This document shows, piece by piece, positions 1 through 64,000 of a DNA stretch of 64,000 nucleotides. Within the stretch, counting starts at the first letter, position 1; every line of letters begins with the position of its first letter. The notes under the pieces were generated by a model that did not search any database, was not told where the DNA came from, and worked only from the letters and a program-made list of their open reading frames with translations. Source of the DNA: a virus; the IMG/VR virus record IMGVR_UViG_3300031658_000002, positions 1 through 64,000 of that record. The stretch is one strand, 5' to 3'. A program made the position numbers and the translations under genes.

Positions 1-362
1 TCGGTTGCATCCTTTGTTTCAGAAGCTATTGTATATGGGCCTTTTGGTGCGCCTTTCCAATAATCTAGTGTTGATACACTAGCTAATTGCTCTGTCCCTG
101 GTGATTTCAACCAAACAGAAGACTCAGTGATGAGCTTATCGCCAGCAAGTATCTTGCCTATTTCAACGCAAAGTTCTTGAAAGTCTTTTGTAGGTGTACT
201 AGGGTTTGAAATACTTTTAATATATTCTGCTATGAACTCTTCAGAATATTTGTGATCTCGAAGTGTTGCCTCGAGTAACTCAAGATGGTTTCTATTTTTT
301 GGATCAGGCATTCCATCGTTAACTCTGTAGGCCCAATCTGTGATTAAATAATTTATGTCCAT
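1..362 (-). CDS. Hypothetical protein, runs off the window edge (MDINYLITDWAYRVNDGMPDPKNRNHLELLEATL...), possibly a head-associated/internal protein
   Basis: Not in the ORF track; read by hand from ATG at 362. AAAGGA SD and TATTTATA motif upstream; contains an LITE (L/I-x-E) site. Confidence 0.75.
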   Translation of the reverse strand, partial: MDINYLITDWAYRVNDGMPDPKNRNHLELLEATLRDHKYSEEFIAEYIKSISNPSTPTKDFQELCVEIGKILAGDKLITESSVWLKSPGTEQLASVSTLDYWKGAPKGPYTIASETKDAT

Positions 363-379
363 AGTATTCCTTTTATCTA

Positions 380-387
380 TATAAATA
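380..387 (-). promoter_or_regulatory. Putative late promoter motif TATTTATA (context GATATTTATATA)
   Basis: One of 17 copies found just upstream of minus-strand genes. Confidence 0.65.
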
Positions 388-392
388 TCAAA

Positions 393-1403
393 TTAAAGGT
401 CCAAAGACCTCATATTGTGATAATCTCTGCCTATCTTAAGCTTAGTAGGATAAACCATTAGTTTCTTTATCTCCTTAAGAAGTTCCTTCCCATCATCCGA
501 ACTAACGTCAAATACAAATGCATCGTATACATAGAGAACCATCTTACTAAATTTGTTTTCTAGCATAGCTAAAATGTTTTTTAGATTTTCAGAATTCTTT
601 TCTGTTTCGAAAGCTTGTATAAAGTAGTTGAATAATTTTTGAGGATTCATATCCTTAAAGTTTCTTTTATAAAACCTACGCTTTAAAATTGGTGTTTCTA
701 TATAACCTTTACTATTATAAATATCCCATAACTTAAAAATATATTCGTTAGTCTTTTTAAAATAATCGATGTGTAAAAACTCTTTTGGTATACCTCCATA
801 AAGTATTTGGAAGCTTAATTTTTTAGAGTCATTGTATTGTTCATCTGTAAGATTATCGGTATCAAAGTAAAGTGCACCTAGATATCTATGAAAACTACCT
901 TCTGGCTGTTTTACTCCAATCAATTCTGCTATAAGTCTCAAATGATACGCATCATAATCAAACTCTGCAAGTATTCCGCCTGGATATCTGCTTATATATT
1001 TTGATCTTGTGCCATCTTCTTTATTCAATGCTGCATAATTTGTGCCTTTGTTAGAATTCGAAGGCCTTCCTGTCGAAGTAAAAAGATTATATCTAGTGTA
1101 TTCAGGGCCCGCTTCAGTCCAAAAGCCGCTTTGTTCAATTTTTCTAAAAGTACTAACAACATTATCATTATATGATTGAATCATGGTTTCAGGTACATCA
1201 GGAATCGCATGCGAGATAGCGTCTAGATGATCGATTTCTTCTCTGATCTTGCTTTCAGGTATTATATCATATATGTTATATCTGTTGCTGTATAACCTTT
1301 TATAGAATGTATTTATTGGAGGATCTAAAGTCGATTCGTCTATAGATTTGTTGTTGTGCAGGTAGTGTTTTATCTGCAGTTTATTTCGAAGTTCAGTTAA
1401 CAT
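393..1403 (-). CDS. polA: Minimal family A DNA polymerase (polymerase domain only)
   Basis: TSTGRPS, motif A EFDYDAYHLRL, motif B SKKLSFQILYGG, FNYFIQAFE, motif C LYVYDAFVFD; no recognisable exonuclease domain. Confidence 0.8.
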   Translation of the reverse strand: MLTELRNKLQIKHYLHNNKSIDESTLDPPINTFYKRLYSNRYNIYDIIPESKIREEIDHLDAISHAIPDVPETMIQSYNDNVVSTFRKIEQSGFWTEAGPEYTRYNLFTSTGRPSNSNKGTNYAALNKEDGTRSKYISRYPGGILAEFDYDAYHLRLIAELIGVKQPEGSFHRYLGALYFDTDNLTDEQYNDSKKLSFQILYGGIPKEFLHIDYFKKTNEYIFKLWDIYNSKGYIETPILKRRFYKRNFKDMNPQKLFNYFIQAFETEKNSENLKNILAMLENKFSKMVLYVYDAFVFDVSSDDGKELLKEIKKLMVYPTKLKIGRDYHNMRSLDL

Positions 1404-1404
1404 G

Positions 1405-1439
1405 TATCTAATATAACAAAATTATATGATATATGAAAA
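1405..1439 (-). promoter_or_regulatory. Putative early/middle promoter TTTTCATAT-N10-TTTGTTATATTAGATA abutting the polA ATG
   Basis: Same bipartite motif at identical spacing upstream of bS21 (22165-22199); core also before primase (47521-47536); TATATTAG resembles the Bacteroidota -7 element TAnnTTTG. Confidence 0.6.
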
Positions 1440-2294
1440 TTATGGGAGTTTTATTTTTGGCTTGTAATATAAGTCGACACCACCATCTGTCAAGTATTTA
1501 GCACACCAGTATTCTTCCCTTGCTTCAGCATCCCACTTTTTACAGAACCCTTCTTCGAAAAATCTGCAACCTCCGCAATCCTGTCTAGGAGGTATTATCT
1601 TGTTAAGCTGCTCTGTGTCAGAGTTGCCCAGTTGATATGACATAGGAAGAGGACCTGGTATGAAGTTATTACCTTCTTCTTCTCCATCCTTCTCTTCGTT
1701 TGCGGGATACATTCTACGGCTATCAGGGCCTACTTCTATTCCTTTAAGAAATGCTGGCCATTTCATATGATCAGTAGGTAAAACAAAGTTGCGGATTGTT
1801 CTTATAACTTGTACAGCTTTTAATATTTCTTCGTAGTTAAGCGTTATCCCAAGTGTGGAGAGCTTTAATTTTATTTCTACCCATGCAGCATTTTTATGAT
1901 AAGGTGTACTATTTTTCTTAAAGTATTTGTATTGTTCTTTATCTATCTCACAAACAGACCCTGTGTTTAATATCTCTGCAAAGTATCTAGTATACTCACC
2001 TTTTTCAATTTCTTTTTCTGTAAGTTTGTGAGCAAAAGGCACGGGTTCTATAAAGTCTCTACGGTACTCAGGCTTCAGCTCATCATATAATATCACAGCT
2101 TTCGACATATCGTATGGGTAGAGTTTCATTTCCTTCTGAGTTTTCTTGTTCATCTCCTCACCACCAAATGGTGTACCTACATAAAATACTATAGGGCCAA
2201 TATACTCTTTAAACTCACCTTCGCGGATTTTTATCATCCACTCCTCGCCGGCTGTGAAACCTTTTTTTATATATTTCTTTTTATATACTCTCAT
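1440..2294 (-). CDS. Hypothetical protein with C-terminal four-Cys (HiPIP-like) motif
   Basis: Likely start is ATG 2294 (TAATG overlap with the upstream stop) rather than 2330; C-terminal CGGC-x7-C-x12-C. Confidence 0.6.
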   Translation of the reverse strand: MRVYKKKYIKKGFTAGEEWMIKIREGEFKEYIGPIVFYVGTPFGGEEMNKKTQKEMKLYPYDMSKAVILYDELKPEYRRDFIEPVPFAHKLTEKEIEKGEYTRYFAEILNTGSVCEIDKEQYKYFKKNSTPYHKNAAWVEIKLKLSTLGITLNYEEILKAVQVIRTIRNFVLPTDHMKWPAFLKGIEVGPDSRRMYPANEEKDGEEEGNNFIPGPLPMSYQLGNSDTEQLNKIIPPRQDCGGCRFFEEGFCKKWDAEAREEYWCAKYLTDGGVDLYYKPKIKLP

Positions 2295-4285
2295 TATATC
2301 CTCAACGCAGTTTCTAAACTCGTTGTCCAATCACCTTGACTTACTGAATGTTTGACTCCAGTTACTTGGAACTTGTGCGTTACAGTAATTACTGCAGATG
2401 TCTGATCGGTCACGAAGAGCTGTCCCCAATGTATACCTCCTATACCATCAAAAGTTCCATCAAACCCAATAGGTATTACAGAACCTCCTTGATCAGTGGG
2501 TGGCGCTTGAGCATTCCAGAAAGCTTTCATAGCACCTTTAACTTCGTCGACAGCCTCATCATCTCTGTTGTCAGCTAGTGTTGCCATTGCATCTTGTAGG
2601 ACTGTCTTTAAATCAGCAGGATCTAGAGTTTTAGTCTTCTTAGTACCACCTCCCGATTCGTCGCATCCCTCGCCTGGATTATGTTTTGTACTTAACTCTT
2701 GCTCTCCCATTAAAGTGTCTTTTATATTTACTGCATAGTCAAGATATGCACCTTGAGGCTCATCTGTATTTTTCGCACCTTTTTTCGTCCTTCTCTGTGT
2801 ACCCATCATTATAGAATGTCTTAATGCCTGTGGAATATCAGTGCTCATCCCCCAGCTACGACAAGACGTATTGCCATATATGTTTATCTTTGGTGCAGCG
2901 ACGTCAGGTACAAAGTTTTTATCTATTATTCTCATCGTTGATGGATCATTTGGATCATCTACTAGTTCTAGATTCCAAAACCCTCCACAGACATCGTTGA
3001 CTTTTTTCGCAACCTTTAATACGTATTCATCTATTGTTTTAGAATCTTGAAACGTGTTCCAAAGAAAATATGTATTAAGAAGTATTTTACCTAAGTGTAG
3101 ATAACCACCGCTGAAAACAGCTGCTGGTGCACCATTAGTTCCTTGTGCTTTCTTGATACCGAACGAAGAGCCATTATCACCGCCTGTTGCGTTGTTCCCT
3201 TTCCAATGCTCTCTGCCTGGGATAAGACAAACCCAAGGATCTGCTGAAGCGTATGGCAGCCCTGGAGGAACTTTCATTCTTGATTCTGAACTATCCAATC
3301 TCCACACGTGTTTTCCTGGGAATTTTGCCTGAGGTGTATCTCCGTATACATCTGTTAATGCTGACGCTGCGGAGTGACCATCACTTACAGGTGACATACC
3401 TGATACTATAGAAGACTCCCACCATGCCCAGGTTACATAGTAATTCATTGTTGGAGAACCAAAAAACCCTGTAACATCTTGCCACCAGGTGGTGTCTTCT
3501 TTCGCATCTTCGTCTAAGTTTACAGAGCCACCGCAATAACCGTTAGGTGACCAAGGTGTATTTTCTTGTATATTTCTTTCTGCTACATCTTTTAGTACTA
3601 CTTTCATCCAATTTCCAGAACCGTCACCTTTATCATCATCTTCTTTTCCAGCGCAGCCTGCATTACCTTTGTTTGCAACATCAATAGGGCCGCTAATGTA
3701 CGCCTTGCCTGGAGAATCTAATGTCAATTCGCAGGAGTAAGATTTAGAGCCCGGGTCAAATGACCAATTGAAGTCTGATATTATTCCTAGCATTGCATCC
3801 ATACCACCATTATTTGCTGCTATCTTTGCAACTACATCCTTCTGACCTTCACTAAAGCTCTTTATTGAAGTCGTGGAAAGTCTAGTCACAGGACTGCCGT
3901 CACTTGTCATATTCCAGCCCCACTGTACTAGTGCTGTAATACCCGGTATGAAGAATGCTTGCTGAGCCTCTTTCAATTGGTCTGTTGAATATAGTGTAAA
4001 TTTAACTTTACCTTTTCTCATAGATCCATTAGTACCAGTCGAGTTGACATCAACTGAATTTAATGTGGGTGCTGCCACTAATCTACCAGATGCGGCTTTA
4101 TCGTAAAAATCTGCTTGTGTTCTTTTCTCGTATCCTGCTATTGTCATAGGTTTGCTAGAAAAAGATACTAACGACATCCAGGGTTTTTTAGAAACTTTCC
4201 AAGCACTGTTCGGGGAAACTGCCCCTCTAGCATTTATTTCAGTTACGGAAGCGGCAGGCATCGATACACCAGTTAAATAACTCAT
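2294..4285 (-). CDS. Baseplate hub protein (gp27/late control D-like)
   Basis: Follows tape measure, tube initiator and LysM genes; C-terminal FQVTGVKHSVSQGDWTTSLET typical of hub proteins. Confidence 0.6.
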   Translation of the reverse strand: MSYLTGVSMPAASVTEINARGAVSPNSAWKVSKKPWMSLVSFSSKPMTIAGYEKRTQADFYDKAASGRLVAAPTLNSVDVNSTGTNGSMRKGKVKFTLYSTDQLKEAQQAFFIPGITALVQWGWNMTSDGSPVTRLSTTSIKSFSEGQKDVVAKIAANNGGMDAMLGIISDFNWSFDPGSKSYSCELTLDSPGKAYISGPIDVANKGNAGCAGKEDDDKGDGSGNWMKVVLKDVAERNIQENTPWSPNGYCGGSVNLDEDAKEDTTWWQDVTGFFGSPTMNYYVTWAWWESSIVSGMSPVSDGHSAASALTDVYGDTPQAKFPGKHVWRLDSSESRMKVPPGLPYASADPWVCLIPGREHWKGNNATGGDNGSSFGIKKAQGTNGAPAAVFSGGYLHLGKILLNTYFLWNTFQDSKTIDEYVLKVAKKVNDVCGGFWNLELVDDPNDPSTMRIIDKNFVPDVAAPKINIYGNTSCRSWGMSTDIPQALRHSIMMGTQRRTKKGAKNTDEPQGAYLDYAVNIKDTLMGEQELSTKHNPGEGCDESGGGTKKTKTLDPADLKTVLQDAMATLADNRDDEAVDEVKGAMKAFWNAQAPPTDQGGSVIPIGFDGTFDGIGGIHWGQLFVTDQTSAVITVTHKFQVTGVKHSVSQGDWTTSLETALRI

Positions 4286-4656
4286 ATATTGCGCTCTTCC
4301 AGCATTTTGTTGTAATCATCTATAATCTCAGGTATTCTATCAGGATGCGGTATTCTTATCCTCTGGCCTGGTTTTACGTACATAGACCCTTTGCCAATTC
4401 CTTCTTTCATACTCTTAGTTATACCATATTGAGATGCTCTGTCAAGCTTGTTTCCATTTGCTATCACCCACCAAAGAGTTACATCTTCATAATATTGGTA
4501 CGCTAAATTATCTAATCTGTCTTCCTGTATAATATCTATATAAAAATCTTCAACGCGTCTTTCTATCTTAGGATATATTATTGTCGAAAATACTTTTTTT
4601 ATCTTGCCGTTAAACCTTTCGGTCATCTTTGTTTGATTTTGATTATATCGTTTCAT
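4282..4656 (-). CDS. LysM/tail-X-like baseplate protein (gp53-like)
   Basis: EDRLDNLAYQYYEDVTLWWVIANGN...PGQRIRIP LysM-type signature. Confidence 0.8.
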   Translation of the reverse strand: MKRYNQNQTKMTERFNGKIKKVFSTIIYPKIERRVEDFYIDIIQEDRLDNLAYQYYEDVTLWWVIANGNKLDRASQYGITKSMKEGIGKGSMYVKPGQRIRIPHPDRIPEIIDDYNKMLEERNI

Positions 4657-4659
4657 TTT

Positions 4660-7431
4660 TTATGCCCAAATTTCATCGTTAAAGAATTTACCTCCTGACT
4701 GCCAAATTGTTCCATCTGCGTTAACTAAGAACTTACCAGATAGTTTTATGTCGAATAACATTGGCAATTCGTGGCCTGATGTTTCTTTGCCGTCACCATG
4801 ATTTATATCCCAACCTGCGTCCAAATTCACTGTGTAGTCAAATGAATCTACGATACAAGGTACTTCCTGCCAGAGCGAACCGACAGTAATATTCTGTATT
4901 CTACCTCCACCTACACCACTGTACATCTTGGGAGATACGTAGCCCATAATATCATTCATAATTTTATAATTATTCTTTAATTCTCCAGATGTAAATGCTG
5001 GCATAGTAAGACTCAAGCTCCATTCCCTGGATATTTTGTCGAACATATACGCATCAACAGGGTTACCTGCATAAGATATTGTTGAATATGTCGGCTTAAG
5101 GCCATCTGATATTTCTGTAATATATGCACGAAGTGCAATATCGCTATTAAATCTAATTTTTACATAGTCACTATCATAATTAGTATCGTCTTCTGATTCA
5201 CCTGGCTTTGTAACACCGTAGTCTTTTATACCTATCCTTGATACTGAATTTCCATCGTAAGAATCTCCATCATCTTTCTTTCTAAAATCCCTAAATGCTT
5301 TTGGAGCTCTTCTGTAGTTACCTATGTCTACGTGACCGAATACATCAAATGTCTTATCGCCGCTACCTGGTGCTATTTCTCCGCTGTTTGGTAGTGACGT
5401 ATGAAACAGTTCATCTCCTGTGTTTCGCTTAGCGGTTGGAGCTCCTTTGTTATCTGCATCTGTTCCGAACTTAGATTGATCAAAGCTTTCAAGATCAGGG
5501 TTTCCATACTTGTCATCTCCAGCATCGTTCCCAATCTTATCGTGTATTTCGTCGTAATTTCTTGTTGTATATTTTCCAGTGTTTACTCCTGCTGGATCTA
5601 TATTACCTAAGCTTGATGGGAAACCTTTCCAACTGTCCGGTGTGTCTTGCACAGATGTCTGATAGCCATTGTCGCCTTTGAATGTGAGTATACCTAAAGA
5701 AAGATCTTCATTTTCTTCACCTTTTTGAGCCTCAGATACTTTGCCATCGTCGTAGTGAGTTGTTGCTTTTTGTTTATAGTAAGGTTCCCCTGGAGTATAT
5801 AGGAATAAGCTTTCTAATCTTCTACCAGATGTATGTTTGTACATTGTAGATTGGCCGATACCAAAGAAAGAATGGGGGCCCATCACACCTGAAAGTCTTT
5901 TTATGGGCTCGCCTTTACCTCTCATCTTAGCCATCATAGTTGTAAACTTAGTGTACAGCATTTCTAAGCCTTTTAACTTCTGAGGCATTAAACCTTTTTT
6001 AGGATTCTTAAACAATCCAACCTCCATATCTTCACCTAGTTTAACAAGTCTATTACTATCACCGGGGCTTGAAGGGTTTAGATTTTCTATTGATCCTACT
6101 ATCTTTTCGTAAGTTATATCTCTAGTGTTTAACTGGCCCAAGAAATGTCTGTCGCCGTGTATACCTAAAGCGCTTAACGGAACTTGTAGGGCTAGAGCTA
6201 AGGGATTGTATATTCTATCAGCATTTGGCAGACCTAGTTGCCAAAACTGTTTTTTAGGGTTTGTTGCCTGAAGTCCGAATTGCTTTAGGTTGAAAAATAA
6301 ACCATCTGGACTTATCATATACTTCGCTATTCTTACAGCATCAATTACAGGTGCTGTTAATGCGTTTATTCTTTCAAACAAGCCTGATGGATTATCCTTA
6401 CCTCTCTGTATACCTCGCTGTATAAACGGAGATTTAAGCCACAATGGAGATCTTGGGTTATTTCTTTCAGCTTCAGTGCGTATATCTACAAAATCGTTTT
6501 TACCTACTTTCTTATAAAACATATCAGCCTGATCGTTAGATATTCTCATACTTCTAATGTTATCAGTTACTCCTGCAGGTACAGAGTCATTTCCAGTCCA
6601 GGGATCATCAGTAGGTCTTACTCTTGCAAAATACTTATTATATTGTAATCTTGTAAATGTACTTGATGATCCACCTTGTGGAAGTGTTTCACTAAACATA
6701 AATTTAGAAGTACCATCGCGCTTATCAGGCTGTGGGTCAATCTGTAAAAAGCCTGATGTCATATTGTTCATATGATTGATTTTTGGAGAACCTTGTGCAG
6801 AAAATATAGGTGTTCTATCACTTGGGCCTAGACTTGCAAAGAGCTCTAAAAGAGCTGTCATCTTTTCCGGTGTCTTAGCCATAGGCATTAAAGGATTTTG
6901 AGTAGACTTTAACGGTGTTTCGGCCATAGGAGTCAAGGGGATTGCTGTTGATTTTCCTGGCGTAGCACCAAAAGGTCTTGGTGGTACTGTTGATTTTTCT
7001 GGTGTGCTACCAAATGGTCTAGGTGATATTGTTGATTTTTCAGGTGTACCAACCAAGGGAGTAATAGGATTTTGAGTACTATAATCAACGCCATTCTGAT
7101 CCATGTTAGGCTCTTGAGTAGAAAAATCTATAGACTTATCAAATGGCTTTGGTGACTGAGTAGAAAAGTCTACTTTGTTCTGGTCTGTATTTATTTTTTG
7201 AGTAGAAAAGTCTACTTTATTCTGCTTTGTATTTATTTTTTGAGTAGAAAAGTCTGTCTGCTTTTGATCTGTATTTATCTCTTGTGTCGGGGATTCATCT
7301 CGCTGACTAAACTGCTGCTGTATGGGTTTGGGTGTAAATTTGCCCAATGGGTTTACACTAGTCCCTACAGGCTGCTTGTTTTTCTCGCTCTGTAAAAAGT
7401 ATTGTTCTAGATTTTTAAATTTGAATGCCAT
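4660..7431 (-). CDS. Baseplate/tail tube initiator (gp48/gp54-like C-terminal domain) with long repetitive N-terminus
   Basis: C-terminal LRAYITEISD...YAGNPVDAY...REWSLSL...ITVGSLW...ELPM tube-like domain; position between tape measure and LysM genes. Confidence 0.55.
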   Translation of the reverse strand: MAFKFKNLEQYFLQSEKNKQPVGTSVNPLGKFTPKPIQQQFSQRDESPTQEINTDQKQTDFSTQKINTKQNKVDFSTQKINTDQNKVDFSTQSPKPFDKSIDFSTQEPNMDQNGVDYSTQNPITPLVGTPEKSTISPRPFGSTPEKSTVPPRPFGATPGKSTAIPLTPMAETPLKSTQNPLMPMAKTPEKMTALLELFASLGPSDRTPIFSAQGSPKINHMNNMTSGFLQIDPQPDKRDGTSKFMFSETLPQGGSSSTFTRLQYNKYFARVRPTDDPWTGNDSVPAGVTDNIRSMRISNDQADMFYKKVGKNDFVDIRTEAERNNPRSPLWLKSPFIQRGIQRGKDNPSGLFERINALTAPVIDAVRIAKYMISPDGLFFNLKQFGLQATNPKKQFWQLGLPNADRIYNPLALALQVPLSALGIHGDRHFLGQLNTRDITYEKIVGSIENLNPSSPGDSNRLVKLGEDMEVGLFKNPKKGLMPQKLKGLEMLYTKFTTMMAKMRGKGEPIKRLSGVMGPHSFFGIGQSTMYKHTSGRRLESLFLYTPGEPYYKQKATTHYDDGKVSEAQKGEENEDLSLGILTFKGDNGYQTSVQDTPDSWKGFPSSLGNIDPAGVNTGKYTTRNYDEIHDKIGNDAGDDKYGNPDLESFDQSKFGTDADNKGAPTAKRNTGDELFHTSLPNSGEIAPGSGDKTFDVFGHVDIGNYRRAPKAFRDFRKKDDGDSYDGNSVSRIGIKDYGVTKPGESEDDTNYDSDYVKIRFNSDIALRAYITEISDGLKPTYSTISYAGNPVDAYMFDKISREWSLSLTMPAFTSGELKNNYKIMNDIMGYVSPKMYSGVGGGRIQNITVGSLWQEVPCIVDSFDYTVNLDAGWDINHGDGKETSGHELPMLFDIKLSGKFLVNADGTIWQSGGKFFNDEIWA
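6850..7290 (-). repeat. Coding tandem repeats: 42-bp/14-aa units (DFSTQKINTxQNKV) followed by 13-14-aa PEKST/Pro-rich units
   Basis: gagta core at 7074, 7116, 7158, 7200 and 7242 (42-bp period; full gagtagaaaagtc at the last three). Confidence 0.85.
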
Positions 7432-7432
7432 A

Positions 7433-10400
7433 TTATCCTCCTATAGGTCCTGATGCTAGTTGAATTACTTTACCTACTTCTTTTCCATCCATAACCACCT
7501 TACCTCCTGCTCTTATAACAGATATAAGCTCATCAAGCTTATTGATAATTTCTTCGTTTCCTTTATCTTTCGTGTCCCCTTCTGAAGTTTTTGATTCACC
7601 TCCACCTCCTTCCATCCCAAATAAACCTAGTGACCCAAGCTTATCAAGTACTGGCATAAGAGGTACCAATAATAATAATGATGCAGCAAATAACGTTAAC
7701 GCTCCTGCCATAAGTGTAAATCCAAGCGCTCCAGGAATTAAAACTATCCCCGCAAGACCTAACGCTGCTGTTCCTGTTGCAAAACCTAGAACATCTAAAC
7801 CTTCAGGTATCAAGCCTAGAGATTGAGCGTATTGAGGTAGTACTGCAGAAATTGCAGCCAAACCTAATGTACCCATCAATATAGCACCAAACATCATTCC
7901 CATCCCGGCTACTGCAGCTGCGATTAAACCTAAGCCAATTGAGAATGGTATTATTGCTGCTGGGTCAATACCTGTTAAACCGCCTAGCGCTTCTGCAGCA
8001 GGTGCGATTGCCATTCCTAAAGCTTGGGCTGACATTGCACCTAATAAAATAAATGGCAACATAAGCCCCATACCTGCAACAGCTGCTCCAATTAAACCTA
8101 AGCCAATTGAGAATGGTATTATTGCAGCTGGATCAACACCTGTTAAACCACTCAAAGCTTCTACAGCTGGGTTGATTGCCAAACCTAGAGCTTGTGCGGA
8201 AACTGCACCTAATAAAATAAATGGCAACATAAGCCCCATACCAGCAACTGATGCTGCAATTAAACCTAGCCCTACCCCGAATTGTATTATTGCATTACCA
8301 TCAATACCTTCCAAGCCACTTAAAGCTTCTACAGCTGGGGTAATTGCAAACCCTAGAGCATGAGCTGATAATGTACCTAGTAATATGAACGGTAGCATAA
8401 GTCCCATACCTGCAACTGCTGCTCCCATTAAAGCAAGCCCTAATGCAAATCCTATAATTGCTGCAGGGTCAACTCCTCCTAATTGCTTCATAGCCATTGC
8501 AGCTGGAATTATAGCAAGACCTAGAGCTAATAGCGCAATTGATCCCATGAGTATTGGACCTATCAAGAACCCCATACCTGCTGCTGCTAGACCAAGTATA
8601 ATTAGTGATCCAGAGAATGCTATAATTGATAGTGGGTTAACACCTTCAAGTAAGCTGAATGCGAATGCTGCTGGTATCATTGCAACACCTAATAATCCTA
8701 GTACAAGTAGACCTTTCAGTATACTTGAGAACCCTTTCCCGAGTGATTTAAGTCCTGATGCTAAAAATTTGAAGTTTGTAGCTAGCATTGCTAAAGGTAC
8801 CATACCCATAAATAATAAGAATGGTATTGAAGGTAAAGCCATTAACAAAGCAGGGCCAGCAAGTGCCAATGCTAATATACCTTTGAACGTTCCTTTACCC
8901 ATTGATCTTAAACCAGCAGCTAAATCTTGCATTTTCTTTTTTATGCCGCCTTTTTTACCACCAGCTCCAAGCTTGTCACTACTCTTCATTTGCTTCTTGC
9001 CCATATCTGCCATGTCACCAGCTTTATCTTTTCCATGACCTAATGCGCCTCCAAGTTTTGAACCTTTTAATTTATCTACAACTTTACCTCCCATACCTTT
9101 CAGTGCCGGTGCAAATCCACCTAGTGCTTTTACCCCTGAGCCTAGTAAGTTTGTAGTTGCTGCTATCGTTGTTGCGTTTTCTTTTAAGTAACCACCCATC
9201 CTAGCTGTAGTTTCCATTGCAGTTGCAGCCCAACCTGCTTGTTTTTCGCCTGATTCTGTAAGGCCTGCTGCTTTGTTTAATTGTTTTTCCAAATCAGCTG
9301 TTGTAGTATTCATTAACTCAGCTGTAGCTTTCTTCTGGAAGTAGTCCATTTTACCGAAGGCTTCCAGTCCACCTACTTGTTTAAGCATTTCTGAATAACT
9401 TTCATCTATCTTACCTTCGTACATAAGCTGCTGAGCTTTATCTACATTTACCTGGCGGCCAAGTAACACAGATAGTTCCATTGCACTTGCTCTTGCTGTA
9501 TCTATGTCCATTAACTTGTCGCCTAGTGCTGACATTTGTGAAAGGCTTGTCCCTAGCTTTCCAGCCTGAACTGCCATTGCGCCTAGCTCTTTTACAGATA
9601 TATTACCAAATTTAGATGTAAGCTCCATATTGTCAGCAACATCCTCCATTACTTTTCCTATAGGGAGGCCTGCACCACGAGCTAAATTTGAAACTACTTT
9701 CAATGTTTCTTTAGATGATTCTACTGACGAACCTTCTACAAGCTTCATATGACCAACTAACTTTCCTGCACTTACTTCTGATAACCCTGTCTGCCTTGCT
9801 ATGTTTGAAACTTGAACTATTGCGCTTGCTGAGATATCATTAAGATCTCCCATACCTTCTGCCAAACCAGCCATTGAATCTGCATTTTGTTTAGCAGATA
9901 CTCCAAATGCTGCACCTAATATATTTGCGCCTGCCATTTCTCCAGCCATTGAGGCTGTCTGAGTCCTTGACATCTTCATACTATCACCTGCAGTTGCCAT
10001 TGTATCTGCAAACTTGCTAGCCTGTCTACCCATTTCAACAATGAATAACCCTGTTGCTACTGAGGGATCTTGAATTATATCTATAAAGTCTTCAAACTTT
10101 TCTTTATACTCATCAAAATCTTTTGTTATTTCTTTCTGTCTATCTTTACGCTTCTGCATTTGCTCCAAGAGCTTATGTGAAGGGTCTAATTCTTTTTCTC
10201 TCTCAACTGCCTGGTCTCTTACAAACTTAGCTATATCTTCTTCTATGCTTGCTCTTTGGTCTGCGATTGCTGATGCTTGTAGATCTAGTTGGTATGATTT
10301 ATTTTTTGTAAGTGCTATTCTTTTGAGTGCATCGCTAGTTGCTTCGACAGAAGCTACTCTAGCATTGTCTACTGTCAATAAAAGTTTAGACTTTTGGAGT

Positions 10401-10933
10401 TCATCATCGTAAATAAGAACTAATGCTTCCTTGTTTGAATTGAAGCCTTCTGCAACTGATACTCTAGCGTTGTCAGCAGCCACCAGTTGATTTGATTTCT
10501 GCAGCTCACCATCAGCCATGACAGACATCTTGCCTTTATTTGTAGCTATAGATTCTATGTTTGAAAGCTTAGAGTTATCAATATCTAAAGCCGTTTTTGC
10601 TTTCTGTAAAATTGAATTTGAAAGAACCGCGAGCTTGGCCTGGTTGTTTAGTGTTGTAGTAGAATTGGAGGCCTTTTCAGCTAATATGGCATTTATCTTA
10701 GTCTGTCTTTGAAAGTCCTTATTAGAATTTTCAAGTATTGTTTCACTGCTAGTCTGAGCTGCTGCTTGTAAAACTGAAATACTCGATTGAAGTGATTCTT
10801 GCTGAGCCAATGCTTTGTTCTGTCTCTGAAGTGCCTGTTCGCGCTTCGCATCGTTTGCTGCAGCCCTTGCTGATGACTTTGCAATCTTATCGTAGTACTC
10901 TTGATTCTTTTTAGGTTGTTTATCGCCTGCCAT
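7433..10933 (-). CDS. Tail tape measure protein
   Basis: 1166 aa, Ala/Gly/Met-rich and helical, hydrophobic C-terminal repeats; downstream of tube and chaperone genes. Confidence 0.85.
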   Translation of the reverse strand: MAGDKQPKKNQEYYDKIAKSSARAAANDAKREQALQRQNKALAQQESLQSSISVLQAAAQTSSETILENSNKDFQRQTKINAILAEKASNSTTTLNNQAKLAVLSNSILQKAKTALDIDNSKLSNIESIATNKGKMSVMADGELQKSNQLVAADNARVSVAEGFNSNKEALVLIYDDELQKSKLLLTVDNARVASVEATSDALKRIALTKNKSYQLDLQASAIADQRASIEEDIAKFVRDQAVEREKELDPSHKLLEQMQKRKDRQKEITKDFDEYKEKFEDFIDIIQDPSVATGLFIVEMGRQASKFADTMATAGDSMKMSRTQTASMAGEMAGANILGAAFGVSAKQNADSMAGLAEGMGDLNDISASAIVQVSNIARQTGLSEVSAGKLVGHMKLVEGSSVESSKETLKVVSNLARGAGLPIGKVMEDVADNMELTSKFGNISVKELGAMAVQAGKLGTSLSQMSALGDKLMDIDTARASAMELSVLLGRQVNVDKAQQLMYEGKIDESYSEMLKQVGGLEAFGKMDYFQKKATAELMNTTTADLEKQLNKAAGLTESGEKQAGWAATAMETTARMGGYLKENATTIAATTNLLGSGVKALGGFAPALKGMGGKVVDKLKGSKLGGALGHGKDKAGDMADMGKKQMKSSDKLGAGGKKGGIKKKMQDLAAGLRSMGKGTFKGILALALAGPALLMALPSIPFLLFMGMVPLAMLATNFKFLASGLKSLGKGFSSILKGLLVLGLLGVAMIPAAFAFSLLEGVNPLSIIAFSGSLIILGLAAAGMGFLIGPILMGSIALLALGLAIIPAAMAMKQLGGVDPAAIIGFALGLALMGAAVAGMGLMLPFILLGTLSAHALGFAITPAVEALSGLEGIDGNAIIQFGVGLGLIAASVAGMGLMLPFILLGAVSAQALGLAINPAVEALSGLTGVDPAAIIPFSIGLGLIGAAVAGMGLMLPFILLGAMSAQALGMAIAPAAEALGGLTGIDPAAIIPFSIGLGLIAAAVAGMGMMFGAILMGTLGLAAISAVLPQYAQSLGLIPEGLDVLGFATGTAALGLAGIVLIPGALGFTLMAGALTLFAASLLLLVPLMPVLDKLGSLGLFGMEGGGGESKTSEGDTKDKGNEEIINKLDELISVIRAGGKVVMDGKEVGKVIQLASGPIGG
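7760..8700 (-). repeat. 168-bp (56-aa) hydrophobic repeats in the tape measure protein
   Basis: attaaacctaagccaattgagaatggtattattgc at 7923 and 8091; aataaaataaatggcaacataagccccatacc at 8043 and 8211; about 5-6 degenerate GxDPAAII.F..GL.L.AA.VAGMGLMLPFILLG units. Confidence 0.85.
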
Positions 10934-10939
10934 AATCTA

Positions 10940-11227
10940 TCAGTTGTATATATCTAAACGCTTTGCTAACTCATCGGCGTGTTTAATTCCATCCTTTGCA
11001 GCTTCTATCTTGTCCATTAAATCCTCTACTGCTTTCTTGCCTTTTGGGCCAGAAGCTGAAATTCTTTCTAGACTAGCTCTATATCTTTTATCGTTTGATT
11101 TTTTTAGTATGCCTGATATATGGTTTAGTACACCATCTACCACGCCTTCTTTGGTAAGACTATTGTTTTCTGAAAGTTTTTTAGAAATTATCTTTCTAAC
11201 GTATTCCCTTAACTTTTTCTGCTTCAT
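10940..11227 (-). CDS. Small hypothetical protein with basic leader ending in L-S-E
   Basis: GGAG SD and its own TATTTATA motif; N-terminus MKQKKLREYVRKIISKKLSE. Confidence 0.7.
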   Translation of the reverse strand: MKQKKLREYVRKIISKKLSENNSLTKEGVVDGVLNHISGILKKSNDKRYRASLERISASGPKGKKAVEDLMDKIEAAKDGIKHADELAKRLDIYN

Positions 11228-11260
11228 TTATACACTCCAGCTTGCGCTTAATTAGTTTTA

Positions 11261-11268
11261 TATAAATA
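11261..11268 (-). promoter_or_regulatory. Putative late promoter motif TATTTATA
   Basis: GATATTTATATA upstream of the 11227 start. Confidence 0.65.
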
Positions 11269-11274
11269 TCAACG

Positions 11275-11511
11275 TTATTTGGATTTCGAGAAGTTTGGAC
11301 GCCTTATAGATGTATTACTGCTCTTACCTTTTTGAGACTTGTCCATCTGCTCTCTCTCAATCTTGTGCTGATCATTTAGCTTTCTTAAATAAAATAGCCT
11401 TAGATATACCGGCATCTTATATACGTCATCATGACTAAATCCACCGTTTGAGAAATAAAGCAGTTGGAATATCTGCTCGTGTAGAATGGCCTTATAGTTA
11501 AGACCTAGGCC
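11275..11511 (-). CDS. Frameshift extension of the tail assembly chaperone (gpGT-like), 78 aa
   Basis: Open frame GLGLNYKAILHEQIFQLLYFSNGGFSHDDVYKMPVYLRLFYLRKL...SKSK* begins right after the T7 run at 11512-11518, in the +1/-2 frame of the upstream gene; missing from the ORF track. Confidence 0.7.
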   Translation of the reverse strand, partial: GLGLNYKAILHEQIFQLLYFSNGGFSHDDVYKMPVYLRLFYLRKLNDQHKIEREQMDKSQKGKSSNTSIRRPNFSKSK

Positions 11512-12358
11512 AAAAAAACTCTACGGTCATGGGAATATTAACTGAATCTTCGTGACCACATTCATCGCATTCAAAGTATATTGACATGTCAACATCAGGT
11601 GTAACCTTTTCAAGATTGTTCCTGAATGCTAAAGAGTCTCTAGATATGAATTCGTTTTCAACAAAGTTGTTTATAGCCTTTACTGTCTCATCACCATCTA
11701 CAGCTGTTATCACTTGCTTAAGTCTACTTGTTAAATCATATGAAATTACAGATGAATGAGTTTTCTTTTTCATTCTCTTTACTTCAGCTTGAATTTTCTC
11801 TTCGTCTGAATGAGAAAGTAACTTGAATGTAAGTGTTTTCTTGCTTAAAGGTAGTTCAAATTCAAATGTGTTTGAATCGGTTGTTATTTCAACGTCTTTG
11901 TTTTCCAAACCTGCTAAGTCTACAGTTTCGCTTTGCTTAGACTGGCACTTAGGACAAGGTATCTCTACAGGATATTCAGCACCATAACCTAATACTCTTG
12001 CTGCTACCATTACAGCGTTTTTATCACCTAATAATAAATCATCGTAGTTTACTCTTACGCCAGCACCATTACTAATAATTAGTGAACGCAATAGCATATC
12101 TATAACTACACCTTTTTGTATTAAATTTTGAGATGTAAGAATATCCTCTTCCTTTGCAGTCATATACTTCATTTCTATCTTACCTGTTCTCAGAGGATGC
12201 CCTTCTGGATATAGCTTACCTTCGCTTGGTAGATCAATAACTTCAGTTGGGAATTTAGAATCTTCAGTTTTCTTTACTTCAGTTTCTTGTATTAGTTGCT
12301 GCTTAAGTGCATCTGTTGTGATTTCCTTTCCAGGATAATCGTCTGTCATTTTTGCCAT
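11498..12358 (-). CDS. Tail assembly chaperone / baseplate hub assembly protein (T4 gp26-like)
   Basis: LPSEG, MTAKEEDIL, CPKC and CDEC zinc motifs, ends EFFWP; between tube and tape measure; AGGAG SD. Confidence 0.75.
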   Translation of the reverse strand: MAKMTDDYPGKEITTDALKQQLIQETEVKKTEDSKFPTEVIDLPSEGKLYPEGHPLRTGKIEMKYMTAKEEDILTSQNLIQKGVVIDMLLRSLIISNGAGVRVNYDDLLLGDKNAVMVAARVLGYGAEYPVEIPCPKCQSKQSETVDLAGLENKDVEITTDSNTFEFELPLSKKTLTFKLLSHSDEEKIQAEVKRMKKKTHSSVISYDLTSRLKQVITAVDGDETVKAINNFVENEFISRDSLAFRNNLEKVTPDVDMSIYFECDECGHEDSVNIPMTVEFFWPRS

Positions 12359-12396
12359 TGTATAACTCCTTTTGTATTTTTAATATAACTAGTATA

Positions 12397-12404
12397 TATA
12401 AATA
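12397..12404 (-). promoter_or_regulatory. Putative late promoter motif TATTTATA
   Basis: Upstream of the chaperone gene, just after a terminator. Confidence 0.6.
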
Positions 12405-12425
12405 TATATTAACTTAAAAGTTTGC

Positions 12426-12452
12426 AAAAAAATAGCCTGAATTAACAGGCTA
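12426..12452 (-). terminator. Rho-independent terminator after the tail tube gene
   Basis: TAGCCTG-6nt-CAGGCTA stem followed by T7 on the minus strand. Confidence 0.8.
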
Positions 12453-12479
12453 CTTAATTTTATATAATAAATGTAATTA

Positions 12480-12971
12480 TTAGTATTGTAGAATCCAGTA
12501 GTCACATCTTATAGTTAAAGCTATGATAGCAGGTACACCGTCATTTTCCCAAGAGATTTCACCAAAGTCAGCATCTGTTAAGAAAGCACCTTTACCAGTC
12601 CATTCTTCTACCTTATCACCTACAGGTCCAAGAACGTTGATTGTTACATCTTTCTTATAGAAGTCTGCATAACCATTTCTACCTGTTACTGATTCATGGT
12701 GGAGCCTTGCCCATTCCATAACAGCCTGAGCACCTGATGGTACAATAGGATCGTATAGTTCTACAGTTATAGCGTCCCAATTACTTCGTCCTTTGATGAA
12801 TCTGGAATTGTTTATGTGCTTAATTTCAGTTTCACCATTTACTAGCTTTGGTCTTGCTGCTTTTCTTATTAAATATGAAGGTATTCCATCTACGTAAAAT
12901 ACGAATCTATTTGTTACCTTTGGTTCAAAGGCCGTGAACATTAGTTCTGTTGGGTCTATTAAATTTGCCAT
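12480..12971 (-). CDS. Tail tube protein (gp19-like)
   Basis: FEPKVTNRF...W..ITVELYDPI...YKKD..I..LGPVGD.VEEW...GAF; directly follows the sheath gene. Confidence 0.9.
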   Translation of the reverse strand: MANLIDPTELMFTAFEPKVTNRFVFYVDGIPSYLIRKAARPKLVNGETEIKHINNSRFIKGRSNWDAITVELYDPIVPSGAQAVMEWARLHHESVTGRNGYADFYKKDVTINVLGPVGDKVEEWTGKGAFLTDADFGEISWENDGVPAIIALTIRCDYWILQY

Positions 12972-12992
12972 CTTGTTTTATCTCCTATTTAG

Positions 12993-13000
12993 TATAAATA
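12993..13000 (-). promoter_or_regulatory. Putative late promoter motif TATTTATA
   Basis: GATATTTATAC upstream of the tube gene AGGAG SD. Confidence 0.65.
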
Positions 13001-13003
13001 TCA

Positions 13004-15274
13004 CTAATCGTTAAATGTTGCGCCTGTTGGCATTATGTTAAAGTCAACAACAATGAATTCAGCTGCTTTAGCTGGTTGAATAAATATATCACCTTTCATG
13101 ATGTTTCTATCAATGATATCAGGTGTATTGTTTGTTTCATCCATTATAACCTTGAATGCATAAAGACCTTGTCTTTGTTGTACTGATTCCATGTAAGGAT
13201 TAACTTGTGATAAGAATCTGTTTCTAGTTGCTGTTGTGTTGTTTTCGAATATTAAGTATTTAGATACAGATGCAATAAATTTCTTAAGGTTAATTAACAA
13301 CCTTCTTACATTTACACGGTCAAGAGCAGAAGCTTTCTTTTGAAGAGTTTTCTGTCCCCATACAACCACACCTTCACCAGGGAATGAAGCTACCGGGTTA
13401 ACGTTTGATTCATATAATGTATCTCTGTTAGCATGTGTTAATTTTCTTGCAGCCTGTACAACTGTTTCCTGTCCACCTCTATTTAAACCTGCAGGTGCGA
13501 ACCATTCAGCAGATACCTTATCATTAAATGCATAGATACTTGGCATAATTACAGATTGTGGAACCCAGATATATTTACCTGTTGCAGGGTCCGCAATTTG
13601 TACCCATGGCCAATACATTGCTGCATAGCTTGAATCAAAGTTTTCTGCTTGTTGTGTTACTGAAGCTATATTGGTAGTTGTATAATCAACTGGATCAATG
13701 ATTGTCATCATATCGCCACGTTCTTCACATACAGAAACCATTTTGTTAGTTAAAGCAGGAGACATTTGGTATGTAATTCCTGGAGCTATAAGCAAGTTGA
13801 TATCGAATTCATCTTGATTTGCTAAAAGATTGAATGCACAGTTATATGCAATATATCCAGTATCTGATACAGATGCTATATCTAACCCTTGGAAGTTTCC
13901 AGCTGTTGATGCAGAATAGTAATTAGCTATACCTGTTGCGCCTAATGGAGAATCTACAAAGAAGTTAGTACCATCAGCACCACCAGTAAAAGATCCTGAA
14001 CCTATCATCGGTAAAGATGCTGTCAAGTTAGTATCTCTGATATCTCCGTTTTCAGTTAAATAATCGATTGTATTTTTTATAGAGTCTTCATCGATATAAA
14101 CGAACTGTGATCTGTTTTTGTAATTTCCTTTTGGCTGAATAAATGGATACGCTGTTGTTGAATCCTCGACCGACGGTCTTTGAGTTCCAATTACAGCACC
14201 TATATAATTATTTTCATTTGGATCTAGTGAGCAGTTGTTCCATGTTTCAAGAATAACTTTTCTCTTTTTAGAATCATCAGCTCTACGAATCATCAAGGTA
14301 AATGAACCTTTCTTTTCGTTTACATTTGATACTTCCCATCTAACATTGTTTCTTGTACCGAACTTAGTACCAACACCTCCAACTGATTTAGATACAAAAA
14401 CATCATTTGCTGATATCTGTAAATTAGTTAGTGATGAACCTGGTATACTATTCATAAGTCTACCGTCAGTGTGTGTTTTAATTTGAAATGATACATTATT
14501 AACATTGTATGTAGAACCAGATGTCATAACACCGGATCTTGCAGCTAATGATGAAGATGCAGCTACTGCATTTGTTGAAGCAGATGCTGCCATCGCCCAT
14601 GATCCTGAATGGAAAAATATTTGATTTTCGCCAGTTGAAGAACCTGTAATTTCAATTTCTGATACTGCACCGCCTGTGCCTGAGCGAGAAACAAATGTAT
14701 CTCCTGTTATTCCTGCAGGTGTAGTGTTTGAAGTTGTGTTACCAGCAATAAAGTTTGCAGAAAAACTAACTAGTGATGAAGATGCAAAGTAGTATATTGC
14801 AGGTGTTACAGAAGTATTATTTTGTGGCATCGGTGCATCTACACCAACGAATTGATATGCAAGACCTGATGATGCTGTATACTGAACTATCCCTCCGTCA
14901 TGAAGTGATTCTGATGTATGCATAGACATAGAAGCTCTGAACCCTGTGTTTGCAGTTCTCTGTAAATGTGTATGTGAGTTTGCGTTACCAGCGTCTGTTG
15001 GCATAACTCTTACAATAGTTGCAGGTCCACCGTGCTTTAAGTATTCTTTTGCAGTTATTGATGTTAAGTATTGGTAGTAATTACTACCTGACTTAAAAGC
15101 ATCCCCATAAAGAGCTTGATACTCCGAATATGAAAATACTTGGGTTGGTATCAATGCCGGACCTTTTACTGTTGGTCCTACGATTGCAGCTCCTATTGCC
15201 GCAACACCTTGCTGTACAAATGATAAATCATTTTCTCTTGTAAATACACCAGGGCTAATTATTTTTTCAGCCAT
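13004..15274 (-). CDS. Tail sheath protein (gp18-like)
   Basis: SPGVFTRENDLS N-terminus; WFAPAGLNRG, WGQKTLQ, DRVNVRRL, PAKAAEFI C-terminal sheath motifs. Confidence 0.95.
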   Translation of the reverse strand: MAEKIISPGVFTRENDLSFVQQGVAAIGAAIVGPTVKGPALIPTQVFSYSEYQALYGDAFKSGSNYYQYLTSITAKEYLKHGGPATIVRVMPTDAGNANSHTHLQRTANTGFRASMSMHTSESLHDGGIVQYTASSGLAYQFVGVDAPMPQNNTSVTPAIYYFASSSLVSFSANFIAGNTTSNTTPAGITGDTFVSRSGTGGAVSEIEITGSSTGENQIFFHSGSWAMAASASTNAVAASSSLAARSGVMTSGSTYNVNNVSFQIKTHTDGRLMNSIPGSSLTNLQISANDVFVSKSVGGVGTKFGTRNNVRWEVSNVNEKKGSFTLMIRRADDSKKRKVILETWNNCSLDPNENNYIGAVIGTQRPSVEDSTTAYPFIQPKGNYKNRSQFVYIDEDSIKNTIDYLTENGDIRDTNLTASLPMIGSGSFTGGADGTNFFVDSPLGATGIANYYSASTAGNFQGLDIASVSDTGYIAYNCAFNLLANQDEFDINLLIAPGITYQMSPALTNKMVSVCEERGDMMTIIDPVDYTTTNIASVTQQAENFDSSYAAMYWPWVQIADPATGKYIWVPQSVIMPSIYAFNDKVSAEWFAPAGLNRGGQETVVQAARKLTHANRDTLYESNVNPVASFPGEGVVVWGQKTLQKKASALDRVNVRRLLINLKKFIASVSKYLIFENNTTATRNRFLSQVNPYMESVQQRQGLYAFKVIMDETNNTPDIIDRNIMKGDIFIQPAKAAEFIVVDFNIMPTGATFND

Positions 15275-15327
15275 TTATTTTTCTCCTATTATGTAAAAAT
15301 TAACCCTATGGGTTATGTTATTTCTAA

Positions 15328-15335
15328 TATAAATA
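15328..15335 (-). promoter_or_regulatory. Putative late promoter motif TATTTATA
   Basis: Upstream of the sheath gene. Confidence 0.6.
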
Positions 15336-15357
15336 TAATGTATGAAGTTCAAAGTAC

Positions 15358-15621
15358 CTATTGCTGAGGAATAAATACGCCTGTTTCCAGGTTTAATTCA
15401 CCAGTACCGTACTTTGTTGAGAGTTCTTTTACAAAAGATTTCTCATCACTTCTAGTCTTTTTATATTCTTCTTTTATCTGCTTTTCTGATTCGTCTAATA
15501 CTAACTGGTCCATTGCTAGCTGACCATAACTTACTGTCAACGTATCATATTTGCTTTTGAAGTCTTCTACTTTCTTCATTTCTTCTTCTGTAAACTTTGT
15601 GCTTTTTTTAATTTCAGCCAT
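15358..15621 (-). CDS. Small coiled-coil hypothetical protein
   Basis: TAAGGAG SD; helical body ending LSTKYGTGELNLETGVF. Confidence 0.75.
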   Translation of the reverse strand: MAEIKKSTKFTEEEMKKVEDFKSKYDTLTVSYGQLAMDQLVLDESEKQIKEEYKKTRSDEKSFVKELSTKYGTGELNLETGVFIPQQ

Positions 15622-15644
15622 TTTTAATTCTCCTTATAACTTGT

Positions 15645-16451
15645 TTAGAAACCTTTATTTTTTTTAAACTCATCTTCACCAGGACTTAGGTTTCTTTTTA
15701 CATCCTCTAATGATGAAACTGTTTCGCTATTTATTGTTATACTTACTTTCCCATAGTCTTTAGGGTTGTAACTGCTCATTGCCTTCTGTATATTATCAGG
15801 TATTATGAACCCATTCATTCCTATTGTAAACGTCGCTTTGGCTATTCTATCCTCTCCTTGAGCAGTTGCTGATTCTATATCAAAACTATCAATTTTAGAA
15901 AGAAACTTGAATGTATTATCCTTGCCCCAATATTGACCTTCAGCATAATTTATATCTTCTACTATCTTATTTAGCTGTTCTAGATACTCTGCATATATAA
16001 CGCAATCATAGCTTAGCTTTACATAATCAGGTATTACAACGTTGTGGAATTCAGTCTGTGGCTTTCTGCCTATTAGTATATCGAAGTTGTCATATCTATT
16101 TTTTGAAGAATAATTCTTTTGAAAGCCGTAGTAAAGAGGGTTACTTGTATCTACCTTGCTCCCTAAATCCCTTCTCTTCTCTACACTTGTTCTTTTGTAT
16201 ATAATTGCTGGATACTGAATCTTGCCTTTTTTATCTCTGTATACCCCTGTCTTTTGTATCGACTTCCATCTTTCAGGTGAACCATATACTACAGGTACAT
16301 TTATTCTTTCGCCATCTTCCATTACACTTGGCTGTATTATGTTGTCGAAGTAGTATTTTATTACAGTATCTACATCATATAGATTTACTGATAAGTCTTT
16401 TGCGTTGTCATCACGTCTAATCTGATTAGATCTATCTACTTTTTTATCCAT
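15645..16451 (-). CDS. Tail completion / sheath terminator protein (gp15-like)
   Basis: VPVVYGSPERWKSIQK...KIQYPAI; order neck-neck-terminator-sheath; ATG 16451 preferred over GTG 16460. Confidence 0.7.
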   Translation of the reverse strand: MDKKVDRSNQIRRDDNAKDLSVNLYDVDTVIKYYFDNIIQPSVMEDGERINVPVVYGSPERWKSIQKTGVYRDKKGKIQYPAIIYKRTSVEKRRDLGSKVDTSNPLYYGFQKNYSSKNRYDNFDILIGRKPQTEFHNVVIPDYVKLSYDCVIYAEYLEQLNKIVEDINYAEGQYWGKDNTFKFLSKIDSFDIESATAQGEDRIAKATFTIGMNGFIIPDNIQKAMSSYNPKDYGKVSITINSETVSSLEDVKRNLSPGEDEFKKNKGF

Positions 16452-17046
16452 AAAGTCCACCTCTCTGCTCGTCTATTTTTGTCCCTGCAATATATTCGTC
16501 ATACCCTGCTCTTACATTTTCAAGTGTGTTTATTTTGCTTCTTCTCATCTCGTGTGTTTCTATGATCACAGACCAACTTGCCCCATGGGTACCTCCATTG
16601 CTGTCAGTATCATGGTTCTTGCCAAACAAATACTGTCCTTGTGATATCGTATCGACTTCGCAGTACATATTGTCCCAAAATATAACGTCACCAATTTCTA
16701 AGTATACATTTGCATTCTGTGCATTTTCGTTTGGAAGTAAAGTGTTGTTTGTACTGCCTAGTTCTAGCGATGCTAGATCGTCTCTAAGGAATGAAAACTT
16801 GATCTGTCTAGAATAATCTACACCTATGTCTTCTGATGTATATGATTTTGCGTCTTTCTCTATAAGACCTGCAACTCTAACTCCCGCTTTAAACACCTTG
16901 CTAAGAGCTTCACCATAAAGATTTTCTTTACTATCGAATATAGAATGCTTGAATATATCACATCTAGTATCAATAATTTCGTTTATCAATTCTCTGTTTA
17001 AATGTCTGAATAGACTTATGTCTCTGCTTCCTCCGAATAGTGCCAT
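16444..17046 (-). CDS. Head closure / neck protein (gp14-like)
   Basis: ENLYGEA motif, EIGDVIFWDN; follows the gp13-like gene. Confidence 0.7.
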   Translation of the reverse strand: MALFGGSRDISLFRHLNRELINEIIDTRCDIFKHSIFDSKENLYGEALSKVFKAGVRVAGLIEKDAKSYTSEDIGVDYSRQIKFSFLRDDLASLELGSTNNTLLPNENAQNANVYLEIGDVIFWDNMYCEVDTISQGQYLFGKNHDTDSNGGTHGASWSVIIETHEMRRSKINTLENVRAGYDEYIAGTKIDEQRGGLYG

Positions 17047-17047
17047 A

Positions 17048-18175
17048 TTACCCTATGTATATATTAAGCGGCGCTTTGTTTAATTGGCCTTGTTGAAATT
17101 CAGTTATCTCCGTTTCCTTCTCCATTAAGTTTCTTCTTGATGCAGCCTCTAAATCTTCCCTCAAAGTAGCTATCAAAGCTTCACCTTCTGCAATACCTTC
17201 AGATCTTAATGTGTCGCCATCTAATGTTGTTTCAGCACCTGGAATTGGTATGGACGAGTACTTGCTCCTTACAGAACCTAATATCTGTTTTGTAAGTGCT
17301 AATGTGTATTTTTTTATCCACTGTAACCCTGGATCGTTTATGCTTGCATACACCATATTATCGTAACCCATATTAGAATAGTCAGATACAGCTGATGTGG
17401 TCACAAGTGTGTCTCTGTCATCAGTAAGTACGTATTGTATATGGAACTTAAATGAAGAGTTTGGTGATGGGAATATTCTAAGCTTATTGTTTATAAGTTC
17501 AAATGTGTAATGAGATTTCCTAACAGTATCATTGAATTCAGTCTGCTGTATCTTAAGTAAATCATCGTATATTGGTATTGCTAGATATTGCATACCTCCT
17601 TGTGTATTCCCCCATGCAAAGCTATTCAGTGCAGGGTTTTGACTTATATCTCGTCTGCCAACTGCCGGTGATTGGTGGTGGAAAACACGCTTTACTTCTA
17701 TATCTGTAGTTGAAGGGACAACTGCACCAGCTGAAGATGACAATACTAAATTAAGATCGTATTCTTGTTGGCTTGCCGTGGTGATTATGTGGCCTGATTT
17801 CCAATCGACTGTACCTCCACTTCCTACTTCAGAACCGTACTGCTTTGATAATGCTATAAGTCGTCCTAAGTTTGGAGTTATTGATTGATGTGTAAAATTT
17901 GTTGATGTTGAGTTACCTTGGGCACTTAATAGATTTTCTCTTATATTGAATCTATTTACCTGAGCACTATATTCTGTTATGGCTTCTTCAAAACATGCAA
18001 ACAATTGCACATCTTGCAGTTCTATATCTACGATTGGATATCCCAGTCTCTTGGCACACCAATTTGCAACTTTAGGTCCATCAGACTGAAACGTTGAGTC
18101 ACTATCATATAACCCGAAAGGTGTGTTATTATTTATGGATGTTGCTGATCCATCATATATTGCTATGTTTGCCAT
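17048..18175 (-). CDS. Neck / head-tail adaptor protein (gp13-like)
   Basis: RLGYPIVDIEL, WIKKYTLAL.KQILG.VRSKY..IPIPG..TLDG. Confidence 0.85.
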   Translation of the reverse strand: MANIAIYDGSATSINNNTPFGLYDSDSTFQSDGPKVANWCAKRLGYPIVDIELQDVQLFACFEEAITEYSAQVNRFNIRENLLSAQGNSTSTNFTHQSITPNLGRLIALSKQYGSEVGSGGTVDWKSGHIITTASQQEYDLNLVLSSSAGAVVPSTTDIEVKRVFHHQSPAVGRRDISQNPALNSFAWGNTQGGMQYLAIPIYDDLLKIQQTEFNDTVRKSHYTFELINNKLRIFPSPNSSFKFHIQYVLTDDRDTLVTTSAVSDYSNMGYDNMVYASINDPGLQWIKKYTLALTKQILGSVRSKYSSIPIPGAETTLDGDTLRSEGIAEGEALIATLREDLEAASRRNLMEKETEITEFQQGQLNKAPLNIYIG

Positions 18176-18199
18176 ATTATATTCCCTATCTTAGTTTTA

Positions 18200-18207
18200 T
18201 ATAAATA
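18200..18207 (-). promoter_or_regulatory. Putative late promoter motif TATTTATA
   Basis: GATATTTATATA upstream of the neck gene. Confidence 0.65.
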
Positions 18208-18226
18208 TCAAGTACTAATCTCTTTG

Positions 18227-18889
18227 TTACATACCCATTAGCATTTCAAACACATCGTTTATTGCTACGTGACGATGGTTATCTTCTAATACTCTTTTGT
18301 ATACATACTGAGAATCGTTTATCTTTGACAGATCAACTATTGCAGAATAGTTTTTGTCTTTCAAATCAATCTGCTGGTTATCACCACAGAATATCATTGT
18401 TGATCCTTTTCCTAATCTACCTAGCGCCATTCTAAATTGTGATCTAGTTAGATTTTGAAACTCATCTATAATTACTACACTGTTTTCAAATGTTCTACCT
18501 CTGAAATGTGCTAAAGAAACAAGCTCTATAGATTCTTCCTTCTCCATCTTATCTAGAATCTCAGGTTTGTTGTAGATCTTTCTCATATTAGATCTGATGG
18601 GTACCAACCAGGGCTCCATCTTTTCTTTTTCTGATCCTGGTAAAAACCCGTTGTCTTCAGTAGAGACAGTCGGTCTTGTAATTACTATCTTGTTTGTCAT
18701 CCTTTTGAAAAACATATCTAGTGCTACCTGACATGCTAGCAGCGTCTTTCCACTACCTGCTTTACCTACTATGAAATTGTAAGGGTGATGCAACATTGCT
18801 TGCTTTGCTGCTTTCTGCTCTTCTGATAATGTTATTGAAAACTTTATGTTGCCTTTGGGAACAGATTTTTCTATGTTTTGCTTTGCCAT
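18227..18889 (-). CDS. phoH: PhoH-like ATPase
   Basis: GKAGSGKT, ITRP, GFLPGSEKEKMEPW, RGRTF, DEFQN, RLGK, GDNQQID. Confidence 0.95.
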   Translation of the reverse strand: MAKQNIEKSVPKGNIKFSITLSEEQKAAKQAMLHHPYNFIVGKAGSGKTLLACQVALDMFFKRMTNKIVITRPTVSTEDNGFLPGSEKEKMEPWLVPIRSNMRKIYNKPEILDKMEKEESIELVSLAHFRGRTFENSVVIIDEFQNLTRSQFRMALGRLGKGSTMIFCGDNQQIDLKDKNYSAIVDLSKINDSQYVYKRVLEDNHRHVAINDVFEMLMGM

Positions 18890-18911
18890 AATTAACCTCC
18901 ATTGTATTTAC

Positions 18912-18919
18912 TATAAATA
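18912..18919 (-). promoter_or_regulatory. Putative late promoter motif TATTTATA
   Basis: Between the capsid terminator and the phoH GGAGG SD. Confidence 0.65.
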
Positions 18920-18929
18920 TCATGACACG

Positions 18930-18955
18930 AAAAAAAAGCCCCTCCGAAGAGGGGC
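18930..18955 (-). terminator. Strong intrinsic terminator after the major capsid gene (cUUCGg tetraloop)
   Basis: GCCCCTC-TTCG-GAGGGGC followed by T8 on the minus strand. Confidence 0.92.
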
Positions 18956-18994
18956 CTTAATAATAATATAAATTACTTTTAGTTTAACTTGTAA

Positions 18995-20623
18995 TTATGA
19001 AGCGAATGAAGCAGTTACACCACCAAATCTTGAAGTCCAAGTAGAATCGTTAACTATCAACTTAGCGTAGAAGTCGTTTCTTACAACTTTCTTAGCGTAT
19101 CTAGTCATCACACCTTTTCTTGGAGTAAAGTTTGTTGGATCGTAAACAAGTGGAGTCATAATCAATGGAATGTATGGAGCAAATACTGCACCAGTTTCTA
19201 AGAATTGAGTCCCTCTAAATCCTGTTAAGATAGTGTTACCTGTCCAATATGGATTTTTGTAAATTGTAAATCTGTTCGATAAAGAACCGATTGCAGTTAC
19301 ACCCATTGCAAAGCTTTCAGCAGTACCATCAGTATTAGCAGCATATCCAGCGATAGACTCTAAGTAAGTAGCGATCTGTGGAGAACATACAGCAAAGTTA
19401 GCTCCTCCTCTCATCGTTGATTGGTGGATAGTGTTTGATAAAACTTGCATTGAAATACCCATTTGAGCAAAAGCATCGCCGTAAGATTCACCAGCAGCAG
19501 GAGCAGCAGCTACAAATGTTTGTTCGAATGCAGCAGCGTTGTTAAGCATTGCTAAAATTTCCAAGTCAATTTCCATTGAAATGTATTCAGATAACATTGA
19601 AGTTAATTCAGCTTCAGCATCAATTGAATGATAAGCATTAAGATCTTGCGCAAATTCCGGTGACCATTTAACTTTTAACTTTCTAGTCTTAGCAACTAAA
19701 GCCTCTTGAGTTAATTGAACATCGATTTCTGGAATTTCTAAGTCATCAGACAAAGTACTTGATACAATTTCCGGTCCTACAGTATCTTCAAAGTCACCTC
19801 TTAATAATGCTTTTTCAGTGTTTTGGTAATAGTACAATTTATACTTGTTATCATCACCAGAAACAGCAATAGAAGAACCATCTTTTATAGAGTGGAACGT
19901 TGCAGCTGTTGTTGCAGGTACAAATGCTGAACAAGTAAATACTTCAGCAGTTGCAAGTGCTGCAGCATTGTCACCGCTGTCACCAGCAGTAAATCTAGCA
20001 GCACCAGCAGAAGCAGACATAACATAGAAAGCAGATGCTAATGACCAGTCAGCGTCAACACCTAATGTTGGGCCGTTGTCTAGTCCGTTAAGAATTACTG
20101 AAGCAGAAGATTCAGCTTTAAGTAATAAAACACCTTTTTTAGATAATGAATATCCAGCAGAACGTCCACCCATATCTGTGTCAGAACTTCCGTATAATCC
20201 ATCGTTTAAGTTTGGTGCAGTTTTTCCAGAACCACCGTACAAAGAATTACCATCTTCATGGCGTCCTTTAGCTGTTCCGTATTTAAAATCTAACCAGAAA
20301 ACTAGACCTGATGGTAAGTTCATTGGCTGTACACTGACGAATTCCTTTGCAGAAATTTCAGCGAAGATTCTTCTAACTAATGGTAAAGCTACCCCATTCC
20401 AGTTTTCTCTATTAGTACCTGAATCGATACTGTTAGATTCTGAAATAAGTTGTTTAGCTTGGTTTTCTAAAAGAATTGCAGTGTTGTGCATTGTATACTC
20501 ATCACTGATTCCTTCTAAAAGACCTGTCTTTTCCCACTTAGTTACAAGACCTTTTGTTTCGTTTCTCTGTGCATTAAATGATGCCTGAGAAGCTTGTAAT
20601 AAATCATTAATTTGATTTGACAT
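18995..20623 (-). CDS. Major capsid protein (T4 gp23-like)
   Basis: KWEKTGLLEG, LLENQA, VSVQPMNLPSGLVF, KTRKLK.KWSPEFAQDLNAYHSIDAEAEL, APYIPL, FTPRKGVMTRYA. Confidence 0.97.
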   Translation of the reverse strand: MSNQINDLLQASQASFNAQRNETKGLVTKWEKTGLLEGISDEYTMHNTAILLENQAKQLISESNSIDSGTNRENWNGVALPLVRRIFAEISAKEFVSVQPMNLPSGLVFWLDFKYGTAKGRHEDGNSLYGGSGKTAPNLNDGLYGSSDTDMGGRSAGYSLSKKGVLLLKAESSASVILNGLDNGPTLGVDADWSLASAFYVMSASAGAARFTAGDSGDNAAALATAEVFTCSAFVPATTAATFHSIKDGSSIAVSGDDNKYKLYYYQNTEKALLRGDFEDTVGPEIVSSTLSDDLEIPEIDVQLTQEALVAKTRKLKVKWSPEFAQDLNAYHSIDAEAELTSMLSEYISMEIDLEILAMLNNAAAFEQTFVAAAPAAGESYGDAFAQMGISMQVLSNTIHQSTMRGGANFAVCSPQIATYLESIAGYAANTDGTAESFAMGVTAIGSLSNRFTIYKNPYWTGNTILTGFRGTQFLETGAVFAPYIPLIMTPLVYDPTNFTPRKGVMTRYAKKVVRNDFYAKLIVNDSTWTSRFGGVTASFAS

Positions 20624-20649
20624 TTTTAAGTCTCCTTATTTTTTTAAAA

Positions 20650-21576
20650 TTATTTTAATCCTGCTAACCTTTGCATTCTTGTTGCAAAAGTATTTGATTC
20701 AACAATAACATCTTTCGATGGTTTTGTAGAACCGATTGTTTTTGATGCGAAGCTTTCAGTAACGCGTTTCTTTGGAGTATATCCTGAAATTGATTCAGCT
20801 AAAGTAGAATAAACTAACTTAACTTCTCTTACAGAATTTGCTCTATCGAACGTTTCGATAACTTTCATCTTTTGTGATTCTGATAAACTGTTAGATCTGA
20901 ATAGTTTGTTAGAATAAAGTAATTTAGAATTTAATAAGTTTACTTCGTTAATTTTAGATTTTAAAAATCTAATAACTTTGTAAGCTTCTTCTAATTCTTC
21001 TTCATTTTCAACAACTTCTTCTTCTTCTTCAAGTTCATCTTCTTCTCTTAATGCGGATATAATCTCATCGAGATCCATTTCCTCGTCTTCACCTTCTTCG
21101 TCCATAGTCTCAGCGTCATCACCTTCTTCAATTTCCATTTCCTCGTCAGCTTCAGCAACAGTTGGGTCTTCACCTTCTGCTTCTTCTTCTTCTAATTCTT
21201 TGATAATTGATTCTAGTTCTAGATCGTCTTCGTCCATGTCGTCCATCTCATCGATTTCCTCAGCCTCATCGTATGATTCTTCAGCAGGCAAGTCTTCACC
21301 TGTTTCTTCTGTTTCATCATCCGCAGAGCCAGTGTCTGCCGAGTCAGCAGTAGTGTCAGCAATAGCAACTTCTTCGTCCTCCATAGAGGTATCAGTAGTT
21401 TCTAAATCGTCTTCTTCTTCTAATTCGTCATCCATTTCTTCGGCAATCTTATTTGATAGCATAGATTGTAATTTCGGGGTGAATGCTTCTTCGAGAGCTA
21501 ATCTCGCATTTGCAATGGCAGTTGAACGAACTGCTTTTGCATCGGCAATTGCCTCTTTTAATAAGTCTTTTGACAT
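20650..21576 (-). CDS. Prohead core scaffolding protein (gp22-like)
   Basis: Highly acidic centre, LNSKLLYSNKLF, ends RMQRLAGL; immediately upstream of the capsid gene; AGGAG spacing favours ATG 21576. Confidence 0.85.
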   Translation of the reverse strand: MSKDLLKEAIADAKAVRSTAIANARLALEEAFTPKLQSMLSNKIAEEMDDELEEEDDLETTDTSMEDEEVAIADTTADSADTGSADDETEETGEDLPAEESYDEAEEIDEMDDMDEDDLELESIIKELEEEEAEGEDPTVAEADEEMEIEEGDDAETMDEEGEDEEMDLDEIISALREEDELEEEEEVVENEEELEEAYKVIRFLKSKINEVNLLNSKLLYSNKLFRSNSLSESQKMKVIETFDRANSVREVKLVYSTLAESISGYTPKKRVTESFASKTIGSTKPSKDVIVESNTFATRMQRLAGLK

Positions 21577-21698
21577 TATCATTCTCCTTTAATTTGTTTG
21601 TTCTGGAAATAAGGTTATTAGAAACCTTAATAGGGTAGTTATAGTTTTGTGCATTGTATTATATAGAGATAATACTTTTTGTATACACCTAAATCCTA

Positions 21699-21706
21699 TA
21701 TAAATA
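21699..21706 (-). promoter_or_regulatory. Putative late promoter motif TATTTATA for the scaffold-capsid operon
   Basis: About 120 nt upstream of the scaffold start, after the bS21 terminator. Confidence 0.6.
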
Positions 21707-21728
21707 TACATGACAATCATTAAAGACT

Positions 21729-21753
21729 AAAAAAGAGCCTATAAAAAGCTCTT
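21729..21753 (-). terminator. Probable terminator after bS21
   Basis: AAGAGC...GCTCTT stem plus T-tract on the minus strand; weak stem. Confidence 0.5.
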
Positions 21754-21782
21754 CTTTATTAAAAATATTTGTTTATTGTATG

Positions 21783-22136
21783 TTATCTAGCTTGGCCGTC
21801 AAAGATACCTACCCAGACGTAACCTTTACCATATCGCTTACTCATCTTATCTCTGTACTGTTCAGTCCTAACTGCCTCTTCTTTCTGAATCCTTCTCTTT
21901 TCGCTAGGCTTAATGTACTCCCTCTTGTCTCTGTACTTTGTGATCTTCTCAGTATCTTTCAATTGTCTTTTTAGATACTTCAAAGCTCGCTCTAATGAAT
22001 ATGAACTTGAATCTGGTATCTTGACTGCTTCAGGGTTTCCTTCTACGTAGAAGTCGTGTCTACCAAAATGCTTCTTTTTAAAGGGCTTTTTTTGATAGTC
22101 TTTCTTTTGATAATCTTTCTTGTAATTTTTTTGCAT
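21783..22136 (-). CDS. rpsU: Phage-encoded 30S ribosomal protein bS21 with N- and C-terminal extensions
   Basis: Core VKIP...SLERALKYLKRQLK...YRDKREYIKPSEKRR...A fits the bS21 pattern (ERALKxxKR, (Y/F)xKPSxxRR); location in the portal-protease-capsid block matches described bS21 phages. Confidence 0.85.
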   Translation of the reverse strand: MQKNYKKDYQKKDYQKKPFKKKHFGRHDFYVEGNPEAVKIPDSSSYSLERALKYLKRQLKDTEKITKYRDKREYIKPSEKRRIQKEEAVRTEQYRDKMSKRYGKGYVWVGIFDGQAR

Positions 22137-22164
22137 TGTTATGTTTTATGTTAAACTTGATTTA

Positions 22165-22199
22165 TATCTAATATAACAAAAAAAATCGACATATGAAAA
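22165..22199 (-). promoter_or_regulatory. Putative early/middle promoter for bS21 (TTTTCATAT-N10-TTTGTTATATTAGATA)
   Basis: Both elements identical in sequence and spacing to those upstream of polA. Confidence 0.6.
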
Positions 22200-22209
22200 C
22201 ATATGCCGG
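22178..22209 (-). terminator. Terminator upstream of bS21, overlapping its promoter
   Basis: CGGCATATG-TTTT-CATATGTCG stem (one G-U pair) followed by T8. Confidence 0.7.
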
Positions 22210-22240
22210 CCTTTTTAATATCTGTTATTTTGCTATCTTT

Positions 22241-22909
22241 TTATTTAAATGTTTTACGCATCCATAAAAGAATATAATGTGTTAATTCTTTTGCAGCAGG
22301 CTTGACATCTTCCTTGTCTGTCATAGGACCGCGTTTCCAATCTAACCATTGCATTTCAATTGCCGACAGGTGTTTATCTATAGCTTGATCATCCATAGAT
22401 TCTATGTATTCTTCGTTTATCTTACCTTCGTACATTAAATCAAACATAGTATCTTGAAGTTTAGAATCTATAAATCTACCACCTGCTTTTTCAATAGCTC
22501 TTCTTGCTTTCAATGCGTTTTTCTTAAGAACAATGAAATATCCTTTTCGTGGGCCACCCATCTTTTTTGTATATTGTGATCCTTGAGATTTTGAACCTAC
22601 CGGTCTTGCATTACCTCTTGGATCTATCACTACAAATTCTCTAGATTCAGTTAATGTACTTTCGTTCATTACTATATACTTCGCAAGTCCGTTCGTATCT
22701 TTATCTTTTATACTAAAGCCACTTAGCACTTCCCAATCAGCTACCATATCTATAAAGTCAGCCAGACCATTGACATCTTTCTTGTCAACAAGTTTGTAAA
22801 ATTCTTGCTGGTCCTGTCTGTCGTTTGGCATCCATTTTTCTATTTTGTCATGCGCTAAACTAAAGTTTGGGCCTTCATTTAAAATATCTTTGAATTTAAT
22901 ATTTGCCAT
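22241..22909 (-). CDS. Hypothetical protein, probable protease-processed internal head protein
   Basis: MANIKFKDILNE leader; further MNE/LTE/INE sites; located in the head cluster. Confidence 0.6.
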   Translation of the reverse strand: MANIKFKDILNEGPNFSLAHDKIEKWMPNDRQDQQEFYKLVDKKDVNGLADFIDMVADWEVLSGFSIKDKDTNGLAKYIVMNESTLTESREFVVIDPRGNARPVGSKSQGSQYTKKMGGPRKGYFIVLKKNALKARRAIEKAGGRFIDSKLQDTMFDLMYEGKINEEYIESMDDQAIDKHLSAIEMQWLDWKRGPMTDKEDVKPAAKELTHYILLWMRKTFK

Positions 22910-24186
22910 TATGAATCCCCTAATTTTTTCACCATATTATATGGAACAACTTTTGCATCGACAACAGTGCCAAGCAAGCCTTTAAAGAACTTTGAATCGC
23001 CATCATTTTTAGCAATCTCATGTTTCAAATGGCTTATTAAAACGTTACAGTCTTTTTCAAACTTTTTCATAAAGCTTTTGTCCATTGGAGCTTCAGTCAA
23101 TTCTGTTTCTTGTAGGTGTTTTTTTGCAGCGTATGCTTTCTGTACATCTTCCAATGTAGGTAAAGCTTTACCAGAAGTGCGATCCCATGCAGCTTCTTTT
23201 AAGATATTATTAAATTTTCTCTTTGCACCTTCTCTTACGATATCTCTATATTCACCATCGTTAACGTGCTTCGCTTTTTTCAACATATCTCTATAATAAT
23301 CTCTTACTTCTTTCATATAATTTGCAACATAATCACGTCTCCAATTATCAAGATCTCCATCTGGATCTATAGCTTTAGATCTAACCGCCGCTTTTTCTTT
23401 TTCTTCAGCAGCGAATTCCACCTTATACCTAACATATGAGTCAACCATTCTTGCGTATGCATCTGTTACTGATTTGTATGTATCCCACGATGTTTGATAT
23501 TTGCCTTTTTTAAGCATCTGCGTGTTTTTAGCTATTGACTGCTGAACTACCTTTGCAGCATCGGCCATCAACTTATCCATACCTTCTGCACCTGTTGCTG
23601 CAACCTTGAGCGTTAAAGCTTTTTTGTATTTTGCATGATTCCTGTTAGCGTGATCTACAGCTGACATAAGAGCAGTGGCACCTTTTTGAGCTTCAGCTCT
23701 AGCCGCTTGTTTTTCTTTTGCTGATGGTATATCTGATAAAGCTATAGTTAGTACTCTGTCAGCTACTTCAGAATATCTTTTGTAATTGTCAACTGACTGC
23801 TGTTGGTTACCTACCATATTTGGTGAAGAAGAATATCTCTGCTTCGGCCAGTACATAGATTTTTTACCTATAGTAATTCCTATGATACCTTTCGAAAGCT
23901 GGCCCCATTCTGATGTTTTTTGATATGGGTTTTCTTTCCTGCTGTCTAGGATAAATATATTCATATAATCGTTAGAAGAGTTAGGTGAACCTCCGCCAAC
24001 AGCGGTATCAGGTACATCTGACCATGCAAAGCCTCTACCTTTTGCAGTCATAGCAAAGAACTTCTTGTCGTGGCTATCCATAATTTGATACAGTTTAGTT
24101 ATTGCTTTAGATGCAAACTTTTCTGTTATTAGAGATTTCATTATTTCTTCTCTAACAAGCTTCCTTAATTTAGTTTCTGATTTCAT
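22909..24186 (-). CDS. Hypothetical protein, probable internal head protein
   Basis: MKSETKLRKLVREEIMKSLITE leader; ILKE, HLQE, ELTE sites. Confidence 0.6.
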   Translation of the reverse strand: MKSETKLRKLVREEIMKSLITEKFASKAITKLYQIMDSHDKKFFAMTAKGRGFAWSDVPDTAVGGGSPNSSNDYMNIFILDSRKENPYQKTSEWGQLSKGIIGITIGKKSMYWPKQRYSSSPNMVGNQQQSVDNYKRYSEVADRVLTIALSDIPSAKEKQAARAEAQKGATALMSAVDHANRNHAKYKKALTLKVAATGAEGMDKLMADAAKVVQQSIAKNTQMLKKGKYQTSWDTYKSVTDAYARMVDSYVRYKVEFAAEEKEKAAVRSKAIDPDGDLDNWRRDYVANYMKEVRDYYRDMLKKAKHVNDGEYRDIVREGAKRKFNNILKEAAWDRTSGKALPTLEDVQKAYAAKKHLQETELTEAPMDKSFMKKFEKDCNVLISHLKHEIAKNDGDSKFFKGLLGTVVDAKVVPYNMVKKLGDS

Positions 24187-24187
24187 A

Positions 24188-25027
24188 TTATCCTATCTTT
24201 TCTAATTTGTGAGTTTGTGTTGCCATCCAATCACTACCTTTTAAGCCAGCCATCTTAGATGCTTTCTTAATTGCTTCGACAGTTGATCTTGCTTTTACTG
24301 TATAAACTTTTTCTTTTCTCAGTTCAACACCTGATAGATTCATATCTGCAAATGACATTTTCCAAGTTGCAAATCCTTCGTTGACGGGTTTTTTGTTTCC
24401 CATGTTTATTGCAATTCCTGGAGATGATATTACGTTTCTCATGCCTTCGAAAGCTTCGTTAACGTCACCTTGAAATGATGTTTTATTTTTAGATTCGTTT
24501 TTACCTTTATGCATCTTATCAATTTTATTGAAAAAATCTTTCTTTTCTTCGTCATCCAAGTCAGCAGGAGAATCTACACCTTCATCTTCCAAAGCATCTT
24601 TGAATTTAGCTTGATACTTATCTTGAGCTTCAGTTTCGTTTAACTCTTTTATCTCATAGTATTTACCAAGCTTGGCGCCCATATCTTCAAATACAGATTC
24701 TAATCTTTGTTGTAATGTAGATATTTCTTTGAATGTTCCTTCAAACATTTTTATAGATTCGCCTATAGATTTAGTGTCTCTTTTTACAGATACGGCATCG
24801 AACCAATCTGCAGTTTCTTCTATAGCCATCCTGCTAGCATTTTCAGCCATTACTTTGACAGTTTCTACAAGTTCGCTTATTTCGTTTGTCTTGTATATAT
24901 TCTGACCTAGTTCGTTAAATCTAGAAACAGCTTCTAAAGTTTGTTTCTTCTCGTCCTCTGTCATTCTTTTGTTTTGGCCTGTAGATTCGTTTAATCTGTT
25001 CCACTTTCTGATATCGAATTGATTCAT
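24188..25027 (-). CDS. Hypothetical head-associated protein
   Basis: AGGAG SD; RLNE, ELNE and VNE sites; coiled-coil core. Confidence 0.65.
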   Translation of the reverse strand: MNQFDIRKWNRLNESTGQNKRMTEDEKKQTLEAVSRFNELGQNIYKTNEISELVETVKVMAENASRMAIEETADWFDAVSVKRDTKSIGESIKMFEGTFKEISTLQQRLESVFEDMGAKLGKYYEIKELNETEAQDKYQAKFKDALEDEGVDSPADLDDEEKKDFFNKIDKMHKGKNESKNKTSFQGDVNEAFEGMRNVISSPGIAINMGNKKPVNEGFATWKMSFADMNLSGVELRKEKVYTVKARSTVEAIKKASKMAGLKGSDWMATQTHKLEKIG

Positions 25028-25660
25028 TTATTTACTCCTGTTTGGTAGTGTGCATTTGCAAGTTAGATCGCAAAGCATTTCGTTAATTATATTGTTTACC
25101 TTGTCGTATTTATTTATATAAATATCATTGACAGATTCCTTAAGCGGTGCCATGAAAGCTCCATGTGTCGATGGGTTAGAGACAAAATCCCAGCATACTA
25201 ATTCAAAGTCAGATTGTACTTCGAGGGTTCCGTCCTCTGAAAGCTGCTTAACTGAACCTAAGCCTCTAGAACTGATCCCTAATTTCACACCAGCTTTAAG
25301 CAGTTCTTTTAGTATGTTACCAGAAGGTGTACCTAGTACCTCAACTGTGCCAACTAAATCATCACCTTTCCACCATATCTTTTTTATATTGTGAGAAACG
25401 TTTTGCAAATTAACTACAGATGATTCTGGATGGTCTAATTCTCCAAGTGCTCTGTTTTCTGCAATTTGTATCTTTGAATATTTGTTAGCTTCACGCATTA
25501 AGATTTCCTTAGGATATACTCTTCCGTTTTGGTTTTTCGCACCGGCTCTTTGTAGCACGCCACTTACAATAACCTTTCCGTCGTTGCTTTCCTCAGACTC
25601 TTTTATCATTTGAGGTGTTATTTCAAACGATGTATAATCTATTAGTACTTCTTTTGACAT
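25028..25660 (-). CDS. Prohead protease (T4 gp21-like)
   Basis: NQNGRVYP, ALGELDHP, VSH, TPSG, GISSRGLGS, DFVSNPS. Confidence 0.95.
   Translation of the reverse strand: MSKEVLIDYTSFEITPQMIKESEESNDGKVIVSGVLQRAGAKNQNGRVYPKEILMREANKYSKIQIAENRALGELDHPESSVVNLQNVSHNIKKIWWKGDDLVGTVEVLGTPSGNILKELLKAGVKLGISSRGLGSVKQLSEDGTLEVQSDFELVCWDFVSNPSTHGAFMAPLKESVNDIYINKYDKVNNIINEMLCDLTCKCTLPNRSK
25117..25124 (-). promoter_or_regulatory. TATTTATA motif embedded in the 3' end of the protease gene
   Basis: Full GATATTTATATA context (encodes DIYI), about 90 nt before the 25027 start. Confidence 0.5.
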
Positions 25661-26121
25661 TAGAATCTCCTTAATTTGTTAGATAATCGTTCCATTTTCT
25701 CAGAAATTTTAGAAAGATTACCTCTTGTTGATTTCCAGTATTTGTTTTCATCTATACCAGCTTCAGTCTTTAACTTTATATTCTGATTGATGATTCTTTC
25801 TATCTTGAACAGCTTACTATTAACTTCTCTTATAGCTCTATTTACTTTCTGTTTAGATGTAGCTGTATCATCGCTCTTGTATTCGTTGTAATTTACTTCG
25901 TTCATAAGCGTAAGCTTTGCCATTTTCATAAACGTAGATTCCTTTACTTTTTTCATACCTGCAGCCCCTGTTGTCTTATCATCTGTTTTTTTACCAAAAG
26001 CAAATTTTGTATCGTATTCGCCGCCTCCAGATGTTGTCGTATTCATTTCGTCTAAGTCTTCTTCTTCGATCTTCTTGAAGTCAGCTTCAAACATTTTATC
26101 TAACTTTTTACTTAATGACAT
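25660..26121 (-). CDS. Hypothetical protein (head cluster)
   Basis: Translationally coupled to both neighbours; LDEM and LMNE sites; GGEYDTKFAF. Confidence 0.7.
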   Translation of the reverse strand: MSLSKKLDKMFEADFKKIEEEDLDEMNTTTSGGGEYDTKFAFGKKTDDKTTGAAGMKKVKESTFMKMAKLTLMNEVNYNEYKSDDTATSKQKVNRAIREVNSKLFKIERIINQNIKLKTEAGIDENKYWKSTRGNLSKISEKMERLSNKLRRF

Positions 26122-26953
26122 TCTTAACCTCTCTAACTAAATCATAAGCACGCATTACTGAAAGCATATGCTTATCTTTAATTTTTCTTTCCTTCTTGAT
26201 CAATCTTAGTTGAGTTGCAACCTCATTAAGCTTTATAGAAACAATCTTGTCTTTTACTTTTTCAGAAAGCTTCTTTACTTCAGAAGATGTTTTTGTAATT
26301 TCTGAATGTAAATATGTTTTAAGTTTTTCTGTGTTTGATATATTGTTTATATATTCTCTTAGCAAAGTCTTTTGGCCAGAACTTAAAGTTCCATACTTAT
26401 CGTTGAATTTTTCTAACATTATCTTGTAAGAAAGTATTCTAATATCCTTGTCTTGCTTAGAATATATCTGATATGTCTCATCTATTCTAGATGCTTTGTT
26501 TTTCTTATTTGTAATGGATTCTATAAGACTATATCTAAACCTTACAGATTGAGAAGGGTTTACTTTGTTTTCAAACAGACAGAATATAGAAGCGTTTTCT
26601 GAATAGTTTTCTACTTTAGCTTTGAAGAACTCTTCTATGTTGTAGTGTTTTTTAACTTCTTTTATCAGATTATATTTGTGTTTTCTAAGCTCTACACCAG
26701 AAAGTTTCTTTCTTTCGTTGAGCACCGCGGTGATGAAAGACTCAGCTTTCTTTTCGGTGTTGAACTTTTCTTTTAAAAGAGTTTGGTATAAACCTAGCTC
26801 TTTTTTAAGAGTAGTATTTTTCTTAAAAAATTCTCTGATAATGGATATTGCAGGTGAATTTTCAACTCCATTGATAGTATCACTTGTTATCTGTCTGACC
26901 AATAGCTCAAATAGTATTCCTGTGTTTTTGTATTTAGAATGTTTTGCTTTCAT
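26108..26953 (-). CDS. Hypothetical protein between portal and protease
   Basis: KHSKYKNTGILFELLVRQIT N-terminus; basic and helical. Confidence 0.75.
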   Translation of the reverse strand: MKAKHSKYKNTGILFELLVRQITSDTINGVENSPAISIIREFFKKNTTLKKELGLYQTLLKEKFNTEKKAESFITAVLNERKKLSGVELRKHKYNLIKEVKKHYNIEEFFKAKVENYSENASIFCLFENKVNPSQSVRFRYSLIESITNKKNKASRIDETYQIYSKQDKDIRILSYKIMLEKFNDKYGTLSSGQKTLLREYINNISNTEKLKTYLHSEITKTSSEVKKLSEKVKDKIVSIKLNEVATQLRLIKKERKIKDKHMLSVMRAYDLVREVKNVIK

Positions 26954-26986
26954 TTTTTTCTTTCCCGCGTATATCTTTATATATCA

Positions 26987-26994
26987 TATAAATA
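26987..26994 (-). promoter_or_regulatory. Putative late promoter motif TATTTATA
   Basis: Intergenic, upstream of 26953. Confidence 0.6.
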
Positions 26995-27007
26995 TACTAA
27001 AACTTAT

Positions 27008-28813
27008 TTATATGTCGTCTTCCATTATGTTGCTTTCGTTTAAAAGATCAGATTTATATTTACTTTTTTCAGCAAACAAACCTCTTATCTTCCGTGATTC
27101 AAATCTTCTGTTTGATTTATTGTTCTTCAGTTTTGTATCACGCTTTCTTTCTTCTCTACCAATAGTATCTCTACCTCTTGCAGAGTCTTGAGATCCATAC
27201 TTTGTACTTTCTTCTGGTCTACCCTGACCTGGCTCGTTGGGCTCATCGTTTCCGAACATAGAAAGATTGTCACCTCCATCATCTTCTGCGTCTACAGTTG
27301 CTAACGTGTGAGGAGTACCAAGTGCTTCACCAGATTCTTGAGGATCGTTACCTTCCATTTCTATCTGAGATTTTCTAAACTTCTGTTTTATATCTTCTAT
27401 TACGTTATGCTTTTCTTCTTTAACTTCTTCTTCGTTCATGTTAAATACATTTTTGTATATCCAATCTTCAGATACCATCTGACCGTCTTTAATAGTTGAT
27501 GCTAAGTCTAACTTGCTTGACCATAACTCTAGCTTTTCTTGCTCTGCTATTGATGAAGGGTTTGTTAGTTTTAATTCAAACTCTACCATCTCTTCGTTTG
27601 AAAATCCTTGAGAGTATAAATGTACCATTGCAATTTTTGTAAGCTCTGATAAAAATATCCTCTGTATTCTTTCTATTGTTCTTGCAAACCTGACATCCTG
27701 AGCTGCAAGGGTTGCTTTTCCTTCTACACCTTCTTCATAGCCTAAGAAAGCCTTAGGTACTTTAAGTGCTGCAAACATTCTTGATTTTAAATAGTCCACA
27801 TCATCTATGCTATTGTTTTCCATTCCTGATAAAGTATCTATCTCAGTACCAGATTGACCGCCTCTTACAGGAAGGTATACATCTTCAAGCATATTCGACA
27901 TATTAAATTTAAGATTATATTGGCCAGTCTTCTCATCTATATAAGGAGTCTTTTTCATCTGGTTAACAACTCTCTGCATATATGCGTCTACCTCGTTTGG
28001 TGGGATGTTACCTATATCTATTTTATATACTCGTTTTTCAGGTGCTCTCATGATTCTGTGAATTAACATTGCATCTTCCATAAGAGTTAATTGTTTCCAA
28101 GTCTTTCTAGCCGGTTCGATCATAGCTTTACCATAAGGTAGAAAGTTCATATCGTTAAGCATTCTAAAGTGAGCTATTTCGTAGTTTTCATAGTGCGACT
28201 GCATACCTTGTCTTGAAGCTCCTTGCTGACCGGCCATTGTAGGATCATGAGTAAACTTAACCATATCAGGATTATTTGGATCAGTACCTTCTTCTCTAAA
28301 CATCTCGTATGAAGACAGAGGAACTGCATTTGTTATCCCTACTTTTTCTGTTATATCTAACTTCAAATAGAAGTCACCATACTTACACATGTTTCTTACC
28401 CACGGCCAAGCGTTGAATTCTATATTAAGTACATCATAAAACAGATTGTTTAACACCTTCTGCACTTTTTCATTATCTGTATTTATTTCGAGTACATTAC
28501 CGAATTCGTTTTTAAGAGTTGACTCATCTGAGTATATGTCTAGAGCAGATGAGATTATAGAATCTTCGTCCATAATCTCATAGTCAGAATACAGCTGGAG
28601 TCTAAGTGTATGAAAATTAGCCTGTTGGTTGTAACCGTAACTGTCTGTTTGATATATTCTGTTGTATCTGTCTACTAATCTGTTTGTTGCTAGTTTTGGA
28701 TTTGCTTGCACTTTGCTTAAGTCTGCAACTTTTAATCCATTGTCAGTCCTTCTTATAATTGTTCCTGTTGAAAACAATGTCTGTAATCTTCCAAAAAATG
28801 TTTTTTCTGCCAT
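27008..28813 (-). CDS. Portal protein (T4 gp20-like)
   Basis: WKQLTLMEDAMLIHRIMRAPEKRVYKIDIGNIPP, MLEDVYLPVRG, TEIDTL.G, ALKVPK, DVRFARTIERIQ. Confidence 0.96.
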   Translation of the reverse strand: MAEKTFFGRLQTLFSTGTIIRRTDNGLKVADLSKVQANPKLATNRLVDRYNRIYQTDSYGYNQQANFHTLRLQLYSDYEIMDEDSIISSALDIYSDESTLKNEFGNVLEINTDNEKVQKVLNNLFYDVLNIEFNAWPWVRNMCKYGDFYLKLDITEKVGITNAVPLSSYEMFREEGTDPNNPDMVKFTHDPTMAGQQGASRQGMQSHYENYEIAHFRMLNDMNFLPYGKAMIEPARKTWKQLTLMEDAMLIHRIMRAPEKRVYKIDIGNIPPNEVDAYMQRVVNQMKKTPYIDEKTGQYNLKFNMSNMLEDVYLPVRGGQSGTEIDTLSGMENNSIDDVDYLKSRMFAALKVPKAFLGYEEGVEGKATLAAQDVRFARTIERIQRIFLSELTKIAMVHLYSQGFSNEEMVEFELKLTNPSSIAEQEKLELWSSKLDLASTIKDGQMVSEDWIYKNVFNMNEEEVKEEKHNVIEDIKQKFRKSQIEMEGNDPQESGEALGTPHTLATVDAEDDGGDNLSMFGNDEPNEPGQGRPEESTKYGSQDSARGRDTIGREERKRDTKLKNNKSNRRFESRKIRGLFAEKSKYKSDLLNESNIMEDDI

Positions 28814-28832
28814 GTTTTTCTCCTTTATAACC

Positions 28833-30410
28833 TTATAATAACCAAGTTAAATCTTCGTCATCATTTTTAATTTTCATATTCCAAGGGTTAGTTCCAGGAA
28901 AACTATTTCCTGTATACGCACCTCTTGTGTTGACTATGTTGTTTATTGCGTTCTTGTTCATATTCAATCCTTCAGTAGCCAATCTGACTGCATTATCTCT
29001 AACAAATAGCGCGATAGCAAGTGCCATTGTTAGATCATCATTATATCCTCGCTGAGCTTCAGCTCTATGGCCATTCCAGATGAAAACAAATAACTCATCT
29101 ATCAGTCTTTTAGATTTTATAGTGCACGCCTTTTCTCTAAAATAAATATCTAACTTCGATATCAAAAGAGGCCTTGTACGGGTTGAAGTAGTAAATCCAG
29201 GGGTCATATTTTCACGGTTCTTTAAGTCATATCCTTTACTTAACTGAGTAGTGGCATCGTGGACACCTTCGTGTTTGTACGTGTAATAAAGATTTCTGTA
29301 CCCTCTATCTATAGCTGGCTGTAGTGCAGCCCAACCTATGTTTGCATTTTCTACAACCAACAAAGCTTCGTTGTATTCTGTAGCTATATTTACTAGTAGA
29401 TTTCCGAACTCTTTCGTCCCTATCTGATTTCTATATTCTGCTACCTGTTCCATCTTTTCTATATCTATTACATGAAAAGTAGAGTAGTCACTACCGTCAC
29501 CTCTGGCAACATCGGCAACAACCATATATGATCTATTATAATCTGCATAGTTCCATATCCACAGCTCGTCTTCTACACCTCTCTTTTCGATTGGCTCTAC
29601 AACAAGATTGTCCATATACCAAGTAAGAAGTTCTGCAGAAACAACTGAATTACCAGAAGTAATAAAGTCACAGTCACATTCCTGTGCTGCCATTTTAGGT
29701 CCAAGTAATTCGTCTTGCAAATCTCTCCACTCTTGATCTCTATCAGGATGCTCTGTCCAGTGTAATTTTATAGGATTAAACTGACCTTCTCCTCTCTCAG
29801 CCTGAGTCCATATCTTGTGGAATAAGTTTCCTGTACCATTTGGTGTTGAAAGTAAGATTGCAGAACCACCAGTTGCTAATGTTTGCTGTGCTGAAGTCCA
29901 TATCTCTTCAACCTTATCTATAAAGGCAGCCTCATCAATAACTAACAGGGAAAGTGCTTCAGATCTTGCAGCATCAGGAGCAGATGATACTGCTTTTATC
30001 TGTGATCCGTTTTTAAGTCTAAGTGAAAGTCTGTTATCTTCTTCAGATCCAACTCTTAGCCATGAAGGTAGCAAGTCGTGCATTACCCTAACCTTAGTAA
30101 TAAGATTCTTTGCAGTGTCTTGTTTTATAGCAATAACTAATACATTAAAGTCTTCTCTGAAAACCATGTTCCATACAGAAAATCCAGCTGTCAAGGTTGA
30201 TATACCCATCTGTCTGGATTTTAATATTACATTAAATCTGTGATCTTTGAAGTCTACTAAAGAATCTTCCTGGAATTTGAATAAATCGAACTTTATCTTA
30301 CCTCGCTGAGGGTGCTGGATAAAGCAGTACTTCTTCATAAAGTACACAGGGTCTTGTGAGCACTTGATATACTCATCAACTAAAGCTTGTTTTATTGTTT
30401 TATTTGCCAT
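28833..30410 (-). CDS. terL: Terminase large subunit (gp17-like)
   Basis: Walker A KSRQMGIST, Walker B LLVIDEAAF, STPNG, nuclease ADVARGDGSDYS, VVENAN, DDLTMALA. Confidence 0.96.
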   Translation of the reverse strand: MANKTIKQALVDEYIKCSQDPVYFMKKYCFIQHPQRGKIKFDLFKFQEDSLVDFKDHRFNVILKSRQMGISTLTAGFSVWNMVFREDFNVLVIAIKQDTAKNLITKVRVMHDLLPSWLRVGSEEDNRLSLRLKNGSQIKAVSSAPDAARSEALSLLVIDEAAFIDKVEEIWTSAQQTLATGGSAILLSTPNGTGNLFHKIWTQAERGEGQFNPIKLHWTEHPDRDQEWRDLQDELLGPKMAAQECDCDFITSGNSVVSAELLTWYMDNLVVEPIEKRGVEDELWIWNYADYNRSYMVVADVARGDGSDYSTFHVIDIEKMEQVAEYRNQIGTKEFGNLLVNIATEYNEALLVVENANIGWAALQPAIDRGYRNLYYTYKHEGVHDATTQLSKGYDLKNRENMTPGFTTSTRTRPLLISKLDIYFREKACTIKSKRLIDELFVFIWNGHRAEAQRGYNDDLTMALAIALFVRDNAVRLATEGLNMNKNAINNIVNTRGAYTGNSFPGTNPWNMKIKNDDEDLTWLL

Positions 30411-30418
30411 AACCTATA

Positions 30419-30426
30419 TATAAATA
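30419..30426 (-). promoter_or_regulatory. Putative late promoter motif TATTTATA, 8 nt before the terL ATG
   Basis: Intergenic AT-rich stretch. Confidence 0.55.
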
Positions 30427-30447
30427 TATATGTATATAAAAGTTGCG

Positions 30448-30843
30448 TTATTTTTTGATACGTTTTTCTAGTGATCTACCACCAAAATATGCACCAATAG
30501 TTGTCATTAAAACTAACTGCAGTAAATCTGTCCACTTTTCTTCCACATTAAATGATACTGCACCTGCATCAATGAATATCATTAGTACCGTACATATTAC
30601 TAAAAATATCAATACCATAGGTCTTACATTCTTACTTAACCAAGAGTCCGAGTTCATATCAGATTTCCAACGGTCTGTTATGTTAGCCTCCATATCTGTT
30701 TCATATTTTGCTATAAGCTCTTGTATCTTTTGCTCTGCTGCTAACTTCTCTTCTTTTGAAGTTGTTAAATTGTCCAAGACACCCCCAACACTTTTAACTA
30801 ATGTTGCAGCTCCGCTTGAAAATATTTGTGTCAATATACTCAT
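30448..30843 (-). CDS. Holin (GTA-type 3TM holin family-like)
   Basis: TSKEEK, RWKSDMNSDSWLSKNVRP, two hydrophobic helices, AYFGGRSLEK. Confidence 0.8.
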   Translation of the reverse strand: MSILTQIFSSGAATLVKSVGGVLDNLTTSKEEKLAAEQKIQELIAKYETDMEANITDRWKSDMNSDSWLSKNVRPMVLIFLVICTVLMIFIDAGAVSFNVEEKWTDLLQLVLMTTIGAYFGGRSLEKRIKK

Positions 30844-31427
30844 TCTTGTTCTCCTTTTAATAATCTTTCTGTTAATTCTTTTTCAGAATCTATCCAGTCT
30901 ATGAAGCGTTGTTTTATATTTTTCTTATCAGTAGAAGAAAGCTTTGACCAATCTTCTATCTGACCTGATTCTGTAATTAGATTGCTTGAGTCTAAAGATT
31001 CGAACCAAATGTTAAAGTTCTGTTCTTGTGTCAATGTCCAAGAACTAAAGTTTTTTCTAACTTCTTTCTCAAACCATTCTTTGTATATACCTTTAGATAC
31101 CATACCGTGCTCGTGTTTGTTCTGGCACATGAGACAGTGGCTAAATAATCTATACATTTTTTTGTGTGCAGAGTTGTTCATTCTGCCGCTACACTTTGGA
31201 CAAGCTAATGGGATCTGCATATCTTTTCTAGCTTCACCTAGCTTAGTCTTGTTCTGTTTGATACCGTTTTTAAGTGTCCAGGTTTTTCCGCCTTCTTCCC
31301 AAACATCCCCCTCGTATCTTTTTGTTTCGTAGCTTGTATACCCCGAACTTGTTTTTGTTTTTGAGCCATAGTCACCTGTTGCCAAGTTTCTCATTCTCTG
31401 TATTTTTTGTTTTGAAAACTGTTTCAT
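30840..31427 (-). CDS. Hypothetical protein with CxxC...CxxC zinc motif
   Basis: GDVWEEGGKTWT.KNG, CPKC...HCLMC. Confidence 0.7.
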   Translation of the reverse strand: MKQFSKQKIQRMRNLATGDYGSKTKTSSGYTSYETKRYEGDVWEEGGKTWTLKNGIKQNKTKLGEARKDMQIPLACPKCSGRMNNSAHKKMYRLFSHCLMCQNKHEHGMVSKGIYKEWFEKEVRKNFSSWTLTQEQNFNIWFESLDSSNLITESGQIEDWSKLSSTDKKNIKQRFIDWIDSEKELTERLLKGEQE

Positions 31428-31439
31428 ATTATAACCTTT

Positions 31440-33722
31440 TTAGAAATACATCATACCTGTGATTTGGTTTACAGGTGCAAAAGCTCCAGTTAGTTTGTAT
31501 GTACTTCCTTTATATACAAATACTAAACCTTCACTTGGCACTATAGAATCCATACCTCCGATTGAATTTAATTTATTTAATTGCTGTGCTAATCTGTTTA
31601 TCTTCTTTATATCGCCGCCTTTTCTTACGATTGATATGGCCTGCTTTATCTGCTTTCTTATATTCTGTACTGCTTTGTCTGGATTGGCTGCCAAGAAACC
31701 TTCCGCGTTTTTCAATACTTCAGCACCCAATTCAAAGAATAACTTTTCAAATGGTAACATATTCTTTTTAACTTGATCTGCATGTTTCTGCTTGTCGATA
31801 TCTATAGCTTTAGATAAAAGCTTTTCATCACCTATAGTTTTCTTATTAAGTCTGAATGACTTATCAGAAAAAGCCCACCGCTTAACAAGCCCCATCTTTA
31901 TTCTGTTATCTACACCTTTAAGATTTTTGTCAACATATTCTCCCCACCAAGCTTGATGGTATTCACCAAACGTACTTGAGTCAGACATACTAAACTTTTT
32001 CATAAGAGAGTTTAGCTTGCCTAAGAAATAGGGTTTTTTAGCAGAATAATCTTGGTGTGGATTTATCTTTAAAAACTGAGGGCCAATTATTTTAAAACTC
32101 TTCTGTACGTTTTGATTTACCTGAGCAATCATTCCCGCAAGCATCCTAGCGCCATCGGGTACTGAACCTATAGGTGTCCCATCTTTATATTTTAATACGT
32201 TGTGAAACTGTAAATGTGGTGCATCATAGTTTATTACGTTTGAAGATGCTGGGTACATGATTTCCATATTTATCCAGTTATTGCCATCATCAAATATCTT
32301 TTTAAGCTGCTTGTCGTTTAGAGACTTTATAGCTTTTGATAAATCGTTCATAGCATAGTTAAAAGCTTTTTCTATGTTTCCTCTACCAGAGAATTTTTTA
32401 GCTATTGCGCTAGAATCAACACCTCCTCGTTTTATATCACCACCATTTCTTGCAGCAAGAAGCTTTTTGTTCCATGTTATGAATAGGTTTTGGCCATCTG
32501 TTTTTTCTGTTGCAGCTGATTCCAGATTAAGCTTACCTTGTAGAGCTATATCTATTATCTGTCTAAAGTCGCCGAATGTCAAACCTTTGTCATCAAACGG
32601 ATGAGACATGTGGCCATAAGCACCACCTTCTAAAAGTAAACCTTCTTTCATTAGTTTGCCTGGCTTTGGTGCCTTAACTGGTTCTTTAGTATTTGAAGTT
32701 GAAGAAATTTCTGCACCTAAATAACTAACGAATTCGTATCCTATACTAGTAGCTATATATTTAGACCATTTAGTCCATCTATCAAAAGCAACTCTTCCTT
32801 TTTTATCTTGAAGTAAATTTGTACCTGATCTTGCTCCAGGTACTCCAACTGGCCAGTATGAAACTGCACCTGTAGGACCTCCACTCATATCTGTTTTGAA
32901 CTCAGTATCATGTTTGAAAAACTCTTCGTTACCAGTAAGATAATTAAGAACTTCCATTCCAGGATTTATATATTTCTGAAGGTTATCTCCAAATTTCTTC
33001 CATGACTTTTGATTTCCCCAATAACCTCTAGGGCCATCGTCAACAGTATCCCCTCCGGTAGTTGTCAAGTTTTCACTTAGCAGTTTTGGTATATCAAAGT
33101 GTACACAAAAGCCTTCCATTATTTCATTTAGCTTTTCAAGCTTTTGTGTTATTAAATCGTAATTTTTAGTATGACCGAATATACCTTTGAATATTTTAAC
33201 TTTCTGCTTTTTATCTAGCTGAGTATCACCTAAAGCTTTTCTTATTGCTGTTCCGCTCATCTCGCCATATCCTGGTACACTCATTGAAACATGAGGGGCT
33301 ATTATCAAATATGCGCCATCTCTATATCCAACATCAGCATTTCCTTTCCAGGGTTGAAAAAACTTTCCTTTAAGTCTACCGGCATCTTTTTCTCCAACCA
33401 TAAACACAGCTGCTGTAGTTTCAGGATCATATTTCTTTAGAATTTCTTCTGCCTTGTATGGATTCTTAACCTGAACTACTTTAGATATTCCGTGAGAATT
33501 TATTATCTTTTTCTTTTCATTGAAAGAGAATGGTGATTTTGGTAAGTCTACTTTCCCACTCGTTCCAACATATGCGTCTTTGAATTTTGACTGTAGCCAT
33601 TTATATGCTTTTGCGTGATGTGCTCCCATAGGTTGAAACCTACCAGGGTATATTGCAACAACAGTCTTTATCTTTGAATCTTCAGCTATTATTTGTTCTG
33701 CTAACCAGTTTCCTAAACTCAT
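31440..33722 (-). CDS. Fusion of a HIGH-type nucleotidyltransferase-like domain and an RNA-ligase-like (KxDG) domain
   Basis: N-terminal YPGRFQPMGAHH, PFSFNEK, VGEKD, MSGTAIR; C-terminal TEKTDGQN, ARN, NMEI, EGLVF, YKLTG; start likely ATG 33722 (ATGA overlap). Confidence 0.6.
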   Translation of the reverse strand: MSLGNWLAEQIIAEDSKIKTVVAIYPGRFQPMGAHHAKAYKWLQSKFKDAYVGTSGKVDLPKSPFSFNEKKKIINSHGISKVVQVKNPYKAEEILKKYDPETTAAVFMVGEKDAGRLKGKFFQPWKGNADVGYRDGAYLIIAPHVSMSVPGYGEMSGTAIRKALGDTQLDKKQKVKIFKGIFGHTKNYDLITQKLEKLNEIMEGFCVHFDIPKLLSENLTTTGGDTVDDGPRGYWGNQKSWKKFGDNLQKYINPGMEVLNYLTGNEEFFKHDTEFKTDMSGGPTGAVSYWPVGVPGARSGTNLLQDKKGRVAFDRWTKWSKYIATSIGYEFVSYLGAEISSTSNTKEPVKAPKPGKLMKEGLLLEGGAYGHMSHPFDDKGLTFGDFRQIIDIALQGKLNLESAATEKTDGQNLFITWNKKLLAARNGGDIKRGGVDSSAIAKKFSGRGNIEKAFNYAMNDLSKAIKSLNDKQLKKIFDDGNNWINMEIMYPASSNVINYDAPHLQFHNVLKYKDGTPIGSVPDGARMLAGMIAQVNQNVQKSFKIIGPQFLKINPHQDYSAKKPYFLGKLNSLMKKFSMSDSSTFGEYHQAWWGEYVDKNLKGVDNRIKMGLVKRWAFSDKSFRLNKKTIGDEKLLSKAIDIDKQKHADQVKKNMLPFEKLFFELGAEVLKNAEGFLAANPDKAVQNIRKQIKQAISIVRKGGDIKKINRLAQQLNKLNSIGGMDSIVPSEGLVFVYKGSTYKLTGAFAPVNQITGMMYF

Positions 33723-34420
33723 GATTTTCTCAACTTTAATTCTTTTTCTATCCACTTCTTTGCAATGTGGTTTTGTATCGGTCGACTTACAAATTCTCTA
33801 GCATTTGACTTTACAACTTTTTCGAAATCTCTGTATTCTGAATTATCTACAACCAACATATTGCTTGCACCAAACAAAGCTTGGAATTTACCCATGTTGT
33901 TATTTACAGCTTGCCATGATTTTTTTACCAACTCAGATGGAAGTGTTCTCTCTCTATTTTGATTTCTTTCAAGAGCAACGTCTAAGTCTGTGTTTACAAA
34001 AACCATAAAACAATCGTAGCCTGCTGATTCTAGTTTTTTCTTTTGGTCTGCTATATTAGGATAGTTCTTACCAGTACCATCAATAAGAAGTCCGAGCCTT
34101 CCATTGATATAATTTTTAAGTGCAGCGTCTCTAGCCTTTTTACTCTTTGCTCTAAGTAACATCGCTTGTTCGTACTCATCTGGATTTAATTTGGCTATGT
34201 CTTTGCTCAAACCTTTCATCTGTAAGTATGTTTCAAAGTACTTGTCGCTGTTGACGGCTTTCAGTCCCTGTGCAGAAACGAAAGGCATTTTCTCTGGCAT
34301 TCCAAATAATGAAGATGCAGCAAATGATTTACCACTCCCTGGTCCACCGGCTGTAAACACAGCTTTGAATATACCCGGATCGTATACCCCTTCAATCAAT
34401 ATGTCTGTTAACTTTATCAC
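33719..34420 (-). CDS. P-loop kinase (zeta-toxin/AAA_33/polynucleotide-kinase-like)
   Basis: GGPGSGKS Walker A, NSD, LIDGTG, RNQNRER lid; MIKLTDILIE leader. Confidence 0.8.
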   Translation of the reverse strand: MIKLTDILIEGVYDPGIFKAVFTAGGPGSGKSFAASSLFGMPEKMPFVSAQGLKAVNSDKYFETYLQMKGLSKDIAKLNPDEYEQAMLLRAKSKKARDAALKNYINGRLGLLIDGTGKNYPNIADQKKKLESAGYDCFMVFVNTDLDVALERNQNRERTLPSELVKKSWQAVNNNMGKFQALFGASNMLVVDNSEYRDFEKVVKSNAREFVSRPIQNHIAKKWIEKELKLRKS

Positions 34421-34421
34421 C

Positions 34422-34625
34422 TTAATCTCCTGACAATGCGCTCTTGATAGTATTAACTTCAGCTGTTAGCTCATCTATCTTCAAAATCATCTTCTTAAGC
34501 ACTTCTGCCACGTCTTGGTATTCACCATCCATAAGTGCTGTTTCAATATCTACTGTAGCTGCAGCTGATTGTGTTAAAGCTACTAACTCTGCTATCTCAG
34601 CTGTTGCTGTCTTTACGTCTGCCAT
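34422..34625 (-). CDS. Small coiled-coil protein, possibly fibre-associated
   Basis: Tightly packed after the fibre gene; LKIDELTAEVNTIK heptads. Confidence 0.6.
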   Translation of the reverse strand: MADVKTATAEIAELVALTQSAAATVDIETALMDGEYQDVAEVLKKMILKIDELTAEVNTIKSALSGD

Positions 34626-34629
34626 ATTA

Positions 34630-35781
34630 CTACTCCATTCCTATTTTATGTCTAAATACCATCGTGAATTGGGCCCTAACAGAGTCGCCTGTTTGGTCAC
34701 CGCAGTGTACTCCAGCCCACACTTTATCTCCTGCAAGTAGCTGATACGTCTGTGACATATCTTCCCAATGGTTGTTTCTTTGATTGTAACTACTGTCGAT
34801 GCCGCTTGATGCTGTAGCAAAAGCTCTAAGTGTCATTTTTGTTGCAGCATTAGAACCAAATTGAGTTGCAGCTACAAATAACCCGGCTGACATAATATGA
34901 CTGCCTCCAAATCTATGTAGGGTCCCTGTAAAACCTACAAGTTCACAGTCAAACGGCACTGTATAACAAGGATGTATATATTGTGCTGCTGACATTGTTA
35001 TTTGAGAAATTCCTATTTCTATACCTCCAGCTGCATCAGATGCCTCGTCATGGTTAAATGTACCTAAAGCAGCTGAGTTGTATTGGTGGTTGTTACCAGC
35101 ATTACCAGTACCTACAAATGAGCCAGATACACTAGCATCTTGGCCGTATTCGTAGTGAGTGAAATAAGCATATAGATTTGAATCTGCTCTAGTTAATCCT
35201 TGACCAGTTTTTTTAGTGTTTACCGCTATCCCTTTTGTTGGTGATATGAGGACTCCACTTCCTGTTATTGTAGATGACGAAGACACCGCACCTGTAACAG
35301 TAATGCCACCTGTGAATGGTGGTGAGACCAAATCAGCCTTTGTAGCAAATTCTACTATTGCTAGATCCGAAATTACTTTGTCGGCGTCTGCAGTATCTTG
35401 TGCTGATGTTAAACCTACCATTGCTTTAGTTATACCACCTACTGTTCCAGTAAATGTTGGGTCTGCAGTATTTGCTTTTAAACCTAATGCTGTAGTTGTA
35501 GCATATACTTCTGACAAAAGACTACCGTTTTCATATACCCTACCCGCATAAACATTACCACTTGCACTTATATTACCTGTACCTGTATGATTACCTAGAT
35601 GGTTTAATATCTTGTTTGATGCAGTTATCTCGCCGAACGTAAAACTTGATTTAGTTGCATTGCTAGAACCTGAACCATACCATAGTGAACCTGATGATAC
35701 GTTTATTGCTAGCTCACCTTGCGCCAATGTTGCCGGGGCTGATGAACCTGTTCCGTTTTTTATTTGAATTGTTTGTGCCAT
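34630..35781 (-). CDS. Tail fibre/appendage protein with Mtd_N-like N-terminus
   Basis: TIQIKNGT...LAQGELAIN N-terminus, GNISASG, KANTADPTFTG/KADLVSPPFTG fibre repeats. Confidence 0.7.
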   Translation of the reverse strand: MAQTIQIKNGTGSSAPATLAQGELAINVSSGSLWYGSGSSNATKSSFTFGEITASNKILNHLGNHTGTGNISASGNVYAGRVYENGSLLSEVYATTTALGLKANTADPTFTGTVGGITKAMVGLTSAQDTADADKVISDLAIVEFATKADLVSPPFTGGITVTGAVSSSSTITGSGVLISPTKGIAVNTKKTGQGLTRADSNLYAYFTHYEYGQDASVSGSFVGTGNAGNNHQYNSAALGTFNHDEASDAAGGIEIGISQITMSAAQYIHPCYTVPFDCELVGFTGTLHRFGGSHIMSAGLFVAATQFGSNAATKMTLRAFATASSGIDSSYNQRNNHWEDMSQTYQLLAGDKVWAGVHCGDQTGDSVRAQFTMVFRHKIGME

Positions 35782-35799
35782 ATTATTCTTCCATTATTA

Positions 35800-35807
35800 T
35801 ATAAATA
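35800..35807 (-). promoter_or_regulatory. Putative late promoter motif TATTTATA
   Basis: GATATTTATATA upstream of 35781. Confidence 0.65.
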
Positions 35808-36707
35808 TCAAAAAGTCCCGCCTTTTATATTATTAAACTGTATTTCTCCACTTGCACTTATATTTCCCGAGGCTGTTACATTGCCCCATATATTCAACCC
35901 TGTGTCTTTGATCCACAGATTAGTATCGTCATAGTCAATTCGCTTACCTTGAAGATGTAATTCACCCGTTGTATAAAGTTCAGATCCAGCTATTTTGCCG
36001 CTTGCACTTATATTACCTGATGACGTTATATGTGTTGCTGAGATTGTAGAGCTGCCGTATATTGGTCCAGCTATCTTAACAGGGCCTGAGCCATCAATAT
36101 GAAGCCCTCCTCCGGCGAGCTCTGAAATTCTTACGGTATCATTGGAAAATCTGTACTGAGTTCTTGCAGTGATAAAATTAGCTGTTAAGTTGCCACTTGA
36201 GCTTATATTACCAACAGGATCAATTAACGCGACTGTAGTTCGATCCTGTATGAAGAGTATCGATGCTGTGTGGTACGGTTCAGCAAACCCTATCCCCATT
36301 CTCTGGCTTTTGTTTGCAAATGCTGGTGTTGCGCCTATTTGAAAGGATGGTGGATTTTCTGGTAGTGCGGTAGCATATACCGAATAGAAAGCAGGGGAAG
36401 TGTTGAATGCAACGTTTTGCATATTTGCAACATAACCCCACTGAGTAGCTGAAATGTTATCGGCATTTGATCCCATGCTGGATAGTGATGTCCACTCCGC
36501 TGCAGATATTGCCGCGTTGCCAATGTGAGCTATTTCAAGCCACTCTGTGTTTGTTATATTTGCAGAGCCCATTACCTGAAGTGATGCTAACGCTGCTGAT
36601 GACAGGACTGTGTTTCCTGCACCATCGTATATTGTATTACCGTCGGTATGCATTACACGCTGGTAAGTGTCTTGTATTAGTGAACCTGATAGATTAGGTA
36701 GTGCCAT
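35808..36707 (-). CDS. Fibre-like structural protein with GNISASG repeats
   Basis: Three GNIS(A/S)SG motifs; ends IKGGTF. Confidence 0.65.
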   Translation of the reverse strand: MALPNLSGSLIQDTYQRVMHTDGNTIYDGAGNTVLSSAALASLQVMGSANITNTEWLEIAHIGNAAISAAEWTSLSSMGSNADNISATQWGYVANMQNVAFNTSPAFYSVYATALPENPPSFQIGATPAFANKSQRMGIGFAEPYHTASILFIQDRTTVALIDPVGNISSSGNLTANFITARTQYRFSNDTVRISELAGGGLHIDGSGPVKIAGPIYGSSTISATHITSSGNISASGKIAGSELYTTGELHLQGKRIDYDDTNLWIKDTGLNIWGNVTASGNISASGEIQFNNIKGGTF

Positions 36708-36716
36708 CTATAACCC

Positions 36717-37277
36717 TTATTTTCGTTTTTGTAAAACTTTAATAACCTTCTCAATCACAGGAAGCTTTATATCTTCTTTGATTGGATTTTCTTGTATGTA
36801 TTCTGCTACTATATTGTTAAGCTTGTTTTTTCTTATAGTCAAATTGCTTATGTTTATATCTTCCTTGATAAGCATTTTGACTAAATTTAAAATATGCTCT
36901 TTTTCCGTTAATGTAGGTTGGGATAATATATGTACTGTATCTTTGGTTTTTTTCAATATTGGTTTTTCCTGAGATATAACCTCCACTGTAACCTTTTTAG
37001 ATTGCTGTACTTTGAATTTAGATTCCCAAGGAGTGAAATAAGTGTCTTCTGCAATTATTTCTAGCCTTATTGTACCTTCAGTGCTTTCGTCTATAAGACC
37101 TCTAAGTCTCTTAACAGGTATTTTAACTTGGCCTGATTCAGATATTGTGCCTTTAAACATTATATCAAAGCCATCTGCTTCTACAACTAATCTAGCTTTA
37201 GATTTTTTTAAAGACGCTCCTTCAAGTTTTATCTTTGCTTCAAAATTCTCTATTTTATCCGTGTATAATTTGTACAT
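36717..37277 (-). CDS. Hypothetical protein (beta-sandwich-like N-terminus)
   Basis: GAGGAG SD; LEIIAEDTYFTPWES. Confidence 0.7.
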   Translation of the reverse strand: MYKLYTDKIENFEAKIKLEGASLKKSKARLVVEADGFDIMFKGTISESGQVKIPVKRLRGLIDESTEGTIRLEIIAEDTYFTPWESKFKVQQSKKVTVEVISQEKPILKKTKDTVHILSQPTLTEKEHILNLVKMLIKEDINISNLTIRKNKLNNIVAEYIQENPIKEDIKLPVIEKVIKVLQKRK

Positions 37278-37551
37278 TTCTTTTGATCTCCTCAGCTATT
37301 AGTTTTATATCATCCAAATATATTTCTATATTTTGTATTTCTTTTTCTTCGTCGTAAACTTTAATACCTTTTCTAAACATAACAAGCTTTATTACTTTAC
37401 GTCGCTTCTTTTTATCTTTGTCGTACTTGTTCCAGCCCTTGCTTTTACCTCCATGCTGGATTATATCGATTACTTCATTCCATAAGCTATCGTTATCGTT
37501 CCAAGCAATGGCTGCTGTGTTCCAAGCTATCTCTGTTGATTCATGCGACAT
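37255..37551 (-). CDS. Hypothetical protein, Trp-repeat N-terminus and basic centre
   Basis: IAWN..IAWN...LWNE; overlaps the next gene. Confidence 0.6.
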   Translation of the reverse strand: MSHESTEIAWNTAAIAWNDNDSLWNEVIDIIQHGGKSKGWNKYDKDKKKRRKVIKLVMFRKGIKVYDEEKEIQNIEIYLDDIKLIAEEIKRNVQIIHG

Positions 37552-37552
37552 A

Positions 37553-37560
37553 TATAAATA
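37553..37560 (-). promoter_or_regulatory. TATTTATA motif 1 nt before an ATG
   Basis: GATATTTATATATG. Confidence 0.55.
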
Positions 37561-37572
37561 TCATCCTCAGTT

Positions 37573-38901
37573 CTAAAAATTACCACCATCAATTGCAATG
37601 ACACTTCCCGTAAATGCCGGCATATTAGCTGTGGTTACTTTTGCAAATGTTACATTATCAGCTATCCGTATATTCTGGTCCATCATGTGGACTTCCGTAG
37701 CTCCCTGTCCTGATTGTACTTTCAAGCAGCTTAAGTTTCCGCCGATTGTGAGACCGCCTCCGCCATAGAATATAAAGTCCTGGCCTGATGAAGGAATATT
37801 TGCTGAATGATTTTTGTCTATTACAAATGCATCTGCTGATATATCTACTCCGGCCACCCATCGTTTAGTTGACGTACTTGTAAGAAAACTCAAATACTTG
37901 TCACTATCACCATCTGTTACGTTTCCTATTGTTATCCTCTGACCGGTCATAGTCATGTTGCTCGCTGTTACAGATACCTGGCCTTCTGATATTACAAGAT
38001 AATCACGTACAGGCTCACCAGCCTGAGAGGCTCCAATTCCAAAGTGCATAGAGCCCTTGATTGCCGAGCCATCAGATGCAACTCCATCTACTTTACCATA
38101 TATCTCCATTGCAGTTGCATCTTCATGGGAACCTGCAGAACTTATTGAAAGATCTTCCCAAGTTATAGTACCCAGTCTATCACCTTCAGATGCAGTTGAT
38201 GGCGCTAGAAAAGTACCTGGAGAATATGCCATTACCAGCTCTGAACCTGATGTTTCTGTAGTGACGGCACCACCTACTGCTATATTTCTATATTTCTTAG
38301 TTATTATCCTTCCGCCTCTGAACTCCATCTCTTTTGTTCCGTCATCAGATCTAAATTTTATATTGTCAGCTTTAAAATCTATATCGTTTTTTGGATCAGT
38401 TGTCTTAAACCCAAGCTTGCCAGATTTAGAAACATACATAAAAGTTTTTTCATAATTAAGATATTCATTTGTAGGGTTGGCCTCATGAGGCTTTCTTATG
38501 CTCCATTCTCCAGTTGGTGTAAAACCCATCTCCAAAGATGCTGAAGGTATGGCAAGCATCCCTGAGGCTGAACCTTCATAATCAAAAGATGTAAATCTTG
38601 ATGAAGTGTAAGTTCCATTAGAATTTGATATAGCTGTAGGGTAACCAAAAGACCCTGTTGTTGTAGTATCTCCAAAATGAAATAACGATTGTGATACTGA
38701 GTATGATACGTATGAAGTTGTTATGAATGTGATAGATGCTGTAGGTACACCGCCAAGAGACATTGATACATTGTTTGCTGGGTTTGAATTTGCAAAGTAT
38801 GGATGTTCTGATGTACTACCCGTTGGGCTTACTGGTAGATAAACTAAACTTGAAGTTGAGAAAATAAGTGAACCTGATGAGTATATTATTGTTTGAGGCA
38901 T
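37573..38901 (-). CDS. Tail fibre-like structural protein
   Basis: Ser/Thr/Gly-rich beta-repeat composition, MDQNIRIADNVTFAKVT, ends IDGGNF. Confidence 0.6.
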   Translation of the reverse strand: MPQTIIYSSGSLIFSTSSLVYLPVSPTGSTSEHPYFANSNPANNVSMSLGGVPTASITFITTSYVSYSVSQSLFHFGDTTTTGSFGYPTAISNSNGTYTSSRFTSFDYEGSASGMLAIPSASLEMGFTPTGEWSIRKPHEANPTNEYLNYEKTFMYVSKSGKLGFKTTDPKNDIDFKADNIKFRSDDGTKEMEFRGGRIITKKYRNIAVGGAVTTETSGSELVMAYSPGTFLAPSTASEGDRLGTITWEDLSISSAGSHEDATAMEIYGKVDGVASDGSAIKGSMHFGIGASQAGEPVRDYLVISEGQVSVTASNMTMTGQRITIGNVTDGDSDKYLSFLTSTSTKRWVAGVDISADAFVIDKNHSANIPSSGQDFIFYGGGGLTIGGNLSCLKVQSGQGATEVHMMDQNIRIADNVTFAKVTTANMPAFTGSVIAIDGGNF

Positions 38902-41900
38902 TATTTATTCTCCAAAGCTTTAATTCTGCTAGTCAAATCATCTATGACTGTCTGTTGTTTGTTTATCATATCTTGTTGGTCTTGCACTGATTTGACTAAC
39001 AAGGGTAAGAATGCATTATAATCCATAATTATAGGTGCCTTCTCTGGATCTGGGTTTGATTCTTCGTTTCCATGTACAGCATCAGGGAAATATTCCTGTA
39101 CTTCTTGTGCGATAAACCCTGACTGTCTCATCCCACCTTTTGACGAAGGAGTAGCTATCCACTCAAAGTCTCTTACAGGTATACCCATCAAATTGTCTAT
39201 ACTTAATACTGTATCGGTTATGCTTTCTTTAAGTCTTCTGTCAGATACAGTTTCATATATAACTTTTGTCTTATAATTGAAGTGATCTTTTCTAACGCCT
39301 CCTGCATAGTAGCCTTTTATAGAACCGTCGTGACGGGCTTCTTTATGTTCGAATGAAATATAAAACACATTTCCTAGACCGCAATCTCCTGGATAAGCTA
39401 CACTCTGCCAACCTTGTCCTTGTATATAAGTCGACTGATACGGTGGTTTGTTGTGAGTACCATTTTCTGCGCATGTTAAATAAGGAGGCATTGATGTATT
39501 AGCTGTTGTCTGAGGAGGGTATTTCAAATCTACTGTTCTAGGTATAGATGAAACGCCTATTTTTATACCATGACCTGCACCGGCCATATTACATTCATGG
39601 TTATCGTTATGCGCGTTTCCGGGATCCGCCATCTTATTGAAGATTGCTGCATACTGCATTCCTACGTTAGTACTGGCGAAAGATGAGTGGTGAGCTGCTG
39701 CTCCAACTGGACAGTCCATAGCATTAAAACCATTGACAGTAAGCCAGGCTGTTTCGTCATACAGTCCGCCAAATGAGTTCCAACCTACAGCTGCTGATAG
39801 TGATGGATCATACAATGGCGGGCCAATGGTTGTTGTACATGATATATAAGACCACGATCTTAAATGATTACCACTTCCAGCTCCGTGATATGGGTTAAAT
39901 CCTATTGTCGCTACAGTATCCTTATCAAGTAGACCTGAAGACATACAAGCGCTACCTCCTGAACTTATGTTGTTTTCTCTAAAGTAAGTTATCTCGTTTG
40001 TAGACGTATTATATTTTAAAGAATAATATGTATCGGCTTCTTTAAGGCTATAGTAGAAAAGGTCATTGTTTGCTGCTATCTGCATACCTCCATGTGTACT
40101 TGCTAGTGATGCAGCCATAGTTAAATTATCTGGCTGAAGTCTTATACCTGCTGAGCCATCGCTAATCTTTATTGCATTGTTTTTCGATCCTTTGTTTCGT
40201 ATATGAAAGTCATCAGCAGCTGTTCTGTGCACTTCAGCATAATCTGTAAACTGAGTACCTTTCCACATATGTCCGTATCCATCGCTCTGTGTTATCCAGT
40301 TAGCGCCCATCTGTAATGCTGTTGTTGCTGTGTGATTTCCTAAGTTGTCTGCACTACCACCACTACCGCCAGAACCACCTGTGTTGCTTGAGATTGTAAT
40401 GTGATCTGTCCCAGCGTTTGAAGATAGAGTGACATTTGTTCCACCAACTAGATATAAATTATCATTTGCAGAGGCAACTAAATCAGCCTGTGCAGCATGA
40501 GGTGTTGTCCCTGAGTGAGTTACTTTTATTTTGACGAATGCATTAGCAGCGGTTGATGCAAAAGTTATAGCATCAGTCGCTGTAGTTAGTGTCATACCAG
40601 ATCCGGCTACCAATGTCATCGTGTCAGTAGCGGTATTGGCTGTCTGAGAAGTCTGGCCTGCTACTGCAAATGTTTTATATAGATCTTGATCTGGTGCACC
40701 CGTTGAAGCGCCGTTTGTTATTGTTAACACGTCACCTGAAATAGCTGTTGTTATACCTGTACCTCCGGCTATTTTGAATGTATCAGTAGTTGAATTTGGG
40801 GATGTAGATGTTGAATCTGCCTCAATTGTGTGCCATAAGTTCTGGTCAGAAGCACCCGCGGGGTTATTGTTTGTTATCGTAAGAGTGTCGCCTACTATGG
40901 CTGTTGTTATACCTGAGCCTCCAGCAATTGTTAACGAATCAGTGGTTGTATTCGGTGTTGTTGATGACGGGCCGTCAGCATTTATTGTATGCCATAAGTC
41001 TTGAGCTGCTGCGCCAACTGTTGAGGAAACAAAATCTGCAGCTGAAATTGTTTTTAGCTGACCTGTAACTCCGTCCCAGTTAACTAGCTTAGATTGAGAT
41101 GCTGCTGGTAAACAAGGAAGATATACTGACCCTGAAATTATCCAGCTATCATTACAGCTATCTCCGAATAAGCCAGGGCCTGACATTGTAACAGGACCTG
41201 AGAATGAAGTTGTGCCATTTATAAGATTGGGGCCTGACATCGTAACAGGACCTGTGAATGAAGATGTGCCTCCGAACGTATTTGGGCCTGAGAAGATAGA
41301 TGGGCCAGTTGAGGTTACAGTATTAGATACTACATTTGTAAACGTAGCAGTTAGTTCATTTTTCCAAGGTACATTAGGTATCACTGCAGTATAATCTGCT
41401 ATATCACCGTAATCGTTATAGAATTCAAATTTAAAATCTAGTGAGTCATACTCGGCAACATTACATTTTATTGTTGGGAATATAACGTCCCAAGTTCCTG
41501 GTGTAAATCCTTTTCTATCCCATGGCTTTATTGATATATCCCATAAGTACCATACGCCAGAATCTATTTTAAATCTTGGACCTCCACCTTCAGTACCATC
41601 TGCTTTAAATATAAACTTCTTACCTACCTCTTTCTGATTATTATTATAGTCATAGTCAACTTGTTTTTTCTTTATAGCTGTGTCTTCTATTAGACCTATA
41701 AACTTACCATGTGCAGAACCTCCATCGGTAAATGCAGAACCTGACATATATAATGACAACTTGGGCTCTTCTATTGCATCGTCATAAGTCGTTGTCCATG
41801 TAGGTATTTGAGTTTTTTGAGATACTGCCTTGAATGAAAGTTCATACCACTGATCTTGGTAGAAAGAAGCTGTGTTTGAAGATGATGGTTCGAATACCCA

Positions 41901-43433
41901 ATATGCTGTTCCATCAAGGCTAAGAGCTTGCTGATTGTCACCTATTACTACGCAATCTTGCACTGGTGGGTTTTCTGCAGCTGTCTGCTGTTGGTATATA
42001 CCTAAAAATGGATTTGGCGTACCTACACCGGAAGCAGTCCAATAAGTATTTAGTGACGTTGCTCCATTAAATGCAACACCTTGTTTAGTGAAGTCACCCA
42101 TAGGTGCACGGAATTTCTGATAGTCCCTTCTATACAATAACTCCTGAGCTGCAACTGCATTATCTGATGCAAGAACCCAGTCAAATGGAGCTTGTTCATT
42201 TTTCATATAACACTTAACACGTGTAACGTCTCCAGTCATTGGCTGTAGATTATTGAATGTTACATGTGCATAAGAAGTATTAAGCGGCTCCCCGGTTGAC
42301 CCTGTAGGGTTTGCACTGTAGCTTGCGGGAGCCTGTGCCCACATAAGTTCAAAGTCAGAATCTGTAAATTCAAAGTGTTCGAAGTCTTGATACTGTGCTC
42401 CTGTTGTTCCTTGTATTGTAGTATGTGGTGATGAAGTTCTTATCTCGAAAGGTGAGATTACTTCTTCGACCATAGATACATACGCACCTGTTATAAATGA
42501 TGGTATGTTGTTTGTTAGCAGATTGTTTTCAAATAATCCATCGCCTTCCTCTTCAGGGGCAAAGACTGGATTTGATGGTGTATGTTCTGTTGAATATCCT
42601 AGATACGAACCAGGTCTAGGAGTTTGAGGGGATCGTACTATTATTACACCACCTACCATATCACTGGTAAACCCTCCAAAGTCTATATAATTAGTACCTT
42701 GAGGTTTCGCTGTTATAAAAAACTTACCTCCACTCTTTTTATATTCTACCTTAGTTGTTGTGTTAGGGCCTTGAACTTCTGCAGCATAACCATCAGACGA
42801 AAGCACATAGCTTGATGTAGGATTTCCGTTCCAATATAGAGATGGTGTAGACCCTGATAGATCTTGATTGTGTGTTAGTGCGTAAAATGGCTTTAATATC
42901 TCCTCTATCTTTATTACAGGTCTAGAAGTCTGGCCGTATAAAACAGGTGACTTGTTAGAGTTGCTAGGCTTAGTTGTAAATATCCTAGTCCATCTAAAAT
43001 TAGGTATACCATACCATGCAGAAGGGATTGGCGTACCATCCGGTCCTTGAGAAGCTACTCCTATTATTGTAACTATAGTGTCTCCTGGTGGAGTATTGGT
43101 AGTTACATCTATTGATATCACTTTAGTATCTAGATCGTCGCCTAAACCATATACCTGTGACTTAAGTACTTGACCGTTGGTATCTAACACTTCGACTAGT
43201 ATCTCTGAGTTTAGAAGCATTGTAGCTGCAGTACCTCTTATTCCTATAAAATTCTTACCGCCAGTAAAATTGAATGAAGGATCATAGTCTAATTTAAAGT
43301 AATTGCTAGACTTGTCATCAAAATCTTCGAAATACACATTTCTATTATATAAATCTTGGAAGAAGTATTGACCTACGGTGGTCTCTATCTGAAGTCTTTC
43401 TATTCTATCTGTCGCTGTTGTGTTTGATGCCAT
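38901..43433 (-). CDS. Large tail fibre with C-terminal intramolecular chaperone (peptidase S74)
   Basis: SDRRLKESI...GFIAQEVQEYFPDAV...MDYNAFLPLLVKSVQD plus coiled coil; internal FSGPVTMSGP and AGGxGITT repeats; DNLGNHTAT. Confidence 0.85.
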   Translation of the reverse strand: MASNTTATDRIERLQIETTVGQYFFQDLYNRNVYFEDFDDKSSNYFKLDYDPSFNFTGGKNFIGIRGTAATMLLNSEILVEVLDTNGQVLKSQVYGLGDDLDTKVISIDVTTNTPPGDTIVTIIGVASQGPDGTPIPSAWYGIPNFRWTRIFTTKPSNSNKSPVLYGQTSRPVIKIEEILKPFYALTHNQDLSGSTPSLYWNGNPTSSYVLSSDGYAAEVQGPNTTTKVEYKKSGGKFFITAKPQGTNYIDFGGFTSDMVGGVIIVRSPQTPRPGSYLGYSTEHTPSNPVFAPEEEGDGLFENNLLTNNIPSFITGAYVSMVEEVISPFEIRTSSPHTTIQGTTGAQYQDFEHFEFTDSDFELMWAQAPASYSANPTGSTGEPLNTSYAHVTFNNLQPMTGDVTRVKCYMKNEQAPFDWVLASDNAVAAQELLYRRDYQKFRAPMGDFTKQGVAFNGATSLNTYWTASGVGTPNPFLGIYQQQTAAENPPVQDCVVIGDNQQALSLDGTAYWVFEPSSSNTASFYQDQWYELSFKAVSQKTQIPTWTTTYDDAIEEPKLSLYMSGSAFTDGGSAHGKFIGLIEDTAIKKKQVDYDYNNNQKEVGKKFIFKADGTEGGGPRFKIDSGVWYLWDISIKPWDRKGFTPGTWDVIFPTIKCNVAEYDSLDFKFEFYNDYGDIADYTAVIPNVPWKNELTATFTNVVSNTVTSTGPSIFSGPNTFGGTSSFTGPVTMSGPNLINGTTSFSGPVTMSGPGLFGDSCNDSWIISGSVYLPCLPAASQSKLVNWDGVTGQLKTISAADFVSSTVGAAAQDLWHTINADGPSSTTPNTTTDSLTIAGGSGITTAIVGDTLTITNNNPAGASDQNLWHTIEADSTSTSPNSTTDTFKIAGGTGITTAISGDVLTITNGASTGAPDQDLYKTFAVAGQTSQTANTATDTMTLVAGSGMTLTTATDAITFASTAANAFVKIKVTHSGTTPHAAQADLVASANDNLYLVGGTNVTLSSNAGTDHITISSNTGGSGGSGGSADNLGNHTATTALQMGANWITQSDGYGHMWKGTQFTDYAEVHRTAADDFHIRNKGSKNNAIKISDGSAGIRLQPDNLTMAASLASTHGGMQIAANNDLFYYSLKEADTYYSLKYNTSTNEITYFRENNISSGGSACMSSGLLDKDTVATIGFNPYHGAGSGNHLRSWSYISCTTTIGPPLYDPSLSAAVGWNSFGGLYDETAWLTVNGFNAMDCPVGAAAHHSSFASTNVGMQYAAIFNKMADPGNAHNDNHECNMAGAGHGIKIGVSSIPRTVDLKYPPQTTANTSMPPYLTCAENGTHNKPPYQSTYIQGQGWQSVAYPGDCGLGNVFYISFEHKEARHDGSIKGYYAGGVRKDHFNYKTKVIYETVSDRRLKESITDTVLSIDNLMGIPVRDFEWIATPSSKGGMRQSGFIAQEVQEYFPDAVHGNEESNPDPEKAPIIMDYNAFLPLLVKSVQDQQDMINKQQTVIDDLTSRIKALENK
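40420..41310 (-). repeat. Coding repeats in the large fibre: about four ~50-aa QDLWHTI.AD...D.LTIAGGxGITT units plus short (F/M)SGP units
   Basis: Visible in the translation; gctgttgttatacctg occurs twice in the DNA. Confidence 0.7.
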
Positions 43434-43456
43434 TTATTATTCCCAGTATTATACTA

Positions 43457-43464
43457 TATAAATA
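43457..43464 (-). promoter_or_regulatory. Putative late promoter motif TATTTATA
   Basis: Marks the return to structural genes after the replication block. Confidence 0.65.
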
Positions 43465-43471
43465 TCAAGTA

Positions 43472-46400
43472 CTACACAATAACCTTACTCAATCCTTTAG
43501 TTATGTTGATCTCTACTAGACCATCAACCATATCTTTCATGATATCTATGTGAGATATTATCATTACAAAGTCAAATTCTGCTTTAAGATAATCAAACAA
43601 CATAGACATAGAGTTTATATTCTCTGAATCTAAATTACCAAAGCCTTCGTCAACTGCCAAGAAATTAGGACGTGGTAAGTTAGATATTTTTATAAGCGCT
43701 ACCCGTATTGCTAAAGAACTTATAAACTTCTCCATACCCGAAGTAAGTTCTAAAGGCCATCTGTCTTCTTCTCCATATTTTATATAACTTAATATATTTT
43801 TGCCATCTACATCGAACTCTATTTCGAAGTCAACTATTTGAGATAAAGTATTATTTATCTCCTCTTCAAGATATGGCAACGTCTCAGCTATTATCTCGTA
43901 AGGTATACCGTCACGTTTAATTGCATCTAAATAAAACTCATATGACTTCAGCTTTAACTCCAACTCGTGTGCATCGCTTATAGTACTTGTTATATTAGAT
44001 ATGTTTTGAGTAGTTATGGAGACGTTACTGTATGCTTTCTGTATATCGTTTTGTACTTCGTCCAATTCTACTTTTATATTTGCTTTTTCTATTTCTAGAT
44101 TGTCTATAGATGCGTTTATCCGTTCATTAGCCTTGATAGTTTCCTTGTTTCTATGATACTTCTCTATATCCTTATCTATACCCTTTAGTTCAGTTTTCTT
44201 GGCGCGTAGGTCAGACTTTCTCTGCTCCGATTTGATTATAATTTCCGATTCATATTGGCTAATAGTCAACTTTTCACTTTCTAGTTCTCTATATATATTT
44301 ATTAGATTTTCAACCTCAGTCTTCTCCAGTAACACACTATCTGATATTGATCTGTCGCTTAAAAGCTTGTTAACAATAATCTTGTCTTCTTTAAGTAAGT
44401 CTTTTGCTTGCATTGCAGATTTTACAAATTCATTGTCGCAGCAATAATTACAGGCAGGGTCGTACTCGTGCACATCAAGTTTTGATATCAAGTCTAGCTT
44501 GTTTCTTACGCTTACCTTTTTAACTTCTATTTCTCTTACCAATCTAGAGTTATTATCTTTTTCTATATCAAGTACTGCCTTTTTAGCTACAAGATCTTTT
44601 ACATCTATCTTTGACATTTTTAGATTTATCTCAGTTGACTTTTTCTTATTAACCTTTGCGTACTCTTTGTATTTGTTTAACTTGTAGTTATATGCACTTA
44701 TGGTTTCCTCGGCAAAACTTTTCACTCTTTCTAACTTTTCAATATTATCTGATGTAGATATATTTTTAAGCTCCTTGACTTTGGTGTGTATACTTTTCTC
44801 TTTATCTGAATATCGTTTCTGTATAGTATTCTTGTCTCCGTCTAACTCTGAGTATACTTTGCTGTATCTTTTCTGATTCTCTTCTTCGTCTATTAGCTGT
44901 TGAGAGTAGTCTGTCTTTCCAAAATTTCTAAGAAGTATCTGCACCTCCTTTATCTCCTCATTTGCTAGATTATAAAGCTCTTCAAATACAGTTATATCTA
45001 AGAATTGAGAAAGAAGATCTTTCTTCTCCGTCTGTGACTGATCAATAAATCCAGTACTATTGTTTTGTACTGACATTGATGTTAACACAAAGTCATTATA
45101 TAAACCTAGATAACCTCTTATATTTTTATCAGTCTGAGTTCTCTGCTCTCCATTTAAAGATATTATCGTATCGTCTTCACCTATCATCCAGAAATTAACG
45201 TCAACTCTAACGTGGCCCTTTTTTTCTTTAACACCTTTTCTTTCTATGAAATATTGTATACCGTCTATCTCAAAGTTAAGCTTACATGAAAAATTCTTTT
45301 TCTTATTGTTCAGTACATCAGATGCGGATTTAGTTCTAGAGCACTTATGGAAAGCGCAAAACATTAGTGCATCAAGTATTGCAGACTTCCCTGCGTGGTT
45401 GGGAGCAAATACGCCTACGACATCTCTAAGTTTGCTAAAGTCTATTACATTGTCTTCACCATAACTGAACATGTTAGAAAATTCAAACGTTTTAGGCAGC
45501 CACCTAACACCTCTAGATATTTCTATTGCTGAAAGATGTTTATTAAGTTCAGTGTTTATATTTTTTATTCTGCGTATAGTCTCAGAGTCAGCTGAATGAT
45601 TTGTTCCTATGTATTCTTCAAGCAATTCGTTTTGATATTGTACATCTCTTATATCTCTTGTTAACGAGCGTGTTGTTTTATTCTGAGCATTGAGTTTGTC
45701 GTTTTTTATTATAACTATGTCTGTAGTTTTACATTTGCATTTTATTTCTTTTATTATATCTTTCAGCTGAGCCCTTGTTGTGTTGTTAGTACGTATTCTT
45801 ACTCTAGGATATTTTGGTATGCTGTCTATATTTGGCAGTATGCCTTCGCTGACGTTTATAGTGTAAAACCCATGCACATTTTCAAAGTTCCTGAATTCAG
45901 CTTTTCTTTTCTCTACATCCCATATAGCACAACCGTGGTTATCAAACGATTCTCCAAAATTCTGCTGTATTAAAGACCCTACCTGGAGTATTGTTTCATC
46001 TGTATCGTAAAACTGTCTCTTGTGTATATCTCCAAGCATAGTCATATCATAGCCATCAAACATAGATGATTTTAAACTATCACTTTCAACTTTATATCCT
46101 GCATCAGTGTATGACATATCAAGTGCTCCGTGGAAAAGAGCAACTTTAGTCTCACCTTCAAAAGAATTAGATTTTATAAAAGTCTTCGGGTCGTCGAAAA
46201 TACTAAACACTGCAAAGTGAGTGTCGGCTATTAAATGCACTGCAGAGTCTTTAAGATAGTGAAGCTGTGGGTGGTTTAAAGATTCAATCATCGGAGTAAG
46301 AGAGTCAAGCCTAGACGAGTTATTTAGATTTGCATCGTGATTACCAGTTATAACTATCGTATGCCGTCTGTCTGCTAGATTTTTTAAAAACTCGCACGTT

Positions 46401-46618
46401 AGCTTTATAAGCTCAGGTGATATATCAGTCTTACTATGTACGACGTCGCCTCCTACATATACTATTGAGTTTTTAGGAAGATCGTCAACTTCTTTATACA
46501 GCTGTCTAAATACTTTTCTATATTCCTTATGTCTCTGATAATTTCTTATGTGTATATCAGCAACATGCAATACTTTTTCTAATTTGTTAAATCCTACATC
46601 AATCTTGTTAAAGTCCAA
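43472..46618 (-). CDS. Fused Mre11/SbcD nuclease and Rad50/SbcC ATPase (gp47-gp46-like)
   Basis: HVADIH, GGD, GNHD, FHG, LGDIH phosphoesterase motifs; Walker A APNHAGKS; coiled coil with CNYC hook; TSGME signature; LAVDEGFG; IISH. Confidence 0.92.
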   Translation of the reverse strand: MDFNKIDVGFNKLEKVLHVADIHIRNYQRHKEYRKVFRQLYKEVDDLPKNSIVYVGGDVVHSKTDISPELIKLTCEFLKNLADRRHTIVITGNHDANLNNSSRLDSLTPMIESLNHPQLHYLKDSAVHLIADTHFAVFSIFDDPKTFIKSNSFEGETKVALFHGALDMSYTDAGYKVESDSLKSSMFDGYDMTMLGDIHKRQFYDTDETILQVGSLIQQNFGESFDNHGCAIWDVEKRKAEFRNFENVHGFYTINVSEGILPNIDSIPKYPRVRIRTNNTTRAQLKDIIKEIKCKCKTTDIVIIKNDKLNAQNKTTRSLTRDIRDVQYQNELLEEYIGTNHSADSETIRRIKNINTELNKHLSAIEISRGVRWLPKTFEFSNMFSYGEDNVIDFSKLRDVVGVFAPNHAGKSAILDALMFCAFHKCSRTKSASDVLNNKKKNFSCKLNFEIDGIQYFIERKGVKEKKGHVRVDVNFWMIGEDDTIISLNGEQRTQTDKNIRGYLGLYNDFVLTSMSVQNNSTGFIDQSQTEKKDLLSQFLDITVFEELYNLANEEIKEVQILLRNFGKTDYSQQLIDEEENQKRYSKVYSELDGDKNTIQKRYSDKEKSIHTKVKELKNISTSDNIEKLERVKSFAEETISAYNYKLNKYKEYAKVNKKKSTEINLKMSKIDVKDLVAKKAVLDIEKDNNSRLVREIEVKKVSVRNKLDLISKLDVHEYDPACNYCCDNEFVKSAMQAKDLLKEDKIIVNKLLSDRSISDSVLLEKTEVENLINIYRELESEKLTISQYESEIIIKSEQRKSDLRAKKTELKGIDKDIEKYHRNKETIKANERINASIDNLEIEKANIKVELDEVQNDIQKAYSNVSITTQNISNITSTISDAHELELKLKSYEFYLDAIKRDGIPYEIIAETLPYLEEEINNTLSQIVDFEIEFDVDGKNILSYIKYGEEDRWPLELTSGMEKFISSLAIRVALIKISNLPRPNFLAVDEGFGNLDSENINSMSMLFDYLKAEFDFVMIISHIDIMKDMVDGLVEINITKGLSKVIV

Positions 46619-47519
46619 ATTTCATCTCCAGTAATTTTGCAAAATCTACAGGCTTTGATTTACTAATCAGCTCTGTTATCTTTTTATGTCCTAATGTGCT
46701 AGGATCTTCGTCATCTTGCATTTCAATTATTCTAACGTCTATATTTTCTGATTGCAAGTATTCGCATAGTTTTATAGATTCACTCTTTGCATCGCTATCT
46801 AAAACTATGTTAACTCGCTTAACTTTGTTCTGTCTTATTTTCGCTCTTAACGACTTAGGGAGGAACTTTCCAAATATTGGTATGGAGTTCTCGCCAACTG
46901 CTATTGCATCAAAAACACCTTCGCATATATTTATATCTTCATTCCAGTTTATTAGTAACTCAAACCCTATAACATCTTTAGATGTCTTAGGATTCTTGTG
47001 CTTGAAGTCACTTTCGTAATAAGCTCTACCTACAAAGTAATTTAATATACCAAAGCTATCGTAGCTAGGTATTACTACCATTCCTTTATATTGGCCTGAA
47101 TCACAATAACCTATATTATATCTAAGCACATCTGTCTTTGTAATTCCTCTTGATTTTAAATACCTTGCAGCGTTTCTGAATTCAGGGTTGTTTTTATCGC
47201 CATCTACAATCGGCTTAAACTCTAAAGGAAGTGATACATGTTCTACTTCTTTTTCACGGTCAACTTTACGTTTAACACCCGTAAGCATGTGTAACTCTTT
47301 AACTCTGCCGTGTGATCCCACCTGCCTAAATATTCTTTCAGCACCTACTCCTTTAACTCCACATACCCAGCAGTGCCATTTTTGAGTTATAATGTTTATA
47401 ACAAGTTTCTTTTTGTGATGATTGCAGTATGGACATGTGAAAGTTGCTTCATTTCCACTAGTCATTGATTTCCCTAATACATTTTCAAAAAGATTGAGTA
47501 AGCGTCTACTTTTATTCAT
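46608..47519 (-). CDS. DNA primase (Zn finger plus TOPRIM)
   Basis: CPYC...WHCWVC, YLKSRGI, YFVGR, CEGVFDAI, LDSDA, EDPS. Confidence 0.9.
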   Translation of the reverse strand: MNKSRRLLNLFENVLGKSMTSGNEATFTCPYCNHHKKKLVINIITQKWHCWVCGVKGVGAERIFRQVGSHGRVKELHMLTGVKRKVDREKEVEHVSLPLEFKPIVDGDKNNPEFRNAARYLKSRGITKTDVLRYNIGYCDSGQYKGMVVIPSYDSFGILNYFVGRAYYESDFKHKNPKTSKDVIGFELLINWNEDINICEGVFDAIAVGENSIPIFGKFLPKSLRAKIRQNKVKRVNIVLDSDAKSESIKLCEYLQSENIDVRIIEMQDDEDPSTLGHKKITELISKSKPVDFAKLLEMKFGL

Positions 47520-47520
47520 G

Positions 47521-47536
47521 TATATAATATAACAAA
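47521..47536 (-). promoter_or_regulatory. Putative early/middle promoter TTTGTTATATTATATA abutting the primase ATG
   Basis: Same motif-ATAC-ATG geometry as at polA. Confidence 0.55.
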
Positions 47537-47549
47537 TTTTTCCGAGTTA

Positions 47550-47990
47550 TTAAAGCTTTATCTCGTTTATTTTCTTTTCAGTGTCATCTGTAAATCTAAC
47601 CCTAGCAAATCTTCTAGGGCCTATACAGTCGTTATAAAAGTCGTCTTTAACTGACACGTGGTATCTATGATGTATATTTTCTTCTAAGTAGTTTACTTGT
47701 CCTTTGGTTTCCCCTATTATCAATATTTCAAACTTGAACTTATCTTTACCTAATGTTTCAATATCTTTGTTCAATGATTTTGATGAGCCTGTATATTCTC
47801 TCCAGTTAGAATCTTTTCTGATAATCTTGCGTCTTTTCTTGCCTGCTACTTTGACACGTCTCGTTGTACCAAAGTACTTTCGGCCTATATATTTCTTACC
47901 TGATATTATGTTTGTAATTAAGTAGACAAAACCAAAAAGATCTTCAGGTGCCTCGCTTATAGGCTTTCCTTTATATAACCAATGACTCAT
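47550..47990 (-). CDS. GIY-YIG nuclease family protein
   Basis: FGFVYLITN...GKKYIGRK, SNWREYTGSS, FEIL, YLE, FYN. Confidence 0.85.
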   Translation of the reverse strand: MSHWLYKGKPISEAPEDLFGFVYLITNIISGKKYIGRKYFGTTRRVKVAGKKRRKIIRKDSNWREYTGSSKSLNKDIETLGKDKFKFEILIIGETKGQVNYLEENIHHRYHVSVKDDFYNDCIGPRRFARVRFTDDTEKKINEIKL

Positions 47991-47993
47991 ATT

Positions 47994-49916
47994 TTATGTA
48001 TCGAATGCTACAACAAAAGAAGTGTCGTAGTGAGGGGATTTCTGTATTGGTCTAGAGAGCTTTCCAACTGCCAGTAGTCTAGCTTGGTCATCATATAAAC
48101 CTATTGTTGTGATATATGGGCCCCAGTCTGAAGCAGTTACAAACGTATGGATTGTACTCAGCTTTTTATCGTCGAGAAGAGTAGGATTCATAGTGAAGCC
48201 ATACTCCTTTTCTTTTATGTGACAATTATATTCATGTTCTATTATTGTATGTGTATTTCTAAAAGACATAGTACATTCTGAAAATATACTGCCGTTTGCA
48301 CTTGTATAATTCTCTTCAGGTGCCGTGAATGTAATTAGACCATGATTGTAAAATACGTTACCTACCTTGTTTTCAAATGAAGGGTTAGCCTGCACAAAGT
48401 TAACTTCTTTTACAGCTAAATTATCTTGGAATATCATTATCTGGCTTATGCCGCCTTTGAATTGATTTTTATATTCAGTAGTATCTTTATATTTTCTAGA
48501 ATACATAGCGTCAGTTGACTGTCTTCTATACTTTGTTCCTGGATCCCAAGGTCTCGCACCTATAACTAAGTCAGCTTTATTATATGTAGAACCTGAGGGC
48601 ATTGTTGCTGAAGACTGGAGTGACCCATCTACATAAAAATAAATGTGGCTGCCTGATTTTGTAAGTACTATATTGTTAAAGGCCGTGGACTGACTTACTA
48701 CATGAGGGCTGTTTAAGTATACTGTTTGGTGGCCGTTACTCACAGCTGCTTGGTATGTCCCTGCATTTCCTATAGAAACACTACCTGAGTTTGCTCCTTT
48801 TGATCCTTCAGAATTAACATATCTTATAGAAAATGGAAACGCACCTTCATTGTGAGGGTCGTGTTTAGAAATTATATAGTTGTGGTGTTGGTGATTAGAT
48901 CCGTCTGCGCTTGCTGTAACTTGGAAGCGTGAAGCTGATACTCTTACATATACCGAAAAGTCATCTGCTATAGTGTTATCTTTTAGTCTCGCTGTTCTGA
49001 AGTCAAATTGGTGTCTGTCTTTTATAACTAACATACTAGATTTTTCTTTGTTCAATCTAGATCTTGTAGTTTCAGGGCGTATACCATCAAGCTCTATAAA
49101 TGTCATCTCAGCTGCTGATGAGGTTCTAGGCTTAAAGTTGTGACCTTCTACTCTGTTTGGATATGGAGACCGTTCAAAAAATCTTGTCTTGTTTTTTAAA
49201 TCATAGTATTCCTTACCTTTGTCTCGATAATAACTACTACTTGCAAGTGCGTTTATACTGTGTGCACTGGTCTTTTTACCTGCTGTGTTATACATATCTG
49301 TAAAGTTCATTGAGAATAAACTTTTTGATGTGTAGCTTATAGTTTCGCCTGGCACATCTAGATATAGAGAAGAATCTATCAAGTTACCAAACGTGTCATC
49401 AACAAGAGTTGTACTACCAGAAATTATAGATACAGAGCCTTTTTTAATAGACTCACCAAACATTTTCTGAGGGATTGATATTATACCTGCTGATTTACCT
49501 AGTGCTCTTATTTCTTTTTCATAGCCATTATTATCTAATGTCCAACAAGGATCATCTGGATTTGTATAATACATTCCCTGTATAGAGTCGTGTAAACTTC
49601 TTTTGAAATATCCGTTAGTAGTTACCGGGTGGAGTGATGGTGTTACAACTTGTAAATAAGAACCCATTTCGCTTGCAAGAAACTGAGTATCGTCGAACAC
49701 TGTATCATAAGCAAACACGCTCAGAGATACTATTCGTATATCCTGAGGGTTATGTTGAGATGATGTTTGCCAATGGTCAATTATCTTATACTGTTCGTAG
49801 TGCTTTTCGTAATAACTACCAGTATAATTAGAAATGGTAAACTTATATTCTTTATGTGCCTCGAACGGAGTAAATTGTATATCGTCCTTTCGAAACTTCT
49901 TAAATATACCAGACAT
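47994..49916 (-). CDS. Baseplate/tail-collar-type structural protein with LamG/ConA-like domain
   Basis: LTKSGSHIYFYVDG...LVIGA...FKGGISQIMIF LamG pattern; C-terminal PYITTIGLYDDQARLLAVGKLSRP. Confidence 0.7.
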   Translation of the reverse strand: MSGIFKKFRKDDIQFTPFEAHKEYKFTISNYTGSYYEKHYEQYKIIDHWQTSSQHNPQDIRIVSLSVFAYDTVFDDTQFLASEMGSYLQVVTPSLHPVTTNGYFKRSLHDSIQGMYYTNPDDPCWTLDNNGYEKEIRALGKSAGIISIPQKMFGESIKKGSVSIISGSTTLVDDTFGNLIDSSLYLDVPGETISYTSKSLFSMNFTDMYNTAGKKTSAHSINALASSSYYRDKGKEYYDLKNKTRFFERSPYPNRVEGHNFKPRTSSAAEMTFIELDGIRPETTRSRLNKEKSSMLVIKDRHQFDFRTARLKDNTIADDFSVYVRVSASRFQVTASADGSNHQHHNYIISKHDPHNEGAFPFSIRYVNSEGSKGANSGSVSIGNAGTYQAAVSNGHQTVYLNSPHVVSQSTAFNNIVLTKSGSHIYFYVDGSLQSSATMPSGSTYNKADLVIGARPWDPGTKYRRQSTDAMYSRKYKDTTEYKNQFKGGISQIMIFQDNLAVKEVNFVQANPSFENKVGNVFYNHGLITFTAPEENYTSANGSIFSECTMSFRNTHTIIEHEYNCHIKEKEYGFTMNPTLLDDKKLSTIHTFVTASDWGPYITTIGLYDDQARLLAVGKLSRPIQKSPHYDTSFVVAFDT

Positions 49917-49931
49917 GTTATACTCCTATTT

Positions 49932-51155
49932 TTAGAACTCTAATTTAATTCGGATCAGTGCTTCTCGTGTAAATGATTTTAACAACGGCTTGCTTAACTT
50001 TGCAGTTGCTAACAATTCGTTTTTATCGTTGTACATTCCAACAGTAGTAATGTATACTTTAGGATCTTTATACATTGAAGGGTGTGAAAATGTCCCTTGA
50101 GATCCAGAAGTAAACGTAGGATTATTTGAGAAGTTATATTCAGCATTTTTTAACCTACAGAAGTAATGTGTTGCAAACACTCTTTCAGAACTACGAGCAG
50201 CAAACGAATTAGATACCTGTCCTTGCGGTACTGTTGTGTTTGATGATGTGAAGAAACCTACAACTTGGTTTAATGTAGCATTTGCATTTGACGCACCTAT
50301 ATTACCACCTTGTCCAGGACACCAGCAGTAATTTGTCTCATCTATATCTTGACTTAAAAGTCTAGGTGATAACATTATCACACCCATATCTGGATAAAAC
50401 CATCCGTATTGAGGTGAACTTGGTATTATCGCTCCAGTGTCTGTTGTGATACCTATTGATCCAGAAACTACTTTGTAAAGTGCACCAAAGTCTCCTTTTG
50501 TTGCTTGATTTGCAGAGCTGTCGTCTGTAAGTGTTATGTTAGAACCTACAGTTGGATTTGGTGAATGTCCTTTATGTATATTGGAACTTGAAATTGTAAT
50601 AGCCCAATTTCCTGGATCTATTCTTTCTTTAAATCTTTGTCTATTTACATTTATGAAAATAGAAGATGTTTCGTTTACCGAGCCTATAGTAAACTGCTCA
50701 TCACCTGCTGACAAAAGTAAATTTGCATATTGAGAGTATATAGTCTTTGTAGGTGTCTTACCAGCACTAGCATATTGACTTATAGGTGCTGAACCAGAAC
50801 CATGATAATGGCCGTACGCTATTGCAAACTGAGGTTCAGCTGATGCTGTAAGTTGTGGGTTATCTCTATAGAATTCTTTATAATATACTCCTGATGCTGC
50901 GTCTTGGACTGATGATGTGAATAACTCGTTATCCCCCATTTTCATTTCGCCGTCGTTGTTACTCCACATTGCTGATGTTATAACATCTGCCTGAGCATTT
51001 TCTACTATATCCCCGCCTTCAAATCTAGTAAATAGTGGTGTAATTGGTCTTCTATAAGGCCTTGATATTCTTCGGTCGCTTCTACCTACTCTCGTCGAGT
51101 AATTCCTAGATAGTGCGCCTTCTCTGTTAAAACGTGGTGATTTTGAGTGTGCCAT
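49932..51155 (-). CDS. Baseplate/tail-collar-type structural protein sharing its C-terminus with 47994-49916
   Basis: VYITTVGMYNDKNELLATAKLSKP; EYNFSNNPT vs EYGFTMNPT; GWFYPDMG vs GNVFYNHG. Confidence 0.65.
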   Translation of the reverse strand: MAHSKSPRFNREGALSRNYSTRVGRSDRRISRPYRRPITPLFTRFEGGDIVENAQADVITSAMWSNNDGEMKMGDNELFTSSVQDAASGVYYKEFYRDNPQLTASAEPQFAIAYGHYHGSGSAPISQYASAGKTPTKTIYSQYANLLLSAGDEQFTIGSVNETSSIFINVNRQRFKERIDPGNWAITISSSNIHKGHSPNPTVGSNITLTDDSSANQATKGDFGALYKVVSGSIGITTDTGAIIPSSPQYGWFYPDMGVIMLSPRLLSQDIDETNYCWCPGQGGNIGASNANATLNQVVGFFTSSNTTVPQGQVSNSFAARSSERVFATHYFCRLKNAEYNFSNNPTFTSGSQGTFSHPSMYKDPKVYITTVGMYNDKNELLATAKLSKPLLKSFTREALIRIKLEF

Positions 51156-51168
51156 TTTTTATTCCCTG

Positions 51169-51846
51169 TTATTGTTCGAAGTAGTAATCTTCAACTAAGT
51201 TAGTCGCAGTAGCTTCCTTCTTAACAGTGATGTTAATAGTAATATAACCACCTGTTTCGTTTCCAATTAAAGTTAATGTAGTTGTTACGTCTGCAGTTGG
51301 TTGAGGTTTTGCAACTATTTCAAATCTTGTACCTATTGATGTCACAGAATTTCCTGTGTCGCCTATATAGTCTGCTGTTGTTGGTGCACCTGAAGTGTTT
51401 ACTCTACCGCCTGGAGCTACATTAAGATAACATGCATCTGAGTTAGCTAATATTGCAGTGTATCCGTAAGTCTTGTTGCCGTTTGCAAAGTTTGCAGTGT
51501 TAGGCGTTATAGGTGCCTTATCGCCACCGTATGTTAATGTTATATCAGTAATACCTACAGTTACAGTTGGCATTCTTGAAATGTTTTTAGGTAATGTAAC
51601 TAACTTATGTTTCATAACATAGTTTTCGTTAGGTACTGCTTCTACTAACGGCATAGCTTCAATAGCTTGCCCATAATAATTAGTACCTAGCTGGTGGTTC
51701 ACATCCCATAAACCGTAGTCTACTTCGTCATCTGCTAATGCAAATTGAGTTATGTTAAAAAACTCACTTCCTTTAGCTAGCAACTCCCTACCTTTTTTGG
51801 TAAGAATCGCATCGACTGTTATTGTTGTTTTATCTAAATATCCCAT
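51169..51846 (-). CDS. Baseplate structural protein
   Basis: VDAILTKKGRELLA...ITQFALADDEVDY resembles the N-terminus of tail-collar/P2 gpH-type domains. Confidence 0.6.
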   Translation of the reverse strand: MGYLDKTTITVDAILTKKGRELLAKGSEFFNITQFALADDEVDYGLWDVNHQLGTNYYGQAIEAMPLVEAVPNENYVMKHKLVTLPKNISRMPTVTVGITDITLTYGGDKAPITPNTANFANGNKTYGYTAILANSDACYLNVAPGGRVNTSGAPTTADYIGDTGNSVTSIGTRFEIVAKPQPTADVTTTLTLIGNETGGYITINITVKKEATATNLVEDYYFEQ

Positions 51847-51876
51847 ATTTGTTTACTCCAAATCTTTTTTATTATA

Positions 51877-51884
51877 TATAAATA
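51877..51884 (-). promoter_or_regulatory. Putative late promoter motif TATTTATA
   Basis: Upstream of 51846. Confidence 0.6.
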
Positions 51885-51900
51885 TATAGTTCTTTTATTT

Positions 51901-54900
51901 TTATCCTATGTTTCTTGTTGTGTTTACTGCTTGTATAGATCCAGCTCCAGCTGATGGTGAAGAAATTACAAGCTGATTAGGATTTGTATCTGTAAATTCT
52001 ACAACAGGGCCGCCATCTACAGTTGAGGTTACAGGCATGTTAAAGTCTGAACCTACGAGTTTGCAGCCACCGTATAGTATATTATTAGTTGCATTAAGCT
52101 TATAGTCTTGATGTTCTGCTATTTTCAAGCTCTTACTTACAGGTCTGATACCTGATCTATAAAAACCATTTGATAGGGCAGATCCTGGATATCCACTCAT
52201 ATAAACAGATGAATGCTTTCCACCAGTAGACGCACTATTCTGCATATTGTTTTTAACTGCGAAGTAATGGTATTCGTATTCCATTGCTGTTCTTGAGTGT
52301 TTCTGATGGTGATAATACTTTATATTACCTCTGTCGTTAAACTTAGCAACTTGAGTTGATCTCTGGCTGTGTCCATAACTAGGGTGGTCAAATGCCGAAG
52401 CGCTTGTTTTGAAATTAACAGATGATAATGATGGAAGTGGGTGGTGAGTATGCTCAAGGTTTGTTTTAAGGAAAAAATGTCCTTTTGCTTCTGCAGCACC
52501 TACATTTAGTAAAAAGTCTCCAGCATTTTCGTAACTTGCCCCACCTTGTATTACACTGGCTGATGGGTTGTTTTCGTATGTTCCTGGAACAGTGATTCCC
52601 GAACCATTAACGCTAAACTGTTTATACCAAACCATGTTATCCCAGTAATATCTTGAACCGTCAACATCTAAATCTTGTCCGAAGTGCTTTCTAGTATCTA
52701 TAGATATCTCTAACTCTCCAGCTGATTGTTCTGAGCCAGAAAGATAACCTGTATGTGATTGTAACGCATCGCCTATTTCCCATTTGTTGTTTTTAGGGTT
52801 AAGCCACTTATGATATTCACCTCCTAGCACACCTGTGTTTGCAGTTGTTTTGTAGTTGCTGAAGTCTAAAGTTCCTTCGTAGTGATTTTCTTCTACTGAC
52901 TCTTGTAAGTTTGCAACCTTTGGTTTTTCTAGTAAGTTACCTTTTACAAGTAATCCTATTTGTGCGTTTGCTCTTGCAGGTACAAGGTGCTCTATCTGTT
53001 TAAACAGAGTGTGGTCTATATACCTTAATATTTTCAAATATTCAAAGAAATTGTATGGATTTGTATGCTTCTTCCAATAATGATTTCTAAGAAACCTAAG
53101 TCTCTTGTATTCATCATCTCTATAATCTAATGGGTTACCTACGTAATTATGAAAGTCAGCACCACCTAGTTCATGAGCTATATCTAAGTCTATTTCAAAG
53201 TGAGGTGCAAAATATACACCAAGTCTATTAGAATCCAACGGAGCTGAATCAAACTGTGACCTTTCAACTTTTCTTCTATCATTTAATCTACCTAGTAGTG
53301 TAGAGCTTTCTATTCTTATCTTATCGCTTATTGCTCTAGTGCTAACCAAGTCAGGCATTGCTGTATAATGTCTTTCTTCTTGTGTTGACCAGTCGTTAAA
53401 TAAGTTACCTGAGAATCCAGACGCTGTAGCATTTGTAAGATGCTGTTCCCACCAAGGTGTCCCGCCATGATGCAATGTATTTATAGCTTCGCCTATATTT
53501 GGACCTACCCATCTATGATTTGCTTGCTGTGCTGAAGATGATAGCACTACATTTCCACTGTGCCATGAGCCATCGTTGAATTGATTTGCGCCTGCTCGGT
53601 TTAGATCTACACCTAATGAATATCTCTGGGAAAGCTGAGCAAATGAAGACGTTGCGCTGTTACCTTCTATGGAAAGTGGGGCCCGTACATGATTCCAAAA
53701 GGGTGCAGGGTCGCTACTTGTCATATTGTGACTTATGTGACTTGGGTTCCAGTTATCAAATGCATCCTGGTTACCTGGTATATACCATGTTCTTATTTCC
53801 TGCAGCGAACCTGTGAATGGTGTTTGTGTACCTGCCTGCAGCGGGCAGTTTAGTGTATATTTAGTTCCAAAGTCTATGTCGTTAGGTGCTTGCCACCCTG
53901 CTTCCTCTGCAGCAATAGATATAGCTACAGAACTTGTGTGTGTTATTCTTGCTTTTGAGTGATCAGGAGATTTTGCAACAGTAACTATTATTCTTTGAGC
54001 GCCAGTCATAGTAGCTGCAGATGGCCGCTTTACATTTGCCCTTGATACCATAACTGACCACCAGTCGTTGTCATATAAAGGAAGCCAATCAGTACTACCA
54101 GAAACTTGGTTAGCATAGTTGTTTGCTGCTGTGTTTTCTCTAGATGTATATAGCAACTTGCCATATTTTGAAAAACCAGAAGTAGGTTTTAAAGCGTTTG
54201 GATGTGGTACTATACTCAATTGGTTGTACATTTGGCCAGAGCTTTGAAAATTCGAAATATATAAAGATTGAGTCGTTATTGTATTAGTATTGAATCGAAA
54301 CTCAAGTGCATCAGGACTTCTGTCTTCAACATTGTCTGGCTGCATTGGGTGGAGTGGGGTTAAATCTGGCCATTTGATATGTAAGTTTGAGCCAGCGCTG
54401 CCAGCCTCACCAAATTCTAAAGCATATGAGAATTTATCGTATGCAGCATAAGAATCTGTTTTCTTTGCCTTTTTAGGGCCGCCGTATTCAAATATTCTCA
54501 ATAGTGTAGGAGGTAGACCATAAGTAGTTGTAAGTGCACGAATACCTCTTTCACCTCCCTTTGTTTTAAGCAGATAAGGAAGATTATTAAGCATACGTTT
54601 CCAAGTTTCTCTTGAAAGATCTTCCCTTGATGTTAAAGCATCACCTTGAGACACAGAAGATGTAACATATTGTACTGATCCAGTTGTGGGCATACCGTTA
54701 GATAATTGAGCAGCTATACTGGAGCCTGGTGTTACTATTGAAAAAGTAGGTTGAGTGTTTGCGTTAGTACCATCCATGTTTTGGCCAAATGAATATTCCC
54801 AAAGATCTGTAAATTGAAAACCTTGATATGATTCGAATCCAAAAGAAGACAGCACATTGTATACTAAGTCTTTTGAGAGATCTTCGTAAAGAGGGTTACT

Positions 54901-56268
54901 CCTTTTGTGTATCTGCATTGTCCCATCTATATAATTGTATACAGTGTCAAAGTGATGAGCTATCATATTTACAAATAGTAAATAATTTGCGTTGTCATCA
55001 CCGTCTCCTGCTTCCCTTATATGAAACGGTATTGTATTTTCTAAATTGTGTGGATTATGTACATCATAGTCTAATGCTACATTCGATTGAGATGCGAACC
55101 ATGCAACTGATATAGAATCAGCTACTGGTCTATTTGTGTAAGGCTGTACTGTCCCTGTCTTGGGCCAAGTTCTCTCGTGTCTTACTCCATTTGATGTAGA
55201 AGAGTATGAAGACGACTCAAAGTATAAATAACTTTCATATCCATCAAACCCCTGAACAACCTCTTCCTTCTTTATACTGTAATTTGATCTATTCTTATCA
55301 ACATATACACCCGCATTTGTCATTGCGTCTAATGAAGCTATCTGAGTATTATAATGTTCTACTAACCCTAATTTATATTTGAAATTCTCAAGTCTTTCTT
55401 TGGCAGAGCTAAAATGTACAAATTTGCTGAAGTCGTTATAATCTATGTTTAGATGTGCAGACTCTCCTGCTGATCCAGAAGTAAACTTGTTCATTAACTT
55501 CTGTTTCGCTACTGCATTTGTTCCCAACAAAGAATCCCAAGTTTCCCATCCTGTGGCACCACCTGCACCTTTGGATATATCTACTGAGAAGTTAGGGCCA
55601 GCTATCTCGCTACCTTCTTTCTGTCTTTCTGCTGGTATGAGCTTTATTACTTCTGTGTGTGAAGTTATAACCTCTTTAACAATCCAAAGTTGCTCTTTTA
55701 ATAATACATCTTTAGGTAAAGGCTCATATAACTTTAACAGTATACCGTCTTCACCATCATCTTGCCAGTTTGTTATAAGTACAACAGTATTGTTACCAAA
55801 GTTAGCTAATAAATCCTGCCAGCCTTCATCTACAAAATCATCTACGTTTTTTTCCTGTAGTTCTTCAAACTTTCTTATAAACTCTTCGTCTTGAGAAGTA
55901 GTTTTTATTCTAACCTCAGTTCTTGATGGAGATATTTCAGATACGTGCAGTCCATTATTTGTGTTCCACGAACCTAGTATATCTCTAAAGAAATTGTAGT
56001 GTACTTTATATAAACCTGATGAGAAACCTAGCTGACGTATATCATTGTGTATGTCAAGCTCTATTCTAGGTCTTTTTCTCTTTCGGCCTTTGCTTATATA
56101 TTTGTCTATTACAAAACCGTCTACATCATAATCCGAAGATAACAATGTCTTACCGCCGTATACATGTAGCTCTACTAAATCAATATCTCCTTCGCCAAAG
56201 TTTGTAAATATCTTTTTAGAAGGGATATTCTGTAAGTGTTTTATGTCGTACCTTTCAATTCTATCCAT
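51901..56268 (-). CDS. Large baseplate wedge protein (gp7/P2 gpI-like segment)
   Basis: WKRMLNNLPYLLKTKGGERGIRAL...YG...LRIFEYGG; 1455 aa within the baseplate cluster. Confidence 0.6.
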   Translation of the reverse strand: MDRIERYDIKHLQNIPSKKIFTNFGEGDIDLVELHVYGGKTLLSSDYDVDGFVIDKYISKGRKRKRPRIELDIHNDIRQLGFSSGLYKVHYNFFRDILGSWNTNNGLHVSEISPSRTEVRIKTTSQDEEFIRKFEELQEKNVDDFVDEGWQDLLANFGNNTVVLITNWQDDGEDGILLKLYEPLPKDVLLKEQLWIVKEVITSHTEVIKLIPAERQKEGSEIAGPNFSVDISKGAGGATGWETWDSLLGTNAVAKQKLMNKFTSGSAGESAHLNIDYNDFSKFVHFSSAKERLENFKYKLGLVEHYNTQIASLDAMTNAGVYVDKNRSNYSIKKEEVVQGFDGYESYLYFESSSYSSTSNGVRHERTWPKTGTVQPYTNRPVADSISVAWFASQSNVALDYDVHNPHNLENTIPFHIREAGDGDDNANYLLFVNMIAHHFDTVYNYIDGTMQIHKRSNPLYEDLSKDLVYNVLSSFGFESYQGFQFTDLWEYSFGQNMDGTNANTQPTFSIVTPGSSIAAQLSNGMPTTGSVQYVTSSVSQGDALTSREDLSRETWKRMLNNLPYLLKTKGGERGIRALTTTYGLPPTLLRIFEYGGPKKAKKTDSYAAYDKFSYALEFGEAGSAGSNLHIKWPDLTPLHPMQPDNVEDRSPDALEFRFNTNTITTQSLYISNFQSSGQMYNQLSIVPHPNALKPTSGFSKYGKLLYTSRENTAANNYANQVSGSTDWLPLYDNDWWSVMVSRANVKRPSAATMTGAQRIIVTVAKSPDHSKARITHTSSVAISIAAEEAGWQAPNDIDFGTKYTLNCPLQAGTQTPFTGSLQEIRTWYIPGNQDAFDNWNPSHISHNMTSSDPAPFWNHVRAPLSIEGNSATSSFAQLSQRYSLGVDLNRAGANQFNDGSWHSGNVVLSSSAQQANHRWVGPNIGEAINTLHHGGTPWWEQHLTNATASGFSGNLFNDWSTQEERHYTAMPDLVSTRAISDKIRIESSTLLGRLNDRRKVERSQFDSAPLDSNRLGVYFAPHFEIDLDIAHELGGADFHNYVGNPLDYRDDEYKRLRFLRNHYWKKHTNPYNFFEYLKILRYIDHTLFKQIEHLVPARANAQIGLLVKGNLLEKPKVANLQESVEENHYEGTLDFSNYKTTANTGVLGGEYHKWLNPKNNKWEIGDALQSHTGYLSGSEQSAGELEISIDTRKHFGQDLDVDGSRYYWDNMVWYKQFSVNGSGITVPGTYENNPSASVIQGGASYENAGDFLLNVGAAEAKGHFFLKTNLEHTHHPLPSLSSVNFKTSASAFDHPSYGHSQRSTQVAKFNDRGNIKYYHHQKHSRTAMEYEYHYFAVKNNMQNSASTGGKHSSVYMSGYPGSALSNGFYRSGIRPVSKSLKIAEHQDYKLNATNNILYGGCKLVGSDFNMPVTSTVDGGPVVEFTDTNPNQLVISSPSAGAGSIQAVNTTRNIG

Positions 56269-56271
56269 TCC

Positions 56272-57579
56272 TTATCCTCTGTATTGTGCTATATTATCGT
56301 TTTTCAAATAGTAAGGATTATTTTGCTTCTTGTTGAATACTTCTACTTGAGAAAAATCTTTTTTGTAGCCCATCTCTTCCCTATGCCTGTAATATTTTTG
56401 AACGTTGAAGAATGATACTATACCGTCAGAATCAGACCAGTATACAATTGAACCGACACTGTATTTCCAATATCCCATCTTTCTACCATACCCTGGATCT
56501 ATAGTATTTCCTTTCATGGAGTTTTCCTTCACCCACTTTATTTTTTCGTTAGTATTCCAAGGTGTTTTTCCAGGTGTTTTGTCAGGGCTAGCAAGATCAG
56601 CTCTTTCATATGCGTTTGCTTGAGAATTATATTGCATAGGAACCCAAGTCTCTTCTTCTAATATATAATCTTTATATGGTCTTAGCTTTGGATGTTTTTT
56701 ATCAAAGTCGGCAGTTGTTTTTATAGGGGCCCATTCAAATCTTCCAAGCGGTATATTGTTTTCAGCACCACCAGTAAGCTCCACGATCCTTCCGTCTCGG
56801 TATACATTAACATAGTGAGGCATAGTTCTAGTTACACCTTTATCATTTGATATTTCGCAATAATATCTACCTGTTGTAAATCTCTGCACGTTGTCTAACA
56901 AAAGCTTTCTTCCTTTTCCAACTATTTTATTCTGTACATCTGTGTTGAAATTACGCTTTGTATCTGCAGAGAAGTACCAAGTATAATTCATCTTGTCTCT
57001 GTTTTTACGGCCTTTTGCATCCTCATAGTTATATGCGTTTGCAACAAAAACTATTATTCCGTTTGCCCAGCTAGATAATACATGTGTTTCTCCTATATTA
57101 TATGCTAGCTTTCTAGCCCCTCGCTTAAACTCATCTGCTTCGTGATATGTTACGTTTTCATATTCAAATTGATCTACAATAGGTAAGCCGTAATTCGGAT
57201 CCTTCTTCTTAAATAGCTCTTTGAATTCAGTATCAGTGTATGCTTCAGATGTGTCTCTATCAAATATAAATCTTGCAGAAGCTAGCTCTAGTTTCCAGTT
57301 ATCTATACCCTCTCTCGATACTACTATACCAGTTTCGCTTCTTTCGTTTTCTTTGTCTATGTCAAATTCGAACTGATCCCTAAGTTCAAAGTTGGCATCG
57401 GAATACAGATCAGAAGACTTTATACTTGTTGCAGATTTTATAGGACTTATCTTTTTAACCTTTACTTGTATCTGTCTTTCTGGTGTCTTTACAAACTCTA
57501 TTTCGGGAAGAGCTTTTTGTATATTTTTTTTAGCATAATATGCTTTACGTGCCGCAGCTTGTCTTTCTACATTTCCCAT
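56272..57579 (-). CDS. Structural protein with Ig-like domain
   Basis: NYTWY...LLLDNV...TGRYYCEISN Ig I-set-like motif. Confidence 0.6.
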   Translation of the reverse strand: MGNVERQAAARKAYYAKKNIQKALPEIEFVKTPERQIQVKVKKISPIKSATSIKSSDLYSDANFELRDQFEFDIDKENERSETGIVVSREGIDNWKLELASARFIFDRDTSEAYTDTEFKELFKKKDPNYGLPIVDQFEYENVTYHEADEFKRGARKLAYNIGETHVLSSWANGIIVFVANAYNYEDAKGRKNRDKMNYTWYFSADTKRNFNTDVQNKIVGKGRKLLLDNVQRFTTGRYYCEISNDKGVTRTMPHYVNVYRDGRIVELTGGAENNIPLGRFEWAPIKTTADFDKKHPKLRPYKDYILEEETWVPMQYNSQANAYERADLASPDKTPGKTPWNTNEKIKWVKENSMKGNTIDPGYGRKMGYWKYSVGSIVYWSDSDGIVSFFNVQKYYRHREEMGYKKDFSQVEVFNKKQNNPYYLKNDNIAQYRG

Positions 57580-58748
57580 TATCTAGTCACCTTGAATATA
57601 TCTTTAATTGGATAGTAACCAATTATATCTGTCGTACTTCCTTTTGCTTTAAGCTTTATTTCTATCTGGTAATATCTTTCAGGTGATAGATTTGATGTAA
57701 AAACTTCAAAGTAGTTACCATTTGAATCACAGCTGATTTTAGTAAAGGTATCGTCATAAGGTATTACAGTTTCTCCTGTCCTAAGGTCTTTAACTGAATA
57801 GAATGCTGAACCAGAGGGCATATACTTAACCTTCAGCTCTGCTGAGGTATTCCCATATGTCTTTGCAGGATATTTTTCTCTACCTATAATTCTGAACTTA
57901 GCTTTTTCGCCTAATTTGTAATCTGCTCTGTTGTTTTTTAGATACATAAATATAGATGAAGGGTCATCTGTTGATAGTTCAGATAGACCAGTGGTTACAA
58001 ACTTAGAATCATCCCAGCAGAATTCTAAACGAGGCTGATATATTGTATGCGTCTCTGTAGAGTAATATTTAAAACTGCCCTGTTTGTTTACATCGGCTTC
58101 TATTGCGTCTGGCCTTTTTATTAAAAAGCCATTGTTTTTTATATGATCTAAACCGTTAACACCTGAAGACATTGTCATTTTAGTAGTCCAATAAGAAACA
58201 TCTTGTCTTATATCTAAGTTAGCTCCACTTGCAGAAGTGTAACTAGCGAATATGGCAGGGTTGGCTGCTATAGAATGTGTTGAACAACCAGGTTGGTTTA
58301 TGCCAAGATTGTTTTCCCATAGTGACTGACCATACTTTACTGGATAGCTCCAACTAGCACCTTCTGTTACAAGAGGTTTATTGCCTACTCTACCAATACC
58401 CACATTCCATGATTGTGATACTGCTTTAATCTCTAACTTGTCATCCAAAGCCAGGCTTTCATCTTTATTTGCTGAATATATTCTTACGAACGTTGTTGGT
58501 GGTGAAAACTTAGTACCGTCAGGATTTTTAAATGTGTTTACAGTATCAGACCCAGAGTACATAGTAAGAGGTATATCAAACTTTACTATAAATCTAGAAT
58601 TGAAGGGACCTGCACCTAATGACCCTGACATGTCTTTATTTATTTCCAGTATCTCATCTATGCCTGCATTCATGCTCGAAGAGAATGGGCCTTCTTTCAC
58701 TTTTTCGTATAATGTTGTGTCAGCTGATGCTGTTATTGAATATATCAT
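57579..58748 (-). CDS. Baseplate-associated structural protein (beta-sandwich, DNRLRE-like)
   Basis: ASADTTLYE, SRFIVKFD, SW..G.G, NNGFLIK, YSTETHTIYQPRLEF. Confidence 0.55.
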   Translation of the reverse strand: MIYSITASADTTLYEKVKEGPFSSSMNAGIDEILEINKDMSGSLGAGPFNSRFIVKFDIPLTMYSGSDTVNTFKNPDGTKFSPPTTFVRIYSANKDESLALDDKLEIKAVSQSWNVGIGRVGNKPLVTEGASWSYPVKYGQSLWENNLGINQPGCSTHSIAANPAIFASYTSASGANLDIRQDVSYWTTKMTMSSGVNGLDHIKNNGFLIKRPDAIEADVNKQGSFKYYSTETHTIYQPRLEFCWDDSKFVTTGLSELSTDDPSSIFMYLKNNRADYKLGEKAKFRIIGREKYPAKTYGNTSAELKVKYMPSGSAFYSVKDLRTGETVIPYDDTFTKISCDSNGNYFEVFTSNLSPERYYQIEIKLKAKGSTTDIIGYYPIKDIFKVTR

Positions 58749-58750
58749 TT

Positions 58751-60673
58751 TTAATATCCTACGATTCTACCTTTAATATCGGTATCTAAATTTTTAACTT
58801 CAAACAGACATGGATCTTGCGAAGGATATACAACTCCATCTCTTGTCGCTCCCTTTATATCATATATGTTTCCACTATATCCAGATGCAATATCAAATAG
58901 GTTAAATATTCTTAAACTCTTAACTGTCTGCACACCTTCCACTTTATCTAGCTCTGTAGCTATATTTGGCAATACTATAGGTTCGTTTATAGACCAGTTA
59001 TCCGGATCAAATATACATCTTAGTTTTTTAACACATCTTAACAATACATCCTTGTTTTGAAAGCCAGGTCTTGGTAAAATACCAAAGTCTACGCCTATGT
59101 TTATTATCCATGCATCTTTTATATTTATTGCATCCGTTAACATTCTATATTGAGAAAGATATGTCTGCATATTCTCTTTAGCTAAAGGTGTTAAAGGTAC
59201 ATAGTTTTTATTGTCATCATAAGTAGCTGTATATAAGTTTAATGCTAATGGATTTTTTATCTCGTGTGTACCTACAGTCTGCATCCAGTATTGTTCATCT
59301 TTATCTAGATAAGCTTTTGCAACTGATCCGTATTTAGCGGGCATTGCATAGATTCTTGCAATATAATCTTCTCTAGTTACAGCTCTGTTCTGTGAGGCAA
59401 AATGTCCAAGAGCGTTCTGTTTAATATCATCTGTTGTCTCTGCCGATCGACCTCCTACTGCTGGTCTTATGTTTATAACAGCTAGCGATTTCTTTACTGT
59501 ATCTAAAGTACCTGCGTTTAATCCATCTTCGTCTAACCATGCTGAAGATTCTATTATTGTGTCAATTTTTCTTGCAGCTACGTTAGAACCTATACCGCCA
59601 CCAGCAATATACTTTACAGTAAGCGTTGTATCTCTAGGTGCCTCCCCATATTGTCTAGTAAACATTGTATTTACAGGATCAAACGCAACATCGATATAAC
59701 TGCTTCCGTTTATAAAATTCTGAGCTGTGTTACCATAAGGTAATGCCATTCCAACATTACTAGGACTAGGAACTATAAGTTCGTCCGGTTGAGTTGAGAT
59801 TCCAGAACCAAACCACAGCTGAGTTATATTATCAGCTTTAACATGTGTTGTAAATCTACGGCCAGTTCTTCTTAATTTAAGAATATACGGAGCGTCATAG
59901 TTATATACAGCCATTGCAGGGTCTGATGTCCAGTTATTTATTACATCTTCAAATATATTGTCTTGTGCAAGATATTCTACTTCACTCCAATTATTACCGT
60001 CAGAATCTTTTACTGACAGTACTGAAACTACGTTGTCTAAGCTTAATGATAGTTTATCAAATTTCTTTGGTGTTGTAAATTCAAAAGTCTCAGTCTCTAA
60101 CTTTCCACTCATAGCACTTACATCTTTTTTCAGCAAATAGTAAGTTGGTTCACCTGATACATTGTCAATTTGATATACAGATGTTTCTGTTGGGTTTCTA
60201 GAACTACTTGAATTAAAGTTTACTGTATCTTGAGTTATGAATTCGTGATCGCCGCTTGTGACTACCATACCTTCGGCTACTTCCATTGCATAAGACATAT
60301 CAGGTCTTCCAGAACTACCTGCTCCAATTGCTGGCACTACTTGATATACTGATAATTCTGCTAATGAAGGTACTGAGGGCTTTACGGAATATCCTAGAGC
60401 TCTTGCTAAGTCTACAACATTATCTCTTTCTTCAGCATGCATCAACAAGCTTTCTTTAAGCTGGTCGTCTACATAGTATGATAAAACATCACCTACGTAT
60501 GATGCCATTTCTATAAACATCATCCCTGGAGAAGACTCATTGAAGTCGTTGTATGTTTCAGGAAAATATGATTTAGCGTAATTAACTAAGTCGCTTCTAA
60601 ATCTTCCAAAATCTTTATTAAGATACTTTATATCTTTTGTTTGTTTTTTATCTATGTTACAATCGTTAGCCAT
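58751..60673 (-). CDS. Baseplate wedge protein (T4 gp6 / baseplate J-like)
   Basis: YLNKDF...YFPETYNDF...GMMFIEMASYVGDVLSYYVD, FGSG, GG.SAET, QNRAVTREDY. Confidence 0.92.
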   Translation of the reverse strand: MANDCNIDKKQTKDIKYLNKDFGRFRSDLVNYAKSYFPETYNDFNESSPGMMFIEMASYVGDVLSYYVDDQLKESLLMHAEERDNVVDLARALGYSVKPSVPSLAELSVYQVVPAIGAGSSGRPDMSYAMEVAEGMVVTSGDHEFITQDTVNFNSSSSRNPTETSVYQIDNVSGEPTYYLLKKDVSAMSGKLETETFEFTTPKKFDKLSLSLDNVVSVLSVKDSDGNNWSEVEYLAQDNIFEDVINNWTSDPAMAVYNYDAPYILKLRRTGRRFTTHVKADNITQLWFGSGISTQPDELIVPSPSNVGMALPYGNTAQNFINGSSYIDVAFDPVNTMFTRQYGEAPRDTTLTVKYIAGGGIGSNVAARKIDTIIESSAWLDEDGLNAGTLDTVKKSLAVINIRPAVGGRSAETTDDIKQNALGHFASQNRAVTREDYIARIYAMPAKYGSVAKAYLDKDEQYWMQTVGTHEIKNPLALNLYTATYDDNKNYVPLTPLAKENMQTYLSQYRMLTDAINIKDAWIINIGVDFGILPRPGFQNKDVLLRCVKKLRCIFDPDNWSINEPIVLPNIATELDKVEGVQTVKSLRIFNLFDIASGYSGNIYDIKGATRDGVVYPSQDPCLFEVKNLDTDIKGRIVGY

Positions 60674-61182
60674 TATAATTCACCTATATCTAGTGCGATT
60701 GACTGCATATCCATAGTGTTACCTTTGAATAAAGACCAATCGATTTTTATGTTCATTCTATTTTCATTTGCTTGCGTAAAATTAACCAGTACGCTTTTAA
60801 GATCTACATAAGGAAGCCATACCGATACTTGTTTTTTTATAAGTTTTTCTAAATCCTCTCTAACAACTTTAGTATTGTTTTCAAACAAAGTCTTGAAAAT
60901 GTCACATCCGAATTCAGGGTGCATTGGTCTCTCACCTCTGTTTGTTAGTACTAAGTTTATTAAATTTGATTTAGTCTGATCGATTGTAGTATAAGACTGT
61001 TTAAAACCTCCACTGTTCTGACCTTTAACACTTGTATTATGAGGTAAAGGTGCCGACATCTTTGTTTCATAGCTGTACCTACGCTCAGCACTAGAATCGT
61101 TAGTAAGAGGTAGAGTAAGACCTATTGCAATGTCTCTTTCAAAATCTAAAGGATTAAATTTATATATAGGTCTTTTTCTCAT
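60673..61182 (-). CDS. Baseplate wedge gp25-like (sheath initiator)
   Basis: NLINLVLTNRGERPMHPEFGCDIFKTLFE...WLPYV. Confidence 0.92.
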   Translation of the reverse strand: MRKRPIYKFNPLDFERDIAIGLTLPLTNDSSAERRYSYETKMSAPLPHNTSVKGQNSGGFKQSYTTIDQTKSNLINLVLTNRGERPMHPEFGCDIFKTLFENNTKVVREDLEKLIKKQVSVWLPYVDLKSVLVNFTQANENRMNIKIDWSLFKGNTMDMQSIALDIGEL

Positions 61183-61571
61183 TACTTAAATCTTTTCACT
61201 AATTCTGAATAATCTCTTGTCAATGCTTTATCTAAACCATCTGGCAAAGCTTGAACATCAACTGGTCTGTTATTCATATCTGTATGTTGTGTAACCCCGC
61301 CTCCTTGCATTGAGGAGAATTTACTTCTTAAACTATCTACTGAAACTTCAGGATAAGGTTCGAATTCAGTCGAAGCTCTTGTCTCGTTAAGTATTTCATT
61401 CAACATAGAATTACTTGTATAGTTTTTTCCTGCGCTTGGTTTTCTTCTTTTCAACACTGGCTTTTTTTGCTCCAACATATTAAGTGCCTCGTTCATTTCG
61501 TTTTGAACAGCTGATTTTATTTCAAGCCTAACAACCTGTTTAATGAGTTTTACTAATTCTTTCTTTGTCAT
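61182..61571 (-). CDS. Hypothetical protein
   Basis: GGAG SD; MTKKELVKLIKQVVRLEI leader; LNEILNET; ALTRDYSELV. Confidence 0.7.
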   Translation of the reverse strand: MTKKELVKLIKQVVRLEIKSAVQNEMNEALNMLEQKKPVLKRRKPSAGKNYTSNSMLNEILNETRASTEFEPYPEVSVDSLRSKFSSMQGGGVTQHTDMNNRPVDVQALPDGLDKALTRDYSELVKRFK

Positions 61572-61593
61572 ATATGTACTCCATTACTTTATA

Positions 61594-61601
61594 TATAAAT
61601 A
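61594..61601 (-). promoter_or_regulatory. Putative late promoter motif TATTTATA
   Basis: Upstream of 61571. Confidence 0.6.
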
Positions 61602-61617
61602 TATAAAAAATACGTTT

Positions 61618-62097
61618 TTACACCCAAGGGCCTGCGGCACCTGATGGTATATTTACCCATGTCCCAGATTGTACCCAAGTGGCTATTGAGTTACCAACAT
61701 TTTGGGCCCAGTCAGTATGGCCTAGTCCGTCCATACCTGCTGAGAATTGAGCTGCTATTGGAGCTTGCATTGGCGGTACTGCAGCATGTAGTGGCAGCAT
61801 CCCTAAAGCCAAAGTGGCATAAAAAACATCTATTGACGCTACTAGCATATCCCCTGCTGAATCATTGCTAGTACTCCAGCCAGCGAGCATCCCGTACATA
61901 GCCCCTTCAGCTGCAGCTATAGTTACAGATGGTGGGAATATTGCTGCTGATGCAAGCTTCATAGATTCAGACCAACCTTTTGCAGTTCCTGGAGATGCTA
62001 CCTCTGAAATATCTCCAGATGCTGGTGAGTATAGCATACTTTCCGAATCAAAGTATTTTGCCATGTTCATTTGAAATATAGGTACTAAAAAAGGCAT
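61618..62097 (-). CDS. Hypothetical protein following the spike gene
   Basis: Likely start ATG 62097 (TAATG overlap), MPFLVPIF...; the longer track ORF overlaps the spike gene. Confidence 0.6.
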   Translation of the reverse strand: MPFLVPIFQMNMAKYFDSESMLYSPASGDISEVASPGTAKGWSESMKLASAAIFPPSVTIAAAEGAMYGMLAGWSTSNDSAGDMLVASIDVFYATLALGMLPLHAAVPPMQAPIAAQFSAGMDGLGHTDWAQNVGNSIATWVQSGTWVNIPSGAAGPWV

Positions 62098-63137
62098 TAT
62101 TGTTGCATCGCTTCCATTTGAGCCTTCAACATTCCGTATACAGCTGCCTGCACTGGTGGAGCTGACATACCACAAGCTGTAGGGTGTGTCTCCATCTCTA
62201 AATTTGTTAACATCTCTAAAACAATATCAGCAAGTGCACTTACGTTTAACTTCCATGATGCAGTTGAAAGACCGATTTCTTTTTTAGCTGAAAGTATTAT
62301 ATTTTCAGTCTTGGAATTGAATACAAGTCTGTCTGAGTTTATTATTACTTGTGAAGTACCTGTATATTCACCTACAGCGACCATAGGTGAAGGTCCTCCT
62401 GAAGGTACTGGTACTGTCTCATCAGCTATAGCGTTTGCAGGTATAAGATCTATCTTCTGAGTCTTTGTTAGCATTATAGTTGAGTCGTTTTCGTTTATAT
62501 CTTCTATATGAGAATCACCCGTATCAGCATGGCCATTTGATATGATCATTATAGGATCTCCGTCTGTACCACCTACCGACCATGTGTTCTCTGGCTTACC
62601 TGCAACTGCAGTTGCGCCAAGTCTAATACTATTATCAAATCTACCTTGCATTACTGTATCGCCTTCATAATGCTGTAGTGGAGCTACCTCTTTTTCTACA
62701 AATGTTTCTCCCAATGTGTCATTGACAAAGTTTTTTGGATTGAATGCTATATTAGGCACAGCATTAGAGTTTATGTCACCCCACATATTAACAACTGACA
62801 GCCAATAGTAACCTGTATCTTTTGGGTTTATCATTGCGCCTAAAGTTGCTGCTCTTAATAAAACTACAACTTCACCTTTGAGTGGATATGATGTTATGTT
62901 TTTATTTAAAGGAGGTATCCAGTGTCCTTGTATCTCGTCTGCAAGAGCATAGTCTACCTGCTCACCTAATAGCTTTACTTTTACATATCCCAAGTCTGCA
63001 CCTGGTGTATCTGTCTTATACCATTGATGGTCTGGATTCATTACGACATCTACAACTTCACCCGATGCTACTGGGGGATTACTAGCTGCATTAGCATTAG
63101 TAAACTTAGCCGAACTTCCTTTATCTCCAAAACCCAT
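62097..63137 (-). CDS. Baseplate central spike (gp5/gpV-like, no lysozyme domain)
   Basis: OB-fold-like GEVVDV...YPLKGEVVVL...YYW; QGRFDNSIRLG; QVIINSDRLVFNSK beta-helix; C-terminal THPT. Confidence 0.65.
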   Translation of the reverse strand: MGFGDKGSSAKFTNANAASNPPVASGEVVDVVMNPDHQWYKTDTPGADLGYVKVKLLGEQVDYALADEIQGHWIPPLNKNITSYPLKGEVVVLLRAATLGAMINPKDTGYYWLSVVNMWGDINSNAVPNIAFNPKNFVNDTLGETFVEKEVAPLQHYEGDTVMQGRFDNSIRLGATAVAGKPENTWSVGGTDGDPIMIISNGHADTGDSHIEDINENDSTIMLTKTQKIDLIPANAIADETVPVPSGGPSPMVAVGEYTGTSQVIINSDRLVFNSKTENIILSAKKEIGLSTASWKLNVSALADIVLEMLTNLEMETHPTACGMSAPPVQAAVYGMLKAQMEAMQQ

Positions 63138-63475
63138 TATTTATTGTCCTCTAAATCCTGGACTGAACTTAATAATTGCTTCTTCTCATCTTCAGTAAGT
63201 AATCCTGTTGAGTTTTCACTCTCAGGTCTTCCCATTGCCCTCTGTACAATTGCAGCCATCTTTATCAAATGCTCATCATTCTTTACACTGACTTCCAAGT
63301 ACTCTTTTATTATCGGTACTAATATTGTTGCATCACCCATATTCTTTATCATGGGCTGCAGCTGTAGTATCAATTCGTTTATCTGTTTTTCTTTCTTTGT
63401 GGAATTGTTGTATATATCTTGGAGTAAACTTTCAAAAGATTTACCTTCAAATATATGATCTTCACTTATTGCCAT
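63137..63475 (-). CDS. Hypothetical helical protein
   Basis: AGGAG SD; IFEGKSF..LLQDIY, VKNDEHLIKMAAIVQR. Confidence 0.7.
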   Translation of the reverse strand: MAISEDHIFEGKSFESLLQDIYNNSTKKEKQINELILQLQPMIKNMGDATILVPIIKEYLEVSVKNDEHLIKMAAIVQRAMGRPESENSTGLLTEDEKKQLLSSVQDLEDNK

Positions 63476-63494
63476 TATCTTTCTCCTATTTATA

Positions 63495-63502
63495 TATAAA
63501 TA
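63495..63502 (-). promoter_or_regulatory. Putative late promoter motif TATTTATA
   Basis: Just after a terminator, at the start of the baseplate operon. Confidence 0.6.
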
Positions 63503-63505
63503 TAC

Positions 63506-63539
63506 AAAACAAAAAACCTGGAGCTTATGCCCCAGGTTT
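63506..63539 (-). terminator. Intrinsic terminator after the small membrane protein gene
   Basis: AAACCTGG...CCAGGTTT stem plus T-tract on the minus strand. Confidence 0.75.
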
Positions 63540-63561
63540 CTTTAAATATAACGATTGTAAT

Positions 63562-63786
63562 TTACTTCTTAATAAAGAATGACCCTACAATTACTAATAC
63601 TACCAACCCTGCAAATCCACCTTGTCCTAGTGAGTTTACAAGAGAGGTTAAGTTAGCAATTACGTCCATTCCAAATACAGTTCCGCCTGTTAAGACAGTC
63701 CATAAGATTGTTACTGGTAAAATTGTCATCATCACTGATAATAATCCACCGAAAAATCCATTTACATATTTGATTACTGAATCCAT
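63562..63786 (-). CDS. Small membrane protein (two hydrophobic helices)
   Basis: GLLSVMMTILPVTILWTVL and GFAGLVVLVIVGSFF; AGGAAG SD-like site. Confidence 0.75.
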   Translation of the reverse strand: MDSVIKYVNGFFGGLLSVMMTILPVTILWTVLTGGTVFGMDVIANLTSLVNSLGQGGFAGLVVLVIVGSFFIKK

Positions 63787-63854
63787 AATTTTCTCTTCCT
63801 TTTCTTTGTTGTTGTTTGGGCATTATTGCCAAGCGCGCAACTTCGTTTAGTTAA

Positions 63855-63998
63855 TTAAAATTTTAGACCAAATCCTAAAGTAAGATTCGTTGTTTTTGCT
63901 TCTGTGTTGTAAACTATTTTTGGGTCTACGTACACACCTTTATGTATAGTAAACATTTTACCTAAACCAATACTTAACGACTCTGTATCTAGTCCACT
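63855..63998 (-). CDS. C-terminus of an outer-membrane beta-barrel-like protein (5' end outside the window)
   Basis: Hand translation SGLDTESLSIGLGKMFTIHKGVYVDPKIVYNTEAKTTNLTLGFGLKF*: alternating hydrophobic strands and terminal Phe beta-signal. Confidence 0.6.
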   Translation of the reverse strand, partial: SGLDTESLSIGLGKMFTIHKGVYVDPKIVYNTEAKTTNLTLGFGLKF

Positions 63999-64000
63999 TG

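Follow-up and report, generated by a model that had tools for sequence, protein, structure and literature searches.

A phage-encoded bS21 gene and the use of Shine-Dalgarno sites in a marine T4-like myophage with a likely Bacteroidota host

In a marine T4-like myophage, we have found that conserved Shine-Dalgarno (SD) sites precede most core genes, that the phage's own gene for ribosomal protein bS21 has an SD-less leader, and that bS21 and SD sites co-occur across related phages; all three observations are directly supported. The best explanation as a whole, to which we give a probability of roughly 0.45, is that a phage of Bacteroidota uses three modes of translation start and that its bS21 would free the anti-SD of the host ribosome for SD-led messages. 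More pointedly, but also more tentatively, phage bS21 may be a switch making SD-blind Bacteroidota ribosomes read SD, namely a private channel for SD-led phage messages, with this phage group retaining SD sites only alongside bS21 and having lost the two jointly on several occasions.

Results

SD sites of the late genes

The stretch analyzed here (the window) comprises the first 64,000 nucleotides of the virus record IMGVR_UViG_3300031658_000002, which represents about 45% of a roughly 170-kb genome, and all of its genes are on the minus strand (Table 1). With gene starts taken by the longest-ORF rule, each SD string listed in the original prediction was found upstream of its named start. When duplex energies were calculated between the 16S tail AUCACCUCCUUUCU and positions -20 to -3 of each start, 61% of the genes in the late block (n = 46) were at or below -6 kcal/mol and 91% at or below -4 kcal/mol; random positions and internal ATGs alike gave a chance level of 14% for -6 kcal/mol (binomial p = 3e-13). 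The cores of the late-block genes are located 5–10 nt from the ATG (median 7), and SD cores are conserved in orthologues although the flanks have diverged. A core complementary to CCUCC, 5–10 nt upstream, enriched over chance and conserved, marks these starts as predicted sites of SD-led initiation. As had been anticipated, coupled genes are among the exceptions: the late genes with no SD mostly have ATGA or TAATG overlaps or a promoter motif right next to the start codon, as in TerL, for which all relatives have TATTTATATAGGTT-ATG. The SDs of scaffold and capsid are conserved in G001–G003, and a late-type motif ATATTTATA is positioned at about 21706 in this unit; many genes of the block at 30448..63475 are also behind ATATTTATA motifs. 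Two runs of one sample yielded metatranscriptome contigs of 90–95% identity, most of which fall in the capsid and scaffold genes; being assembled, they are uninformative on bS21, starts or levels.

Table 1. Features of the window and the SD cores upstream of their starts.
Feature	Position	Strand	Remarks
DNA polymerase A piece (polA)	393..1403	-	Pfam DNA_pol_A, PHROG 17; no SD
polA motif	1409-1420	-	6 nt between TATATT and ATG; predicts leaderless mRNA
PhoH, neck, sheath, tube, baseplate-hub-like and large tail genes	4282..18889	-	mostly SD-led (GGAGGT, AGGAG, AAGGAG, AGGAGG)
Scaffold (likely start 21576) and major capsid	18995..21582	-	PHROG 138; both with AAGGAG-type SD
bS21	21783..22136	-	117 aa; S21 core residues 40-98; Lys-rich N-terminal extension; C-terminal GYVW extension
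TTTGTTATATTA promoter-like motif of bS21	22169..22180	-	downstream half of bipartite TATATGTCGGA-N8-TTGTTATATTA
Head module	22241..30410	-	TerL, T4-type portal, prohead protease S77, hypothetical genes; all SD-led except TerL
Remaining late block	30448..63475	-	holin-like, kinase, tail fibre with endosialidase chaperone, gp25 baseplate, large structural genes; mostly SD-led
Mre11-Rad50 fusion	43472..46618	-	Metallophos and AAA_23 domains; TTG start overlaps primase gene end
Primase-like (Toprim)	46608..47519	-	Toprim_3 weak, below cut-off; no SD
Primase ATG-abutting motif	47525-47536	-	same layout in G003 orthologue
SegE-type GIY-YIG homing endonuclease	47550..47990	-	PF19835, E=1e-31; SD-less here only
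SD of capsid and of protease			TAAGGAG
SD of scaffold			AAAGGAG; better placed for second ATG at 21576 than for first
SD of sheath and of tube			TAGGAG
SD of portal and of holin-like gene			AAAGGAG
SD of gene 11498-12358			AAAGGAG
SD of phoH			TGGAGG
GGAG-type cores	starts 7431, 15621, 25027, 37277, 38901, 49916, 51846, 61571, 63475

Genes without SD and their promoters

The absence of SD from bS21, polA, the primase-like gene and the GIY-YIG gene, as originally described, was borne out by duplex energies of +1.0 to -1.1 kcal/mol, and the late genes differed from these four (Mann–Whitney p = 0.001). For GIY-YIG, this is true only of the present genome, since the G003 orthologue has AAGGAG. The window contains exactly three copies of the motif TTTGTTATATTA, one just upstream of each of the genes for which it had been named (polA, primase and bS21), and two more copies are found outside the window, at 66884 and 78352. 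The proposal that two translation regimes match two promoter classes was correct in that distinct initiation regimes exist, but SD use does not follow from promoter class. PolA and primase have no SD because TTGTTATATT abuts the ATG in a leaderless-like manner; the spacing of six bases between TATATT and ATG is shared with seven other genes of relatives, and all four relatives share the polA layout TTGTTATATTA(G/T)ATAC-ATG. The starts that abut a promoter motif, namely those of polA, primase and TerL, are probably leaderless. The distance between motif and ATG was 6–7 nt for about half of the first genes of the TTGTTATATT class in five related genomes; among TTGTTATATT-class genes with a leader >10 nt, 46% have an SD compared with 60% of late-class genes (p = 0.06). 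The SD-bearing genes of this kind include one in the present genome (66625-66843). We rejected the view that membership of the TTGTTATATT promoter class in itself entails a lack of SD, its longer-leader members being usually SD-bearing. In Mre11-Rad50, the predicted GGAG was confirmed 5–7 nt upstream of the TTG and is conserved in G003; this gene is SD-led within a non-late transcription unit, even though it is co-transcribed with the primase gene.

The absence of SD from polA, primase and bS21 therefore has two separate causes, and only bS21 has a conserved long SD-less leader, behind a predicted non-late promoter as had been suggested. A further 18 genes, in an accessory block outside the window, are SD-less with A-rich leaders of Bacteroidota type, and two or three of them stand behind late-type motifs yet have no SD. 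As judged from these leaders, the phage would have three ways of starting translation: SD-led starts in most core genes and above all in virion genes, host-style A-rich SD-less leaders in its own bS21 gene and the accessory block, and starts abutting a promoter.

The phage bS21

The bS21 protein matched the Pfam profile PF01165 with 35 bits (cut-off 27) at residues 47–91, and its best solved match was F. johnsoniae bS21 (7jil_z), with KPS at residues 76–78 aligned to KPS 40–42. An AF2 model (mean pLDDT 74) has helices at 45–61, 64–70 and 77–103, namely a predicted two-helix fold and a long C-terminal helix after KPS. At the position of Tyr54, the signature of Bacteroidia, an ungapped HMMER alignment places Arg90, so that the protein is not of the Bacteroidia type by this residue; the Arg is invariant in nine clade members, with an aromatic residue four positions later, and the part after KPS carries a net charge of +5 to +8 in this bS21 clade. 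The leader is 33 nt long, A-rich and devoid of SD, and all 13 relatives have the same protein extensions and an SD-less leader, with the TTTGTTATATTA motif kept at 11 of these 13 loci. The gene lies inside the TerL-portal-protease-capsid region on the strand of all its neighbours, here and in 41 related loci. Because a tblastn search with the protein gave no match among GenBank phages, the bS21 of relatives was found with profiles built here; a megablast search with 20 kb also had no match among GenBank phages.

bS21 and SD use across relatives

For comparison, we used 60 loci found by capsid similarity, most of whose contigs are fragments, so that an absence of bS21 is uncertain. The median SD fraction was 0.38 in loci with bS21 versus 0.065 in loci without it (Mann–Whitney p = 8e-7), the chance level being 0.14 in both groups. 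The same bias in relatives lacking bS21, which would have spoken against the original prediction, was mostly absent: 11 of 20 loci had a fraction at or below 0.07, and the value in Flavobacterium phage vB_FspM_immuto (immuto) was about 5% genome-wide. On the capsid tree, clades with and without bS21 interleave, requiring at least 6–8 changes, SD-rich clades with bS21 are sisters of SD-free clades, and losses of bS21 accompany SD-free genomes in several separate clades. An independent-pairs sign test on this tree had too few pairs and was not significant; we therefore used PGLS, in which the association held, with exceptions (slope 0.20, p = 0.0012, lambda 0.9). Low SD fractions (0.11–0.14) despite bS21 were found in L112 and L064, and fractions of 0.2–0.4 without detected bS21 in L045 and the L049/L098 clade; L100 was rejected as a clean counter-example, its region upstream of the capsid gene being rearranged (sugar-nucleotide enzymes, no portal or protease). 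Of two complete genomes with bS21, G016 had SDs in 41% of late-gene homologues versus 17% of other genes (p = 2e-5), and G018 had no significant late-gene enrichment.

We also considered the replacement of Tyr54 by Arg, or a more basic C-terminal tail, as the cause of SD use. Among the 41 loci with bS21, the SD fraction was predicted neither by whether the residue at the Tyr54 position is aromatic (p = 0.13) nor by C-terminal charge (rho = 0.15), and this candidate was rejected.

Host

The host is most likely a member of Bacteroidota, as suggested by T9SS domains and by the nearest cultured relative, immuto. With immuto as the positive control, a sorting domain of type B was found in G000, and domains of type A were found in G002, G019, G016 and G017. 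The only bacterial match is titled “Competibacteraceae”, but we rejected this title as evidence for a gammaproteobacterial host: the genome from which this nearest bacterial homologue comes contains 111 T9SS domains, which contradict it.

Discussion

Bacteroidota ribosomes ignore SD sites because the anti-SD tail of the 16S rRNA is held in a pocket of bS21, bS18 and bS6, and in F. johnsoniae this SD blindness depends on bS21 (PMC7797042, PMC9976891). In the phage, bS21 would be transcribed from a non-late promoter, and its message would be translated by unmodified, SD-blind ribosomes. The product may then occupy the bS21 site of host 30S subunits and leave the anti-SD free, upon which SD-led phage messages would prevail over the SD-less messages of the host at the time of heavy demand for virion proteins. 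The host, the incorporation into ribosomes, the release of the anti-SD, the timing and a causal role of bS21 are what we infer from the observations above.

Alternatively, the host might read SD natively, as a member either of another phylum or of a lineage that has T9SS but is not among the SD-blind Bacteroidia. SD-led starts would then be the norm, the SD-less genes would be leaderless ones, recently acquired accessory ones and a host-like copy of bS21, and bS21 would mark host range, not SD use. Consistent with this, phage Mel-JY01, a member of the “KK” clade with bS21 (72% capsid identity to it), has rpsU and 56% SD and is deposited as a Microcystis phage, hence with a cyanobacterial host; also, SD use in the present clade reaches many non-structural genes, and Tyr54 status is irrelevant to it. 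T9SS sorting domains in this clade and three other clades with bS21, exactly as in immuto, nonetheless argue against it, as do the position of SD-rich clades as sisters of SD-free ones and the Bacteroidota-type A-rich SD-less leaders of bS21 and the 18-gene block in the same genome. Furthermore, bS21-encoding myophages with the same gene context have been assigned to Bacteroidetes hosts (PMC9723584), and we consider native SD reading unlikely, albeit worth keeping in mind.

It would also be conceivable, at rather longer odds, that the SD sites are functional but bS21 is not the cause: infection might increase the share of bS21-free ribosomes or bring in another phage factor, and bS21 might co-occur with SD by shared descent or because it has a different function, for example in replenishing ribosomes or counteracting a defence. 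Indeed, bS21-free ribosomes of F. johnsoniae gain SD-dependent translation (PMC9976891). The exceptions to the association run in both directions, features of the bS21 sequence do not track SD strength, and about half of the bS21 genes of other phage clades are SD-led like host rpsU. Against this, the association survives phylogenetic correction, and bS21 losses coincide with SD-free genomes in several separate clades.

An origin of the purine motifs in base composition or in transcription signals, unrelated to translation, is scarcely credible. Many cores are a few bases downstream of ATATTTATA motifs, but the same cores also stand 5–10 nt from the ATG of promoterless internal operon genes, have four times the frequency seen at random positions or internal ATGs, and are conserved in orthologues.

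Among ribosomal proteins, bS21 is the one that phages carry most frequently. Whether a Bacteroidota ribosome can see SD sites is determined by this same protein, which suggests a testable job for the phage copy, and in the literature searched we found no paper linking phage bS21 to SD use of phage genes. Seen together here are SDs on the core genes of a phage whose likely host group ignores them, an SD-less bS21 gene, and SD-free relatives without bS21, and the role of phage bS21 thereby becomes testable with existing F. johnsoniae tools. If the link between phage bS21 and SD reading is true, a virus would here be altering which messages the host ribosome selects, and a usable orthogonal translation switch would be available.

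Comparison with known systems

The closest known systems include the myophages with bS21 that were described from freshwater Bacteroidetes (Chen et al. 2022, ISME Commun 2:31; PMC9723584), for which entry of phage bS21 into host ribosomes was proposed to favour phage messages late in infection. The present phage resembles them in that bS21 is in the TerL-portal-protease-capsid cluster, one or two genes from scaffold/capsid, with a T4-like virion module and a likely Bacteroidota host, but differs in its marine habitat, in bS21 being on the strand of its neighbours (theirs is on the reverse strand), in the N- and C-terminal extensions, and in Arg instead of an aromatic residue at the Tyr54 position. 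That study mentions SD in passing only and does not analyse the SD sites of phage genes, and the contig ids of our relatives had no match in its searched supplements (PMC9723584). In Bacteroidia bS21, the signature Tyr54 stacks on A1534 (PMC7797042). The autoregulation of F. johnsoniae rpsU is alike in that the same protein family controls pairing between the 16S tail and SD, and the reading of an SD message varies with the bS21 status of the ribosome; the host, however, has a strong SD only on rpsU, as a homeostatic circuit, whereas the phage has dozens of SD genes and a bS21 gene without SD (PMC7797042, PMC9976891). Immuto (MW353176) shares 46% capsid identity, the head/tail gene order, the late motif TATTTATA and a T9SS-tagged protein, but its complete 160-kb genome has no S21 gene, and its share of starts with an SD-like match is below chance. 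In terms of promoters, the AT-rich late motif and the bipartite non-late motif with an upstream box recall the T4 scheme, although TATTTATA is on the coding strand where T4 has TATAAATA. The predicted -10-like hexamer 6 nt from the ATG resembles that of lambda pRM, from which the leaderless cI mRNA is made.

Results

Shine-Dalgarno sites in the late genes

The virus record is linear and 78,904 bp long (CheckV completeness, about 45%), the window being its first 64 kb; this DNA is found in marine metagenomes, and nearly all of its genes lie on the minus strand. Profile searches of the encoded proteins indicate a T4-like myophage with head genes (terminase large subunit, T4-type portal, prohead protease S77, major capsid protein), tail genes (sheath, tube, gp25 baseplate protein), a tail fibre with an endosialidase chaperone, PhoH, a Mre11-Rad50 fusion, a Toprim primase-like protein, a family-A polymerase piece and GIY-YIG endonucleases.

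Genes were taken as the longest ORFs, with three starts corrected by using orthologue alignments, and the duplex energy of positions -20 to -3 was calculated against the tail AUCACCUCCUUUCU. In the late block (46 genes, 63.5 kb down to 1.4 kb), -6 kcal/mol was reached by 61% and -4 by 91%, while the chance level for -6, estimated from random positions and internal ATGs, was 14% (p=3e-13). The end of the GGAG/GAGG core is 5-10 nt (median 7) from the ATG, and all of the Shine-Dalgarno (SD) motifs named in the original prediction are indeed present. Where a late gene has no SD, in most cases it is coupled (ATGA, TAATG) or its ATG adjoins a promoter motif, as in TerL, the message of which may be nearly leaderless when translated. 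We also noticed that for four genes in the window the longest ORF seems to give the wrong start (Table).

Table. Coordinates of features in the virus record (G000)
Feature	Position	Observation
Gene	1440-2330	start by orthologues, ATG 2294, after GAGGA
Gene	15645-16460	start by orthologues, ATG 16451, after GAGAGGTGGA
Scaffold gene	20650-21582	second ATG, 21576, fits
bS21 homologue	21783-22136	117 aa; Pfam 35 bits (cut-off 27)
TerL	28833-30410	late motif directly against start, TATTTATATAGGTT-ATG, in all relatives
Gene	31440-33755	start by orthologues, ATG 33722; ATGA overlap with kinase gene
Zeta-toxin/AAA_33-type P-loop kinase	33719-34420	ATGA coupling to 771-aa protein downstream; in relative G001, late motif against start and no SD
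TTGTTATATT-class gene with GGAG	66625-66843	
Gene	68358-69209	GGAGG just upstream
Permuted (two-piece) tmRNA	about 69193-69537 (L001:6193-6537)	tag GEHVEMAMAA
Accessory block	69.5 to 78.4 kb	18 genes
Duplicated stretch of about 50 nt	74350 and 72656	late-type motif and A-rich leader, upstream of two accessory-block places
T9SS type-B protein	75260-75793 (L001:12263-12793)	177 aa, signal peptide

Promoter class and SD use

bS21, polA, primase and the GIY-YIG gene, listed in the original prediction as having no SD, indeed have none (energies +1.0 to -1.1, p=0.001 vs late genes). The GIY-YIG gene is nonetheless no conserved exception, because its orthologue in the relative G003 carries AAGGAG. 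For polA and primase, TTGTTATATTA(G/T)ATAC-ATG is exactly preserved in the relatives. Beyond the window, the 18 accessory-block genes, among them those for a DNA ligase, another GIY-YIG protein and secreted proteins as well as small ORFs, have A-rich leaders and also reach -6 only at chance level (11%; Mann-Whitney p=8e-8 vs late genes).

In the non-late class, the motif TTGTTATATT makes up the downstream half of the bipartite element TATATGTCGGA-N8-TTGTTATATTA; it has five copies on the coding strand of G000 and 7-12 in each larger relative. The late-type motif ATATTTATA has 24 coding-strand copies, most of them 18-40 nt ahead of late genes. When the first gene behind each motif was compared in G000 and its relatives G001, G003 and G004, the SD share was 24% in the non-late class and 51% in the late class (p=7e-5). 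SDs are fewer in the non-late class because the ATG is 6-7 nt past the motif in 12 of 25 genes. A -10 hexamer has this same spacing to the transcription start, and to judge from it, the messages of those 12 genes are probably leaderless. Among leaders longer than 10 nt, the difference (46% non-late vs 60% late) is not significant (p=0.06). Furthermore, one TTGTTATATT-class gene carries GGAG, and two or three accessory-block genes behind late-type motifs have no SD; promoter class is therefore not decisive for SD use, and the proposed matching of translation regimes to promoter classes holds only in part. Two points are new: SD-less genes are of two kinds, leaderless-like and long-leader, and promoter class is not what decides SD use.

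The permuted tmRNA was flagged by ARAGORN and matched Rfam tmRNA_permuted (57.8 bits, cut-off 47), and the GGAGG upstream of gene 68358-69209 may be a part of it instead of an SD.

The phage bS21 and the host

The closest solved structure to the phage bS21 is bS21 of F. johnsoniae, and orthologues in 13 IMG/VR loci (47-68% identity) have the same N- and C-terminal extensions. The gene is a unit of its own, with a T-run hairpin on one side and a terminator-like hairpin on the other, and alone in the TTGTTATATT class it has a leader that is long (33 nt), conserved and free of an SD; in relatives too this leader is A-rich and SD-less. The host Tyr54 position is Arg in this phage clade, and the next helical turn brings an aromatic residue. 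Among 41 bS21-positive loci, neither an aromatic residue at the Tyr54 position (p=0.13) nor the C-terminal charge (rho=0.15) predicted SD use; in Tyr54-type phages, L083 among them, the scaffold and capsid genes have clear AAGGAG sites.

By capsid, the nearest cultured relative is Flavobacterium phage vB_FspM_immuto (MW353176; 46% identity). The type-B sorting domain listed in the Table scores above the NCBI cut-off, and the gene for its protein lies in a row of genes for small secreted proteins, whose leaders have no SD. Type-A sorting domains end large proteins in the clade members G002 (1148 aa) and G019, in the bS21-positive phages G016 (complete, 178 kb) and G017, and likewise in the positive control, immuto. 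The sole bacterial relative of the type-B protein is encoded in a genome with 111 T9SS type-A domains. This genome (L140/G022, JACSSC010000049), in which the type-B protein adjoins rpsA, bears the title Candidatus Competibacteraceae MAG but is probably a mislabelled genome of Bacteroidota type. T9SS is known only from Bacteroidota and close kin, and a Bacteroidota host is hence likely; host evidence from T9SS spanning several clades is new.

F. johnsoniae ribosomes are unresponsive to SD, with the anti-SD tail held by bS21, bS18 and bS6, and acquire SD-dependent translation when free of bS21 (PMC7797042, PMC9976891). As the best-supported reading we tentatively suggest, with a probability of about 0.45, that the SD sites of this lineage are functional and selected in a normally SD-blind host group. 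The phage bS21, translated independently of an SD from a message with a non-late promoter, would render these sites readable to host ribosomes otherwise blind to them.

That the host itself reads SD natively is rather unlikely when weighed against the T9SS evidence. It would be consistent with Mel-JY01 (PP395634), which is deposited as a Microcystis phage and belongs to a bS21-positive clade. Mel-JY01 has rpsU in the same slot, 56% of its structural genes are SD-led, and in the capsid it is 72% identical to the 'KK' bS21 clade of IMG/VR, of which G017, bearing a T9SS sorting domain, is a contig; either the 'KK' clade extends over more than one phylum, or the host given for Mel-JY01 needs checking.

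Relatives with and without bS21

Capsid alignment retrieved 80 IMG/VR loci, and in 41 of them custom profiles placed a bS21 gene, of the same strand as the capsid gene, 1-4 kb upstream of it. The comparison took in loci of 8 or more genes; a locus lacking bS21 also had to be covered for 4.5 kb or more upstream. The median SD fraction was 0.38 (range 0.11-0.81) in 40 loci with bS21 and 0.065 (0-0.53) in 20 without (p=8e-7; chance level 0.14 for each), so that the SD bias mostly follows bS21, as predicted, with exceptions in both directions: L112 and L064 have bS21 and few SDs, and L045 and the L049/L098 clade have SD fractions of 0.2-0.4 with no bS21 detected. L100 is rearranged and was set aside as uninformative. 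In the complete genome of immuto, no S21 gene was found, and SD is about 5% throughout. In G016, homologues of the late genes of G000 have 41% SD vs 17% for the remaining genes (p=2e-5); in G018, also complete and bS21-positive, late-gene enrichment was not significant.

The exceptions would suit another view, in which SD reading relies on a factor other than the phage bS21 and both traits were co-inherited by descent. This appears improbable in light of the capsid tree, where loci with and without bS21 are interleaved (at least 6-8 changes needed) and the SD-free clade of immuto has as its sister a bS21-positive clade with SD of 0.27-0.43. In a phylogenetic regression of SD use on bS21, which is new, PGLS gave a slope of 0.20-0.27 (p=0.0012 at the best-fitting lambda, 0.9). 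A compositional artefact, finally, is hardly credible beside the chance level of 14% and the late-gene SD cores, which are retained gene by gene with flanking bases changed between G000 and contigs from four of the 13 loci with orthologous bS21.

Comparison with known systems

In the literature searched, no paper was found that connects phage bS21 with SD-led genes of phages. McNutt et al. 2023 limited their speculation to bS21 exchange; Chen et al. 2022 (PMC9723584) described the bS21 gene context and proposed substitution into ribosomes, but the SD sites of phage genes, unlike here, were not analysed. While bS21 has no SD in this clade and in Tyr54-type clades, in other bS21-positive clades (L099, L082, L062, L055 and others), making up about half of the related phages, the bS21 gene is itself SD-led, by AGAGGTTAC or AAGGTT, as rpsU is in Flavobacteriales hosts.

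Follow-up and report, generated by a model that had tools for sequence, protein, structure and literature searches.

No other ribosomal protein is encoded by phages nearly as often as bS21. In Flavobacterium johnsoniae, Tyr54 of bS21 stacks on A1534 and helps to sequester the anti-SD (Jha et al., 2021, PMC7797042), and the product of a strong-SD reporter is increased by 70% in vivo and 3-fold in vitro by the bS21 variant Y54A, and 5-fold by deletion of the C-terminal region of bS21 (McNutt et al., 2023, PMC9976891). The host gene, rpsU, is autoregulated by bS21-free ribosomes and carries an exceptionally strong SD (PMC7797042, PMC9976891). Among phages, bS21-encoding myophages assigned to Bacteroidetes hosts were described by Chen et al. 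(2022, ISME Commun 2:31, PMC9723584), who proposed that the protein substitutes into host ribosomes in favor of phage mRNAs. All 61 of their phage bS21 proteins have an aromatic residue at position 54, and it was argued that phage bS21 still blocks the anti-SD; by a term search, SD appears in that paper in the introduction and at Tyr54 only, and SD sites on the phage genes are not analyzed there (PMC9723584). A precedent for swapping bS21 variants to give specialized ribosomes with an altered mRNA preference is provided by Francisella tularensis, whose bS21 paralogues are reported to change which mRNAs get translated (PMC9578407, PMC12262407). Unlike phage bS21, these paralogues are chromosomal and gammaproteobacterial and are not known to be tied to anti-SD unmasking. 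In the literature searched, no paper was found that states a link between phage bS21 and SD-led virion genes.

The bS21 gene considered here lies in a window of 64,000 nt (positions 1 to 64,000 of IMG/VR record IMGVR_UViG_3300031658_000002) from a marine, T4-like phage that probably infects Bacteroidota. The minus strand encodes bS21 and every other long ORF, and bS21 is located within a conserved head block that contains the genes for TerL, portal, protease and MCP (Table 1). The arrangement resembles that of the phages of Chen et al., in which bS21 is also inside the head block, with TerL, portal, prohead protease and MCP close by, and the predicted host belongs to the Bacteroidota, as the host here probably does. 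It differs from them in that bS21 is on the same strand as the structural genes, rather than on the opposite one, and is insulated by terminators, and in that position 54 is occupied by Arg rather than by an aromatic residue.

Table 1. Coordinates of the bS21 cassette, of the head genes around it and of the additional copies of its promoter-like motif.
Feature	Position	Strand	Remarks
Upstream intrinsic terminator hairpin	22187..22208	-	9 bp, 4-nt loop, then AUUUUUUUU; MFE -12.3 kcal/mol, z -3.9
Promoter-like 16-mer TTTGTTATATTAGATA (TTG-N-TATATT)	22165..22180	-	identical copy ahead of the polA-fragment gene
A-rich 28-nt leader without SD (TAAATCAAGTTTAACATAAAACATAACA)	22137..22164	-	anti-SD duplex +1.0 kcal/mol
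Phage bS21 gene	21783..22136	-	117 aa: ~36-aa Lys/Tyr-rich N-extension, ~64-aa core, 17-aa C-extension
Arg90 codon, opposite F. johnsoniae bS21 Tyr54	21867..21869	-	ungapped phmmer alignment, 7JIL chain z
Tyr94 codon, one helical turn past Arg90	21855..21857	-	Tyr/Trp in the nearer subfamily only
Downstream terminator hairpin with T-run	21728..21758	-	13 bp; -14.1 kcal/mol, z -2.95
ATATTTATA, promoter motif of the late type, upstream of scaffold and capsid genes	21699..21707	-	just past the bS21 terminator
Acidic scaffold-like gene	20650..21582	-	AAAGGAG upstream; true start probably the second ATG, 21576
Major capsid protein gene	18995..20623	-	TAAGGAG upstream
Protease	25028-25660	-	
Portal	27008-28813	-	
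TerL	28833-30410	-	
Second copy of 16-mer TTTGTTATATTAGATA, identical	1405..1420	-	stops 1 nt short of the start codon (ATG) of the DNA_pol_A fragment gene (393-1403)
Third copy of the 16-mer, one mismatch	47521..47536	-	likewise stops 1 nt short of an ATG, that of a Toprim/primase-like gene (46608-47519)

Within the head-gene block, bS21 forms a self-contained cassette that comprises, in order, a terminator, a promoter-like motif of its own, an SD-less leader, the ORF and a second terminator. Both flanking hairpins have the attributes of intrinsic terminators, with a GC-containing stem, a U-run and a stability greater than that of shuffled sequence; the U-tract of the upstream terminator extends to ~22178, into the beginning of the promoter-like motif, and terminators at both ends of bS21 are kept in relatives with differing stem letters. 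A previous sequence-only reading had described bS21 as an insulated transcription unit, which agrees with these two terminators, but it had also called the downstream hairpin the weaker one, and by energy this is incorrect (-14.1 kcal/mol versus -12.3 kcal/mol upstream). The same reading had assigned to bS21 a motif of the polA type rather than the late type, and the first half of this assignment is supported by the identical 16-mer ahead of the polA fragment. The 12-mer core of the motif has three copies in the window, where 0.05 are expected, and TTG-N1-2-TATATT is located 33-37 nt ahead of the bS21 ATG in 12 of 18 distinct relatives. The second half is less secure. The late-type motif ATATTTATA has 19 copies in the window compared with 2.9 expected, 18 of the 19 being on the coding strand, and TATTTATA is also present within three repeated promoters of an SD-less block at 72-75 kb, so the two promoter classes overlap and are not cleanly separate; a reading in which promoter class simply equals timing was rejected for this reason. 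The promoter resemblance suggests that bS21 may be expressed early, and the claim that it is translated early, which has this resemblance between overlapping classes as its basis, is not supported in the form in which it was put. Metatranscriptome RNA contigs of marine origin end at 21692-21696, a weak hint only for the late promoter, and in those from four marine runs (relatives with 88-99% identity) the scaffold gene is heavily covered and bS21 hardly. Nothing about the level or timing of bS21 RNA follows from this, since genes cannot be ranked by contig depth and a lack of coverage carries no weight.

As judged by profile matches and motifs, the ORF is a genuine bS21. It matches PF01165 (Ribosomal_S21) at residues 47-91 with 35 bits, the cut-off being 27, the same family is recovered with 36.5 bits in a six-frame search, and the TIGR00030 score is slightly below its cut-off (27.8 versus 28.95). 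The conserved bS21 core is present, with the (L/I)ExALKxxKR motif on an N-terminal helix, then the KPS turn and, after it, the long helix at the C-terminal side, and the AlphaFold model has helices at residues 45-61, 63-70 and 77-103, the last of which is continuous around Arg90 (pLDDT 90-94), with disordered tails on a very basic protein. A Foldseek search of this model, which is of an extended helical ribosomal protein modeled alone, gave no significant match in the PDB (best E 3.1). Among solved structures, the core matches best to the chain from F. johnsoniae and to one further chain, and both have Tyr at position 54. An ungapped phmmer alignment with PDB 7JIL chain z covers bS21 residues 40-98 and places Arg90 at the Tyr54 position, as had been counted from the KPS turn in the sequence-only reading. 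In the 23 sequences of the bS21 family this position is Arg in 20, Ala in three and aromatic in none, and the register of the alignment is anchored by the Ala at KPS+12, which does not vary. A four-residue shift that would make Tyr94 the true equivalent of Tyr54 was considered and rejected, given that R82, Q84, A88 and D96 pair with R46, Q48, A52 and D60 of F. johnsoniae, and that phage proteins of the same lineage with Phe or Tyr (Y/F type) have that residue at KPS+14.

The phage protein therefore has, in Arg90, no counterpart of the aromatic residue at position 54 that is the signature of anti-SD sequestration in the Bacteroidia, and at 117 aa it is also not the short (~64 aa) Bacteroidia-type form that ends soon after the helix. 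Residue 94, occupied by Tyr or Trp within the nearer subfamily, together with Trp108 of the C-extension, which is invariant in the family, could replace the lost Tyr54 stacking. Compared with F. johnsoniae Y54A and the C-terminal deletion, the fold and the KPS-helix region are shared, and in that organism SD-led mRNAs are read better once Tyr54 or the C-terminal region has been lost, which is the effect proposed here; those cases, however, are engineered host mutants or bS21-free ribosomes, whereas the phage protein is a natural one that has Arg at the position as well as N- and C-extensions. Given a very basic protein with disordered tails encoded inside a head module, a role off the ribosome or in the virion might also be considered, for example that of an RNA binder that is packaged alongside the DNA and enters the cell upon infection, and encapsidation was raised as a possibility by Chen et al. 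(PMC9723584). We regard such a role as highly improbable, since the core motifs for contact with 16S rRNA (LERALK, KPS and the helix) are conserved, and since terminators stand between the gene and the head operons and its promoter-like element differs from theirs.

The use of SDs in the phage genome was assessed by taking as the SD core GGAG, GAGG or AGGA at positions -17 to -4 of the start, for which the background is 7-9%. An SD core precedes 50% of the genes of the late block (starts <= 66860), with a mean anti-SD duplex of -4.8 kcal/mol, compared with 5% of the 22 genes in the block at 66.9-78.9 kb, where the duplex is -1.1 kcal/mol and the leaders are 56% A. This split between an SD-led late block and an SD-free upstream block is real. 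The proposal, made from the sequence of the locus, that bS21 has an A-rich leader without SD in the midst of SD-led late neighbors is also confirmed. In this respect the regulatory logic is the opposite of that of host rpsU, where the SD is very strong. Phage copies of the other pocket proteins, bS18 and bS6, were looked for in five contigs and none was present.

Locus contexts of relatives were drawn from IMG/VR, those of the Y/F type being found with single-protein queries, as an alignment of the Y/F-type bS21 proteins diverges too much to serve as a seed. When the neighboring genes were pooled and dereplicated, 62% were SD-led at loci where position 54 is Arg or Ala (R/A type) and 44% at Y/F-type loci, with a background of 7-9% in each, and in both types the GGAG is 6-9 nt from the ATG. 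The R/A, Y/F and bS21-less groups are well-separated sister clades in an MCP tree, and the SD frequency at 80 immuto-like loci without bS21 is 3.3%. The Flavobacterium phage vB_FspM_immuto (NC_055915) has the same T4-like head module without bS21, and none of its 55 region genes is SD-led; in Flavobacterium phage 11b the count is two of 57. Orthologue by orthologue, the SD frequencies in the R/A, Y/F and bS21-less groups are 80, 0 and 0% for portal, 100, 82 and 6% for protease, 100, 67 and 0% for MCP and 92, 11 and 0% for PhoH, and GGAG itself precedes the MCP orthologues in 100, 17 and 0% of cases. The bS21 gene lacks an SD core in all 17 distinct R/A-type and all 53 distinct Y/F-type cases. 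SD-led virion genes thus accompany phage bS21 as such, whereas the replacement of Tyr by Arg and the C-extension with its Trp accompany a wider and stronger use of SDs rather than their presence. The association consists of a few clade-level contrasts and so of few independent events. Against the proposal counts the huge phage LR756508, in which bS21 has Met at position 54 and the SD frequency nearby is only 14%. Because the head genes of the Y/F clade are SD-led (44% versus 7%) with Phe or Tyr at position 54, loss of the Tyr is not required; the earlier model of Tyr loss holds as to the replacement of Tyr54 by Arg and the published effect of Y54A (PMC9976891) but not as the condition for SD-led genes. 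Residue 54 and the C-terminal extension may instead determine how far SDs are used.

The presence of SD-led genes beside an aromatic residue in the Y/F type can also be taken to favor a generic take-over or maintenance of the ribosome, in which phage bS21 replaces or tops up host bS21, whether to keep ribosomes replete, to serve features of mRNAs other than SDs or to counter a translation-stalling host defense, and the late SDs have another cause. Models of this kind have been published (Mizuno et al., 2019, PMC6375957; Chen et al., 2022, PMC9723584), the bS21 of HTVC008M enters E. coli ribosomes (PMC6375957), and the long basic N-extension and Trp-bearing C-extension suggest extra contacts. 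The limitation of SDs to the bS21 clades, with ~3% in the 80 bS21-less sister loci, would then be left unexplained, as would the SD-less bS21 gene in 70 of 70 distinct cases, and we consider this explanation rather unlikely.

The proposed effect on the anti-SD also depends on the identity of the host. The contig encodes a T9SS sorting domain of type B (TIGR04131, 36.9 bits versus 35; PF13585, 42 versus 27), and the nearest cellular clusters of the T9SS type-B, PKD_6 and DUF6150 proteins are all from the Bacteroidota. The head module is related to that of Flavobacterium phage immuto (TerL 54%, MCP 46% identical) and to that of Mel-JY01 (PP395634; TerL 59%, MCP 47%), which is the closest cultured relative by TerL and is recorded on Microcystis. 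Mel-JY01 carries an RpsU annotation at the corresponding place, but the protein is 75 aa without extensions and has Lys at position 54, and its gene has no promoter or terminator of its own and a weak AGGA upstream; about half of the head-region genes of Mel-JY01 have an SD. These features of Mel-JY01 would fit an AT-rich, SD-competent host, such as a cyanobacterium or alphaproteobacterium, in which the SDs are ordinary and a basic residue 54 is the state of bS21 outside the Bacteroidia, as in E. coli, whose bS21 has Lys at this position. The permuted tmRNA on the phage points the same way, its type being known from Alphaproteobacteria and cyanobacteria rather than from Bacteroidota. T9SS families (TIGR04131, PF13585 and PF18962) were not found in long related contigs of either bS21 class, nor was the T9SS domain in four related contigs of the R type, but the TIGR04131 control was also silent in these searches, so that the negatives carry little weight. 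A scan with the family alignment of 185,579 species genomes gave no bS21 family relatives, and so no prophage or host clue, and INPHARED phages gave no match by megablast of 8 kb or by tblastn of bS21. An SD-competent host nevertheless seems to us improbable: it does not account for proteins whose cellular look-alikes are from the Bacteroidota only, nor for an upstream block that, like immuto and 11b, avoids SDs and would have no reason to do so, and the best structure matches of the bS21 core are both Tyr-bearing chains, one of them that of F. johnsoniae. The Bacteroidota host of the sequence-only reading is thus plausible from the T9SS type-B domain, the Flavobacterium phage relative and the SD-free upstream block, and is short of proof.

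How anti-SD unmasking by phage bS21 would proceed can be outlined as follows. The SD-less bS21 mRNA would be translated by unmodified host ribosomes that ignore SDs, and the protein would occupy the bS21 site of host 30S subunits, where, with a different C-terminus and without the Tyr that stacks on A1534, it would have a weaker hold on the 3' tail of 16S rRNA. The anti-SD would be freed, SD-led virion mRNAs would be preferred over SD-less host mRNAs, and the SD-less leader would make the synthesis of bS21 self-limiting. That the locus is a divergent phage bS21 cassette whose protein frees the anti-SD for SD-led virion mRNAs, with a probable Bacteroidota host, is to our mind about evenly balanced between right and wrong. 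It is a possible, more tentative extension that phage bS21 is a ribosome-reprogramming factor that converts SD-blind Bacteroidia ribosomes to SD-reading ones, giving both a late switch and host shut-off, the strength of which is tuned via residue 54 and the Trp-bearing C-extension, and that the SD-less mRNA closes a negative feedback loop mirroring the autoregulation of SD-led rpsU.

Phage bS21 is hereby tied to a measurable property, the SDs on virion genes, in a lineage whose ribosomes hide the anti-SD, and homologous head modules provide a three-way natural comparison: no bS21 and no SD, an aromatic residue 54 and some SD, and an extended protein with Arg or Ala at position 54 and SDs on most late genes. 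F. johnsoniae already offers reporters, in vitro translation and cryo-EM, and the effect of Y54A is in the predicted direction. If the proposal is true, virion mRNAs would be marked with an SD while SD-less host mRNAs are starved, which would be a natural example of specialized ribosomes and a new switch of phage gene expression that acts via start-site selection by the ribosome.

The phage bS21 gene encodes a protein of 117 aa that matches the Pfam Ribosomal_S21 profile (35 bits vs gathering score 27), with a TIGR00030 equivalog score (27.8) slightly under the cut-off (28.95). It lies in a T4-like head module within an IMG/VR source record of 78,904 bp (CheckV completeness ∼45%) whose bases 1-64,000 make up the window and in which the minus strand holds nearly all long ORFs. 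Each of the cassette elements described by the sequence-only reading was found, namely the flanking hairpins, a promoter-like motif shared with polA and an A-rich leader devoid of a Shine-Dalgarno (SD) site. The downstream hairpin is present but is not, by its energy, the weaker of the two. The leader is 28 nt long and has no anti-SD pairing (+1.0 kcal/mol). A 16-mer, TTTGTTATATTAGATA, separates the upstream hairpin from the bS21 ATG; an identical copy is located 1 nt 5′ of the ATG of a DNA_pol_A fragment gene (336 aa) and a one-mismatch copy 1 nt 5′ of that of a Toprim (primase-like) gene, and hence the mRNAs of these two genes would be leaderless or nearly so. The 12-mer core of the motif occurs three times in the window, where 0.05 are expected. 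Another one-mismatch copy, CTTGTTATATTAGATA, lies on the opposite strand within an SbcC/Metallophos-like gene and may represent an antisense promoter or have arisen by chance.

Immediately past the downstream hairpin is ATATTTATA, a motif that the window contains 19 times (2.9 expected; 18 copies on the coding strand), and SD-led scaffold and capsid genes come next. Marine metatranscriptome RNA contigs, which scarcely cover bS21 and give neither levels nor ends, stop at 21692-21696, just 3′ of the ATATTTATA copy ahead of the scaffold gene, a weak hint of a late promoter. The scaffold ORF begins with ATGATAATG, where AAAGGAGA stops 1 nt ahead of the first ATG; the second ATG (21576), which has normal SD spacing, is probably the true start.

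Features of the window and, above position 64,000, of the same record beyond it
Feature	Position	Strand	Remarks
DNA_pol_A fragment gene	393-1403	-	starts 1 nt past 16-mer
PhoH	18227-18889	-	
Major capsid protein (MCP)	18995-20623	-	
Acidic scaffold-like gene	20650-21582	-	
Scaffold ORF 5′ end	21576-21582	-	two ATGs
Downstream hairpin	21728-21758	-	13 bp; -14.1 kcal/mol, z -2.95
bS21	21783-22136	-	
Upstream hairpin	22187-22208	-	9 bp, then U-run; -12.3 kcal/mol, z -3.9
Prohead protease	25028-25660	-	
Portal	27008-28813	-	
TerL	28833-30410	-	ATATTTATA abuts ATG
16-mer copy CTTGTTATATTAGATA	43986-44001	+	
Toprim/primase-like gene	46608-47519	-	starts 1 nt past 16-mer
SD-like run GGAGGAAGGAGGT	∼69210-69240	-	duplex -10.7 kcal/mol
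Permuted tmRNA	69284-69493	-	RF04321, 57.8 bits (gathering score 47)
DUF805b RNA motif	70041-70080	-	RF02914, 35.0 bits (gathering score 35.6); AT-rich intergenic
∼100-nt intergenic element	72510-72720, 74304-74414, 74865-74966	-	three copies
Run of small secreted-looking proteins	74967-76984	-	DUF6150, PKD_6 with T9SS type-B (CHU_C), second PKD_6
T9SS type-B gene	75260-75793	-	TIGR04131, 36.9 vs 35 bits; PF13585, 42 vs 27

In Flavobacterium johnsoniae, Tyr54 of bS21 is a phylum signature that stacks on A1534 at the point where the 3′ tail of 16S rRNA bends towards the bS18/bS6 pocket (PMC7797042). Its replacement by Ala raised GFP from a strong-SD reporter by 70% in vivo and the rpsU′-gfp product 3-fold in vitro, with little effect on SD-less templates, and deletion of residues 43-64 increased output from an SD-led template 5-fold and reduced that from SD-less mRNA 2-fold (PMC9976891). 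This F. johnsoniae protein (chain 7JIL_z) is the best solved-structure match of the phage bS21, and in an ungapped alignment (residues 40-98 to 4-62) Arg90, with codon positions verified through translation, faces Tyr54; in a second chain, 9i5v_9, a Tyr likewise faces Arg90 in the same register, for which the KPS turn and an Ala at KPS+12, invariant across the bS21 family, serve as anchors. Among 23 family members (eight drawn from a protein collection, the other 15 from IMG/VR loci), the position is occupied by Arg in 20, Ala in three and an aromatic residue in none, bearing out the Arg proposed earlier. The phage protein consists of an N-tail of ∼36 aa, a bS21 core of 64 aa and a C-tail of 17 aa, and AlphaFold predicts a single continuous helix for residues 77-103 (pLDDT 90-94). 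The basic N-extension is common to all 23 members, as is the C-extension, in which a Trp (Trp108) is invariant; a Tyr/Trp one turn past Arg90 (Tyr94) is present in the nearer subfamily only. Either Tyr94 or Trp108 might stack in place of Tyr54. Searches of five contigs found no phage copy of bS18 or bS6 to accompany the bS21 gene.

SD use within the genome was assessed with a simple ORF-based gene list, an SD core being GGAG, GAGG or AGGA at -17 to -4. Such cores precede 50% of the 58 genes with starts up to 66860 (virion and lysis genes and some for replication; mean anti-SD duplex -4.8 kcal/mol) vs 5% of the 22 that start above it (-1.1 kcal/mol), with a background of 7-9% (-2.1 kcal/mol) at random sites and other same-strand ATGs. 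The split is real, and the predicted contrast of SD-led late genes with an SD-poor upstream block stands. That block encodes a ligase, a nucleotidase, a GIY-YIG endonuclease, secreted proteins and small ORFs, contents that suggest the label early, and its leaders are 56% A. The proposal of distinct promoter motifs held only in part: the bS21/polA motif recurs, but three repeated upstream-block promoters hold both TTGATTATATT and TATTTATA, and the two classes are therefore not cleanly separate. The intergenic element of ∼100 nt (pattern ...TTAACCCGCTAAAAGTTTTCATATCTCGG-N7-TTGATTATATTTATAGTATAAATA...) contains the TTG-N-TATATT and TATTTATA motifs, and an A-rich SD-less leader comes after each copy. 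In this otherwise SD-free block, a very strong, extended SD-like run, GGAGGAAGGAGGT, lies at the 3′ boundary of the tmRNA, 14 nt 5′ of the ATG of gene 68358-69209.

Among 1.84 billion representatives, a profile search showed that long phage-like bS21 proteins have radiated widely, some with Tyr or Phe at position 54. Loci of the bS21 family with Arg or Ala there (R/A type) were compared with the Tyr/Phe (Y/F) type, from 97 IMG/VR loci, and with a bS21-less sister clade around Flavobacterium phage immuto. With proteases 58-69% identical, Y/F loci fall in the same T4-like lineage. In the MCP tree the three groups form separate clades (support 81, 100, and 100 for R/A, Y/F and immuto-like, respectively) whose branching order is unresolved.

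SD cores in three phage clades (dereplicated neighbour-gene counts from environmental contigs; percentages of genes or orthologues)
	R/A bS21	Y/F bS21	No bS21 (immuto-like)
Distinct bS21 genes	17	53	bS21 in 0/80 loci
Neighbour genes	275	670	738
SD core	62%	44%	3.3%
Background	9%	7%	
bS21 with SD	0/17	0/53	
Portal	80%	0%	0%
Protease	100%	82%	6%
Scaffold	72%	91%	0%
MCP	100%	67%	0%
MCP, full GGAG	100%	17%	
PhoH	92%	11%	0%
TerL	0%	3%	4%

SD cores are frequent around bS21 in all 24 R/A-family IMG/VR loci, on 40-92% of the genes no more than 10 kb away. Most keep the cassette of upstream hairpin, SD-less leader and downstream hairpin, mostly with TTG-N1-2-TATATT 33-37 nt 5′ of the bS21 ATG; stem letters differ among relatives, an indication that selection acts on the hairpins themselves. 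In Y/F loci bS21 comes directly after the preceding gene and lacks a terminator or promoter of its own. The distance from GGAG to the ATG is 6-9 nt for R/A and Y/F loci alike. SD counts in immuto itself and in the unrelated Flavobacterium phage 11b are 0/55 and 2/57. TerL is SD-less in all three clades, even beside SD-led neighbours.

It follows that SD-led virion genes track the presence of phage bS21 and not loss of the aromatic residue, and the Tyr-loss mechanism of the sequence-only reading is therefore not necessary: Y/F loci still have SD cores on 44% of genes vs a background of 7%. Where bS21 is of the R/A type with its C-extension, SD use is both wider and stronger, in weak agreement with a graded form of the Tyr-loss mechanism, as this is one clade contrast. 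The bS21-SD association is drawn from a few independent clades, and LR756508.1, a 484-kb uncultured phage that like RM378 falls outside the three MCP clades, is a partial counter-example, with a 79-aa bS21 (Met at the Tyr54 position) adjoining MCP and an SD core on only 14% of nearby genes.

A Bacteroidota host, as proposed earlier, is likely, with evidence on both sides. In its favor are the T9SS type-B sorting domain, which has PKD_6 and DUF6150 in the genes beside it and whose nearest ESM Atlas clusters are viral, the cellular ones being all Bacteroidota; the relationship to immuto, one of the two closest cultured phages by TerL and MCP (identity 54%/46%); and A-rich, SD-free upstream-block leaders resembling those of immuto and 11b. 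Counted against it are the features of Microcystis phage Mel-JY01, the other of the two (PP395634; 59%/47%), recorded on a cyanobacterium, which has an annotated 75-aa RpsU (22183-22410) in the same head-module slot, its Tyr54 equivalent being Lys, and SD on about half of its head-region genes; the lack of relatives of the bS21 family among 185,579 species genomes; and the permuted (two-piece) tmRNA (ARAGORN tag peptide GEHVEMAMAA), a type known in Alphaproteobacteria and cyanobacteria more than in Bacteroidota. The tmRNA is a second translation-related gene of this phage. The secreted-looking run would be phage cargo for the host type IX secretion system.

Neither phage bS21 nor the hijack idea is new. 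Chen et al. (2022) assigned bS21-encoding phages to Bacteroidetes and concluded that the anti-SD stays blocked by phage bS21; a term search of the text locates SD in just two places, the introduction and the mention of Tyr54, and no SD-site analysis of phage genes. In the literature searched, neither a natural phage bS21 with extensions and without the sequestering Tyr in an insulated cassette, nor a three-way link of bS21 type and virion-gene SD sites, was found. What is new here is a graded, orthologue-controlled comparison of bS21 type with SD use. Most likely, phage bS21 would substitute into host 30S subunits and shift start-site selection to SD-led phage mRNAs, probably by releasing the anti-SD. 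None of the 70 distinct bS21 genes has an SD, though they sit amid SD-led genes, as would be expected if the protein is made by ribosomes before their alteration. Host rpsU is SD-led and made best by bS21-free ribosomes; the phage gene is its mirror image, and synthesis of bS21 from an SD-less mRNA would be self-limiting once the ribosomes had changed.
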